Source of the DNA: Candidatus Saccharimonadota bacterium
GTDB lineage: Bacteria; Patescibacteriota; Gracilibacteria; BD1-5; UBA2023
Reading direction: 5' to 3'
Length of the DNA stretch: 32,000 nucleotides
NCBI GenBank assembly: GCA_042852035.1
Contig: BAAFHK010000001.1
Span: 420,001 to 452,000 of the forward strand
In this document: in pieces, positions 1 through 32,000 of the stretch
How the letters are laid out: each line of letters begins with the position of its first letter
Numbering within the stretch: the stretch's first letter is position 1
Made by a program: the position numbers and the translations under genes
The notes under the pieces: generated by a model
What the model was told of the DNA's origin: nothing
The model's input: the letters and a program-made list of their open reading frames with translations, nothing else
Database searches by the model: none

Positions 1-95
1 AACAAGGTTTCACAAAAAGAAGAGGAAATACTCGAGTGCTAATTATAGAATAATAAATTGCAACTTTTAATTGATTCTGATACTGTATATGTATC

Positions 96-1574
96 ATGAG
101 TCTTGTCTGACAACTTCATCCACATTACGGAAAAAATGATATCGTTTGAGTTCATCGAGATACCGATCTTGTGCTTGCTTTATTTCGCGAACACCCAGAA
201 GTAAGTCAATTTAGAGATAAAGTTGTATGAATATTAGCACAAAATCCAGAAAAATGAACTCACTTGCGCAATAGGCTCCAAGAAGCATATGGCGATATGG
301 GAAAGCCATCAATACAAGAAATAAGCGATATTGATGCCCATAACCTTTCTTGAGTTGATAAATTACATTTTACCTATCAAAATCTTTTAGCATTTCGCTA
401 CTTCGCACAAAGATATCCAGTAGCTGCAACTGAAATATTTCTACGAAATATAAAAGAAATTCTCACAGAATATTGACTGAATGAAGCTAAAATAGTATCT
501 ATCTGACAAAGTGTTTGAGAGGTAACCTGAGAAGACTTTTGATGAACACTAGAAAATCTTAAAACCCATGTTGAGAGAATTGCTTTTCTTGAATGATGTA
601 TTGAAAGGGGGATATTTCTCAGTGAGATTATTGAGCATGCACAATACCAGAGGGATAAACTTAAAAAAGAACGTGAAGCCTCTTTTGAATACTGGGATTA
701 CAATAATATTGTAGTTCTCGCTCAAACACGAAAAAGGTGACTTAATAGAGGTAATGACTGAGGGAAATCATTCTCGCTTTCATGATGATCAGGGAATGCA
801 TTAACACAACTCAGTATAATCTCTAAATATATAGAAAGTGGATGACATATACGATCCATATCATGAACAAGTCTTTGATCTACTATAGCTGTTTTAGTGG
901 GTAGTATTTGAGATAATCGACAAAAAATGGAGCAACTTATGCAAGATATCCAATCTATGAATGAGCTCTGAGAAATTCCAAAAGATCTGAGAAGCTCAAA
1001 GAATCAAAAGGCATTTTTATCGACACTTAAAAGACTTCTCTTGAGATATTGAATCAATGATAAAACAAGGTTTTCGGATCTAAAAATTCCGGTAGTTATA
1101 AATGCCTGAAGACAATCAGGAAACCTAAGTGAACAAGAGATAGTTCTTTGATGAAATGAGCTTGTTATAGATTCTATAATGGCTTCTATGAATGTTCCAA
1201 TTGGATCAAAGAATATTGGAAAGTTTTGATGAACCAAAGTTCATTGAGTACCAATGATTGATTATGCTGCAAATGAACGCTGAAATCCTACCCACTGGCT
1301 TGAGCTTTTAGGAGAAGCACAAAAAAATATAGTTGCCATCGATGTGGGATACTCATCAGAAAGAGGATGAAGCCCTCTGGTAAGAAGATTATTCCAAAGA
1401 GCGACTATAAGGGATTTTTATGCAAAAATGCGCATAGCTACGAATGGAGGAATAGTAATAGACGCACCACTAGAATCTAAAGAATGATATTTATTCCCTC
1501 CTTGAGCTATTGAGAGGTTTTATAAGATTGGGGAAGAGCTCTATAAAAAATTTTTTAACGAGCAAGTCGAATAA
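96..1574 (+). CDS. patatin-like phospholipase with ~230-aa N-terminal extension (492 aa, table 25)
   Basis: One continuous frame only if TGA=Gly. The C-terminal half carries LSGGSGNAL (Gly-rich oxyanion loop), ISGTSLGS (GxSxG nucleophile elbow) and MIDYAANERGNP (Asp-dyad region). Ends TAA TAA. Confidence 0.6.
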
Positions 1575-2865
1575 TAAATCTCGCTCCTTGGGGGTGATTT
1601 TTTTCAACTTCAAGTCCTCATCGATGAAGACGAGCAATTCGATCAACAATCGATAGTCCTATACCCATGCTTTTATCTGTTTGATTTCTTCCTTTATCAA
1701 CACGATAAAATTTTTCTTTTACAAACTCAAGTTCACTATCTGGTATTCCAATTCCATTATCCTCAAAGATAAATATATATTCCTTTTGTTCTTTAAAATA
1801 TTTAATTCTGAGTTCTGTTGACTCACCAGAGTACTTTATAAAGTTTGAAATCATGTTATGTAAAATCTGTACATACATTCATTTATCCATACTTGTCATA
1901 GTATCTTCAGGGAAATGAAGTGAGATTTTCTGATGATTTTTATCAAGCTGTGGACGGTACTCTAGAATAATGGATTCCGATATTTTTTTAATAGAAAAGC
2001 GCTCCACTTTAACCGAATCAAAAACATCATGCGTCAATGACTCATAATCCATAATTCTTCATGTTATATGCGCTAAACGTTCTAGCTCCGATTGGAGAAG
2101 ATTCGCCGTTTTTGCATCAAGTTCCATTGCACCATCTTCAATAGCTTCTAGATAACATTTTACTGCTGTAATTGGTGTTCGTATTTCGTGGGAGAGATCT
2201 GAGAGAAAATCAGAGCGTATTTTTTCTTGGATTGAAAGGGATTTATGGAGATTATTAATAGTTCAAATAAGTGGACTAAACTCATTATTTGAAACATACC
2301 TAATGCTCGCATAATGCCTTCTATCGATAATATTTTGTAGGGTATTGGTTACAAGTATTATAGGCCTAAAAAGGGAGCGAATCCAAAGGGAGTAGCCTAA
2401 AAGAATAAACAAAAGCCAAGCAATATTCACAAGGACAATGTCACGAAGAATGTTTCTTACAAATTTTCATTCAATAGTTCATTCTGAAAATGCTGAAAGT
2501 CGAAATGAGGGAACTATGTTTTTTTGCCCTTGAATGAGAGGAAGCGATATCATGGAACCTCAAGTTGCATTTGAGTTCGACATGTAAAGCTCTGGATTTT
2601 CTGAAATATTTTCAAGGGAAGTTGAAAGATTTGAAAGCTCGGAAAGAATAGCAATATATTCAGCCTGATCATCCTTATTAAGCTTTCCGATTTGCAAAAG
2701 CGCTTGGATTCTATTTGGATCAGGAGACACATCAGTCTTGGCAAGCTCTTCAATGTATTCAGAAAAGTACTTATCAGAAAATATTTGAAACGCTCAAATA
2801 TTCACTACAGCTGTAAAAATCAGAAATACTCAAGTAATTATGGGAATTGAATAGGAAAGTCGCAA
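1555..2865 (-). CDS. sensor histidine kinase (HisKA + HATPase_c), N-terminal TM segments
   Basis: H-box FLSDLSHELRTPITAV. ATPase region ILHNMISNFIKYS ... FEDNGIGIP ... GIGLSIVDRIARLHRGGLEVEKNHPQGARFIIRL. Several in-frame TGA codons. The 3' end overlaps the patatin gene convergently by 20 nt. Start is uncertain (TTG at 2865 or a nearby ATT; no in-frame ATG near the upstream TAA). Confidence 0.8.
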
Positions 2866-3034
2866 AACTAAAATTTAGAGATAGAGTGGTATTTTAGAAA
2901 TCCATAATAAGCAGTCTTAATCATTTCGCAAATATTGAAAGAGATTTTTTTGTGATTTTAAGGCTTCCTTTTGTATTTTATTTACTTTTCATTATACTTC
3001 TGAACATTCTTCATTTTAGTTTCAATAAATAAAT

Positions 3035-4498
3035 ATGGTTCGAACTCGTTTAGCACCTTCACCTACAGGATATCTCCACATATGATCGCTTCGTACAGCA
3101 CTTTATTGCTATCTCTGGGCAAAAAAGAACCACTGACAATACATTGTTCGCATTGAAGATACTGATAGAACGCGACTTGTTGAAGGAGCGGTTGAGGCAA
3201 TATTAGAAACACATCATGAGCTTTGAATTATGCCAGATGAATGACCCCATCATGATGGTTGATATTGACCGTATACACAGAGTGAAAGACTGAAGGAATA
3301 TGCTCCACGCCTACATAAACTTTGCGATGATTGAACTGCTTACTACTGTTTTTGTTCAAGTGAAAGACTTGATGCCCTTAAAAAGGAGCAGGAAGAATTA
3401 AAGCTTCCTCCAAAATATGATGGCCATTGTCGTCATATTCCCCTTGAAGAAGCAAGAGAAAGAATTGAAAATGGAGAAAAATTTACGATTCGTCTCAAGG
3501 TACCAAAAGGAGAAACTATAATCTTTCAAGACCTTATTCGTGGAAGGATTGAGTTTAAAACAAGCGAAATTGACGACCAGGTTCTTTTGAAATCTGATGG
3601 CGAATTCCCAACATACCACGGTGCAATTGTCATAGATGACCACCTTATGGGAATTACTCATGTTATGCGATGAGAGGAATGGATTAGTTCTATACCAAAA
3701 CAGGTACTTACTGCAAGAGCACTCGGTATCGAACTTCCTCTTTATGCTCATCTTCCTAATGTACTTTGAGCGGATGGAAAAAAACTTTCAAAACGCACTG
3801 GTGATGTTTCTGTGAGTGAATATCTAAAAAAATGATATTTTCCCGAAGCACTTCTAAATTTTCTTGCACTTCTAGGATGGCATCCAAAACAAGACGAGGA
3901 AATTATGAGTATGCAAACAATGATAGAGAAATTTGAAATTACCGATATCCACAAATCATGAGCAATACTTGATCCTGTAAAGCTTGACTGGATGAATGGT
4001 GAATACATCAAAAAAATGGACATTGGAGAACTTCATGAACGATTAGCATCATATTTAAAGCGATACGAACCAGAATTTTATGAATGAGTCTTCTCTCAAC
4101 AAGATTTCGATTACAATGCTCGAATTATACGAGAAGTTCAAGGTCGAATGAAGAAACTTGATGAATTTCGACAACTTACTCTATTTATTTATGGGGGAGC
4201 TGAGATTAAAAAGAATCTTCTCGTAAATCCAAAAATGAAAATAGAATCAGAAAAGGAGTGAATCGAGGCGCTTCAATTTGTTCTTCCTTTGCTAGAGAAT
4301 GCTGATTTTTCATCTCTTGATAGCCTCAAATGACCTATACTTGAATCAATTGCTCAAAGCTGAAAAAAGAATGGTCAAATTCTTTGGCCACTCCGAGTAG
4401 CCCTCTCTGGTGAAGAATTTTCACCGTGAGCATTTGAACTTGCATTTATCCTAGGAAAAGAAAAATGTATCGAGAGAATTTGAAGGTACTTTGTATAA
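3035..4498 (+). CDS. gltX: glutamyl-tRNA synthetase (487 aa)
   Basis: [24 protein letters not shown], with the HIGH-motif Gly encoded by TGA at 3083-3085. Also [11 protein letters not shown] and a KLSKR (KMSKS-type) loop. Many further TGA codons are in frame. Confidence 0.95.
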
Positions 4499-4536
4499 AC
4501 CTTTTTCTATTTTTAAGAATTAAGTATAATACCCTC

Positions 4537-4872
4537 ATGAATTACGCAATTTTAAAAACAATCATAGAAACCTCACTAACCCAATACGTCTGTCAAAATT
4601 GTTCCATGAAATCTGATGAAAACTCATTTAATCTTACCAAAGTGAGCGAGGGGTCTGTTGATTTTCTCGTAACATGCCCTCATTGTCAGTTTGAAACACA
4701 TATGCATGCTGAAGTTGGGTCAGCTCAGTTAAATAATCAGATTCCACAAAATGGTACAACAAACAACATCGTTCCTGTAATTAAAAATAAAAACTCAATA
4801 CAGGAAAGCGATATTACGGAACTTGAAAAAAGTATCATGGATAGTAGCTCAATTGAAGATCTTTTAAAATAA
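4537..4872 (+). CDS. small zinc-ribbon protein (CxxC...CxxC), 111 aa
   Basis: ORF with CQNC ... CPHC pairs. I use the ATG at 4537 because the longer track ORF start at 4465 lies inside gltX. Confidence 0.5.
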   Translation: MNYAILKTIIETSLTQYVCQNCSMKSDENSFNLTKVSEGSVDFLVTCPHCQFETHMHAEVGSAQLNNQIPQNGTTNNIVPVIKNKNSIQESDITELEKSIMDSSSIEDLLK

Positions 4873-4879
4873 GTTTATT

Positions 4880-5269
4880 ATGTTTTCACGCCTCATTGCC
4901 TTCCTGCTTCTACTGTGAATTTCTTACGTTTGAGCTATTTTTTTAGCTCCCGATTTTATAGACCTCTACTGAAATAAAGAAGTAAATGAAAAAATTCGCG
5001 CACTGAAGCGCGAAACTGAACTTGATAGGATATCAAATAATTCTTGAACACTACTTGATAAGACAAAAGATATTGCGCGACCATTTATTGAGCAATCAAA
5101 AGACATAGTAAATCAGACACAAGAAAGCCTAAATCAACTCAATACAGTTGTTACAGAAAAATCAGAACAAGCAAAAGATGTTATAGAAAGTGCTCAAGAA
5201 ACATATAAGAAAGCTCAAGAGACAAAAAGCAAAATAGAGGGACTCACAAATTTTTGAACTGGAAAATAA
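4880..5269 (+). CDS. membrane-anchored coiled-coil protein, 129 aa
   Basis: N-terminal hydrophobic helix MFSRLIAFLLLLGISYVGAIFLAP followed by a K/E/Q-rich helical region. Four in-frame TGA codons. Ends TAA. Confidence 0.5.
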
Positions 5270-5277
5270 AACTGCTT

Positions 5278-6321
5278 ATGAATTTTCACACACGAAATAG
5301 ATACGAAGATCGCAGAAGGGGGTCAAAAAAATCAGGAAACTGAACAAAATTCTTCGCATTCTTTTTATGAGTTCTCTTTGTTCTTCTTTTTTCATATTTT
5401 AGTATACTCTGAGTTTGAGATACGCTTATAAAGTCTTGAACCTATAGCCTCGAAAAAGGCGCAACGGTAATGAGTGTGCCAGATGCATTTTCAATTAAAG
5501 TTAATCCATTTACCTATAAACTTTATATCCGTTTCTTTGCTCCAGAAATAAAGCTCCAAGCATGAACCTATAAAATAAATGAGGAAACTACATTAGAAAA
5601 AATTTTTAGCACCACTCTTCAAAAGCCAATATACAATGATCTTACTATCACCATACTACCAGGATGGAATATGTATGATATTGATAACTATTTGAGTGAA
5701 AAACGTATTCTTGAAGCTGGATCATTTCTTATAGCGGCTCGTGATCATTTCTTTGATCTTAAAAAGAAATATAAATTCCTAGAATGAAAAAATAGTCTAG
5801 AATGATTTCTCTATCCTGACACATACAGAATTCTTCAGTCCTCTGATGCATACATGATTCTCGATAGACTCATTTCCGAATGGGAGAAAAAAATTTGAGA
5901 TCAATATACTTCGCTCGGAGACAGTGCCTACAATGAGCTTATACTTGCATCAATTGTTGAAAGGGAAGAAAGAAATAGCAAAGAGCAGCCAATAGTTGCT
6001 GGTATTCTTGCTAAGAGAGTAAAAGAAAAAATTCCGATGGGAGCAGATGCAACTGTATGTTATGAATATGCCATGACTCAAAAACAATGCACCCCTGAGG
6101 CTATAGCAAAAGTAATAACTATAAAATCCTCATATAATACAAGAAATCAGCTCTGATATCCACCTACACCAATTGCAAATATATCTCTAAAAACTTGGCA
6201 ATCTGTCCTCAATAAATCATCTTCTGAATATTATTACTATCTTCATGATAGCGACGGTATTATTCATTATTGAAAAAATCTTACAGAACATAATCAGAAT
6301 AAAAGACAGTATCTCCAGTAA
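5278..6321 (+). CDS. mltG: endolytic murein transglycosylase MltG/YceG family (347 aa)
   Basis: N-terminal TM helix. YceG-like core LASIVEREERNSKEQPIVAGILAKRVKEKIPMGADATVCY ... YNTRNQLGYPPTPIANIS ... YYYYLHDSDGIIHYGKNLTEHN. Confidence 0.85.
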
Positions 6322-6397
6322 GACATTCTTACATTTGTCTTACCATAAGCCTTTATGGTAATCCTATAAATTTCTTATTCCTTCTTGCAATCATTTC

Positions 6398-7915
6398 ATG
6401 ATAAACTCTATTAATACATTTCTCACTCCTGTCGAGAAATTTCTAAAACAGAAGAGTAAATATATCTCCTATTTTCTGATTTTTCTTTCGATATTTGCAT
6501 TGGTTTTTTATATAATTCCTTTTATTTCTATAAGCAATTGAAATATTGGATTCACAAATAGCAGTTCGATAGCCTGAATGCAGAAAGAAAGCTGAGAACA
6601 GGCCCTAAATGTTCTTTGGATTATACTTTGGATTCCAATTTTTGCTCGTGTTCTCCAAATTCGAGTAACACAAAATCTTATGCCTCTAAGAAAAGAGCTT
6701 GGGATTCTCATGTGAGTTCTTGCTTTTATTCATGGATGAATGTATATTTTTCCATACTCATCTGAATTGGGAACGAAAGGATTTTGGATAACTGATGGAT
6801 TTTTTTCCTATCTTGCATTTGGCTTCTTTGCATTCATACTTACCATACCGCTTCTACTTACCTCTAATAATTGGGCAATGAGACTCCTCTGAAGGAAGTG
6901 GAAACTATTGCATAGGGCGGTATATTTTATTCTCATATTCACAATAGCACATGTCGTACTCTTAAAATGGTACCTTCACCTTGAGATAATACCTGTCATA
7001 CTCTTATTCGCTTATATGATCGGGAAATATTTTGAATGGTCGAGCAAAACTATCTGAGGAAAACAAGAAAAATGAATTATAAATGCCTGACAAAAATGGC
7101 TCTGTGTCCCATGTTGATATATTTATGATCCTTCAATTTGAGATATTGATAGTGGAATTAAGCCTGGAACTGAATTTGTAGATATTCCTGACGATTGGAG
7201 TTGTCCATTGTGTTGAGTTAAAAAATCTGATTTTATACCATATAATGAAGACGAAGAAGAGGCAACAAGTATTGCTCTCGTAAAAGAAAAAAAGATGCTA
7301 AATGCCACTACCGTTGAACTTACCATAGAAACCGAGGAGAATCACTCAAGCAAAGCATGACAGTTTATGAGTTTCCTTTGGAAAGATAAGGAGGGTCAAT
7401 TTCCTCGATCATACTCAATTGCTCACCACGAATGAAATCAATTTACATTTCTTATAAAACTTTCTCTCGAATGACGATGAGCAAAATGCATTAGAGATTG
7501 TGAAGAGTGAGACATTGTTCGTATTCGCAACATTGCATGATGATTCATCCTCCAGGATACATCTCTTGAGAAAATTTTTATTGCCACTGGCACATGACTC
7601 GCTCCCATCTATCGAATGATTCAAGAAGACAATAAACGAGCAACTCCCTCAAAAAAAACCCTGTATTTTAGTGTCTCCACAAAAGACGAACTCTTTTATC
7701 AATCTCAATTAGAAGCTATAGAAAATCTTAATCTCAATATTCATATTACCCGAGAAAAGATTGATGGATTTCATTTCTCAAGAGTAAATGTTGAATCAAT
7801 AGATGCACCAAAAGAAACGGAATGGTATCTTTGCGGAAATCCAAAAATGGTATCTGAAACTCGAACTACACTCCTGAGCAAATGATATAAAAATGTTTAC
7901 TCAGAAGAATTCTAG
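6398..7915 (+). CDS. fusion protein: ferric-reductase/YedZ-like 6-TM domain + rubredoxin + FNR-like FAD/NAD(P) oxidoreductase (505 aa)
   Basis: TM region has His in FIHGG and an HRAVYF..IAHV pair. Rubredoxin is [47 protein letters not shown]. FNR motifs are RSYSIA (RxYS FAD site), FIATGTGLAP and WYLCGNPKMV. The linker stays open only through three TGA=Gly codons. Confidence 0.75.
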
Positions 7916-7927
7916 AAGACTTTTTTT

Positions 7928-8317
7928 ATGTTTTCATTTAAAAAAATCATCTCACTCTATTCAATTTTTTGAATACTCTTTTTTCTTTGATTGCAAATTA
8001 TTAATGCCTCAAAGGAAGGAAATTATATATTTTTAGGTTCAGGGAGCTCTGGATTTATTACCTGTAGCAATTTTGATATTCATTGCGAAAAGATTGATGA
8101 CTCTACGATAGTTTGTGAAAGTAATGGAAACCTCTGAATAAATCATCAGACCAACTTAAGAGAGATACCTTTTGGAACATTAGGCTACACATGATATTTT
8201 ATAAAAAATTGTTTGGGATCATGGTCATCCTGAGTTCCTAAATCTATAGGAAAAAACTATAAGAATCCGGATCCATTTATCTATCCATTTGTAAAAATTA
8301 TAAAGATACAAGTCTAG
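7928..8317 (+). CDS. small secreted/membrane-anchored Cys-containing protein, 129 aa
   Basis: Signal/TM-like N-terminus IISLYSIFGILFFLGLQIINA. Open frame with TGA=Gly. Ends TAG. Confidence 0.45.
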
Positions 8318-8358
8318 GATAAACTCTATCCTTTTTATTTCGTATCTTTTACTTTCCT

Positions 8359-8949
8359 ATGAAAACTTTTTTTATAGCTCTTCTATGAGCCATTTTTTGA
8401 GCTGCTGGATTTATTATTTATAATAACAGTACCCATAACCCCTTTTTGGATTACTACACCACTGAAAATGCTGTTGCAGTAAGCCCACATGATCTTCGAA
8501 TGGAGATGGATAAATGACTCAATAACACAATAATCGTTGACTTGAGAACACATGAAGAATATAAAATGGAGCATATACGTTGAGCCATCAATATACCTGG
8601 AGTGGAGAACTCAGACAAAGATTCCAAAATGCAGAGAGAAAGAATTATTTCCGAATTCAAAAAACTCCCAAAGGATAAACGAATTATTATCCATTGTTAC
8701 ACGCATTACTGCATGCTTGCAAAACATGTCTGACTTATGCTAGCTGAAGAATGAATTCAGGTACATGAGCTTAATATCTGATGGAATGAATGGAGAAATG
8801 AATGGGATCTCTGGAATGGTGAATGAACCAGTAAAAATATAGATATAAGTACCTACCTCGAGTGAAGTAATGTACAATATATTAAGCAAAACCAGTCAGG
8901 CTCAATAGATATAAAACCCTGCACAAAAGATGGCCTCACTTGATGTTAA
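8359..8949 (+). CDS. membrane-anchored rhodanese-domain protein (196 aa)
   Basis: N-terminal TM helix. Rhodanese-like IVDLRTHEEYKMEHIRGAINIP ... KRIIIHCYTHYCMLAKHVGLMLAEEGIQVHELNIGWNEW. Confidence 0.7.
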
Positions 8950-8980
8950 GAAGATTGTAGACTATCAATATCTTTCAATT

Positions 8981-9009
8981 ATCTCTCGATATTTGTCGAG
9001 AGATTTTTG
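8981..9009 (+). terminator. rho-independent terminator after the rhodanese gene
   Basis: atctctcga-tatttg-tcgagagat (9-bp perfect stem) followed by a tttt run. Confidence 0.6.
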
Positions 9010-9135
9010 ATTTTTCTCTTTCTATAATACGCTTTCCATATACACTCGAGGGTATAGATTAATTCATTGTTTTTAAGAAAACCTTATATAAATAAAGCTT
9101 TTTTTGAATCAAAAAATATATAACTCATTCTCCTT

Positions 9136-10305
9136 ATGACTTCTACTATAGTTTCTAATATTTTCAATAATCTACTCACACTCAACGAAAAAACTCTTGA
9201 TGCATTTTTTGATGAGGTGAAGACAGTTTTTAAAGAACTCAAAAAGGAAGGAGATATTGATAACCTTAAGGTTCTACGAAATCAACTACAGTCAATCCGT
9301 GAAAATCAAGGAAATGAAGTAAGAAAAAAAAGTAAGGATGAATATCGTAGATTAGTTGATATTATTGATGATATAGACGAGATAATTGCTGATTTTGCTA
9401 AAGAAGCAAAAAAGAAAATTATTCTTGTTGATGTTGTAAAAAAATATAAGAAGAAGATGAAGCCCCTTAAAGAGCTTCCTGAGGAAAAAAGAAAAACCCA
9501 TCAACTCGTTGCTGCGAGAAAGACAGACATAGACTATGAAGCTGAGATGCTCATGCTCCAGCTTGAACTTACAAAGCTTCAGCGCTATATTAATGAAAGC
9601 GGACAAAAAGTTCTCATCATCTTTGAATGAAGAGATGCTGCAGGGAAGGGGGGGAATATAAAGCGATTTATGGAGTCTCTCAATCCTCGTACCGCAAAAG
9701 TTGTGGCACTCATGAAACCATCCGAAACTGAAAAATGACAATGGTATTTTCAGAGATATATTGAACACCTTCCAAATGCTTGAGAGATGGTTTTCTTTGA
9801 TAGATCTTGGTATAATCGGGCATGAGTAGAACCAGTAATGTGATTCGTAACACAGGCTGACTATGAGAAATTCATGAAGGATGTACCTGAACTTGAGAAA
9901 ATGCTCGTAAAATCTGCTGGAATTAAAATTATCAAATTTTATTTTTCCGTATCAAAAGCAGAGCAAGCTGCACGTTTTGAAGAAAGAAGAACAAATCCCC
10001 TCAAACAATTTAAGCTTTCTCCTATAGATCAATTCTCTCAGCAACTATGGGACAGATATACTCTCGCAGAGTATGAAAATTTTACTCGAACTCATACCGA
10101 TTGGGCTCCTTGGGTTATAGTTAATAGCGATAATAAAGAAGCGTCTCGAATCAATGCCATAAAGTATGTTCTTAATCAATTCGATTATCCAGGCAAAGTT
10201 CGAAGTGAAAAATTAAAACTTGATGAATCAATTATACGGTCAGGAAAGGATAAGGCTCGGATACTCAAAGATGAGATAGCAGGGAAGAAGTGACTCTTTG
10301 AATAA
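9136..10305 (+). CDS. ppk2: polyphosphate kinase 2 with ~140-aa charged N-terminal extension (389 aa)
   Basis: [19 protein letters not shown] (Walker A; the Gly after FE is TGA at 9628-9630), [18 protein letters not shown], lid and C-terminal PPK2 regions. The two track ORFs 9136-9630 and 9874-10293 join in frame. Confidence 0.9.
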
Positions 10306-10318
10306 AAACCCAAGAAAC

Positions 10319-11548
10319 TTAGTGAATGCTCTTTCCTACTACATAACCACTTGCCCAGCAAATCTGCAAACTAAATCAACCAGTATATCAGTCAACATTT
10401 AAAATCTCTCCTGCAAAGTAGAGATTTTTTTGGATTTTTGATTCCATTGTCTCAGGATGAATTTCATGAGTATTTACTCATCAGGCGGTAACAAATTCAT
10501 CTCAGGCCCTTCTTTCTAAAAGGGTAATTGGTATACCTTCTCAAAGAAGTTTTGCGATATCGTCTCGACTTTTTTTGGATATACCTCACACAAAACTCTC
10601 TAAAAGCCCAGGAAAAAACTCTTTTACAAATATCTCAGAAAATCTTTTTGGGACTTTCTCAGAAAGAATAGTTATAAGGAATTTCTTTGGAGACCTTTCG
10701 AATCACTCTTTAAGAAAATTATCCCACTCTTTAAATCCCATATCTGCTCTAGGGGAAAATGAAGTATGAAATGCACTTCATTTTCCTATATTAATCCATG
10801 CGATCTCTGCAGAAAGCATAAATGCAAGGGGTCAAGATATGCCAAAATGAGTAAGGATCAGTCCTCAGTGAAGCTTTTGGTTTATTTTCGCTTTTTCAAA
10901 AGCAATTCCTGAGAGTTCGTGAATCCAAGTTTCTTTCGTAAGAAAGGAGGAAAGTGAAGGTCAAAGCATACTTATTGTATGTCAAAATTCTCGAGCCAAG
11001 CTATATCAATCACCTGTTGATCCAGTATGGGAGTATGCATTTCATCAAGTTGCAATGACGACTATATCAAAAATATATTCTGATTTTGCTGAATGAAGTA
11101 AAAAATCATGAGCACTGGATTGTATGCCTATAACTCACTCTCAGTAATGAAAAAATATTCTATTGCGATATTTTGCAAATAAAGAATGGAAGACTCAAAG
11201 AACGTCCCGTGCATTATCACTTATAGGAAATACTCTTGCTTCTGGTTCAACTTTAAGCCTCAGTCAATGTCACTCAAACCACTCATAACATTTTTTTGGT
11301 CAAAATTTTCACATTGCCTTTTTAATAAAATCCCAACCCCTTACATATTTCATTTGAAGCACTTTTTTATCATCTATAGCGGTCGTAATATTACACCTTC
11401 CTCAGCCTGACAAAAGAAGTTTTTTTCAAGGCTCAGAATTTTTTTCGAATATATGTATTTGAAAATCTTGAATATCATTCCTTTCCAACAAAGTAGCAGC
11501 AGACATGAGTCATGCTGGTCACGCTCAGATGATAGCTATTCTTTTCAC
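10319..11548 (-). CDS. BaiN/HI0933-like NAD(P)/FAD-dependent oxidoreductase (409 aa)
   Basis: (M)KRIAIIGAGPAGLMSA, LSGGGRCNIT, ATGGNAYSHTGSTGDGYSLAREFGH, YFAGEILNVDGYTGGFSLQICWASG. Likely GTG start at 11548. About 30 in-frame TGA codons. Confidence 0.85.
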
Positions 11549-11674
11549 AGAAAGAGTATAAATAAGTTTTTTTTAATACCAAAGAATTCTCATATAAAAA
11601 TGAAAAAATCTTTTTTTGTCACAAACTTTGAATATACTCGTCATGCATTTGTATACATAAAAAACCAATAATAC

Positions 11675-12241
11675 ATGCTAACTCGGGATATTGAACGAGC
11701 GAAAAAATGAGAAAGTGATGCGTTCGCAACACTCTACGATGCAACGTATGACCAAATCTATCGTTACATATTTCATCGTGTACTCGATACGATACATACT
11801 GAAGACATCATATCAATCGTGTATGAAAAAGCACTAAAATGAATCAAGAAATTTCGAGGAACATCTGAAAATGAACTCTACTCATGGCTATACCAAATTT
11901 CTTATACTTCAATAATTGATTATAGCCGATGATCTCACGATATAGAATCTCTTGAGGAAGTAACCTGGGAACCAGTCTATCATGAGGAGAAAGGGAATAC
12001 TCTTGATAACAAAGAAAAGCTTGAAGAAGTCCTTCTCTACCTTAAAACTCTTTCAGAGAAAGAACGAAGCATTATCACGATGCGAATATGGGACGATATG
12101 GACTATAGCGAAATAGCGAAAATAACCGGAGATAGTGAAGCAAATCTGAGAAAAATAACCTCACGAACCCTCGCAAAGATTGCCTCAAATGTATCGCCAC
12201 TAGCTTTTGTATCTTTTATACTTATTCATGTCTGGAAATAA
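11675..12241 (+). CDS. ECF-type RNA polymerase sigma-70 family factor (188 aa)
   Basis: Region 2-like FATLYDATYDQIYRYIFHRV ... YSWLYQISYTSIIDY. Region 4 HTH is LSEKERSIITMRIWDDMDYSEIAKITGDSEANLRKITSRTLAKI. Confidence 0.8.
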
Positions 12242-13187
12242 AATTGATGACATTCTCGAAAGCTGAGATGGAAAAGAAAATGTAGCAGCCCAAAAGCTGA
12301 TACATTTTATGAGAAAATACCATCCCAAGATACAAATTGATCGCAAATTTCAAAGAGATCTCAAATATCAGCTATTTTCAAAAACCAAGAAATCACCATT
12401 TGCCTGGTACTATAAACTTTCCTATTTTACTGTATTAGCGACATCTTTTATAGTTATTTTTAGCGGAATATGAAAGTATTTCTGGAATCAGAATACATAC
12501 ATTTCAAGTACTTTAAAAAATGAGTGAATAAATGATGCTTGAAGCATAGCTGAATCTCAGATAGAAACAAACACTCATATGAGCATGAAATCACTCCTGA
12601 TGGAAAAAAGCGTTAGTAACGATGCGATACCCACATCCAATGAACAATGAATACCAAATAATACAGAATCTCCCTCACCAAAAATTGCGACACAAACTAA
12701 TACAAAATCAGAAGACTTGGATCTCAAGAATCTTAATGATGAAATTATTGATATAGCAAACAACATTGATTCTATTTCCGATGCGCCTCAGGAAAATCTG
12801 TGAATCTCCTCACCAGAACCATGAATCTGATGAGTCCCCGCCAGAATGATGGTAAGCGCAGTATCTGAAGCTCAACCTATGAGACCTGAGGTATCTATTA
12901 ACTACCCAAATCAACTCATTATATATAAAAAATCTAGTGCCTGGCAGGATCATGAGATACAATCTCGAAGTGGAAGCGGTGTAGTAAAGGTTCTTGAAAG
13001 AACCATCACAAAATACGATTTATCCTCTCAGACACTTGACCTAGTAGCGGGAACTGAATTTATAGAATATAAAACTGCAAAAAAAGAATGAGATGTAAAT
13101 TTTTATCTCATTCCATCTCTCGGATACAAAAACAATAAGTGAGATACTCTATTTACTCCAATTATTGATTGATACAATCTCTATTAG
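12228..13187 (+). CDS. putative anti-sigma factor / single-pass membrane protein (319 aa)
   Basis: Overlaps the sigma gene stop by 14 nt. One TM helix (YYKLSYFTVLATSFIVIFSGI). The function call rests on position only. Confidence 0.4.
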
Positions 13188-13633
13188 GCGAGAAACTTTT
13201 CCGTGATGATTCTTATATTCGATGATGATGTTTCTTCTTTTGCATCAAGCATCATAACTTCATCGAGAGTAAACCATGAAGCATCACCAATATTTGATTC
13301 ATCATCGATCAGGGCTTTATAGTGAATAAGGAGGACTTGTTCTTCCTCTTCACGAAGATCAACTTCATCCATAAGCAATACGGGATGTTCTTCATCCAGC
13401 AGAGTTATTGTATTATTTCCGACTACTTCTTGACCATGATGAAGAGCGCTTTCACGAAATGTCATATGATCGTTGTATCTCCCGCCAATAAACTGCCACT
13501 TTCCAGTAGCGTGGGATTGATGAAGTAGTACTTTTTCCTTATTTTTTGAAATTACAACAGGTCAAGTAGCTATAGTAAAAGGGAATGTATTATGCGAAAA
13601 ATCAGAGCAAGGAAGGCAATAAAAAGTTGTCAT
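13184..13633 (-). CDS. Nudix-fold protein with degenerate Nudix box (149 aa)
   Basis: VVISKNKEKVLLHQSHATGKWQFIGGRYNDHMTFRESALHHGQEVVG resembles GX5EX7REUXEEXGU but lacks the canonical Glu residues. The track ORF extends upstream through a TGA. Confidence 0.45.
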
Positions 13634-13693
13634 AGATATAAGTGGTAACTAGAAATAAATACTACTCCAATTTTGAAAAAATGCGAGAAAGAG

Positions 13694-13951
13694 TTACAAA
13701 ACAATACCTCTCTGAATCCTCTTTGATTCCTCAATAATTGCGCGAAATATATCTCTAATTTCAAAATCTACCTTTTCATCATAAGAACTGAGAATCTCCT
13801 CTTCACGTCTAGAATCAAATATTTGCATACTATTCGCTTTTTTATAAAGAGCTACTTCCTTGGAAAGCTCCATTCTTCGAGAAAGAAGTTCTAGGATTTT
13901 TTCATCAATTGCAGATATTTCTTTACGAAGATCTATAAGATTATTTGTCAT
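13694..13951 (-). CDS. chorismate mutase, AroQ class (85 aa)
   Basis: LIDLRKEISAIDEKILELLSRRMELSKEVALYKKANSMQIFDSRREEEIL is a typical CM_2 helix pattern. I prefer the ATG at 13951 to the TTG at 13957 used by the track. Confidence 0.75.
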   Translation of the reverse strand: MTNNLIDLRKEISAIDEKILELLSRRMELSKEVALYKKANSMQIFDSRREEEILSSYDEKVDFEIRDIFRAIIEESKRIQRGIVL

Positions 13952-14187
13952 GGCCAAAAAAATTGTAAATACGCTTGAGGAGTAATTATACTCCTCATTT
14001 GAGTATATCCCCGATTTTCGGTTTTACAAACTTCATAATCTCATTCTTTCGATAAGTTGGAAATCCATATTGTATTCCTGAAGTAAAATAGTAAAATTCG
14101 AGATATTTACTGCCATTTACAAAAATACTATTGACTTTTTTTAAAAATAGTTATAAAGAATATAAATCTTATTTAACTTACTTTTTT

Positions 14188-15015
14188 ATGAGAAACCTTC
14201 GTTCTATTCTTGCTGCTGTTGTTAGTCTTTTTGGGCTTAGTTTATCTATGAGTGTTTTGGCACATGATGAATATCGCTATGAGAATTATTATAGCAACGC
14301 CTATAATTCTCGCCTTGCTACTGAATGTGATTTTTCAAGCATTAGTGTTGGTGTAGGAAATGTAAGAAATGGTGTCGTCGTAACAATTGATTCTCTTGAT
14401 GAGTGAGTAACTCGATGCATAAAGAACTCATCTTGGATTTCCTATTTTAGTAGCTTTGGGAATTCTGTAAGCATAGAAATAAATAGTACCACTCTCTGAG
14501 TTCAGATTATTGCAACAAGTACAAGTAACGAAGTGGCTACAAATCTAAAAAATACTCAATGGTCTCGACTTCTTTCTGCAAGATCTCCTACCTATCTCTC
14601 TTCACAATACAGTAATCGTATTACTCGAACACTTCCAAGGTACACCACTTATAGAAGAGAATATTCAAACTCGTCATACCAACAACCATACTATCAATAC
14701 CAGCAATATCCTCAATATACTTATAATCCTCAAGCTCGATCATATACAGCAGGGAGCTCACTTTTCAATACTTACCAAATGTATCGAACGATGACCTATC
14801 AAGCAAATGGCGTAAAAATCACCTTAAGTAGTCCAGACTACAACACATCACGAGCATTGCAATCATATTATTACACTGGTCTCTTCCGTGATCTTACAGG
14901 AATTTCGGTGAGCGTCGTAAATATTTCTGGATGAGTTGAGCTAACTGTCACTTCTGGAAATAGCAGTACTGTTGAGCAGATACAAAGAATAGGATATGCG
15001 CTTACCTATAACTAG
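14188..15015 (+). CDS. secreted protein with Tyr/Gln-rich low-complexity linker (275 aa)
   Basis: Signal peptide MRNLRSILAAVVSLFGLSLSMSVLA. Central stretch YSNSSYQQPYYQYQQYPQYTYNPQARSY. The two track ORFs (14131-14406, 14533-14934) join through TGA codons. Confidence 0.6.
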
Positions 15016-15016
15016 C

Positions 15017-15046
15017 AAAAACCCTCTCATTCGAGAGGGTTTTTAT
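15017..15046 (+). terminator. rho-independent terminator
   Basis: aaaaaccctctc-attc-gagagggttttt directly after the TAG at 15013-15015. Confidence 0.75.
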
Positions 15047-15253
15047 ATACTATAATTCATTTTACTAAGGACTCCTTCTAATCGATCAAATTTAAAACTG
15101 ATTCTTAGTAGAAAATTTCAGATTTGAGATAAGTCAATCAATAGAATTCAGTATTAAGATTCAAGAATCAACAACAAGAAGTTTACTTCTTTCCATTAAT
15201 TAGGAGCTTAGTAGCATATTCATTTTTGAGACTCTTAATATAAGTATTACTCT

Positions 15254-15284
15254 AAAAAAAAGAGTTATTTCTAACTCTTTTTTT
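15254..15284. terminator. orphan bidirectional terminator-like hairpin
   Basis: aaaaaaaagagtta-tttc-taactcttttttt. No ORF lies upstream on either strand. Like the 15017 hairpin, it is followed by tttatatactat. Confidence 0.5.
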
Positions 15285-15546
15285 ATATACTATTTATGGC
15301 AGCACTAGTCTTAAAAAGGTAGAACTTTTACAGACTCTAAATAAGTTGATATTGGCTTCAGAGAAGGGAAATACAAGGAACATATTCACTTGATAGTGAA
15401 GGGATTTTTTAGTCTGCAATTTTTACAACTAACTATTTCTTCAACTATGCCAACATTTATTCTTATCTTTGATAGCTCATAAAAGCTAAAAAAACAATTC
15501 AAAAAGTTCCAACATATTCTATTTATATTACTAATTTTTACAACTT

Positions 15547-15801
15547 ATGTACCCATCAATTATTACAAACACACTAGAACTAAATATACCTTACATCATT
15601 ACACTTATTGAAATATGTTCACTTGATGATCCTGAAGGATATGTAGCCTCATTTGATTTTAATAATCCTGAATCCTTTAATGATTTTCTACAAATACAAT
15701 TTTTAGATTCACTTATTAATTGTTGAGTGATTGAAATAGAAGACACCCAAAATTCAATAATAGTGAAAGCAAGAGGAGAATTTCTTACAAAAATTTCTTA
15801 A
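15547..15801 (+). CDS. small acidic hypothetical protein, family A copy 1 (84 aa)
   Basis: ORF MYPSIITNTLELN...FNDFLQIQFLDSLINCGVIEIEDT. Paralogous to 15855-16118, and the upstream leaders are also similar. Confidence 0.55.
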
Positions 15802-15854
15802 TTCAAATCAAACAAACCAGCAATATTCTTTTAATTTTTAACTTTTTATAACTT

Positions 15855-16118
15855 ATGTATCCAACAATAATTAATGATTCCCTTGAGTTCAATATGCTTT
15901 ATGCCTTTAAACTAGTTTACCTATATTTTATCTGTGATATGGAAGAGTTTGTTAATAAAATAGACATCAATGATCCTTCAACTTTTAATGATTATTTACA
16001 AGTACAATTTCTTCTAAAACTTATAGATGATTGAGTAATTGAGGTAGACACAGAGGCTGAGGATGGTGAATCCATAAAGATACAGGTTTATACAGATTGG
16101 ATCACTCCAGTATTTTAG
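15855..16118 (+). CDS. small acidic hypothetical protein, family A copy 2 (87 aa)
   Basis: MYPTIINDSLEFN...FNDYLQVQFLLKLIDDGVIEVDTE is collinear with copy 1. A TGA=Gly occupies the equivalent position (C/D-G-V-I-E) in both copies. Confidence 0.55.
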
Positions 16119-16167
16119 TTTCCAAGCACAGAAACCCTTATTTTATTTATTAACAATTAATACATTT

Positions 16168-16578
16168 ATGACAACAAAAAATCTTTTAGGGGCATACAAT
16201 ATAGTGACTAACCATTTTGAGCAAACATCCTTAGTAAATAGACTATTTGATGATTGAATAATCAGTCACTCTTTTATAGAATATCACATTACTGGTCTTA
16301 CTGAAGAAGAGGAAGAGAGTGGGGAATGGGAAAATTCTATTGATATTTATGAGTGGTTAGTATTCCCAGAGTTGATAGAGTCAGATTATGAGAAACTTAT
16401 TCAAGCATGAATACCTGTTTTAAAGACAGATTATGCTAATTGGGTTGCTACCACCAGCTATGGTTGTCACTATGATATGTTTATTCACCCTGAACTTATC
16501 AAAGCACTCTTTGATATAGAAACAGATTACTTTGAAATAGCAGAGATGAAGAAAAAGAGCCCTTGTTTGATTTCATAA
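16168..16578 (+). CDS. small acidic hypothetical protein, family B copy 1 (136 aa)
   Basis: YEWLVFPELIESDYEKLIQAGIPVLKTDYANWVATTSYGCHYDMFIHPELIKALFDIE. Paralog of 17112-17483. Confidence 0.6.
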
Positions 16579-16619
16579 AAGTGACCTACCCATATTTTAT
16601 TTTAATAATCTTTAAACCA

Positions 16620-16892
16620 ATGAACAATACAAAGTCCAAGAGATCCCCAGCATGAAAACAATTAACCAATGATTCTTTTCCTTGAAGAAGTCCAGAGTCA
16701 GATAGTATTTTCTTAAGATTATCAAGACAGAAACCTGAAGAATTCCATTTTTTAGATAAGATACTTGGTGAATGCTTAGAGAAGACTTTCCAGATTTTAC
16801 CAGCAGATGATGTTCCTGCAAATATTAAGAAGTTCCAAATGCTTGAAGCTATTGATAATCTAGTAATACAACTTCTCCTTCATAACAAATAG
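16620..16892 (+). CDS. hypothetical protein (90 aa)
   Basis: Plus-strand frame open with two TGA=Gly codons. Its composition is protein-like (PEEFHFLDKILGECLEKTFQILPADDVPANIKKFQMLEAIDNL). It is co-oriented with its neighbours and competes with the hydrophobic minus-strand track ORF 16612-16821. Confidence 0.4.
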
Positions 16893-16982
16893 AATTCTCA
16901 TTTCATAATTCTTATTAAAAACCAGTTTAATATCTAACTATTTATGCAGAAGGCAGTATTCCTGAGATGTTCCAATAACAAA

Positions 16983-17099
16983 AGTAATAAAAGTCACCAT
17001 GAATCATAACAATCATTAAAAATTGCAAGGTAGTACACAGTCTCCACCTTGCAATTTTTGTGTTTATGATTGTTGGAAGCGGAGGTGCTTTTTATTACT
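16983..17099 (+). promoter_or_regulatory. extended nested hairpin with conserved loop AGTACACAGTCTCC (copy 1)
   Basis: Outer stem agtaataaaa/ttttattact, middle stem aacaatcat/atgattgtt, inner perfect 14-bp stem aaaaattgcaaggt/accttgcaattttt (17018-17031 / 17046-17059). The 14-nt loop is at 17032-17045. A T-run follows the inner stem. The element ends 12 nt before the ATG at 17112. Confidence 0.5.
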
Positions 17100-17111
17100 A
17101 ACTTTTCTTAT

Positions 17112-17483
17112 ATGAAAGCATCATCTCCTCAATACCTGTCTAACTACTATAAATACGTTCGTTCTCATATCAATCAGACAATGCTTGTCGAAGAATTATT
17201 AAAGAAATCTATCATCTCTTATGACGATATAGAATGAATCTATGACGAAGAAACTGAAGAATATAGGGAAGTGTATCAATGGCTTATATTCAATAATTTT
17301 GATTCAAGAGATTATGAAAAACTCATTGCCAATAATATCCCTGTAATTCAATCTGATTATGAAACTTGGGTTGGTATTACTTCATTCTGAAGTCACTATA
17401 ACCTCTACGTATATCCTGAGCTTATCAATGCACTCTTTGATCTCAATATTTCTTATGAAGATATTCAGAATATCTCTCCGTAA
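17112..17483 (+). CDS. small acidic hypothetical protein, family B copy 2 (123 aa)
   Basis: YQWLIFNNFDSRDYEKLIANNIPVIQSDYETWVGITSFGSHYNLYVYPELINALFDLN is collinear with copy 1. Confidence 0.6.
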
Positions 17484-17500
17484 TAATTGGGAGAGTTTTT
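17474..17500 (+). terminator. rho-independent terminator overlapping the stop of 17112-17483
   Basis: ctctcc-gtaataattg-ggagag followed by ttttt. Confidence 0.6.
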
Positions 17501-17515
17501 ATAAATAGTATTTTT

Positions 17516-18058
17516 TTAAGCATCCCTTAATCTTTCTTTATTTTTTAAGTTATTTATAATAATATTAAGTTTTTCATCAGTTATTCATAGTTTTTTCTTA
17601 TAATCATCTGTATATATTTGAAGTTCCTTATCCAGAAGACTGGCTCTTTCGATAAAATCTGTAAAATATTTGAGCGTCTCTTTAATTCATTGCATAGATG
17701 AAAGTTTTTGGATATTTTCCTTAAAGTATTTGTGTATTAAGTAGTTTCTCATTTCTAATACTTCAATTAATTCCATTTCAATCTTTTCTGAAAAACTATA
17801 AATTTTCTTTAATTCATTTATCTGTTTTCACATTGTATGTCTTTTTCATTCAACTTCATTAACTAAATCATCAAATTCCTCTAGCGAGGTAACGTTATTA
17901 ATGAAAATATTTTTTATCCAAAGCATATTTTCAAATTCCTTTTCTAAGCATTGTCATTTATATATAGCTAAACCAAAATAAGCAAAAATTATTTTATCCT
18001 GAGAATCATTTTGCTCATTCTTATATTCCTCTAGAGCAAACTCATATAAATTAGACAT
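17516..18058 (-). CDS. putative HEPN-domain protein (RNxxxHxY motif), 180 aa
   Basis: All-helical-looking ORF ending ...LIEVLEMRNYLIHKYFKEN. RNYLIHKY fits the Rx4-6H HEPN signature in its DUF86-like form RNxxxHxY. Six in-frame TGA codons. Confidence 0.55.
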
Positions 18059-18076
18059 AGATTGTATTTTTATTAA

Positions 18077-18116
18077 AAATAAATTCTCCATTACTTGCAT
18101 AATAGAGAATTTATTT
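18077..18116 (-). terminator. hairpin downstream of tRNA-Trp
   Basis: aaataaattctc / gagaatttattt is a perfect 12-bp stem with a 16-nt loop. A T-rich tail follows on the minus strand. Confidence 0.5.
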
Positions 18117-18128
18117 TATAAATTAGAA

Positions 18129-18203
18129 TGGCAGCTCTGCTCAGAATCGAACTGAGGTCAACGGCTTTGGAGACCGCTACACTAACCGCTGTGCTACAGA
18201 GCT
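18129..18203 (-). tRNA. trnW: tRNA-Trp (anticodon CCA), CCA-3' encoded, 75 nt
   Basis: Hand-folded cloverleaf: acceptor AGCTCTG/CAGAGCT, D arm GCAC-AGCGGTTA-GTGT, anticodon arm GCGGT-CTCCAAA-GCCGT, 4-nt variable loop, T arm CTCAG-TTCGATT-CTGAG, discriminator G + CCA. A CCA anticodon reads UGG only, so UGA is not Trp here. Confidence 0.9.
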
Positions 18204-18263
18204 AAACAGTGTGTGTGATTATATGAAAAAGATTTTTTTGTCAATGCTAGGAGATGGGAAATA

Positions 18264-18869
18264 TTATTCATTAATCAATAATTCATGACTATCGGCTAAA
18301 GACCAAGTTAATCAATCCAGAATATTTCTAAGAGTATCTATATCGTTATACACTATGGTTACATACGTATATAAATCTGGAATACTCACATAATCTATAG
18401 GATGTTTAATAACACTATCATCTTTCTTGGTTGCATACCTAAAATTCATAGAAGATTCATCTACAATTCAGAACTCTTTTATAATTTCCTGTGTTTCATT
18501 TGGTATTGATATTGGAGAAATCTCTGAAATATCGATAAGCATGAGATTTAGATGATCCAATAGTTCCTTTATTTTATGATTCTTACTAAATCTTTTTATA
18601 TTCTTTCACAACTGCTGCTCTATCACTAGACATCTTTCAATTAATTCTTTCAATGCTATCTCCATAAAATGCCTATATAAAAATACTGCTGGGAATATTT
18701 TTTTATCAATATCGTATCATCAATCAGCAATTATCTGCTCTACAATATTATCTCATGCTAGTTTAAATCCATCAGCTATTCAATAAAGTGTTAGTATGGT
18801 ATTATCTCATTGCCAATTTAAACAAGCGTTTAAATTTGGATAGTTAGGATTCATTCAAAATACATTCAT
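18264..18869 (-). CDS. hypothetical protein with candidate Rx4H motif (201 aa)
   Basis: Open with eight TGA=Gly codons. Contains FLYRHFMEIALKELI ... KRFSKNHKIKELLDHL (R-x4-H) ... SSMNFRYATKKD. The HEPN-like assignment is tentative. Confidence 0.5.
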
Positions 18870-18931
18870 AATATGCTATGGAAAATTAATTACTAACATC
18901 GGATATTCAAGTTTAAAGTATCCAATTTACA

Positions 18932-19873
18932 TTATTGTATATTAAAACTTACAGAGATTCTTTTTGCAGCTTCAAAGAGTTCAGTAGCTAGTTTTTTTCT
19001 TCATCTTCATTCATCTGCCAATCAATCCTTGTGGATTTTTTCTCAGAGAAGTTTTAGGAATTCAGCAAGTTTTCAGTAATTGAGTTTTCAAATTCTCTCA
19101 CCTAGTGTAGCATTAGGAATACCTTGAATATCTGAGGTATGTTTTGGATTAAGGGGAGCTTTTAGAAATGGTTTACAGATTTCCCAAGCAGTCATGATAT
19201 GAATGGATGCTTCTTGAAGATTTTGTGATGCTTTTAGAATTAATCTATCTAATTCAGATGGATCATCTAATTCATTATGTTTCTTAGATTCAAGAGTAAG
19301 AGTCTCACTGAGTTTAGAAAGAACTGCTGCAAGGGCATCATAGTAAAGATCTCCTACCTTTTCAGCTAATTCTTCTTGATTCATTATTATTCATTCAACC
19401 TCTCATCTTTTTATATGTTTCTTAGCCTCTTCATCTAAAACAAAATGTTTTTCTAATGCTTCCTCATAGGTAAGACCTTCCCATTCCATTACTGCAAGAA
19501 CCATAGAATCCAAAAACATATCTATATCTGGATAGACCTTTCTCTCTGTTGCAATATCAATGGTAGTGTAGTGATATTTATCATCACCTACACCCATTCA
19601 TAAACTTCTCATATATTTTGCCTTCTCTGCCTTAGGGAGCACCTTCACTCATTCCTTCATTTTCTTAGCCTGTTCTTCCTGATATTTTATATAAGCTTCA
19701 GCAATATGAGTACCTTCTGAAACTAAAGTAAATACAGGAATGTTGTCTACAAAAACAGTATCTTCATACTTTCCATTTCATAAATCCTTTCTTTCTATCT
19801 TTTGATTAGAAGAAATGGTATATGTCTCAATCTGAGGATTTCAAGAATGTATAAGTGAATCAGGAGTAAGCAT
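18932..19873 (-). CDS. hypothetical protein (313 aa); joins track ORFs 19403-19597 and 19088-19384 in frame
   Basis: No TAA or TAG between the ATG at 19873 and the TAA at 18932-18934. The two track ORFs are linked by ...KKHIKR-G-EVE-G-II-MNQEE..., with the two Gly = TGA at 19403-19405 and 19391-19393. No recognisable domain. Confidence 0.55.
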
Positions 19874-19910
19874 ATGTTTTATTATATAGTATTTTTATAA
19901 ATAATGAAAT

Positions 19911-21959
19911 TTATGGTATTTGTGAGGCAAGAATTTTATAAGTTGTTTTTCAGTCAGGTGTAGTTTGTGGCTCAATCTTCAGTATTTCAATTTTAGTTCA
20001 TGGGAGAAAGAGTGATTCCTGTGGAGTATTTGTTTTGTTTATTTTCTGAGCAAATTGAACAAAGAATGCTAAATCAGATATATCTTTTGCCTGAGTGGCA
20101 TTTATAACTGTAATTTGATAGGTTCAATTATTCCAGAATGGTTCTGTTGGAGGATTGGAAGCGGAAGTAAACCAATCAAGGGTTTTGGTATCTCATTTTT
20201 TAAGTCATCAGAAATTGTGACTGTCTCAGATAAATTGTATAGTGTGTTGTGCTTGTGGCATTTTTTCAAGTCCGGATTGAAGAAGTTTTGCCATTTCTGA
20301 ATTTCTCAAATTTCAACTTCTCATTCACATATTTAATTCTTTATTAAAGAGTCATAAAGTATACCCATATACAGCATGTGCTTCTTCTAATGTCATTCAA
20401 TGTTTTTGAGCTGTTGATTCCACAAGAGCTTTATATTCAGGATCTGTTTTCCAGTTTTTATATTTTGTAGCTATTTTTGATTCTGGAATTCATATTTCCT
20501 GAATTGCTTTGATGTAATTTTCAGGTATTCAGAGTTTTATTAGCTCTCTTATCTGTTCTCATTTTCAGAGAGTTTCAGCAACCTTGGTTTTCACTCATTC
20601 CTGAATCTGTGGAAGTGTAGATTGAACTCTTTCAGCAGTTGCTCTTACTCACTGAGCTCAAATCTCAGTAGCAGTGGTATTTTTTGTAGCAGTGGCAGCA
20701 ATTTCTTTCATTTTTACTACTACTTGCTCTACTTCATCTATAACGTCTAGATTTACTCAATTTTTGAGTCTTTCAGGAGGAGTAATTTTTCCAGATTGTT
20801 TCATCTGCTCCAAACTGGTATCATAGAGCATCTTCTTTAGCTTTTCTTCTCAGAACTTTTCTAGAGCCCAAGCTGAAACATTAGCAGAATTAGGAGCAAC
20901 GGTTCAGAACTTGGCTTTCATATCCCTCTCAAATCCTGCCTTGGCTCATGGGATAAAAAGAAGAACATAGCCTGCAATCTTGGCTGCTTCATCCCCTCAG
21001 AAATATCTGACAGCTTCATGATATGCTCATATTTTTCAGGCATCTGCTAAGATATTTACAGCTCATTTTCCTACTTTCATGAGAGTACCATTACTAGCCT
21101 CAGTCTGTACTACTTTTACTCAGGGAACAAGTACCTTAGCAAGTCTAGAAGTATTTACAGCTTCCATAGTTCCTACTGATGCCTGAATCATTCTTTCTGA
21201 TTTTATTCATTTTGAAATCAGACCTCAAACTGGTCATGATGCTGCCATCACAAGAAGGGAATCAGTTCAGAGAAGTTCATTTCCTATTTCAGAAACATAC
21301 TTCTTCCAGATTTCCTCAGCAATGTTCATCATTTCTTGTTTTGCTATTGCCTCATGTTTTGTACCTTTGAGTTTTTCATAGAGTGGTTGAGCTAGGAGTT
21401 CTCATTTTGGAATCTTTTTTCTGAGTTCTCTGGCTTTATCCAGATAAAAATCTGCCATAGCTTCATCTGGACTTGAACTCTGTGAAGTCATAAGTCTTCA
21501 TTCAGGACTATCCAGAAATGATTTCATCAGTGGATCTTTTTGTATATCTTCCCATCTTTTTCATTCTTTCAGGGCATATTCTATTCTTGGAAGTGCTATA
21601 TTTCTCATTCCCACAAGTTCAGAGTATGCTTCTACAATATCTACTTTGGCTCATGAATTAGTATTTCCATCTCATCTGATGAGAGTAGAGAATCACCAAT
21701 AGTTTTCAGGGGTTACAAAGTTGGAAAATGAATACTCTTTTTCTCTGAGTGCTTTTACTCTTTCTTGCCAATCTTTTACTTGTTTTTGGAACTCTTCTCT
21801 CATCACTGGAAGTCTCTCTGAAAGAACCACTTTCATCTGTTTATCTGTATTAGATTCTGGTGGTCTGGATTGTTCTTTCTGAGCCTCTAATTTCTTTTGT
21901 TCTTTCAGTCTTTCTTCATAGGCTCTATCCTCACTATGTGATGATGGGTTTTCTCACAT
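19911..21959 (-). CDS. large protein with C-terminal ADP-ribosyltransferase(ART)-toxin-like domain (682 aa)
   Basis: Invisible in the standard-code track (>45 in-frame TGA). The C-terminus AHAVYGYTLGLFNKELNMGMRSG ... LEKMPQAQHTIQFIGDS ... LDWFTSAS ... TPQESLFLPGTKIEILKIE follows the ART order (Y-x-YT..N..LR.G / [YF]RG strand / STS-like / catalytic Glu + L-x-PG). The usual Arg is Ile (FIG). The N-terminus is charged coiled-coil. The middle has Gly/Ala-rich hydrophobic segments. Confidence 0.6.
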
Positions 21960-22033
21960 GAACTATTTGTATGTATATTATTAGAAATATAGATACAGAA
22001 TAGCATAATGAGGGGAAATAAGCAAAAAATGAA

Positions 22034-22612
22034 CTATTTCTTTAAGTCCATAAACTTACCATTATTTTCAGAACACTTTGACTCAAAAGAGTATGATAAT
22101 TTTCAGAATTTCATATATTCATTAATTCCAAAGAAATATTTATACTTTGGTGTTCTATTTTCCCAAGAATCTTTTATATCCTCAAATGAATGAGGATAAA
22201 GAATACTAGATAGAGATTTTAGCTTTTTCTTGTCAGAAATTCCTTTCTTATTTGGTTTGGTAAATAATGTTACCTTCTTTTCTGTATAGGCATATTTGAA
22301 TTCTATAAGTGCATAAATTTGGTCTACACACAGAGTCATTTCTAATCATTTTTCATTTTTAGACTGGTTAAAATCCACAATAGCCATATCAATTCTAGCA
22401 GAAGCATCAGTGTCTCATTTTAATATTGGATATTCACACCAAATCCTCAGACTTCATCAATCAATACAGGAGGATAAAGCCTTTCTCAAATGATAATACA
22501 TAGCTGATTGTAAAGTTCACTCTCTAACAAGAAGACTCTTGTTATAACCCTGAATTAAAAGCTCCCAAGCCTCTATGAGACTGTTATGAATAATTTTAGA
22601 TAAATCTTCCAT
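22034..22612 (-). CDS. PD-(D/E)xK-type nuclease-fold protein (192 aa)
   Basis: Motif order ...IWCEYPI ... ARIDMAIVD ... IYALIEFKY (E / D / ExK on predicted strands). Starts 16 nt after the McrC stop on the same strand. Extends track ORF 22103-22339 in both directions through TGA codons. Confidence 0.55.
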
Positions 22613-22627
22613 ACAATTTACAAGTTT

Positions 22628-23905
22628 CTAAAAAATAATACACTCATCATTTTCAAGATCATAGCTTACAGAGATGAGTTCTATGTTCTCATTATCTCCA
22701 TTATGATAATGAAATGATGGTATGCTAGGATTTAAGAAAGCATCTGTTCTAGGATATATGAGATAGAGTTTCTTGGAATGATATTTTCTAGCATAAGCAT
22801 AGAGCTGATACATATCCCCCTGAGAGATTCCATAGTTTCCAGCCTCATCATTTTCATTTATGAGCTTCCACTTTGTATCCATAATGATATTATCATTTTC
22901 AATGTATATATCTGGTTTGAGTTGAAACTTTGGCTTCTCTTTATGGTCTTCTATGAGGGAGTACTTTTTATCCTGAGTTTTTACTATCCATTCTGGTCTT
23001 TTTTCTTTGATTTTCTTGGCTACATAGTTCTCAAAAATCTTCTCCATAGGAAATAGAAGAGAAAAGGCTAAACTATTTCCAGCCATACTCACAATAGATT
23101 CTTCTCTCAGAAATATTCTTACCCAAGAAAGAGTAGGAACATAATAGGAGTGAAGTCTGGAAATATGAGAAGATTGTTCTATATCTTCCTCTATATTGCT
23201 TGATTTAGATATATCATTGAATGCTAGCAGGTATTCCTTTATTCTCTTTTTATTAGCATTATTCTTGCTGAGGGAATTGAGTTTTATAAGGGTGGATTTG
23301 ATGAGTCTATTTTCTGCCACATCCTCAGTAAATTCATCATATTCCACAGCAAATCTTTCTTTATGAAGAAAGTTCCTTCTGATATTTTCCATCACTTTGA
23401 GCCTGCCTTTGAGGAACTTTTCATTGGATTCTATGGTTATATAGTTCTTCTTAATTCCTCTTTTTATGAGAGTACTGAGTTCATCAAGGAAAGAGCCTAT
23501 AAATATCTCTAAAATAGGAAACTTCTGGGTTTTGAGATGAGCCTCATTAACATTCTTAAATGGACTATCTTTCAATGCTTTTAGCATTTTGAGAAATATC
23601 ATTCTTACTACTTTTTCATCTTGTTCTTTGTGAATCTTGGGAAGGATTTCAATAGTTGTGCCATCATGTGTCTGAATTACTCCTACATAATTTTGAGCTT
23701 TTATGATCTTGCCATATTTTTTATGAAAACTCATGGTAAGGATATTTTCTTCTCCATTATTTCATTCTGCTATGAATTTCTCCAAGTCTAAAAATGCTCT
23801 CTCTGAAATAAGAGCATTCTCAGAAGTTGGTTCTACTCATTCTTTGTTATAGAGGAATCCAAACTCTGGAATAGTGATATATGAGTTTGGACTAGTTATG
23901 CTCAT
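22628..23905 (-). CDS. mcrC: McrC-like endonuclease subunit of a McrBC type IV restriction system (425 aa)
   Basis: N-terminus ITIPEFGFLY...AQNYVGVIQTHDGTTIEILPKI. C-terminal nuclease core KPDIYIENDNIIMDTKWKLI...DMYQLYAY. The true ATG at 23905 lies 57 codons upstream of the track start and overlaps the mcrB stop by 14 nt. Confidence 0.85.
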
Positions 23906-26207
23906 AGATTTTTATATATGATGCCTCTGTAATATTTGGATTGAGTCTATATGTCACTTTGTCTTCATACTCTTCATTCTTTATTCCAAGAACTGAGTCT
24001 CTTTTAGAGACAATATCTTGAATAATCTTTTCCTCTCCTTCTTTCCATCATTGCTCTGTATGGTCTCAGAGGATTATCTGGATTTTCTCCCCATCTTCAT
24101 AGAAGTATTCTTGTAAAAGTGGAAGAATAGCTCTCTGGAATATTTCATTCAGCTTTTCTAGTGTTGGAGTGGTTTTGAGTGGAAGAAAAAATGCTTGTCC
24201 CAAAAGATGGTCTCTGTCATAGAGGAATTCTATTCTTTCATTGAGAGTGATAAAAAGCTTCTCTATATCAATATTGCCAACAGAGATTCCAGAGAGGACT
24301 CCACTCTGAGGGGACATCTCAACAAAACTAAATCTTCTTCTGAGTGCTATATCCATAAGAGCAATAGACCTATCTGTGGTATTCATTGTTCCTATGATAT
24401 AGAGATTGTTTGGTACTGTAAATTGTTCTCCTGAATATGGAAGCTTGGCAGTGATTGCTTCATTATTTCCATATCTCTTAGAGGTTTCAATAAGAGTAAT
24501 GAGTTCTCAGAATATCTTGGAAATATTTCCTCTATTAATCTCATCAATGATAAGAACATAGTTCTTTTTTCATTCATTCTTTATAGCTTTTGTGATATTA
24601 TTTTCCTCATCAAACTCTTTGAGTCTCTGATAAAGAGCAAAGAAATAATCAGCATTCCCATTAGCAACAGATTTTGAAGACCTTGAAGGTTTAATATCAT
24701 TTTTGGATTTTATCTTTCCAGAGATGAAATTGCTGTAATCTCTGAGAATTACCTTAGCACTTAATACCTGAAAAGTTTTTCCATTAGAAATATGGAATGA
24801 TTTTACAGAATCTCATTCCTTGGCAACATAGGCTATAATCCAACTTTCTTTTGTAACTCATTTTTCTCAGGGGAACAACTGAGGTCAGAGGGTGGAAACT
24901 CATTTATAATCCTGATATTGAGTTCAAAGTCCTGTGGTTTCACTTTCTTGAATATCATCAATATAGTCTGAATAATTTTTGAGTAACTCTTCAACTAATG
25001 ATTCATTATCTTCTGTTTGAGAGATGGAATAATTACTTTTTGCTGTCTCACAGACTTTCTTAAAAATTCAGGGAACAACTTCATATTTTACTTCCCCATT
25101 TTCTGTTTTAGCTTTGAGCCCTTCTATGAAATCCTCATAAGAAAAAGATTGGTGAAAAGTGGTAAATACCACTTGTCCTTTGGTTCTATATTCATTGAAT
25201 CTTCTGAGGAGTTCAGTTCTATCTTCCTGTTCTAATTCTTCTATACTTTTCTCTTCAATAATTGAAAGAGCATGATTAATAGAATGATATGTTTTTCCAG
25301 TTCATGGAGGTCAATAGAGTATTTGATTGAGAGGAGTATTTTTCATAGATTTTTGAGGAAGAGATATGATTTCAGGGGTAGGAGAGATTTTTTCTTGTTT
25401 TGATACTGGTTCTTTCTTCTCTTCCAGTGAATGCTGAACTACATAGGCAATTCTATCTGCTATGAGATTTTCTTGGAGGATTTCTTTCTCCTCAAGTGTG
25501 AGAAAATCAAAGTCAGGAGTATCTACTTCTACATAAGGTCTATAATCCTCAATTTCACTCTCAAACTGGTTCTTGAATTCCATATAATCTCCTGAGGCAT
25601 CTCCCATCTTGCTATAATCCATACTATGGTCTCAGAGAAATCTGAGAAAGTCATAGGCAATTCCATTAGAGATAAAGTTTTCCTTTTTGGTAAGATTGTA
25701 TATTCCTTCCAATTCAAATACTATTGAGCCTCATACATATTTGAGATCTTGATAGTCTGCTTTTTCAATTTTTTTTCATTCCTGAATTACTTTCAGAAGA
25801 TGAATATATTTCTCCAGAGAATTAGTGAAGTATCCCTTATACATATTAGACTTTGTGAGTCCAATACTAGTTGCAGAGTTTAGATGGAGAAATATATCAT
25901 TTTCTAGTGATTCTAAAATCAAAATAAGGGAAGGATTCTTTAGAAACTCTTTCATTTTGGTAGTAATATCTCTCCAATTAATCTGAGAAGCAAAGTAAAG
26001 TCCATCTACCTTTTTTTGAACTAATAGAAATTCATCAAGGATACTTTGATTATTTTTGATCTTTTCCCACTCATTCAAAATAGTAGTAACTCATTTTCTG
26101 ATATGGAGAAAGTTATCTACATTATGCTTATAAGAAACAGCCTTTGTAAATACATCACTTTGTCTCAGTATATCTTGAATTTGAGAAATCTTAACCTCTG
26201 AAATCAT
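23892..26207 (-). CDS. mcrB: McrB-like AAA+ GTPase subunit with unassigned ~290-aa N-terminal region (771 aa)
   Basis: Walker A ILYGPPGTGKT (both non-GKT Gly are TGA, at 25311-25313 and 25302-25304). Also FHQSFSYEDFIEG, Walker B [25 protein letters not shown], and IIGTMNTTDRSIALMDIALRRRFSFVEM. Track ORFs 24066-24386, 25311-25622 and 25776-26078 share this frame. Confidence 0.9.
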
Positions 26208-26238
26208 ACATATTTAGTGAGTGGATAAATTGTATTTC

Positions 26239-26266
26239 ATTATATCTTTTCTAGCATATTGTCCAA
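26239..26266 (-). promoter_or_regulatory. sigma70-like promoter for mcrB (TTGGAC-16 nt-TATAAT on the minus strand)
   Basis: Reverse complement of gtccaa (26261-26266) and attata (26239-26244). The -10 lies ~32 nt upstream of the ATG at 26207. Confidence 0.4.
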
Positions 26267-26282
26267 CAATATAAAACAAAAA

Positions 26283-26310
26283 TTGACTATATTTATTGAT
26301 AGCATACTAT
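26283..26310 (+). promoter_or_regulatory. divergent sigma70-like promoter (TTGACT-16 nt-TACTAT)
   Basis: ttgact 26283-26288 and tactat 26305-26310. The ATG of the downstream ORF is at 26337. Confidence 0.4.
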
Positions 26311-26336
26311 TATGAGAGTAATTTCCAATAAACCAT

Positions 26337-26786
26337 ATGTTTGATTTTTTAAATCCACTTATTAAAACTACAAAAGCATACTGTGACTTTGTGCAGGAAT
26401 GATCTCAATGACCACTTAAGGATATTGGAGGTTGGTCTCTTTTATTAAAAGTAAAATATCTTGATAGCGTGTTTCATTCATTAAGAAATGCAGGGCATGT
26501 GCAATATCAAAATAAAGAAAGAAATGAAAAATGAGAAAGATTTCCAAGTTATCATCCAATACTTACAAAGGAAGTATTGGATGATAGTTACTCTGAGATA
26601 TTGGATTACATAAATAAATATTGATTGGAAGAAATCTCAATAATTGAAGTTACACAATTTATTGTTCATTATTGAATCCAAAAACTTTACTGAGAGATAG
26701 CATATGAAAAAAATAAGGAGCAGATTATTACTGCAATAAAAAAATATCCATGGCTATGAGTAAAAAAGCCTAGTATTTATAATTAG
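26337..26786 (+). CDS. hypothetical protein (149 aa)
   Basis: Open frame with seven TGA=Gly codons and ordinary composition. No recognisable motif. Confidence 0.5.
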
Positions 26787-26856
26787 AGACTATCAAATGG
26801 CTCTTCTGATAGAAAGAAAGGATTCATATATATAAATCCTATTTGGGATAATGGAT

Positions 26857-26900
26857 AGAAATAGATAAAAGCCTCAATTATGAGGCTTTTATCTATTTCT
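26857..26900. terminator. bidirectional terminator between convergent genes
   Basis: agaaatagataaaagcctca-atta-tgaggcttttatctatttct is a perfect 20-bp stem. It overlaps the TAG (26893-26895) of the minus-strand gene. Confidence 0.75.
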
Positions 26901-27918
26901 GTGAGACTTGTTCATACAGTTCTCTAGCATTAGGATACTTTGTCATTACATCTTCCATAATGGCATCTCTTAAAGTATCTTCCTGTCACTTCTTCACTAC
27001 CACAGAAGGATTAGTAGCTCAGTTTATGAGAACATAATCAGCAAAATCATTGGCAGTATTAATAATGGCAGCATTTTTATCTAACTCTGTTTCCCAGCTT
27101 GTTTCTGATGGATTGTTTATTAGTTCCAGAGGTTTTAAATAATGTTCTTTCATTGCATTATACAGATATTGCCAGTATGACTTATTTACATATTGAGAGA
27201 ATGGTTTGATGGTATCTTCTAGCTCCTTTTGTTGTTTCTTCTTCTCAGCTAATGCTTTATTTTTGATTACTTGTTTCTTTTGAATTTCAGATTTTACATC
27301 AACCTCATTAGCTTTCTTTTGGATAAAGTCTTTTAAAGTCTTCTGAGAAACTCAGTCTTTCAAAAAATCACTCTTATATCTATTTATATCTTTCATTATT
27401 CCAGTGGTATATTCTCCCAGAGTAGTGGTAGTTTGTCATTGTTTAATTTTCACTATATTCTCTTTATATTTTGTCCAAAGTTTGTCATAAAATCTGGAAG
27501 GATTTTTCACATAAGGTTCAAATTCTTTTACTATTTTCTGGTGTTCTTCATCAGCCATACCATTTACACAAACATTCTCATAATTACTTGTATAATCTCA
27601 GGTCATCTTATATTGATTACCTCATTTTGGCTGTAAACATCAATAAGGATTTGCCTTATACTGTTCATAGAGTTTGTTTTCTTTTTCTGTATATTCCTCA
27701 TCTTTTGTCATAAGTGAATTTGGATATTTCTTATAACAAGCCATTGTAAGATGCTTATCATACATCATTCCCCATGTGGCATCCCAAGTTCAAGTCTGAG
27801 TGGACTCAATTTTAGCTGCATCAGCTAAACATTGTTGAATTGCCTTGTGAGTGGAAGCAAAGGTGGAAGCTATACAAGTTCCAGAGAGAACAAGAATACA
27901 TAAAAGTTTGTACTTCAT
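26893..27918 (-). CDS. secreted protein / possible lipoprotein (341 aa)
   Basis: Signal peptide MKYKLLCILVLSGTCIAS followed by a K/E-rich mature region. Open with TGA=Gly. The standard-code track shows no ORF on this strand here. Confidence 0.6.
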
Positions 27919-27949
27919 AGAATGGAAAGTTAAAAAATATTACAAGGAT

Positions 27950-28126
27950 TTATTCTCAAAAAGTTCAATCTTCTTTAATCCAATCTAGTGGAATTCATGG
28001 ATCATAATCAGCAGGATTATATTCTTGAATTTCAGTATTTACTTCCTCATCTCATACAGCATTCAAGATTGAATAAAAAGAAATGAAAGAAGAGAGAATA
28101 AAGAGCAATAGGAGAGATTTTTTCAT
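27950..28126 (-). CDS. small secreted acidic peptide (58 aa)
   Basis: MKKSLLLLFILSSFISFYSILNA signal-like N-terminus followed by an acidic tail. Short, so uncertain. Confidence 0.35.
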
Positions 28127-28133
28127 AATTTGA

Positions 28134-29048
28134 TTAATTATTTCAGTTATAAAACATCACATTGGTTCATTGGGTACTTTGCATCTTAAAGGCATCATAA
28201 TACTGCTTATTTAGTAGTTGAAAATCAGAATATACTCTTCATTGCTTCTTGCTTAGATCATTTCTGTACTTGATATACATATTATTCCTATCTTTTAGTA
28301 TCCAGAGAGTATCTGATTGATATTTAATAGCATTTAGATTTGCATCCAATACTAGTTTAGTATAGCCTATCTCTGTAGAAGTGGCATTAGGAAATATTTG
28401 AGGAAGTTCTTTATAGGCTCTCTCAAGAAAATTTCTATAACTTATAATACTTTTTAGCTTTTTTTCTGCCATTGTTAGTGCCTCAGTATACTGTTCATCA
28501 GAGAATTTCTGAAAGTTATACTTGTCATCTTTTTCATCCATATCTAAATATGGAGACCAAGCATTTGATATGGAACAGAAGTCCTCAAATTTTGGCATAT
28601 TCACTCTTGCTATAAGATTCATTGCATCATTGATTGTTTTTGCTCATTCTGGAATTTTAATAGAATTATTATCATAATTCTCAGGACATTCCTTTTCATC
28701 TGTAAGAGTATCTTTTTGAGCTTCATTATTCTTTGAAGTAATTGGTTCTTCATTTCTTGAAGATTGAACATTAGATGAAGTTTCAGTTTTTACCTGACCA
28801 CTGGATGCACTATTCCCAATAATAGCTAACCAGAATGTTGGAGAGATCAATAATGACACAAGTGAAAGAATAATAGCCACTATTCATAGAGTTCTTTTTT
28901 CTCAGAATATACCAATGACTCAACACAAAATACCAAGACCAATAATCATGAATCATCATAGAAGAACTGGAACAAAGAAAGATATTATCCCCAGTATAAT
29001 GGCTAAGATAGCAGAGATATTTAAGAGACTTTTAGTAGCTTTATTCAT
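28134..29048 (-). CDS. multi-pass membrane protein with extracytoplasmic C-terminal domain (304 aa)
   Basis: Three N-terminal hydrophobic helices (ILAIILGIISFFVPVLLGGFMIIGLGILCGVIGIF ... IVAIILSLVSLLISPTFWLAII), then a polar linker and a globular region. Joins track ORFs 28644-28880 and 28239-28622 through TGA. Confidence 0.6.
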
Positions 29049-29056
29049 ACAATAAA

Positions 29057-29089
29057 AAGGGTTAGTTATTTGGAATATACCTAACCCTT
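29057..29089. terminator. hairpin in a divergent intergenic region (terminator-like on the minus strand)
   Basis: aagggttag-15 nt-ctaaccctt, with a T-rich tail on the minus strand. It sits upstream of the start of 28134-29048, so it would terminate a transcript originating in 29.1-29.4 kb. Confidence 0.4.
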
Positions 29090-29107
29090 AGAAATTATTT
29101 TAAGCAA

Positions 29108-29199
29108 AAATAAAAGGAGTGTTATATCCAAATGTATATTGCTTACATACACAATCTTTGTGCATCCAATAAAGGAGGTGATATAACACTCCTTTATTT
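29108..29199. repeat. long inverted repeat (~19 bp arms, 53-nt spacer)
   Basis: aaataaaaggagtgttatat (29108-29127) pairs with atataacactcctttattt (29181-29199). Spacer segment gcttacatacaca (29141-29153) is complementary to tgtgtatgtaagc (29246-29258). Confidence 0.6.
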
Positions 29200-29376
29200 C
29201 TAGATGCTCAAAAATGGCATTAAAAAAAGATGCAATTCTTTGAGATGTGTATGTAAGCCTTGCTATTGTAGCTGCGGTTTCATTTTTAGCAAATATTTTC
29301 TTCCTCAGGAGGAATAAAAATAGCTTCTGTTTCAAGAAAAGTCCCCATAGATAAAAAGAAATAAGAATCACAATAT

Positions 29377-29443
29377 AACTCTCTCAGATAAAAGATAAAT
29401 GTAGTACAAGTCTCCACATTTACTTTTCTTTTTTTAGAGAGTT
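29377..29443 (+). promoter_or_regulatory. extended hairpin with conserved loop AGTACAAGTCTCC (copy 2)
   Basis: Outer stem aactctct/agagagtt, middle stem aaaag/ctttt, inner stem aaatgt/acattt. The 13-nt loop is at 29403-29415. A T-rich run follows. The element ends 35 nt before the ATG at 29479. Confidence 0.5.
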
Positions 29444-29478
29444 CTTTTTCATTGTGCTTATTTCCTAATTTTTATCAT

Positions 29479-29793
29479 ATGAAAAGCATTTCCATTTATT
29501 GAAACAACATCTCTTTTAACTTTTCACTTCCTCTGGAGGAAACATGATATATCTGAGAAGATTTTAACTACAAAAATAAAACAGCATATGCTACTCTATG
29601 AATCCATGATCTTATCATAGCTGATTCTGATATTCTCCTTCAACTGATTGTTTGAACTATTTTTCAAGCATTTTATAGTGAAGCTCAAAAGAATAAGTTG
29701 GATTACCTCCAAGTTCTTGTTATTAATAACATAGAAGTGTGGTGTATAGATAATGGAGATAGCATCTGTATTATGTTAAAAGAGGAATATTAA
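29479..29793 (+). CDS. small hypothetical protein (104 aa), first gene of the Hsp70 cluster
   Basis: Open with five TGA=Gly codons: MKSISIYGNNISFNF...HDLIIADSDILLQLIVGTIFQAF...VWCIDNGDSICIMLKEEY. No recognised domain. Confidence 0.5.
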
Positions 29794-29899
29794 AATTCTT
29801 CTTTTAACATAGGTTATCGTATAGTATTAATAAGTTTTATTTGCCAATTTATGCGAAATAAATACCATTGTGATTAATTTATTTCAAATTTGACTATCT

Positions 29900-30379
29900 A
29901 TGGAGATTACTTACGGGCTTTTAGCTATAATAATAGTTTTGTTATGATACAAGATTTACTGTGACCAATTGTCACAAAAGAAATTGAGTAAGCAAATAAA
30001 GGAGTCCGTTGAACCTAAATTTCTTGATATAGCAATCTCTCCAGAATCCCAAAAACTGATCTCTCTTGCAATCGATATATGGAGACTAGAATGAAAAATT
30101 CATAATTCATGAATATCAAAAGATTGACTTGAGGCAGAGAAGATCAAAACTAGCCTTGAGCGGTTAAAAAAATTTATGAATGACTATTGAATTGCAGTAA
30201 AAGACTTCATATGAGATAAATATGTTAATGAGATTAATTTTCTTGAGCTAAAGTGAACTGAGAATACAACAGATAAATCTAAAGATTGAATAATTAAAGA
30301 TACCATTGAGCCAGTAGTGTATGTCAATTGAACTGTTGTAAAAACAGCTAAGGTTATTGTTTATAAATTTATTGCTTAA
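29900..30379 (+). CDS. membrane-anchored GrpE-like nucleotide-exchange-factor candidate (159 aa)
   Basis: N-terminal TM helix YGLLAIIIVLLGY, a helical middle, and a C-terminal beta region GIAVKDFIGDKYVNEINFLELKG...IIKDTIEPVVYVNGTVVKTAKVIVYK. That region resembles the GrpE C-terminus pattern (G..FDP..HeA ... GY...rvlRpA.V.V). Ends 10 nt before the Hsp70 ATG. Confidence 0.4.
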
Positions 30380-30389
30380 AAAATCATAT

Positions 30390-32000
30390 ATGCCTACCAT
30401 CCAAATTTGAATTGATTTATGAACCACAAATTCTGCAATTGCAATTAATAAATCAGGAAAGACCGAAATAATTAAGAATTTTGAAAGAGATGAATTTACT
30501 CCTTCAGTCTACTGATTCGATAAAGCCAAGAATCCTCTTGTATGAAAGCGTGCTTATGAAAAGCTTTACAAATATGCTGATAGTGAGGATATTTGAAACT
30601 TCAAATCTGAGATAAAGAGACTAATGTGAACTCCTGAAATTACTTATTTTCCAAGAGTTGAAAAAAGCATGAAAGCAGAAGATATTTCTGCTGAGATATT
30701 AAAATATCTTAAAAGTACGGCACTGAAACAATATCCAGATCTTGAAACTAATTGAGTAGTTATTACAGTGCCAGCACATTTTTCAACTATAGAATCAGAA
30801 GCTACTAAGAGGGCTGGTGAACTTGCTTGATTCAAAAAAGTTGTATTATTACAAGAGCCTATTGCTGCAGCAATAGCATATGGCTTTTCTGCTGATAAAA
30901 ATGCAAACTGGCTCATATACGACCTCTGAGGCGGCACGTTTGATACAGCTATAATCCAATCCATGGATGGTTTATTAAATATTTTATCAAGCAAGGGAGA
31001 TAATTTTCTCTGATGAAAAGATTTTGATTGGGCTATTGTAGATAAGATATTTATTCCAAAAATCCTAGAAAAATTTAATTTACTAAATTTTAATAGAGGA
31101 AATGAAAAATACAGAAATGCATTTAACCTGTTAAAATGATTTGCTGAAAATGCTAAAAAAATGCTCACATATGATAATGAGGTTACTATTGAGATTGATA
31201 AAATTTGAATGGATGACAATGAAAAGGAAATTTATATGAATATAACTTTAACTCGAAAAGAATTTGAAGAGCTAATAAATCCTTTTATTAAGAAATCAAT
31301 ATCACTTGTAGAAGAAACTATTAAAGAATCATGAATTAGTAAAAATAAAATAGATAAGATTGTCCTTGTTGGATGAAGCACACAAACCCCTTATATTAAA
31401 GAAAAGTTAGAAAAAGAAATTGGCATCTCCGTGGACTCAAGTGTTGATCCTCTCACTGTGGTAGCATATGGAGCATCTGTATATGCACAAACTCAAGTTA
31501 TAGAAATAGAGAAAGATAATAAAAAAACTTATAATTCCGAGTTACATAATATAAAATTGAATTTCGAGACCGTTACTACTGAAAGTGAGGAAACTATAAG
31601 TGGTATAATTGACGGACTTGAGGAAAACAAGGAATACTATCTGCAAATTCAAAGTGAAAGTGGTTATTATTCAAGCAATAAGATCCTTATTAGAAATTGA
31701 AAATTTATTACAGATGTTCAAGTTGAATCAGGAAAAGTAAACCTTTATTGGATATATTTATTTGATTCATCATGATGAGTTTTAGAGCTATCTACAGATA
31801 GTTTCTCAATAACTCATGGATTAACGGTGGGAGCAATACCAATACCATCAAGTATTGGTGTGTCTATAGCGAGACAAAATAGCGATACACTGTCTTGGCA
31901 ATCAGAAATGTTTTGGTTCTTTGAAAAAAATTCAAAATTACCATTATCTAAGACTCATGAATTTAAAACAACGAGCACAATTAGAAAATGAAGTGCTGAA
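30390..32000 (+). CDS. Hsp70-family ATPase, non-canonical C-terminal region; 3' end beyond the window
   Basis: IQIGIDLGTTNSAIA (Gly = TGA at 30408 and 30420), VVITVPAHFS, LLQEPIAAAIAYG, LIYDLGGGTFD (TGA at 30927), VLVGGSTQTPYIKEKL, DPLTVVAYGASVYA. No DVTPLSLGIE-type linker follows the NBD. Instead there is a ~110-aa unrelated segment, then ITHGLTVGAIPIPSSIGVSIA. Confidence 0.9.

Follow-up and report, generated by a model that had tools for sequence, protein, structure and literature searches.

The class JAEDAM01 corresponds to Gracilibacteria/BD1-5 in the older sense, with Candidatus Altimarinota as the NCBI phylum name. Its code, listed as NCBI translation table 25, in which UGA specifies glycine, was reportedly described for SR1/Gracilibacteria in 2013 by Campbell et al. 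and by Rinke et al. Proteomic proof of UGA being translated as glycine has been obtained in a BD1-5 bacterium (Hanke et al. 2014, PMC4032931). [quoted passage not shown] One metagenome-assembled genome (MAG), HHAS10, was described by Fujii et al. (2022, PMC9530719). [quoted passage not shown] 2024, PMC11393006). Here, we compare these systems with a stretch of 32,000 nucleotides of bacterial DNA (the window in the following), for which a sequence-only reading had proposed table 25.

Results

Origin of the sequence

The window is part of a 750-kb contig of the MAG HHAS10, an episymbiotic Patescibacteria bacterium. HHAS10 is deposited as three contigs (DRA013531; proteins GAB0174542 to GAB0174576). 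Of ten table 25 translations, seven have an identical counterpart among its NCBI proteins, the gltX product (glutamyl-tRNA synthetase, GluRS) is identical to GAB0174544.1, and HHAS10_04210 to HHAS10_04550, deposited at NCBI under Candidatus Altimarinota bacterium, match the table 25 translations. The exact match to HHAS10 and the nearest GluRS relatives, which are found in Gracilibacteria MAGs, place the window in JAEDAM01. This agrees with the sequence-only reading, which had located the contig taxonomically by its code and had regarded table 25 as confined to Gracilibacteria and SR1, as does the literature consulted here. Its presentation of UGA as glycine as a discovery did not hold, as the deposited record is already translated in this way and the reading has been published for HHAS10 (PMC11393006).

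Gene structure

With the standard bacterial code (table 11), the window yielded 22 ORFs with a length of 100 aa or more, which sum up to 3,069 aa, the longest having 377 aa. When TGA was read as sense, the total rose to 16,513 aa and the longest ORF to 773 aa, compared to totals of 5,269 aa and 8,379 aa in control recodings with TAG or TAA as sense codon, respectively. A greedy, non-overlapping set of ORFs with TGA as sense comprised 35 genes and took up 89.8% of the window, close to the 36 or so packed genes proposed before; 22 of them stop at TAA and 12 at TAG, the proposed ending of all genes in TAA or TAG being true by construction once TGA is set as sense. Coding density was restored where TGA was sense, and the gain was equal for tables 4 and 25.

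Individual genes followed the same pattern, as had been predicted from the sequence. Under table 11, the minus strand holds no ORF reaching 60 aa inside 19911-21959 or 26893-27918, the intervals of the 682-aa and 341-aa proteins, and none reaching 40 aa inside the HI0933/BaiN-like gene; of the 313-aa gene, pieces of 98 and 64 aa remain. Once TGA is sense, Pfam domains match at full length across many TGAs (Table 1). Three ORFs (4542-4838, 16586-16906 and 29081-29419) are probably spurious, as they match no family; the first and the last are missing, too, from the collection in which the deposited HHAS10 proteins are found. The label 'ART-like' previously given to the 682-aa protein was not recovered by sequence searches against Pfam (E up to 1) and PDB, and it was recovered by a fold search with a low-confidence model; its C-terminal domain may, at low confidence, adopt a fold resembling that of ART toxins.

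Table 1 Features of the window, with their in-frame TGA codons
Feature	Position	Strand	TGA codons	Remarks
gltX (GluRS), 487 aa	3035..4498	+	17	Pfam match at full length; PDB alignments
GluRS motif HI[G]S	3083-3085	+	1	TGA in frame
Ferric-reductase membrane domain, rubredoxin and FNR-like domain fusion, 505 aa	6398..7915	+	21	both rubredoxin C-x-x-C-G glycines are TGA
PPK2 polyphosphate kinase, 389 aa	9136..10305	+	6	
PPK2 motif FE[G]RDAAGKGG	9628-9630	+	1	TGA in frame
HI0933/BaiN-like flavoprotein, 395 aa	10319..11506	-	25	
Chorismate mutase	13694-13951		0	match only on a 1.9-kb Logan contig
tRNA-Trp, anticodon CCA	18129-18203	-		A1-U72, G73
313-aa protein HHAS10_04440	18932..19873	-	12	
682-aa protein HHAS10_04450	19911..21959	-	38	
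McrC, 425 aa	22628..23905	-	2	among 15 Gly codons
McrB-like AAA+ GTPase, 771 aa	23892..26207	-	17	both Walker A glycines are TGA
McrB Walker A Y[G]PP[G]TGKT	25311-25313, 25302-25304	-	2	TGAs in frame
341-aa protein HHAS10_04500	26893..27918	-	8	N-terminal signal-like segment
Hsp70-like ATPase	30390..32000	+	19	cut by window end; phosphate-1 and phosphate-2 glycines are TGA
Hsp70 motif I[G]IDL[G]TTNS	30408-30410, 30420-30422	+	2	TGAs in frame
Hsp70 motif DL[G]GGTFD	30927-30929	+	1	TGA in frame

Use of TGA as a sense codon

The window holds 318 in-frame TGAs. Read as glycine, they make up 54% of all glycine codons (71% in Gracilibacteria HOT-871), and TGA is the most used of these codons, at 33 per 1000 codons. 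Glycine encoded by GGN codons alone would amount to 3.3% of the residues, and with TGA added the content is 6.5%, a normal figure. All seven TGAs that the sequence-only reading had assigned to motif glycines were located in frame at these residues.

The share of TGA among the glycine codons differs between genes. It is low in McrC (2/15), a NUDIX gene (1/7) and a secreted protein (3/15), and 60-90% in adjacent genes.

Such usage bears on the possibility that UGA is ambiguous or context-dependent, being mostly read as glycine with some termination, or decoded by near-cognate pairing in place of a dedicated tRNA. In the data of Hanke et al., single peptides fit other residues at UGA, as compared to 40 for glycine. 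In the window, however, TGA is the commonest glycine codon and occupies the positions of catalytic glycines in essential enzymes, so that at this frequency partial termination would be lethal. Moreover, the structure alignments for GluRS and for the HI0933-like protein end only a few residues before the TAA or TAG, as does the Pfam match of YceG, and a dedicated tRNA is present in relatives (see below). We therefore regard ambiguous decoding as very improbable.

Amino acid encoded by TGA

TGA-encoded residues were masked as X and the proteins aligned to solved structures (PDB) from organisms using the standard code. At 37 of the 65 unique TGA sites, the best solved-structure homolog carries glycine, compared to a background of 7% (p = 4e-26); across all PDB alignments compared, glycine was found in 85 of 148 cells. 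This rate (57%) falls within the 55-74% obtained for GGN codons. The remaining roughly 43% of TGA sites align to other residues, a level that is expected at variable positions and likewise seen for GGN codons. Both rubredoxin TGAs, which had been placed in C-x-Y and C-x-V, align to glycine in rubredoxin structures. Tryptophan occurred at none of the 148 aligned cells and none of the 65 unique sites, and the same holds for cysteine. TGG codons, in comparison, aligned to tryptophan in 13 of 39 cells. Because TGA matches glycine in the manner of GGN codons and never tryptophan, table 25 fits the window and table 4 does not, in line with the earlier claim.

To extend the comparison to relatives, 78 loci homologous to GluRS were used, 47 from relatives and 31 from standard-code outgroups of other phyla. 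At the 17 GluRS TGA sites, the relatives have GGN in 451 and TGA in 88 of 757 cells. The outgroups, whose 31 GluRS homologs contain no in-frame TGA, have glycine in 242 of 447 cells at the same sites (54%, against a background of 5.4%). Where glycine is conserved in the outgroups, the codons of the clade are GGN or TGA, and where tryptophan is conserved, the clade always uses TGG. The pattern of TGAs is repeated in independent assemblies of relatives. In 91 of the best 120 GluRS homologs in the protein collection, tryptophan stands at columns that otherwise hold glycine.

tRNAs

The tRNA-Trp(CCA) on which the sequence-only reading had relied was located on the minus strand (Table 1). It has a normal anticodon stem and is an ordinary tRNA reading UGG, which, given this tRNA and the conserved TGG columns of GluRS, is the only tryptophan codon. 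No repeat of at least 13 nt of this tRNA occurs elsewhere in the window, and an integration event at tRNA-Trp is accordingly unsupported. No tRNA-Gly(UCA) is encoded within the 32-kb window of the 1.3-Mb genome, and an Rfam scan of the window returned tRNA only and no SECIS element. The 49 GluRS-linked loci of relatives likewise contain no UCA tRNA and only tRNA-Trp(CCA) and tRNA-Leu(UAA).

Among relatives, Gracilibacteria HOT-871, whose genome is complete, encodes a UCA tRNA of 79 nt ending in ...CCCCCGC-U-CCA. Eighteen metagenomic contigs of low GC content, in which the ORFs break down when read with table 11, carry a UCA tRNA of the same type, and a nineteenth metagenomic one, of 75 nt, shares the glycine acceptor end and differs in its body. 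The acceptor identity of these tRNAs is that of glycine (U73, G1-C72) and not that of tryptophan (G73, A1-U72). In four metagenomic loci, a tRNA-Gly (GCC or UCC) directly adjoins the UCA tRNA. The gene lies between two others, which encode a membrane protein of 245 aa and a basic protein of 110 aa; among the best 120 of 579 matches to the latter family, none came from HHAS10.

These data can be set against the reading of UGA as tryptophan (table 4), as it occurs in Mycoplasmatales and several insect endosymbionts. It would account equally well for the gain in coding density, and many public pipelines have translated the clade in this way, as the tryptophans in the GluRS homologs reflect. Yet the structure alignments, the TGG codons at conserved tryptophan columns, the CCA anticodon and normal stem of the only tRNA-Trp seen and the glycine acceptor identity of the clade's UCA tRNA all stand against it, and we consider it next to impossible. 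Even less credible is the notion that the TGAs reflect damage to a standard-code genome (pseudogenes, assembly or sequencing errors) or selenocysteine, for which nothing speaks beyond the bare presence of in-frame TGAs: the genes carrying the 318 TGAs contain no in-frame TAA or TAG, the TGAs lie specifically on glycine columns, the pattern recurs in independent assemblies, and selenocysteine recoding is rejected by the lack of TGA on cysteine and of SECIS elements. UGA in the HHAS10 window is thus almost certainly an ordinary glycine codon under genetic code 25.

A reassignment of CGA/CGG to tryptophan as in SR1 was also considered and rejected. CGA occurs frequently (8.5 per 1000 codons) and aligns to arginine in 16 of 31 cells; CGG does so in two of four aligned cells, too small a count to carry weight of its own.

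Discussion

The present analysis establishes codon meaning, gene structure and sequence origin for the window and confirms that the reading of UGA as glycine is real, correct and already known. A part of textbooks since 2013, the reassignment was confirmed by proteomics in 2014 and published for HHAS10 itself in 2024, and it raises no new question.

How HHAS10 achieves this decoding may be pictured from its relatives. We infer that UGA would be read by a dedicated tRNA-Gly(UCA), charged by GlyRS via the usual glycine identity elements (G1-C72, C2-G71, G3-C70 and U73). In HHAS10, this tRNA would be expected to resemble GCGGGGGTAACATAAAAGAGTGAGTGTACTAAGGCTTCAACCCTTGGGTGTGCGAGTTCAAACCTCGTCCCCCGCTCCA. 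RF2 (prfB), which otherwise terminates at UGA, would have been lost, and RF1 would terminate at UAA and UAG, the only stops. AT-biased mutation would drive GGA to TGA by a single G-to-T change, and TGA use should therefore rise as the GC content falls. Across 47 loci, the share of TGA among glycine codons falls as GC rises (Spearman -0.40, p = 0.005).

As the TGA share varies sharply between neighbouring genes, it might mark recent acquisition. That the share per gene could act as a clock for, or a marker of, recent gene uptake from donors with the standard code appears rather doubtful to us; if true, it would become testable how far the changed code bars gene exchange.

In practical terms, gene calls and homology screens of the HHAS10 contig need table 25. 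With table 11, the genes fall into pieces, and table 4 places tryptophan where glycine belongs, catalytic glycines included, a mistranslation that, judging from the GluRS homologs, is widespread in public data.

Compared with the systems listed under NCBI table 25, the window shares UGA as glycine, UAA and UAG as stops, UGG as tryptophan, a small low-GC genome and the lineage JAEDAM01, and nothing essential differs. Its TGA share of 54% lies at the high end of the clade, in which the sampled loci range from 4 to 71%. With respect to the published work on HHAS10, the sequence is the same; the papers provide a genome-level Codetta call, whereas the evidence here is given site by site for 32 kb. 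The Absconditabacteria (SR1) variant in which CGA/CGG encode tryptophan (Shulgina and Eddy 2021) belongs to a sister order and shares UGA as glycine, but the window bears no sign of the extra reassignment. In table 4 systems (Mycoplasma/Spiroplasma), the same codon has been captured in AT-rich, reduced genomes, and the loss of RF2 is believed to play a part there too. The amino acid gained by UGA in the window, however, is glycine instead of tryptophan, and the decoding tRNA would be one of glycine identity.

Reading frames of the window under different genetic codes

Under table 11, in which TGA is a stop, the window (32 kb, GC 32.6%) yields 22 ORFs of 100 aa or more, which sum to 3,069 aa, the longest having 377 aa. 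Reading TGA as sense restored coding density, with a sum of 16,513 aa and a longest ORF of 773 aa; control codes with TAG or TAA as sense gave 5,269 and 8,379 aa. A greedy, non-overlapping choice of TGA-sense ORFs resulted in 35 genes, which cover 89.8% of the window, contain 318 in-frame TGAs and end in 22 TAA and 12 TAG stops. Pfam domains span many of these TGAs, several being matched across the full model length; the matches comprise the GluRS catalytic and anticodon-binding domains, PPK2, HI0933-like, YceG, rhodanese, NUDIX, chorismate mutase, HisKA with HATPase_c, an ECF sigma factor, McrC, McrB (AAA_5), Hsp70 and, within a single protein, rubredoxin, ferric-reductase and FNR-type domains.

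The sequence-only reading had proposed UGA = glycine (table 25) across the window and placed seven TGAs at particular residues, and all seven lie there in frame. The genes that it described as lost or broken under table 11 behave accordingly: neither the 682-aa nor the 341-aa gene contains a minus-strand ORF reaching 60 aa, the 313-aa gene breaks into pieces of 98 and 64 aa, and within the BaiN-like gene its own strand offers no ORF of 40 aa or more. Three ORFs of the TGA-sense gene set (see table) have no family match and are probably not genes.

Coordinates of the features discussed
Feature	Location	Strand	Remark
GluRS (gltX)	3035-4498	+	487 aa
ORF	4542-4838	-	Probably not a gene; absent from the protein collection containing the deposited HHAS10 proteins
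Ferric-reductase-type fusion	6398-7915	+	505 aa
HI0933/BaiN-like gene	10319-11506	-	
NUDIX gene	13184-13633		TGA-poor
Secreted-protein gene	14188-15015		TGA-poor
Small acidic paralogs, two pairs	15547-16118 and 16168-17483	+	Just before the tRNA-Trp gene
ORF	16586-16906	-	Probably not a gene
313-aa gene	18932-19873	-	
682-aa gene	19911-21959	-	
McrBC restriction pair	22628-26207	-	
341-aa gene	26893-27918	-	
ORF	29081-29419	-	Probably not a gene; absent from the same collection
Hsp70-like gene	30390-32000	+	
UCA tRNA of the clade	L202 (a relative's locus), 9767-9845	-	Other loci among L084-L160

TGA at glycine positions of homologs

Every TGA was masked as X, and six window proteins were aligned to solved structures from standard-code organisms. 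With each site counted once at its best match, 37 of 65 TGA sites faced Gly compared to a background of 7% (binomial p = 4e-26) and none faced Trp or Cys, which bears out the expectation that TGA falls on Gly columns of homologs. In the codon tally over all structure alignments, 85 of 148 TGA cells (57%) faced Gly, as did 55-74% of the cells for GGA, GGC, GGG and GGT, and TGG faced Trp in 13 of 39. Among genes with a Pfam match, the glycine content from GGN alone is 3.3% and reaches 6.5% when TGA is added. The SR1-type reassignment of CGA/CGG to Trp left no sign: CGA aligned to Arg in 16/31 cells, and CGG in 2/4, too small a number for a verdict.

As a second, independent test, we compared GluRS homolog DNA from 80 species-representative genomes. 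In-frame TGAs numbered 0-13 per locus in 47 Gracilibacteria-type loci, and there were none in 31 loci of other phyla. At the window's 17 GluRS TGA sites, relatives carry GGN in 451 and TGA in 88 of 757 cells, and Gly fills 242 of the 447 outgroup cells versus a background of 5.4%. Gly columns conserved in the outgroups are GGN or TGA in the clade, except for three stray codons, and conserved Trp columns are TGG only. The window's tRNA-Trp has the CCA anticodon already noted from the sequence, along with A1-U72 and G73, and its anticodon stem is normal. Table 4 (UGA = Trp) is therefore excluded, no aligned TGA lying on Trp. The observation behind the glycine proposal is thus confirmed, and the Gly-column and GluRS evidence supports its interpretation; at the sequence level, the window fits table 25.

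TGA makes up 54% of Gly codons in the window and 4%-71% across the 47 related loci, where its share drops with higher GC (Spearman -0.40, p = 0.005), a trend consistent with AT-biased mutation of GGA to TGA. Nine of the species-representative assemblies are labeled 'uncultured Candidatus Peribacteria bacterium' (loci L003, L004, L009, L036, L037, L039, L040, L043 and L050) but have GluRS genes with in-frame TGA and cluster with the recoded clade; their taxonomic labels are therefore poor guides to the genetic code.

A candidate decoding tRNA

In the accepted mechanism, UGA would be read by a tRNA-Gly with anticodon UCA, accompanied by loss of RF2. The 32-kb window contains no such tRNA, its tRNA-Trp being the sole Rfam match. 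We searched metagenome contigs for tRNA-like sequences that combine anticodon UCA with a glycine-type acceptor end and found 19, of which 18 form one conserved 79-nt family (GCGGGGG...CUUCAAC...CCCCCGC-U73-CCA); the nineteenth, of 75 nt, shares the Gly acceptor end. The 79 nt include an encoded CCA, and ARAGORN, which calls these tRNAs SeC solely from the anticodon, draws a long D-loop and gives the anticodon stem 6 bp. Their contigs are low in GC, with an ORF coverage of ~0.2-0.5 for most under table 11 and of at least 0.9 with TGA as sense on most of those of at least 2.9 kb. The UCA tRNA directly adjoins a tRNA-Gly (GCC or UCC) in four loci, and several loci share the order 245-aa membrane protein, tRNA(UCA), 110-aa basic protein, a placement seen in many genomes. 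In the complete HOT-871 genome (Candidatus Gracilibacteria; CP017714.1), a member of the 79-nt family occupies the same gene position. The very basic 110-aa protein has 579 homologs, and the named ones among the matches listed are all Gracilibacteria or 'Peribacteria' records.

In BD1-5 genomes, prfB was undetected in all and prfA is present (PMC6851277). Two 'Gracilibacteria' species without a Codetta meaning for UGA have RF2 and no UCA tRNA (PMC8629427).

Published status and mistranslated homologs

UGA = Gly is neither new nor surprising here: knowledge of the code goes back to 2013, and proteomics proved it in the clade, with Gly at UGA in 40 peptides and four other residues, Trp among them, in one peptide each (PMC4032931). 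It is also already published for the window's own genome, HHAS10, a 1.30-Mb MAG of three contigs from activated sludge (PMC9530719) that lives among Zoogloea cells, as seen by FISH, and is included in class JAEDAM01, for which Codetta assigned UGA to glycine (PMC11393006). A 2026 preprint takes all JAEDAM01 (BD1-5 and Absconditabacterales) as table 25. Our GluRS translation is 100% identical to GAB0174544.1 ('MAG: glutamate--tRNA ligase [Candidatus Altimarinota bacterium]', from a contig of 750,307 bp); taxid 363464 (Altimarinota) is listed as Gracilibacteria by Shulgina and Eddy (PMC8629427). Seven of ten table-25 translations, including those of the 682-aa, 341-aa and 313-aa genes lost under table 11, are byte-identical to deposited proteins (range HHAS10_04210 to HHAS10_04550); the public record therefore already uses TGA = Gly.

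The warning that standard-code annotation and homology screens of this DNA are unreliable stands in sharper form. In the protein collection, Trp occupies otherwise-Gly columns in 91 of the best 120 GluRS homologs, and homologs of the 682-aa protein from Logan, JGI and ENA carry W at positions that are G in the NCBI protein. Many public proteins of the clade are table-4 mistranslations.

Other genes of the window

In McrC, TGA accounts for 2/15 Gly codons compared to 54% window-wide (p = 0.003), and in McrB for 17/44. The TGA-poor McrC, NUDIX and secreted-protein genes may have been acquired recently from donors with the standard code. In the 505-aa protein, a ferric-reductase-type membrane domain is fused to rubredoxin and FAD-/NAD-binding (FNR-like) domains, which makes it an unusual all-in-one electron-transfer protein. 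The small acidic paralogs (84/87 aa, 33/83 identities; 136/123 aa, 50/106 identities) have no family match, and no tRNA-Trp repeat marking an integration site occurs in the window. The Hsp70 match of the Hsp70-like protein is restricted to the nucleotide-binding domain (residues 6-379); from there to the window end no similarity to the Hsp70 substrate-binding domain was found, and judged by its sequence the protein is therefore not a canonical DnaK.

The 682-aa protein had been labeled 'ART-like'. Its AlphaFold model is poor (mean pLDDT 49.5), and Foldseek returned 47 matches at E <=0.001, all ADP-ribosyltransferase toxins, including Tre1, XopAI, C3, ExoS and CDTa, with target TM-scores mostly ~0.5-0.6 between this low-confidence model and single-domain toxins. 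Pfam and PDB sequence searches, however, gave no ART support. The label therefore has tentative support from the fold search, in which the modeled C-terminal domain groups with these toxins. The 313-aa gene directly downstream, whose product has no family match, could encode the immunity partner of such a toxin. Nine homologs of the 682-aa protein were found in the protein collection; the N-terminal ~470 aa are conserved and the C-termini are unrelated in several of them. By this pattern the protein looks like a polymorphic toxin, a group that likewise has variable C-termini.

Follow-up and report, generated by a model that had tools for sequence, protein, structure and literature searches.

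A family of conserved hairpins on mobile elements of many bacterial phyla as candidate single-stranded-DNA promoters, with two copies in a Gracilibacteria contig

Described systems and their likeness to the hairpins

The expression of anti-defence genes by F-like plasmids before these become double-stranded is explained by single-stranded-DNA promoters. Such promoters, named Frpo or ssi, are known from IncF and IncI plasmids, where they are active only before complementary-strand synthesis and drive anti-restriction, ssb and psiB-type genes (PMC11541004, PMC12672017, PMC13478746). Both transcription and priming have been attributed to Frpo itself (PMC11541004 ref. 6; PMC12672017). The hairpins analysed here, two of which lie in a window of 32,000 nucleotides (the whole stretch of DNA under study), resemble the described members – Frpo1 and Frpo2 of F, ssi1 to ssi3 of ColIb-P9, and classes 1 to 3 of pESBL – in combining a hairpin on the template strand with rebuilt -35 and -10 elements, a mismatched -10 and the presence of several copies. 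They depart from Frpo in their length (~80-120 nt against ~300 nt), in a -35 that abuts an invariant structured cap rather than an A/T-rich UP element, and in their occurrence in many phyla and on filamentous-phage-like elements instead of in Enterobacterales. To our knowledge, single-stranded-DNA promoters have so far been known by sequence only from enterobacterial IncF and IncI plasmids. Our family model scored at best 17 bits in the F leading region, and no sequence similarity to Frpo1 and Frpo2 of F or ssi1 to ssi3 of ColIb-P9 was found.

Hairpins B and C of the Ff minus-strand origin are recognised by sigma-70 RNA polymerase, which lays down a primer of ~20 nt and serves no gene. The present family would likewise have an entering-strand hairpin as a promoter mimic and, in inovirus-like loci, has an intergenic position beside Rep; it differs in the antisense ArdC-N-like gene that starts ~100 nt downstream, and the sequences are unrelated. 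In ssoA (RSB and the CS-6 loop, TAGCGT), which functions after conjugative entry, transcription proceeds toward the loop and halts at CS-6. Common to ssoA and our family would be a strand- and orientation-specific single-stranded hairpin for host RNA polymerase, with a conserved apex and variable stems. In our family, by contrast, the boxes are directed away from the cap, a different sequence is conserved, and one element may bear many copies, each linked to a gene. A hairpin whose central bubble mimics the open complex is also found in 6S RNA and in synthetic fork-junction or bubble promoters, but 6S is an RNA decoy, while our family would consist of DNA and be productively transcribed. The attC sites of integrons carry conserved R and L boxes at the stem base and a variable centre, and stand at the 3' end of cassettes. 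The present hairpins show the opposite arrangement, with a conserved centre and a variable base, and are tied to the start of the following ORF. The STAXI and radC motifs (RF01728, RF01754) share with our family a location near ssb, antirestriction, radC and integrase genes, and a single-stranded-DNA role was considered for STAXI (PMC2864571); their structures and sequences differ, however, and neither was detected by Rfam at the two sites described below.

Two window hairpins and the family to which they belong

The window is part of a 750-kb contig and therefore chromosomal. Under the standard code it is broken into short ORFs, whereas long genes emerge when TGA is read as sense: ORFs of at least 100 aa, summed over six frames, amount to 49.8 kb with TGA coding and to 9.3 kb with the standard code. 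Because TGA also occupies positions at which glycine is expected in conserved proteins (for example in the HIGS motif of glutamyl-tRNA synthetase), we regard the window as part of a code-25 genome of the Gracilibacteria type. Both hairpins lie inside a mobile-element-derived gene array of this Gracilibacteria contig.

Site 1 is a complete nested hairpin at 16983-17099, recovered in RNA and DNA folds and assigned to the minus strand by an asymmetry at the family level; taken alone, within the window only, its two strands fold about equally. It ends 12 nt short of the ATG at 17112, and its RNA folding energy of -44.5 kcal/mol (z = -7.6) was matched by none of the shuffles. The nesting and the perfect 14-bp inner stem (17018-17031 with 17046-17059) that had been proposed for site 1 were recovered, while the two further stems, earlier put at 9 and 10 bp, measured as a second stem of 12 nt at 92% (17008-17019 with 17063-17074) and an outer stem with 16-nt arms (16983-16998 with 17084-17099). 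Site 2, a weaker copy on the minus strand, extends over 29356-29465 around the element first described at 29377-29443, as drawn from its DNA fold and covariance-model match, with z -5.2 on the minus strand against z -3.9 on the plus strand. The near-identical centres of the two hairpins form a shared core longer than first described, GTAGTACA(C)AGTCTCCAC, of 18 and 17 nt at 17030-17047 and 29401-29417; from window shuffles, 0.00 and 0.02 core matches would be expected, even at a tolerance of 3 mismatches. When the family was turned into a covariance model, this model matched the window in exactly two places, both on the minus strand, at 65.5 bits (site 1) and 61 bits (site 2). A survey of window hairpins agreed that the remainder have short, unrelated loops.

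A scan for the exact core yielded 20 loci on viral contigs and at least 118 when one genome per species was searched. Among the matches listed, 129 of 155 had a hairpin context with copy-specific arms, which places the family above 120 copies; the counts below refer to 122 dereplicated copies among the matches listed, or to a diverse subset of 65 with flank identity below 70%. The core was fixed by the search pattern, and its invariance is for that reason partly circular, only ~20 variant caps having been seen. Compensatory changes occur at all 12 variable stem pairs of the 65 diverse copies, in which 87.5% of cells are paired, compared with 69% in shuffles and ~45% with the partners slid. In one ortholog (L186), the hairpin has been kept through double compensatory changes, and the -10 is retained; a further homolog locus (L187/L188) has no cap-type hairpin and contains only a different long one. 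The original prediction of a functional conserved structure, rather than a simple terminator, is thus sustained by more than 120 further copies with a conserved centre and dissimilar but pairing stems. The position just upstream of a small ORF recurs in these copies, and the search for further members on which the prediction had staked itself found them, with covariation, in many phyla.

The carriers include Saccharibacteria, Gracilibacteria, Peribacteria and other Patescibacteria/CPR, as well as Bacillota, Campylobacterota, Alpha-, Beta- and Gammaproteobacteria, Bacteroidota, Ignavibacteria and Planctomycetota; copies were also found on filamentous-phage-like contigs. Cultured carriers are Thomasclavelia cocleata DSM 1551, Gallibacter intestinalis, Magnetospirillum moscoviense BB-1, Paramagnetospirillum caucaseum and Moraxella pluranimalium. 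Some elements bear several copies on one strand: Thomasclavelia cocleata, whose element lies at about 128-152 kb of NZ_FOIN01000003, has six over ~24 kb, and another locus (L101) has nine within 8 kb. BLAST of the cap gave no true match in GenBank phages (50,697 records), PLSDB (72,556 plasmids) or complete E. coli genomes (5,426). A near-match in PLSDB, from Acetoanaerobium (L139), is unannotated and stands outside any hairpin context, and was set aside. When the window and 17 loci were searched with Rfam 15 at gathering threshold, nothing but tRNA was reported, apart from one group I intron elsewhere; over both sites, E<=10 added nothing meaningful. A full-text literature search for the loop and cap strings returned unrelated primers only, and the Frpo tables in the supplement of Samuel et al. 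do not contain the loop string. As far as could be found, the hairpin family is undescribed in the searchable literature.

The strand on which the structure is maintained is the reverse complement of the one read originally. It is the more stable strand in 116 of 122 copies with DNA parameters and in 113 of 122 with RNA parameters, and it carries 273 G·T pairs, against 53 on the other strand; copies with more G·T on the reverse complement outnumber the reverse by 104 to 5. A G·T pair becomes an A·C mismatch on the other strand, and selection has therefore acted on the strand antisense to the downstream ORF. On this folding strand, what had been described as a 14-nt loop (17032-17045 in site 1) is mostly base-paired, and forms a cap, GGTGG-A-GAC[apex]GTA-CTACC, with a variable apex of 2-5 nt or a mini-hairpin, often C-GAA-G. 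In site 1 the cap lies at 17026-17051 and reads CAAG-GTGG-A-GAC-TGT-GTA-CTAC-CTTG on the minus strand. The closing CAAG/CTTG is 90% conserved, though it was not required by the search. In site 2 the cap core (29401-29417, minus strand GTGGAGACTTGTACTAC) is closed by AAAT/ATTT in place of CAAG/CTTG, and closures of the AAAT/ATTG type also occur in Gracilibacteria and Peribacteria copies (L035, L086, L113).

Diverged caps retain GGTGGAGAC...GTACTACC while the centre is swapped for mini-hairpins; the variants seen were CGAAG, CCGAAGG, GCGAAGC, CACGAAGTG, GGCGCAGCC and GTGAAAC. Apex mini-hairpins of the C-GAA-G, GCGAAGC and C-GCA-G kinds, which are GNA triloops closed by C·G, occur only on the folding strand, the other strand presenting TTC loops instead. 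According to Hirao, Yoshizawa and colleagues, GNA mini-hairpins of this sort are reportedly extraordinarily stable in DNA. Since the apex variants form such triloops, the cap can be read as a helix (G-C, G-C, T-A, G·T, G-C) with a bulged A, followed by G·A, A-T, C-G and a small apex. One copy (L189) shows a compensatory change from G-C to T-A in the lower helix.

Putative promoter anatomy, served genes and host elements

On the folding strand, the family consensus places a -35-like cTTGA(C/T) directly 3' of the cap, and a -10-like TAnAAT follows at an offset of 21-24 from the cap in 87 of the 122 copies. Within the diverse subset, TAnnnT is present at offsets 20-24 in 42 of 65 copies, the other 23 having no strict TAnnnT, while a correctly placed -10 occurs on the sense strand in none of the 65. 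The spacer between the two boxes, at about 14-16 nt, is short, and the cap sits where an UP element would, yet is not A/T-rich. In the predicted folds, 65-95% of positions are paired between the -35 and the first T of the -10; pairing then drops to ~25% over ~10 positions, from the A at -11 to about +1, and returns to 50-60% beyond. As modelled, the geometry of the stem is that of a pre-melted, open promoter, with the -35 and spacer in duplex form, the -10 single-stranded and the downstream part again duplex. The T-runs earlier taken as a sign of termination correspond to the A/T-rich spacer of this promoter arm. As duplex DNA, the same boxes may constitute a leftward promoter, and would not be obviously silent.

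The two window copies can be placed on this scheme. In site 1, the cap is followed on the 3' side of the folding strand, with no gap, by a -35-like hexamer, TTGCAA (17023-17028, minus strand), which is paired within the inner stem; the -10 hexamer, TATGAT (17003-17008, minus strand), is separated from it by a spacer of 14 nt and stands at offset 21. A 9x9 internal loop supplies the putative bubble, whose unpaired non-template side, from the A at -11 onward, is at 16999-17007 and whose template side is at 17075-17083 (both on the minus strand). The template half of the outer stem (17084-17099, minus strand), paired with 16983-16998, would form the duplex downstream of the bubble. Because site 1 fits the promoter geometry point for point, the nested architecture that had first drawn attention is explained stem by stem. 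Given the usual distance of 7 nt from the -10, the plus-sense RNA is predicted to start at about 17084-17087; a start at about 17085 would be 27 nt before the ATG at 17112. With its predicted start at the 3' foot of the hairpin, the mRNA would lack the hairpin. Site 2 has a weak -35-like hexamer, TTTATC (29394-29399, minus strand), and a -10 hexamer, TATATT (29372-29377, minus strand), at offset 23, the family mode being 22-23.

The relation of the hairpins to their neighbouring genes is one-sided. In greedy, non-overlapping gene calls, which are mechanical ORF calls and not curated, the gene to the right (in the orientation of the original reading) is co-oriented in 101 cases and opposed in 16, and the distance from the cap to the start codon is usually 60-100 nt, with a median of 77 nt. 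The gene to the left is unbiased (57 against 59) and lies at a variable distance. Tests using any ORF of at least 60 aa, or coverage over 800 nt, returned only a moderate orientation bias. Co-orientation of the right-hand gene at a fixed distance, with no bias of the left-hand gene, fits a hairpin that acts as a promoter for the former. The genes served encode ArdC-N (an anti-restriction protein that binds single-stranded DNA), RadC-like JAB, DUF3768, DUF7249, DUF2958, DUF3846, DprA, PC4, PIF1 helicase, ParA, Phd antitoxin and amidoligase. Close to them, genes were seen for topoisomerase III, for an ADP-ribosyltransferase of polyvalent proteins and for a MobA/VirD2 relaxase accompanied by a NikA-like protein.

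What the host elements probably have in common is their entry as single-stranded DNA. Four loci contain a relaxase; in all of them it points the same way as the served genes, and in three it has the hairpin upstream. The leading-region genes and tra genes of the F plasmid are arranged in the same way. By analogy, the folding strand of these loci would be the transferred one. A widespread filamentous-phage-like subgroup (L005, L006, L009, L019) encodes a Zot assembly ATPase, Rep (ORF2/G2P) and a large serine recombinase, and these inovirus-like loci have a single intergenic hairpin beside the Rep gene. Here Rep, Zot and the other large genes have the folding strand as their sense strand, and by analogy with Ff phages this would be the strand that is packaged. 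Only the served ArdC-N-like gene runs antisense in these loci, and hence it alone could be expressed from the incoming strand. In Saccharibacteria, copies reside on small islands with a Replication-relaxation protein (Replic_Relax) and a serine recombinase.

We consider it likely, on the sequence evidence set out above, that the hairpins are single-stranded-DNA promoters of mobile elements which enter cells as single strands, namely conjugative or mobilizable elements, small integrative elements and filamentous phages. The most likely relation to Frpo would then be one of similar function and unrelated sequence. The strand antisense to the neighbouring gene, once single-stranded, would collapse into the long hairpin, nucleated and closed by the cap. 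The cap-proximal stem would rebuild a double-stranded -35 (TTGAC) and spacer, the internal loop would hold the -10 (TAnAAT) open over positions -11 to about +1, and the outer stem would serve as downstream duplex. Owing to this folded geometry, a sigma-70-type RNA polymerase of the host would meet a ready-made open complex. The polymerase, presumably recruited on the entering strand, would move toward the 5' end of the folded template strand, which is rightward in the window, and produce the mRNA of the small gene. Synthesis of the complementary strand should end this expression, as the -35 and -10 then point away from the gene.

Competing explanations, significance and the genes of the window

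The sense-strand RNA model of the original prediction, in which a terminator or attenuator/antiterminator is bound by a loop-specific factor, fares poorly against the strand asymmetry: the sense strand is the less stable one in the great majority of copies, holds five-fold fewer wobbles, and presents TTC loops at the apex where the opposite strand forms GAA loops of the DNA type. About half of the copies, moreover, lie in divergent intergenic regions, with no upstream transcript to terminate, and no Rfam match was obtained. The stems are also long, A/T-rich and interrupted beneath a conserved apex, which is not the form of an intrinsic terminator, with its short G+C-rich stem and small loop ahead of a U-run. 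The model draws on the sense RNA of site 1, which is very stable and followed by a T-run, and this RNA may, as a side effect, terminate read-through from 16620-16892 and so add an insulating role; as an account of the family, we find the model extremely improbable. It is also quite unlikely that the boxes form an ordinary double-stranded promoter firing leftward, with the cap as a protein-binding or insulating element and the hairpin as a palindromic operator or terminator. The minus-oriented -35 and -10 would indeed work as duplex, and a leftward gene is there in 59 cases, but the bias and the fixed distance belong to the right-hand gene. In arrays such as L053, L101 and L046, all genes would be antisense to such a promoter, and it accounts neither for the excess of G·T on one strand nor for compensation at 12 or more pairs, the -10 bubble and the DNA mini-hairpins at the apex.

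If the hairpin were only a complementary-strand (minus-strand or single-strand) origin, at which RNA polymerase or primase lays down a short primer, as in Ff phages or at ssoA, the adjacent gene would be incidental. The inovirus-like elements, with one intergenic copy next to the Rep gene, suit this idea, the promoter-like geometry would serve priming equally well, and the Ff origins are reportedly kept in this intergenic region (Higashitani 1997, Zenkin 2006). We nevertheless judge an origin-only role unlikely, given up to nine copies in 8 kb, each 60-100 nt before an ORF on the correct strand, where one per replicon would be enough, and given a link to the right-hand gene that priming does not need. 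Priming of the complementary strand may instead be a second role of the hairpin, compatible with the single-stranded-DNA promoter, whose transcript could also act as the primer. Very unlikely, in our estimation, is a single-stranded recombination site (an attC-like cassette) or a boundary site of integrative elements for the serine recombinases nearby. Recombination gives no role to the bubble or to a TAnAAT at fixed offset, the hairpin goes with the start of the following ORF and not with the end of the preceding one, and it is also present on relaxase plasmids without such recombinases within the 8-kb stretches examined. Arrays in which hairpins and ORFs alternate do resemble integron cassettes, large serine recombinases are frequent nearby, and a Saccharibacteria hairpin lies near one edge of its island.

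Some narrower candidates were also rejected. A link to the tRNA-Trp anticodon arm, suggested by the heptamer GTCTCCA as a possible anticodon mimic, is a matter of chance: the heptamer occurs 7 times in the window, where 2.6 would be expected, and it stands on the strand opposite to the one that folds. Pairing of the loop CUCC with an anti-Shine-Dalgarno, or a Shine-Dalgarno (GGAG) on the other strand, misfits the spacing to start codons, and was dropped also because the mRNA is predicted to lack the hairpin. An HUH rolling-circle nick site in the loop, to which TACTAC/CTTGA bears some resemblance, is at odds with the many copies per element and the promoter geometry. The primosome-assembly hexamer AAGCGG, seen in site 1 and in L001, is present in only 4 of 122 copies.

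If they act as single-stranded-DNA promoters, the hairpins would extend this principle to many phyla, to ultrasmall CPR bacteria and to filamentous phages. Their signature is compact and easily searchable, and could mark the transferred or packaged strand of uncultivated elements; it would also single out many small gene families, dozens of them uncharacterised, whose products probably act in establishment or anti-defence. A pre-melted open-complex geometry would, in addition, give structural and biochemical studies of RNA polymerase a clean substrate. A bolder proposal, which we put forward tentatively and regard as somewhat doubtful, is that the invariant cap, with its bulged A and its G·T and G·A pairs, is a universal docking or folding module; in most bacterial phyla, CPR among them, it would allow the resident RNA polymerase to transcribe any entering single-stranded DNA immediately. 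The routes of entry would then be conjugation, filamentous-phage infection and perhaps natural transformation, and the motif would tag 'first-expressed' establishment and anti-defence genes, with DUF3768, DUF7249 and the family of 17112-17483 as candidates for new functions of this kind.

In the window itself, the gene that site 1 would serve (17112-17483, plus strand) encodes 123 aa under code 25, belongs to no Pfam family and is a paralog of 16168-16578. The first gene that site 2 would serve (29479-29793, plus strand) encodes 104 aa and likewise has no Pfam family; next on this strand come 29900-30379 and an Hsp70-like gene that begins at 30390. Pfam, applied to 20 window proteins around the sites, recognised only Hsp70 and McrBC (McrC); the hairpin-adjacent ORFs were without a family, and no relaxase, T4SS, Rep or recombinase was seen among these proteins. 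Both copies are presumably still active; as the window shows no recombinase, transfer or inovirus genes, they may also belong to a decayed or partial island, or be relics. Relatives of the served genes occur in comparable settings elsewhere. The gene behind site 2 has a homolog of 54% identity in another Gracilibacteria MAG (L054). For 17112-17483, homologs at 57-93% identity have this hairpin immediately in front of them in Magnetospirillum (L023), Paramagnetospirillum (L044), one further locus (L116) and two Gracilibacteria-type contigs (L186, L189). The small-ORF array at 15283-17500 is homologous to an array in the former of these contigs that starts right after a large serine recombinase, and a more distant homolog lies between an integrase and a cluster of NikA, relaxase and coupling protein.

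Hairpin carriers in viral contigs and mobile elements

The candidate single-stranded DNA promoters proposed for the window (site 1, 16983-17099; site 2, 29356-29465) have relatives whose arms are, in one group of loci, nearly identical to one another (L005, L006, L009, L019, L020, L027, L033, L048, L066, L071, L089, L092, L095, L122 and L126). This group comprises five viral contigs together with metagenome-assembled genomes whose bins were assigned to Falkowbacteria, Saccharibacteria, Gammaproteobacteria and even Methanobacteriaceae. Of the viral contigs, the four that were examined (L005, L006, L009 and L019) all proved inovirus-like, carrying Zot, Rep G2P, a serine recombinase and an ArdC-N-like gene. 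The near-identity of the arms across viral contigs and such diverse bins suggests that either the phage is very mobile or mis-binning is frequent. A group I intron was also recorded in the L019 contig (1241-1482; Rfam, 92 bits).

In Saccharibacteria, loci such as L028, L045, L070 and L041 share a recurrent module, ordered as hairpin, small gene (DUF3768 or DUF7249), Replication-relaxation gene (PF13814; opposite strand) and large serine recombinase, which resembles a small integrative mobilizable element that is common in these bacteria. In L101 (contig CAVESC010000005.1, 1-8000), nine hairpins, all on the same strand, are spread over 8 kb and precede DprA, toxin-antitoxin, ParB-like and amidoligase genes. 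Six of the nine have extended apical mini-hairpins: five with the apexes GGTAC, GTGGAAC, GTGAAAC, AGGTACC and GATAC, and a sixth with the cap, the conserved hairpin centre, in the form GGAGAT...ATACTAC.

A homolog of the 123-aa protein encoded behind site 1 (17112-17483) occurs in L187/L188 (region 5760-6000), within an element bearing an integrase, NikA, a relaxase and a TraG-type coupling protein. The long hairpin preceding it (z -3.5) is of a different kind and lacks the cap, and possibly represents another class of single-stranded DNA promoter.

Gene neighbourhood of the two sites

Around site 1, small acidic ORFs form an array of lowered G+C (15283-17500) that includes two paralog pairs (15547-15801 with 15855-16118, and 16168-16578 with 17112-17483). 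The array is homologous to one in another Gracilibacteria genome (L186, 2745-6960; GCA_013268835.1), which begins directly behind a large serine recombinase that has no counterpart in the window. A tRNA-Trp(CCA) gene (18129-18203, minus strand), immediately preceded by an 18-nt inverted repeat of 94% identity (18076-18117), borders the low-G+C island, and the two may mark an integration site.

Between the sites lies a McrBC-type restriction system (22628-26207, minus strand), in which McrC (Pfam, E 2e-95) follows a 772-aa AAA-type McrB-like gene. Roughly 200 nt away from site 2 is a perfect 16-nt inverted repeat (29113-29128 and 29180-29195; 51-nt spacer) that is free of the cap motif. In the operon behind site 2, the third gene (30390-32000, plus strand) encodes an Hsp70-like ATPase (Pfam HSP70, E 3e-77) whose C-terminal part is non-canonical; this is an unusual cargo for a unit presumed to be expressed upon entry.

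Genetic code of the window

TGA serves as a sense codon (Gly) throughout 1-32000, as exemplified by the HIGS motif of the GluRS gene (3035-4498). This usage fits the code 25 of Gracilibacteria and Absconditabacteria; the contig holding the window spans 750 kb.

What the first reader, a model, noticed from the sequence alone, without database searches (positions are those of the whole stretch)
17516..26207. 8.7-kb co-directional conflict array: McrB-McrC-extra nuclease-ART-like toxin-313 aa-Rx4H protein-tRNA-Trp-HEPN
Seven protein genes and one tRNA lie on the minus strand with short gaps (-14, 15, 74, 37, 62, 60 and 70 nt), downstream of one good promoter at 26239-26266. A type IV restriction module is directly followed by a second nuclease-fold gene. 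Next comes a 682-aa protein ending in an ART-toxin-like domain, then an unknown 313-aa ORF and two proteins with Rx4-6H motifs. None of the last five is visible under the standard code. This combination (modification-dependent restriction + ADP-ribosyltransferase-like effector + HEPN RNase candidates) is not a named defence system that I know. It could be a defence island of independent modules, or a single multi-effector system. Either would be notable in a reduced CPR genome.
Basis: inference. Interest (0 to 1): 0.7.

Follow-up and report, generated by a model that had tools for sequence, protein, structure and literature searches.

The report
Restriction genes beside swappable toxin cassette
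The "8.7-kb conflict array" in this Gracilibacteria (TGA=Gly) genome is not one system but a mosaic of independently gained units: an ordinary McrBC restriction pair, a small possible nuclease, a polymorphic ADP-ribosyltransferase toxin with its immunity gene, an orphan gene, and a separately conserved tRNA-Trp plus HEPN-like gene pair.

Summary
Seven minus-strand genes and tRNA-Trp lie at the stated coordinates and gaps. They are readable only with TGA = Gly (code 25), and the source is a Candidatus Altimarinota (Gracilibacteria) MAG.

The single-system reading does not hold. Comparison with 20 related loci shows separable modules:
- McrB-McrC is present in the window and L013 but absent in L014, behind the same conserved promoter block.
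- g3 is an optional small gene with a PD-(D/E)xK-like motif and sub-threshold DUF6602 matches.
- g4-g5 is a self-contained cassette with its own conserved 68-nt leader. In the closest relative (L011) it is the only part shared with the window.
- g6 is a near-ORFan, and its Rx4H motif is no better than chance.
- tRNA-Trp followed by g7 (HEPN/HepT-like, invariant RNxLxH) is a conserved pair with its own promoter, found elsewhere in a housekeeping context.

g4 is a polymorphic toxin. It has a conserved, unannotated N-terminal domain of about 440 aa and a swappable C-terminus. In the window the C-terminus is a Tre1/C3-like ADP-ribosyltransferase, supported by profile, Pfam and Foldseek evidence. 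Other loci carry motif-inferred kinase-like or RelA/SpoT-like ends. g5 co-varies with the ART domain, as an immunity gene would. The window's ART has Ile in place of the catalytic Arg, yet it is under strong purifying selection (omega 0.018).

The parts
26239..26265 (-). Conserved promoter-like block TGGACAATATGCTAGAAAAGATATAAT heading the unit
   Evidence: Identical upstream of McrB in L013 and 26/27 identical directly upstream of the g3 homolog in L014, which lacks McrBC. The surrounding sequence has diverged.
23892..26207 (-). McrB-like AAA+ GTPase subunit (771 aa). Walker A GPPGTGKT at 299, Walker B LIIDEINR at 552, MNTTDR at 606, with about 240 aa inserted between the Walker motifs
   Evidence: Pfam AAA_5 E=9e-14. 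NCBIfam McrB E=4.6e-37, below the equivalog cut-off. Motif positions.
22628..23905 (-). McrC nuclease subunit (425 aa), overlapping McrB by 14 nt; D..D-x-K motif (KPDIYIE 330, MDTKWK 342)
   Evidence: Pfam PF10117 McrBC E=2e-95, full-length match. NCBIfam McrC E=4e-25. 96% aa identity to L013, omega 0.08.
22034..22612 (-). g3, 192-aa optional accessory gene; possible PD-(D/E)xK nuclease (invariant E60, D75, E104-F-K106)
   Evidence: Only 4 homologs. Motif invariant in the family. DUF6602 weak in 5/5 members, best E=0.008. Present upstream of g4 homologs in L012, L013 and L014 but absent in L011, L004 and L005. AF2 model unusable, pLDDT 40.
21960..22027 (-). Conserved ~68-nt leader / promoter-like region belonging to the g4 cassette
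   Evidence: Nearly invariant in 7 loci, including L011 and L004, which lack g3, and L008, whose upstream sequence differs. L011 homology to the window starts at 22029.
20640..21959 (-). g4 N-terminal domain (aa 1 to ~440): conserved, all-helical, with no known family; presumed delivery/trafficking module
   Evidence: Conserved in all 10 homologs. No Pfam, PADLOC, PHROG, NCBIfam or PDB match. No signal peptide or TM helix. Remote homologs also carry no Pfam domain here.
19911..20537 (-). g4 C-terminal toxin module (aa ~475-682, plus the stop codon): Tre1/C3-like ADP-ribosyltransferase fold. Ile577 (20229-20231) replaces the catalytic Arg; Ser599 and Glu648 are retained
   Evidence: Profile vs PDB: Tre1 6dre_B E=6.6e-6, C3 E~0.014. 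PF03496 in 4/6 family members. Foldseek top 49 hits are all R-S-E ARTs. Same domain at the C-termini of DUF637/CdiA-like, Rhs and VgrG proteins. Omega 0.018 vs L011.
18932..19873 (-). g5 (313 aa), predicted cognate immunity protein of the ART domain; no known family
   Evidence: A homolog lies immediately downstream of g4 homologs only where the ART C-terminus is present (L004, L005-7, L008, L011, L013). Unrelated genes follow other C-termini. No Pfam or PDB match.
18264..18869 (-). g6 (201 aa), near-ORFan of unknown role (possibly an orphan immunity gene); not HEPN
   Evidence: Cluster of 2 sequences. No relatives in the genome or metagenome scans. No family or PDB hit. hhalign vs the g7 family gives probability 1.7%. 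Rx4-6H arises by chance in 30% of shuffles.
18218..18244 (-). tRNA-Trp promoter-like site (TTGACA 18239-18244, TATAAT 18218-18223)
   Evidence: Both hexamers and their spacing are conserved upstream of tRNA-Trp in L016/L017, while the flanks differ.
18129..18203 (-). tRNA-Trp (anticodon CCA)
   Evidence: ARAGORN; Rfam RF00005, 63 bits.
18076..18117 (-). 18-bp hairpin just 3' of the tRNA (terminator-like)
   Evidence: Inverted repeat I12, 94% complementary, 6-nt loop.
17516..18058 (-). g7 (180 aa), HEPN/HepT-like protein with an invariant R-N-x-L-x-H motif (R at 17747-17749)
   Evidence: Family alignment. Pfam HepT-like in 4/7 members, best E=1.4e-4, below the gathering score. NCBIfam HepT_toxin E=0.003. 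The tRNA-Trp-then-g7-homolog adjacency is conserved in L016, L017 and L019.

Best explanation
The array is a mosaic of at least four independently inherited units that happen to be co-oriented.

(1) McrB-McrC is a conventional type IV (modification-dependent) restriction pair. McrB is the AAA+ GTPase and McrC the PD-D/ExK nuclease. The pair is inserted between a conserved promoter and g3.

(2) g3 is an optional small gene, possibly a DUF6602/RmuC-like PD-(D/E)xK nuclease.

(3) g4-g5 is a polymorphic toxin-immunity cassette. g4 has a conserved ~440-aa N-terminal module (inferred: export or delivery) fused to an exchangeable C-terminal warhead. Here the warhead is a Tre1/C3-class ADP-ribosyltransferase, which would use NAD+ to ADP-ribosylate an essential target in a recipient cell (inferred). 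g5 binds and neutralises it in the producer (inferred from position and co-variation). New C-terminus-plus-immunity pairs are swapped in by recombination.

(4) tRNA-Trp plus the HEPN-like g7 is a separately promoted, separately conserved pair.

g6 is an orphan gene of unknown role between units 3 and 4.

Shown: gene identities, ART fold, modular presence/absence, C-terminus/immunity co-variation, selection. Inferred: secretion, target, immunity by binding, transcription units.
For: McrBC: PF10117 E=2e-95, AAA_5 and NCBIfam McrB/McrC hits, intact motifs.

Modularity:
- L014 has the same promoter block directly before g3-g4, with no McrBC.
- L011, the closest g4 relative (88% nt), shares only window 22029-18969, i.e. 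leader + g4 + g5.
- L004 and L005 have g4-g5 without g3 or McrBC.
- L013 keeps McrB-McrC-g3-g4-g5 but then has different genes where the window has g6, tRNA and g7.

Toxin: the N-terminus is conserved and the C-terminus variable in 10 homologs. A g5 homolog follows only ART-type C-termini. Against L013, synonymous divergence (dS) is 0.09 for g3, 0.47 for the g4 N-terminal part and 2.6 for the g4 C-terminus.

ART fold: the profile hits Tre1 at E=6.6e-6 and C3 at about 0.014. PF03496 matches 4/6 members. The top 49 Foldseek hits are all ART toxins, and the viral library also returns ARTs. The same domain terminates CdiA-like (DUF637), Rhs and VgrG proteins.

Functional constraint: omega is 0.018 for the C-terminus and 0.12 for g5 against L011.

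Separate units: conserved g4 leader; conserved tRNA promoter and a post-tRNA hairpin; tRNA-Trp followed by a g7 homolog in a housekeeping context in L016, L017 and L019.
Against: - No recognised secretion or trafficking domain, signal peptide or TM helix in g4, so export is inferred only from the architecture.
- The window's ART lacks the canonical NAD+-positioning Arg (Ile577), and Pfam PF03496 does not detect this copy itself.
- The AF2 models are low-confidence: 49.5 for g4 and 40 for the g3 proxy.
- McrB-McrC-g3-g4-g5 order is retained in one other genome (L013) behind a single promoter, so co-transcription and some functional coupling cannot be excluded.
- g4 cassettes sit near R-M systems in three loci (McrBC, XhoI, type I), which also fits a defence-island setting.
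- No transcript data are available.
Confidence: 0.78

Rival explanations
1. Single multi-effector defence operon. One promoter drives McrBC, g3, the ART toxin, g5, g6, tRNA-Trp and g7. Together they act as a coupled anti-phage system combining restriction, ADP-ribosylation and RNase activity.
For: All genes are co-directional with short gaps. A conserved promoter block lies upstream of McrB. McrB-McrC-g3-g4-g5 order is conserved in L013.
Against: L014 lacks McrBC behind the same promoter. L011, L004 and L005 have g4-g5 alone. g6 has no counterpart in any locus, and tRNA-g7 occurs without the rest in L016, L017 and L019. g4 and the tRNA each have their own conserved upstream elements. No PADLOC system model matches beyond McrB-type AAA hits.
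Confidence: 0.05
2. g4-g5 is an intracellular toxin-antitoxin or abortive-infection module. The large N-terminal domain would be a sensor or regulator rather than a delivery module, and the ART would kill the infected producer cell.
For: No signal peptide, TM helix or known secretion domain. The cassette lies next to R-M systems in the window, L013 and L004. Large serine recombinases and mobile-element genes are nearby in several loci. ART toxins are known in TA systems such as DarT and ParT (PMC8120803).
Against: A constant N-terminus with swappable C-termini, together with a matching downstream gene, is the defining architecture of secreted polymorphic toxins. The same C-terminus is carried by CdiA-like, Rhs and VgrG delivery scaffolds. 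The closest solved relative is the interbacterial T6SS effector Tre1.
Confidence: 0.14
3. The window's g4 is a catalytically dead remnant, because the R-S-E arginine is replaced by isoleucine. g4-g5 would then be decaying baggage.
For: Ile577 (ATC) stands where five other family members have Arg (AGA). The Arg positions NAD+ in R-S-E ARTs (PMC8120803). PF03496 fails to detect this copy.
Against: Omega is 0.018 over the C-terminus at dS = 0.89 against L011, which shares the Ile. Ser599 and Glu648 are retained. Non-Arg residues (Met, Ile) occur in about 7 of 58 relatives, including full-length CdiA-like and Rhs toxins. The ORF is intact with 38 in-frame TGA-Gly codons.
Confidence: 0.03

Closest known systems
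McrBC type IV modification-dependent restriction system (E. coli McrB/McrC)
   Same: An AAA+ McrB with Walker A/B and the MNxxDR signature, followed by an overlapping McrC with a full-length PF10117 match and a D..D-x-K nuclease motif.
   Different: Scores are far below the NCBIfam equivalog cut-offs (128 vs 637 bits and 89 vs 338 bits). The N-terminal DNA-reading domain is unrelated, and about 240 aa are inserted between the Walker motifs. Target specificity is unknown.
Tre1-Tri1 (Serratia proteamaculans T6SS ADP-ribosyltransferase effector and immunity; PDB 6DRE/6DRH)
   Same: Best sequence-profile and structural match of the g4 C-terminus. It is an R-S-E-class ART used as an interbacterial toxin with an adjacent immunity gene (PMC8120803).
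   Different: In the window copy Arg is replaced by Ile. g4 has no PAAR domain and there is no T6SS context. g5 has no DraG/ARH domain and no detectable similarity to any known family.
Polymorphic toxin systems (CdiA-CT, Rhs-CT, LXG and MuF toxins with cognate immunity)
   Same: Constant N-terminus with variable C-terminal toxins. Here the toxin is an ART. Kinase-like and RelA/SpoT-like ends are inferred from motifs in other loci, the latter followed by an HD_4 hydrolase gene. The immunity gene lies immediately downstream and co-varies with the C-terminus. An apparent orphan immunity gene (168 aa) is present in L008/L013. The toxin domain is shared with CdiA-like, Rhs and VgrG proteins.
   Different: The N-terminal ~440-aa domain matches none of the known trafficking domains, and no cognate secretion system is identifiable in the window.
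HepT/HEPN RNases (type VII toxin-antitoxin HepT-MntA)
   Same: g7 has an invariant Rx4H motif at the expected C-terminal position and weak HepT-like profile hits.
   Different: Scores are below the curated thresholds. There is no MNT/nucleotidyltransferase partner gene. Instead g7 is consistently linked to tRNA-Trp.
DUF6602 / RmuC-like PD-(D/E)xK nucleases (for example the single-gene 'Damona' anti-phage cassette)
   Same: All five g3-family members weakly match DUF6602 over the region holding the D75 and E104-x-K106 motif. DUF6602 is described as RmuC-related (bioRxiv 10.1101/2024.07.02.601686).
   Different: The best E is only 0.008 and the scores are below the cut-off. There is no structural confirmation.

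Membership tests
McrBC type IV restriction | McrB AAA+ GTPase with Walker A, Walker B and the McrB signature | tested here: met
   AAA_5 E=9e-14; NCBIfam McrB E=4.6e-37; GPPGTGKT 299, DEIN 554, MNTTDR 608
McrBC type IV restriction | Adjacent McrC with a PD-D/ExK nuclease core | tested here: met
   PF10117 E=2e-95 over the full profile; 14-nt overlap with McrB; D332 and D343-x-K345
McrBC type IV restriction | Cleavage dependent on modified DNA and GTP | not testable with these tools
   Needs biochemistry
Polymorphic toxin system | Conserved N-terminal region with alternative, unrelated C-terminal toxin domains among homologs | tested here: met
   Alignment A1: aa 1 to ~440 conserved in 10/10; at least 4 different C-termini
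Polymorphic toxin system | Immunity gene immediately downstream that co-varies with the C-terminal domain | tested here: met
   g5 homolog present only after ART-type C-termini; other C-termini are followed by unrelated genes
Polymorphic toxin system | Toxin domain shared with other delivery scaffolds | tested here: met
   C-terminal hits at the ends of DUF637/CdiA-like, Rhs and VgrG proteins
Polymorphic toxin system | Recognisable secretion/trafficking domain or signal | tested here: not met
   No Pfam, PDB or Foldseek match for aa 1-470; no signal peptide or TM helix
R-S-E (C3/Tre1-like) ADP-ribosyltransferase | ART fold | tested here: met
   Foldseek top 49 PDB hits are all ART toxins (TM to Tre1 0.57-0.62), although the model has pLDDT around 55-70 in this region. 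Profile E=6.6e-6 to Tre1.
R-S-E (C3/Tre1-like) ADP-ribosyltransferase | Catalytic Arg (Y/F-R-G) | tested here: not met
   The window has F-I577-G-D (ATC). L013, L008, L004 and L005 have R (AGA). 45 of 58 relatives have R.
R-S-E (C3/Tre1-like) ADP-ribosyltransferase | STS-motif Ser and catalytic Glu | tested here: met
   F-T-S599-A-S and Q-E648-S-L-F-L-P; Ser in 52/58 relatives, Glu in 47/47
Tri1-type (ARH/DraG) immunity | ADP-ribosylhydrolase domain in the immunity protein | tested here: not met
   No Pfam or PDB match for g5 or its family profile
HEPN / HepT RNase (g7) | Conserved Rx4-6H motif near the C-terminal helix | tested here: met
   R-N-x-L-x-H invariant in 7/7 members
HEPN / HepT RNase (g7) | Significant profile match to a HEPN family | tested here: inconclusive
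   PF01934 best E=1.4e-4 in 4/7 members, below the gathering score; NCBIfam HepT E=0.003 vs a cut-off of 60 bits
HEPN / HepT RNase (g7) | Partner MNT antitoxin gene | tested here: not met
   The neighbours are tRNA-Trp and unrelated genes in the window and in L016-L019
HEPN (g6) | Conserved Rx4-6H motif plus profile similarity | tested here: not met
   A single RFSKNH motif, expected in 30% of shuffles; hhalign vs the g7 family gives probability 1.7%; no family hits
PD-(D/E)xK nuclease (g3) | E/D...D...(D/E)xK motif on an alpha-beta-beta-beta core | tested here: inconclusive
   E60, D75 and E104-F-K106 invariant. DUF6602 in 5/5 members, best E=0.008. AF2 pLDDT 40 and Foldseek gave nothing.

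The most novel reading that the evidence does not exclude
The conserved ~440-aa N-terminal domain of g4 has an invariant acidic/Gln-rich leader (PSS..E..L.EQKK..Q.EQSRPPES) and two Gly/Ala-rich hydrophobic segments. It could define a previously unrecognised delivery route by which code-25 Gracilibacteria, which are thought to be episymbionts or predators, export interchangeable toxins (an ART, and motif-inferred kinase-like and (p)ppGpp-synthetase-like domains) into host or competitor cells. They would do this without any known T5SS, T6SS or T7SS. The Arg-less x-S-E ART would be a distinct catalytic sub-type.
Probability: 0.3. Interest if true: 0.7.

Novelty: new variant of a known kind. Interest (0 to 1): 0.42.

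Why it matters
The finding removes a tempting but wrong inference, namely that co-directional conflict genes form a new defence system.

What remains has moderate value. It is a documented polymorphic toxin-immunity family in a recoded CPR lineage, and every member is annotated 'hypothetical'. Many database copies are also mistranslated, with TGA read as Trp. The family has an unclassified N-terminal module and an unclassified immunity family.

If the N-terminal module is a delivery device, it would give a handle on how these reduced-genome, host-dependent bacteria attack or compete. The Arg-less but strongly constrained ART is a testable case for non-canonical catalysis in R-S-E ARTs.

Tried and rejected
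- AF2 on a g3 proxy (P0011, which has W at the TGA sites) gave pLDDT 40, and Foldseek found nothing significant.
- Full-length g4 AF2 gave pLDDT 49.5. It was usable only for the C-terminal domain.
- g5 and g3 family profiles against PDB sequences found nothing. The g5 family against Pfam also found nothing.
- The g4 N-terminal profile (A12) against the PDB found nothing.
- g6: scans of the genome and metagenome collections, and the PDB sequence search, all found nothing. A link between g6 and the g7/HEPN family was rejected.
- g4 homologs were not found on viral contigs.
- I tested whether the gene downstream of a CdiA-type toxin with the same C-terminal domain (L020) resembles g5. The score was only 9.5 bits, which is uninformative.
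- The generic promoter/terminator scan was no better than shuffles, and it missed the conserved promoters because of their 15-nt spacers.
- I searched for att-like direct repeats bounding the array. No convincing ones were found.
- I considered tRNA-Trp as an island integration site. The conserved tRNA-g7 pairing in another genome argues that the tRNA and g7 are resident and the upstream genes are the variable part, but no att site was found.

Full report
**1. Observation**

The window has 32.5% GC. Reading TGA as sense raises ORFs of at least 100 aa from 3,069 to 16,513 aa in total. In McrB the Walker A motif reads LY-TGA-PP-TGA-TGKT, which is GPPGTGKT only if TGA = Gly, so the genome uses code 25. 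The g4 protein is 100% identical to NCBI 'HHAS10_04450, Candidatus Altimarinota bacterium' on a 750-kb contig.

Seven minus-strand genes and tRNA-Trp(CCA) occupy 17516-26207. The gaps are -14, 15, 74, 37, 62, 60 and 70 nt, exactly as reported. My models for g3-g6 are identical to the NCBI proteins HHAS10_04430 to 04460, all annotated 'hypothetical'.

**2. Gene identities**

- **McrB (771 aa):** AAA_5 E=9e-14 and NCBIfam McrB E=4.6e-37. **McrC (425 aa):** PF10117 E=2e-95 across the whole profile. Catalytic and nucleotide-binding motifs are intact. Both score well below the E. coli equivalog cut-offs, so they are family members and not orthologs.
- **g3, g4, g5, g6:** no significant hit in Pfam, NCBIfam, PADLOC or PHROGs.
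- **g7:** weak HepT/HEPN hits over its RNYLIH motif (Pfam E=0.007, NCBIfam E=0.003).

**3. g4 is a polymorphic toxin**

Only 10 homologs exist among 5.8 billion clustered proteins. Residues 1 to about 440 align in all of them. After that, the window, P0002-P0005 and P0007 share one C-terminus, while P0006, P0008, P0009 and P0010 each carry something else. After re-translation with code 25:
- The L003 and L012 C-termini carry kinase-like HxDxHxGN...IDFG/IDWG motifs.
- The L001 C-terminus has a RelA/SpoT-like ETQLHIR motif and is followed by a gene with a weak HD_4 hit.

These two readings rest on motif inspection only.

The window-type C-terminus is an ADP-ribosyltransferase on three independent grounds:
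- A 6-sequence profile hits Tre1 (6DRE_B, E=6.6e-6) and C3 exoenzymes (E about 0.014-0.02), aligning the Y-R-G and F-x-S-x-S motifs.
- Pfam ADPrib_exo_Tox matches 4 of the 6 members, best E=2.8e-5.
- The AF2 model has low overall confidence (49.5; about 55-70 in the C-terminus). Even so, its top 49 PDB Foldseek hits are all R-S-E ART toxins, led by Tre1 with TM 0.57-0.62. The viral library also returns phage ARTs.

An exhaustive HMMER search found the same C-terminal module (aa ~475-663) at the C-termini of DUF637/CdiA-like, Rhs-repeat and VgrG proteins. This is the classic behaviour of a shared toxin warhead.

The N-terminal domain is all-helical and has no signal peptide or TM helix. It has no match in Pfam, PDB sequences or PDB and viral structures. 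Its remote homologs also carry no Pfam domain in that region.

**4. g5 behaves as the cognate immunity gene**

Code-25 ORF comparison shows a g5 homolog immediately downstream of g4 homologs only where the ART C-terminus is present:

| Locus | g5 identity |
|---|---|
| L011 | 85% |
| L004 | 61% |
| L013 | 59% |
| L008 | 57% |
| L005-7 | 43% |

Other C-termini are followed by unrelated genes. In L012 a kinase-like C-terminus is followed by a 168-aa gene. That same 168-aa gene sits after g5 in L008 and L013, so it looks like an orphan immunity gene left behind by a cassette replacement.

Against L013, nucleotide identity is 93-94% from the promoter to window 20825. It then drops to 72% over the C-terminus and 81% over g5. 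Synonymous divergence against L013 tells the same story:

| Region (vs L013) | dS |
|---|---|
| g3 | 0.09 |
| McrC | 0.23 |
| g4 N-terminal part | 0.47 |
| g4 C-terminus | 2.6 |
| g5 | 0.77 |

This is the signature of a recombined C-terminus-plus-immunity module. g5 has no ARH/DraG domain and no detectable relative of known function, so it would be an occlusion-type immunity protein of a new family. That is an inference.

**5. The missing arginine**

The window, P0002 and L011 read Q-F-I577-G-D (ATC). L013, L008, L004 and L005 have R (AGA), and Tre1 and C3 also have R at this position. In R-S-E ARTs this Arg positions NAD+ (PMC8120803). Ser599 and Glu648 are retained.

The domain is nonetheless under very strong purifying selection: omega is 0.018 at dS = 0.89 against L011. 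Among 58 relatives of the C-terminal domain, the Arg column is R in 45, M in 4, and I in 3. One of those three Ile calls looks like an alignment artefact. The Met variants include full-length CdiA-like and Rhs toxins. Glu is invariant in all 47 sequences that cover it. So this is a recurrent Arg-less sub-type, not a dead gene.

**6. Modularity of the array**

| Locus | Arrangement |
|---|---|
| L013 (44-kb contig) | XhoI R-M ... McrB-McrC-g3-g4-g5, then 168/430/505-aa genes and a large serine recombinase; no g6, tRNA or g7 |
| L014 | The 27-nt promoter block of window 26239-26265 (26/27 identical) directly in front of g3-g4; no McrBC |
| L012 | g3-g4 with a different C-terminus |
| L011 (closest g4 relative) | Shares only window 22029-18969 (leader + g4 + g5); unrelated genes on both sides |
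| L004, L005-7 | g4-g5 only |
| L001-3, L009-10 | g4 N-terminus with other C-termini and other downstream genes |

None of the g4 loci outside the window and L013 has McrBC. The ~68 nt upstream of g4 are nearly invariant in seven loci, whatever lies further upstream, so the cassette carries its own leader or promoter.

g6 is a near-ORFan (cluster of 2). It has no relatives in the genome or metagenome scans and no family or PDB hits. Its single RFSKNH motif arises in 30% of shuffles, and it is unrelated to the g7 family.

**7. tRNA-Trp and g7**

In L016, L017 and L019 a g7 homolog (66% identity) lies about 100 nt downstream of tRNA-Trp(CCA), in a housekeeping neighbourhood (rpsB, tsf, CNNM) with no McrBC or toxin. 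The TTGACA...TATAAT pair upstream of the tRNA (18244-18218) is conserved there in sequence and spacing. An 18-bp hairpin (18076-18117) follows the tRNA in the window.

The g7 family has an invariant R-N-x-L-x-H motif and sub-threshold HepT-like matches in 4 of 7 members, best E=1.4e-4. So g7 is a plausible HEPN protein, but it belongs to a tRNA-linked unit and not to the restriction or toxin genes.

**8. g3**

The family has only four database homologs, all from close relatives. E60, D75 and E104-F-K106 are invariant. All five members scanned (the window copy, three re-translated loci and P0014) weakly match DUF6602, best E=0.008, over that region. DUF6602 is described as RmuC-related and as the domain of the single-gene 'Damona' anti-phage cassette (bioRxiv 10.1101/2024.07.02.601686).

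Structure prediction failed, with pLDDT 40. A nuclease fold is therefore plausible but unproven. g3 is linked neither obligatorily to McrBC (L014) nor to g4 (L011, L004).

**9. Conclusion**

The 'single multi-effector system' is not supported. The array is a co-oriented mosaic. Its most interesting component is a Gracilibacteria polymorphic toxin family with an unclassified N-terminal module, a new immunity family and an Arg-less ART variant.

I found no paper that connects Gracilibacteria or Patescibacteria with such toxins of their own.

- **Novelty:** new variant of a known kind.
- **Interest:** moderate (0.42).
- **Main uncertainties:** the export route, the ART's target, and the true transcription units.

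Noticed in passing
window 16168-16578 (+) and 17112-17483 (+); L013 5690-6160 (-), L014 2337-2756 (-), L004 9400-9864 (-): Two paralogous small ORFs of unknown function (shared ...DYxxWVxxTSxGxHY...PELIxALFD motif) lie at the far end of the array. In L013, L014 and L004 a homolog (54-59% identity) sits instead immediately upstream of, and divergent from, the promoter or g4. The family therefore travels with the cassette but in a different position. It has no Pfam or PHROG match.
   Followed up: partly
L001 9657-11264, L005 7109-8719, L009 15069-17030, L013 17229-19136: A large serine recombinase (Resolvase + Recombinase domains) lies 1-6 kb downstream of the g4-type toxin-immunity cassette in four independent loci. 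This suggests the cassettes ride on, or sit at the edge of, integrative elements. No recombinase is present in the window.
   Followed up: no
L003 10001-12169, L012 548-2620, L001 4903-7065: Alternative C-termini on the same N-terminal scaffold. Two are kinase-like (HxDxHxGN...IDFG/IDWG). One is RelA/SpoT-like (ETQLHIR) and is followed by a gene with a weak HD_4 (alarmone-hydrolase-type) hit, which resembles a toxic alarmone synthetase with a hydrolase immunity protein. These readings rest on motif inspection only.
   Followed up: partly
Database proteins P0002-P0008, P0010-P0014, P0016-P0021: Logan, ENA and JGI gene calls for these code-25 organisms translate TGA as Trp (table 4) instead of Gly. 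Public protein sets for this lineage therefore carry systematic G-to-W errors, for example 38 positions in g4. This can degrade profile searches and structure prediction.
   Followed up: partly
window 15016-16167: A 1.15-kb AT-rich stretch (GC 25-29%) with no ORF of at least 100 aa under code 25 and no Rfam match, between a secreted-protein gene and the small-ORF paralogs. A 27-nt segment (15692-15718) is 78% complementary to the McrB 5' leader (26211-26237).
   Followed up: no
window 26857-26900: A perfect 20-bp inverted repeat with a 4-nt loop lies between convergent genes. It is probably a bidirectional terminator. A 28-30-nt exact copy occurs in L013 (5674-5701) and L014 (2319-2348), next to the small-ORF homolog.
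   Followed up: partly
window 30390-32000 (+), with 29900-30379 (+): A non-canonical Hsp70/MreB-like ATPase (PF00012 E=3e-77 over the N-terminal 380 aa) has a divergent C-terminal region that runs off the window. It is preceded by a 159-aa protein with a hydrophobic N-terminus. It could be a conflict-related or cytoskeletal Hsp70-like protein rather than DnaK.
   Followed up: no
window 24569-25035 (McrB codons ~390-545): The ~240-aa insertion between the McrB Walker A and Walker B motifs is the only part of McrB that does not align at the nucleotide level with L013. McrB overall has omega 0.39, compared with 0.08 for McrC. This is a fast-evolving insert of unknown role.
   Followed up: no
window 26239-26265 and 18218-18244: Both conserved promoter-like sites have a 15-nt spacer between near-consensus -35 and -10 hexamers, shorter than the canonical 16-18 nt. 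That is why the generic scan missed them. It may reflect the promoter geometry of this lineage.
   Followed up: no

Follow-up and report, generated by a model that had tools for sequence, protein, structure and literature searches.

The window, i.e. the whole 32,000-nucleotide stretch of a Patescibacteria genome analysed here, carries on its minus strand two adjacent genes (Table 1): a long gene whose 682-aa product combines a helical N-terminal domain with a putative toxin domain and, just downstream, a 313-aa ORF. In-frame TGA codons are the sole interruptions of the long frame and, with the standard code, the longest ORF on this strand within its limits reaches only 55 aa. An earlier note on this DNA had described a gene hidden from the standard code that opens when TGA is read as Gly, and both the minus-strand translation and the presence of TGA at conserved glycines agree with that description. 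Its count of more than 45 in-frame TGA codons was too high, the actual number being 38.

Table 1. Features of the two-gene module and their positions in the window
Feature	Position	Strand	Remarks
Putative toxin gene	19911..21959	(-)	682 codons plus TAA stop; 38 in-frame TGA (Gly)
Conserved N-terminal domain (aa 1-440), all-helical	20640..21959	(-)	Common to all 10 family members whatever the C-terminus
Junction or pre-toxin stretch (aa 441-471)	20547..20639	(-)	Alignments A1 and A3
Predicted ART-fold toxin domain, C-terminal (aa 472-682), Tre1-like, R-S-E clade	19914..20546	(-)	AF2, Foldseek, profile
Ile577 codon (ATC), at the NAD-binding Arg position of [YF]-R-G	20229..20231	(-)	AGA in L006 and L001; ATC in the window and L007
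Ser599 codon (F-T-S-A-S), STS-motif Ser	20163..20165	(-)	Ser in 51/52 homologues; aligned with Tre1 FMSTS
Glu648 codon (GAA; P-Q-E-S), candidate catalytic Glu	20016..20018	(-)	Glu in 51/52 homologues
313-aa ORF, candidate cognate immunity protein	18932..19873	(-)	37 nt downstream of the toxin gene

Reading TGA as a sense codon raises the total length of ORFs of at least 100 aa in the window (summed over the six frames, overlaps counted) from 9.3 kb with three stops to 49.8 kb, far above the 15.9 and 25.3 kb obtained when TAG or TAA is freed, respectively, and also brings back all the housekeeping genes there. TGA encodes the Walker-A glycines of an McrB-like ORF (LY-TGA-PP-TGA-TGKTY) and lies within the I-TGA-IDL-TGA-TTNS motif of an Hsp70-like ORF and the HI-TGA-S of GltX. 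In the 682-aa protein itself, a TGA stands at the Gly of [YF]-R-G; among 52 homologues of its C-terminal domain, retrieved by a single-sequence search of a large representative library, this position is Gly in 45 and a mistranslation of TGA as Trp in 5 more. Since TGA occurs at conserved Gly motifs of both the neighbour genes and the target, it is read as Gly (code 25, Patescibacteria). No tRNA-Gly(UCA) was found inside the window, and a promoter and terminator scan around the module, which gave fewer promoter-like sites than in shuffled sequences and no terminators, was uninformative. An identical DNA copy of the long gene exists at another locus (L008) and homologues with 35-89% identity are encoded on independent metagenome and MAG contigs, with full-length homologues on at least nine of them; the gene is therefore real. 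A scan of GTDB genomes added none beyond the Patescibacteria MAG already in the set. Many database copies are fragmented or mistranslated (TGA=Trp), which hides the family and its relationship to Pfam.

The AlphaFold2 (AF2) model of the C-terminal ~210 aa has a pLDDT of 85 and a pTM of 0.84. Its best Foldseek match is Tre1 (6DRH/6DRE, E 5e-9 to 3.5e-8, TMt 0.69-0.73), followed by C2-I, Plx2A, CDTa, XopAI, C3, Vis, and ExoS/T, with a probability of 1.0 for Tre1, C2-I, C3, CDTa, Vis, and ExoS/T; 133 PDB entries matched at E<=1e-3, and all 50 of those listed are ADP-ribosyltransferases (ARTs). A profile built from four sequences of the domain also retrieved Tre1 from the PDB by sequence (E 1.3e-5), with no other significant PDB match, and its alignment pairs YGYT..LN..LR, GLxKLP..YRG, and FxSTS and places the Ile of FIG on the Arg of the Tre1 YRG. 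As modelled, the C-terminus adopts an R-S-E clade ADP-ribosyltransferase fold, Tre1 being the closest relative with a solved structure. The earlier note had called an ART from motifs that are all present in the protein, namely AVYGYTLGLFNKELNMGMRSG, QFIGDS (with Ile577), WFTSAS (with Ser599), and PQESLFLPGTKIEI (with Glu648), and the structural comparison against ART families that it proposed did return ART-fold matches with Tre1 on top. Direct searches of domain libraries were negative: the window protein has no Pfam match at E<=1, the full-length protein and the uncorrected database homologues retrieved nothing from Pfam, NCBIfam, and PHROGs, and phmmer with the full protein against the PDB gave noise only. 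ADPrib_exo_Tox was matched only by the TGA-to-Gly corrected C-termini of Arg-bearing homologues (E 5.7e-5 and 2.3e-4), at 23.0 and 21.0 bits, below the gathering score of 23.4. The candidate catalytic Glu648 stands at the start of beta5 and is followed by S-L-F-L-P-G. The E/Q-x-E form of the ARTT motif is absent, as the earlier note had seen: the window protein has P-Q-E, and position -2 is S, P, T, or A family-wide. The ARTT loop (aa 634-643) is a low-confidence part of the model.

The same note had found the canonical Arg missing, and Ile577 indeed takes its place. In R-S-E enzymes this Arg lies on strand beta1 and touches the NAD+ diphosphate, whereas the Ser of S-T-S belongs to beta2. The wider homologues have Arg (48/52) or Met (4/52) at this position, and Arg is also present in the family members P0004, P0005, and P0007; all other columns conserved in at least 90% of the homologues are kept in the window protein, including Tyr533 and Asn543. 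Because its nearest relatives have Arg, the domain descends from the R-S-E family and, judging from the aligned sequences, the change from Arg to Ile577 is real and derived in the window lineage, involving two nucleotides. A sequencing error or a recent point mutation can be discarded, since this two-nucleotide difference is common to sequences 52 synonymous sites apart. The ART domains of the window and of L007, the single independent pair from which selection was estimated, differ by 52 synonymous and 6 non-synonymous changes (dS 0.89, dN/dS 0.018), and the dN/dS of their N-terminal domains is higher (0.078). With such a low dN/dS the Ile-bearing ART domain is not a decaying inactivated fold, so that, of the two options left by the earlier note (a divergent or an inactivated ART), descent from R-S-E enzymes stands and decay does not. 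A separate Arg-to-Met subclade, conserved over four clusters with less than 50% identity to each other, is carried on Rhs and CdiA-like toxins; one of these is an Rhs toxin that is intact and has an adjoining downstream gene. The suggestion that the His of QAQHTIQF (His572) might be a replacement catalytic residue appears unsupported, as this residue is lineage-specific, comes before strand beta1, and is not matched by any His in the Met subclade. Among the residues compared, no compensating basic one was identified, which counts against activity. In characterised R-S-E ARTs, activity is greatly reduced once the Arg is substituted. TreTu is an active ART with an unorthodox triad (PMC9825190).

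Nine relatives (P0002-P0010) have the ~440-aa N-terminal domain in common with the window protein (alignment A1). Its leader (E15..L18..QKE..S-x-P-x-ES) is charged and conserved, and two Gly/Ala-rich segments (aa 229-252 and 324-343) are moderately hydrophobic; the earlier note had pointed to such segments, and they exist, but they are not of transmembrane grade, since their Kyte-Doolittle mean over 19 residues peaks at 1.31, short of the customary threshold of 1.6. That note had also reported neither a signal peptide nor a recognisable trafficking domain, in agreement with our observations: the N-terminus is charged and without a hydrophobic core, the domain has no match in Pfam, NCBIfam, PHROGs, or the PDB (including a profile search of the PDB), and none of the known secretion or trafficking modules (RHS/YD repeats, haemagglutinin repeats, PAAR, VgrG, LXG, MuF) was recognised in these databases. 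Its AF2 model is helical with a pLDDT of 50 and has no Foldseek match below E 1, so no fold can be assigned. Remote relatives are found in standard-code bacteria; the neighbours of one of them (P0041) are housekeeping genes and uninformative. The domain is presumed to be a delivery or trafficking module, a role that we purely infer, given the lack of a signal peptide and of known trafficking similarity and the poor model. The junction with the C-terminal region follows an invariant T431-E432-x-G434-x-Q436, beyond which ART and non-ART members are unalignable, and two syntenic loci (L006 and L009) diverge in this stretch.

This single N-terminal domain bears five types of C-terminus: ART, a Tas1-like (p)ppApp synthetase, two kinase-like types (APH/ABC1), and one unknown type. 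The Tas1-like C-terminus belongs to the sister protein P0009 (match to 6OX6, E 6.6e-11) and is followed by an HD_4 hydrolase gene (E 3.3e-10), the unknown type is followed by an alpha/beta-hydrolase-like gene, and a 168-aa and a 181-aa gene are among those following the remaining non-ART types. Since P0009 fuses the N-terminal domain to a Tas1-like domain, the former carries toxins of interbacterial type. At L006, the 168-aa gene of the kinase type is retained after the ART pair and, at L004, the alpha/beta-hydrolase gene is retained after the Tas1-like pair, as apparent orphan immunity genes; orphan immunity or toxin cassettes were not detected in the window. The same ART domain caps Rhs (P0019), DUF637/CdiA-like (P0017 and P0059), and VgrG (P0027) proteins in standard-code bacteria, and a DraG-like ADP-ribosylhydrolase gene (PF03747) lies two genes downstream in the VgrG-ART locus (L016). 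One N-terminus with differing C-termini, each type with its own downstream gene, points to a polymorphic toxin accompanied by an immunity gene. This architecture, which explains the gene, was missing from the earlier note, and we found no paper on polymorphic toxins encoded by Gracilibacteria, Absconditabacteria, or other Patescibacteria in the literature on these groups. The ART allele of L012 has a premature stop directly after the catalytic Glu.

A homologue of the 313-aa ORF is encoded directly downstream of every ART-type member (L001, L006, L007, and L012) and of no other C-terminal type, and the toxin gene and the 313-aa gene travel as one 3.06-kb module. The dN/dS of the latter against L007 is 0.117. 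The 313-aa ORF has no Pfam or PDB match and is weakly similar (21 bits) to the gene after an Rhs-ART toxin. By position and co-variation, together with this 21-bit similarity, it is the candidate immunity partner of the ART type. Immunity of the DraG-like or macrodomain kind was rejected, as the 313-aa family matched neither and PF03747 was absent at E<=5 from the ORF and four homologues. Immunity proteins of related ARTs are mutually unrelated, have no signatures, and occlude the active site (PMC11606950).

Comparison with Tre1-Tri1, the T6SS pair of Serratia proteamaculans (6DRE/6DRH), reveals the same YGYT..LN..LR helix, GLxKLP-x5-Y-R-G layout, and F-x-S-T-S motif, a Glu likewise followed by hydrophobic residues and a Pro, and a similar general plan, with a C-terminal toxin in a modular delivered protein (delivery is inferred here) and an adjacent immunity gene (a candidate here). 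By contrast, the window protein has Ile577 and P-Q-E at the sites of the canonical Arg and Arg-specific E-x-E of Tre1, and its ARTT loop is longer. Tre1 is carried by a PAAR/T6SS protein; here the carrier is a helical domain unrelated to it, and no T6SS is known in the lineage. Tri1 belongs to the DraG-like ADP-ribosylhydrolases, but the 313-aa partner matches neither PF03747 nor any other family. The mono-ARTs of ADPrib_exo_Tox (PF03496) and the C3, C2-I, VIP2, and CDTa enzymes share the fold and motif order of the window protein, which differs from them in having neither the Arg nor the first ARTT E/Q and in being neither a stand-alone exotoxin nor the A component of a binary toxin. With Rhs, CdiA, and VgrG toxins (TreX, Tre23, TreTu) the family shares a conserved part presumed to serve delivery, the swappable C-terminal toxin, and a candidate immunity gene downstream, with apparent orphan immunity genes kept at related loci, but it has no RHS/YD or haemagglutinin repeats, PAAR, VgrG, LXG, or signal peptide, its junction reads T-x-T-E-x-G-x-Q and not VENN or PxxxxDPxGL, and its host uses code 25. 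As for Tas1, the T6SS (p)ppApp synthetase of Pseudomonas aeruginosa (6OX6), the resemblance concerns the sister P0009 and not the window gene, which has no RSH domain; in addition, the HD_4 hydrolase encoded after P0009 is nearer to a toxSAS antitoxin.

We consider it fairly probable that the long gene encodes the toxin of a polymorphic toxin-immunity module, with a putatively active toxin domain, in a Patescibacteria genome (Gracilibacteria or Absconditabacteria) that reads TGA as Gly (code 25). A family-specific ~440-aa helical N-terminal domain is joined to an exchangeable C-terminal domain of ART fold in which the lineage swapped the NAD-phosphate-binding Arg for Ile577, keeping Ser599, Glu648, and essentially all other conserved positions; the Ile-bearing domain and its partner gene are both held under strong purifying selection, very strong in the case of the former. 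The domain may still work as an NAD+-using toxin, whether as an ADP-ribosyltransferase whose site is Ile-Ser-Glu or, possibly, as an NAD+ glycohydrolase. The 313-aa protein would guard the producer by binding over the active site and blocking it, in the manner of TriX and of the N-terminal domain of Tri1. Export, or entry into target cells, would be the task of the N-terminal domain of the toxin, by a route outside the known polymorphic-toxin trafficking systems; to our knowledge, the export systems T6SS, CDI, and T7SS are not known in this lineage. More tentatively, the R-S-E scaffold might work without a basic residue at the first position of its triad (aliphatic-Ser-Glu), delivered by an unrecognised helical trafficking domain; we see this combination as possible but doubtful.

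The module could instead act inside the cell that encodes it, in toxin-antitoxin or abortive infection systems, with the N-terminus as a sensor, the C-terminus as an effector that phage attack sets free, and an antitoxin encoded downstream. The absence of a signal peptide and of a known trafficking domain is consistent with this idea, as is the location of the module in a low-GC island adjoining McrBC and of relatives next to type I R-M (L012) and NERD (L004) genes, a defence-gene neighbourhood that fits an intracellular defence role equally well. Antiphage systems built on ARTs exist (DarTG and CmdTAC, for instance), and the succession of an RSH toxin and an HD-hydrolase recalls toxSAS toxin-antitoxin pairs. 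Against it, two C-terminal types have T6SS-delivered interbacterial toxins (Tre1 and Tas1) as their closest relatives of solved structure, the same ART domain is found on Rhs, CdiA-like, and VgrG proteins, and C-terminal swapping with orphan immunity genes apparently kept is the classic signature of exported polymorphic toxins. We regard an intracellular role as unlikely.

Slightly less credible to us is that the ART domain is dead, transferase activity having ended with the loss of the NAD-binding Arg, and has been kept for what it binds, for example the 313-aa protein or an earlier substrate, in a regulatory, decoy, or immunity-titrating function. No NAD contact is better conserved in the clade than the Arg, which is now a non-polar residue, and the structural matches include XopAI, an ART-fold effector described as binding a peptide and not as an enzyme; the premature stop of the L012 allele indicates, furthermore, that detoxifying mutations do arise in the family. 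Binding alone would not need Ser599, Glu648, Tyr533, Asn543, and the other catalytic-site columns, all of which are kept, and the constraint on the ART domain (dN/dS 0.018) is stricter than on the remainder of the protein, with the partner gene likewise under purifying selection. The Arg-less Met subclade, moreover, occurs on intact Rhs and CdiA-like scaffolds that serve toxin delivery only. That the frame is open by chance or belongs to a pseudogene of a recoded genome, as the absence of a standard-code ORF and of a database family for the full-length protein might suggest, has a negligible probability: the 682 codons are open under the same recoding that restores the housekeeping genes, full-length homologues occur on at least nine contigs, dN/dS is 0.02-0.08, and the C-terminus is modelled with confidence. 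Conservation and selection refute this reading.

ART toxins are classed and predicted by their triad (H-Y-E or R-S-E), and a member without the Arg is normally dismissed as dead. Two independent Arg-less lineages, with Ile and with Met, are nevertheless conserved. Should these lineages prove active, a class of toxins is escaping annotation by motifs and the 'essential' Arg would have to be reconsidered; aliphatic-Ser-Glu would then be a catalytic arrangement that works, possibly with a change in donor or target chemistry. Going by the literature that we searched, this would be the first polymorphic toxin system described for candidate-phyla-radiation bacteria that read TGA as Gly. Its N-terminal domain, found on at least five toxin types and without a match to known secretion modules, provides a handle on attack and competition by tiny episymbionts or predators and, if our reading is true, would represent an undescribed route of toxin export or host attack in episymbiotic or predatory code-25 Patescibacteria.

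When TGA is read as a sense codon, the toxin gene comprises 682 codons closed by a TAA stop, in-frame TGA codons being the only interruptions of its frame. This bears out the long TGA-hidden frame described in the earlier note, all of whose quoted motifs occur in the translation, although its figure of more than 45 in-frame TGA codons has to be lowered to 38. The standard code leaves no minus-strand ORF longer than 55 aa within the interval. Recoding extends over the whole window and not the toxin gene alone: with three stops, ORFs of 100 aa or more total 9.3 kb, a sum that rises to 49.8 kb with TGA as sense, against only 15.9 kb and 25.3 kb when TAG or TAA is freed instead (all six frames, overlaps included). 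TGA stands for Gly, not Trp, because it fills conserved Gly positions of the window ORFs, such as both Walker A glycines it supplies in the McrB-like protein (LY-TGA-PP-TGA-TGKTY), the Hsp70-like motif I-TGA-IDL-TGA-TTNS and the GltX motif HI-TGA-S, as well as the Gly of the toxin [YF]-R-G motif, which is Gly in 45 of 52 homologues and a TGA=Trp mistranslation in five more. This code (code 25) is not known outside Gracilibacteria and Absconditabacteria; GTDB contained a single genome with a relative, labelled Patescibacteria MAG.

The feature most likely represents a polymorphic toxin-immunity module in a code-25 patescibacterial genome. Nine relatives share aa 1-440 with the window protein (35-89% identity) up to an invariant T431-E432-x-G434-x-Q436, beyond which the C-termini belong to unrelated types: ADP-ribosyltransferase (ART; window protein, P0003, P0004, P0005, and P0007), Tas1-like (p)ppApp synthetase (P0009; 6OX6, E 6.6e-11), kinase-like with HxDxxxxN..IDxG and weak APH/ABC1 matches (P0006 and P0010), and an unknown type (P0008). 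The next gene 3' of the toxin differs with the C-terminal type, being a homologue of the window 313-aa ORF in each ART-type locus (39-84% identity), an HD_4 hydrolase (E 3.3e-10) in the Tas1-like locus, an alpha/beta-hydrolase-like protein after P0008, and unrelated 168-aa and 181-aa proteins in the two kinase-type loci. The ART-type locus L006 is syntenic with the kinase-type locus L009, with the ART domain and partner gene inserted before a kept 168-aa gene, and L004 keeps a P0008-type gene behind its own toxin pair, a layout that corresponds to classic C-terminal displacement with putative orphan immunity genes. This L004 orphan shares 89% identity with the gene behind P0008 in L010. Nucleotide similarity between the window and the related locus L007 (88%) is limited to a 3.06-kb block that begins ~70 nt before the start of the toxin gene and closes where the partner gene ends; therefore, toxin and partner move as a unit. 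An exhaustive phmmer search revealed that homologous ART domains also cap proteins of standard-code bacteria, including an RHS-repeat protein (P0019), DUF637/CdiA-like proteins (P0017 and P0059), and a VgrG (P0027) whose locus encodes, two genes downstream, a DraG-like ADP-ribosylhydrolase comparable to Tri1.

The full-length toxin had no match in Pfam, NCBIfam, PHROGs, or a plain PDB sequence search. The AlphaFold2 model of its last 216 aa, built from a four-sequence alignment, is confident (pLDDT 85, pTM 0.84), only the loop preceding the catalytic Glu being poorly defined. Foldseek gave 133 PDB matches at E<=1e-3, of which the 50 listed are all ADP-ribosyltransferases, led by the Serratia T6SS toxin Tre1 (6DRH/6DRE; E 5e-9, TM up to 0.73) and followed by C2-I, Plx2A, CDTa, XopAI, C3, Vis, and ExoS/T. 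The alignment profile also reaches Tre1 from sequence alone (E 1.3e-5), pairing eeAHAvYGYT..LN..LR with DQIGAIYGYT..LNPALRG, GLeKlP..iqYRGd with GLNKLP..ETYRGT, and dwFvSTS with GGFMSTS. With TGA as Gly, the Arg-bearing C-termini of P0007 (5.7e-5, 23.0 bits) and P0004 (2.3e-4, 21.0 bits) approach Pfam ADPrib_exo_Tox, both below its 23.4-bit cut-off. The modelled domain thus has a Tre1-like ART fold, in agreement with the initial ART reading. Public predictions of P0002-P0010 carry the TGA=Trp translation, which suffices to mask the ADPrib_exo_Tox relationship.

The first triad position is where the window departs from its relatives. In an alignment of 54 domain sequences, 52 of them from outside the window lineage, the variable residue of P-x(3-5)-Q-[YF]-X-G is Arg in 48 of these 52, Met in four cluster representatives (P0013, P0015, P0017, and P0019), and Ile only in the window (Ile577) and L007, so that the Arg is indeed missing, as had been proposed. 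P0002, listed at 94% identity, is identical to the window gene at the DNA level and differs by its TGA=Trp translation alone; independent Ile sequences therefore number two. The codon is ATC in the window lineage and AGA in the Arg-bearing L006 and L001, two nucleotide changes away, and its flanking codons differ synonymously between the window and L007, which rules out sequencing error and indicates that Ile is derived and stable. Of the columns that at least 90% of homologues conserve, this is the only clear exception; the window retains all the others, namely Tyr533, Thr534, Asn543, Lys566, Pro568, Phe597, Ser599, Ile627, Leu630, and Glu648. The E/Q-x-E, also reported absent in the earlier note, lacks its -2 E/Q throughout the family. 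ExE enzymes are Arg-specific (PMC11606950); this family is of the R-S-E type with only one Glu and so probably lacks that specificity. His572, once suggested as catalytic, is a poor candidate: it is confined to this lineage and located ahead of strand beta1, and the Met subclade offers no counterpart. Members of that subclade carry Q-[YF]-M-G-M, also lack the Arg of the LN..LR helix, and ride on intact Rhs and CdiA-like toxins of standard-code bacteria.

The absence of this Arg raises the alternative of a divergent ART or an inactivated fold. Nei-Gojobori estimates under code 25 for the single pair window-L007 exclude a decaying domain because dN/dS is only 0.018 in the ART domain (dS 0.89, dN 0.016; 52 synonymous and 6 non-synonymous differences), compared with 0.078 in the N-terminal domain (dS 0.42, dN 0.033) and 0.117 in the partner gene (dS 0.80, dN 0.094). 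What is left is an Arg-less ART under constraint, whose site is still functional or whose fold serves some other purpose. The retention of all other active-site-associated residues and of the presumed immunity gene favours activity, as does the conservation of the Met subclade on intact scaffolds, its clusters sharing less than 50% identity. Active ARTs with unorthodox triads, such as TreTu, are documented (PMC9825190). On the other side, the family does acquire detoxifying mutations: in L012, P0005 has an in-frame TAA directly after the catalytic Glu (QE-stop-LIPPDTK...), where its close relative P0011 has Ser. The 37 codons beyond it are still conserved. It looks like a recent nonsense mutation that truncated the toxin and left the partner gene in place.

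The partner is a candidate immunity protein on the basis of position, co-variation, and selection. It has no relative in Pfam or PDB and, therefore, is by sequence neither a DraG-like hydrolase nor a macrodomain; its family conserves YPDID-x-FLD, YEEAL, GDLYYD-x-L, H-I-x-x-AWEICK, and PKHT. A gene right after the Met-bearing Rhs-ART toxin of L014 scores 21 bits against profile positions 34-145, and the same segment is matched by all five family members, which at most hints at kinship. The immunity proteins known for related ARTs share no common ancestry with one another and occlude the active site (PMC11606950).

The N-terminal domain is predicted to be all-helical, with a poor model (pLDDT 50) that had no Foldseek match, and its profile found no PDB relative. 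Its charged leader of ~40 residues is strikingly conserved, and the hydropathy of its two Gly/Ala-rich hydrophobic stretches lies under the transmembrane threshold. Standard-code bacteria, one of them a Deltaproteobacteria MAG, encode remote relatives of the domain (E 1e-12 to 1e-4), all of them uncharacterised proteins of 550-1250 aa without significant Pfam annotation. The toxin architecture alone suggests that the domain has a role in delivery. An intracellular TA/Abi module instead of an exported toxin is also compatible with the data, and the McrBC genes directly upstream, together with the type I R-M and NERD genes near relatives, agree with a defence island. These neighbourhoods also contain large serine recombinases (Resolvase and Recombinase domains), and the context fits a mobile competition island equally well. 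The module lies in a stretch with a GC content of 0.28-0.31 against ~0.34 elsewhere in the window, and the tRNA-Trp(CCA) could be an integration site for the variable region. In four related loci, the recombinase genes follow the toxin at a distance of 2-5 kb, which suggests carriage on integrative elements; the window has no such gene. Two tandem pairs of small ORFs without family match occupy its lowest-GC part. Between the McrBC genes and the toxin, a 192-aa ORF has a D...E-x-K-like motif, and an 85%-identical homologue likewise precedes the kinase-type member in L009. The Hsp70-family gene, preceded by small ORFs of unknown function, may encode a conflict-system Hsp70 and not a housekeeping chaperone.

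Coordinates of features in the window and in loci carrying homologues
Sequence	Positions	Strand	Feature	Details
Window	~14-30 kb		Low-GC island	GC 0.28-0.31
Window	15547-15801 / 15855-16118	+	Paralogous small ORFs	84/87 aa, 38% identity
Window	16168-16578 / 17112-17483	+	Paralogous small ORFs	136/123 aa, 41% identity
Window	18129-18203	-	tRNA-Trp(CCA)	0.7 kb downstream of partner gene, inside low-GC island
Window	18932-19873	-	Partner gene	313 aa; start 37 nt past toxin stop
Window	19911-21959	-	Toxin gene	N-terminal domain aa 1-440; predicted ART domain aa 472-682
Window	22034-26207	-	McrC and McrB-like genes	Pfam McrBC, 2e-95; 771-aa AAA_5 GTPase with long N-terminal extension
Window	30390-32000	+	Hsp70-family ATPase, running past window end	Pfam HSP70, 3e-77; C-terminal region non-DnaK
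L001	7109-8719		Large serine recombinase	
L004	4903-9000		P0009, HD_4 hydrolase, and orphan alpha/beta-hydrolase-like genes, in this order	
L004	9657-11264		Large serine recombinase	
L005	6110-7591		Large serine recombinase	
L010	14363-16324		Large serine recombinase	
L012	9951-10070		In-frame TAA region of P0005	
L014	387-4466		Met-subclade member	

Polymorphic ART toxins are a known kind of system, found here in a lineage that reads TGA as Gly. The variant appears to be new, since triad position 1 is aliphatic, the N-terminal carrier domain seems unrecognised, and we found no published description of such toxin systems in code-25 Patescibacteria. Its tip is a Tre1-like ART that has lost the canonical Arg while strong constraint has been maintained.
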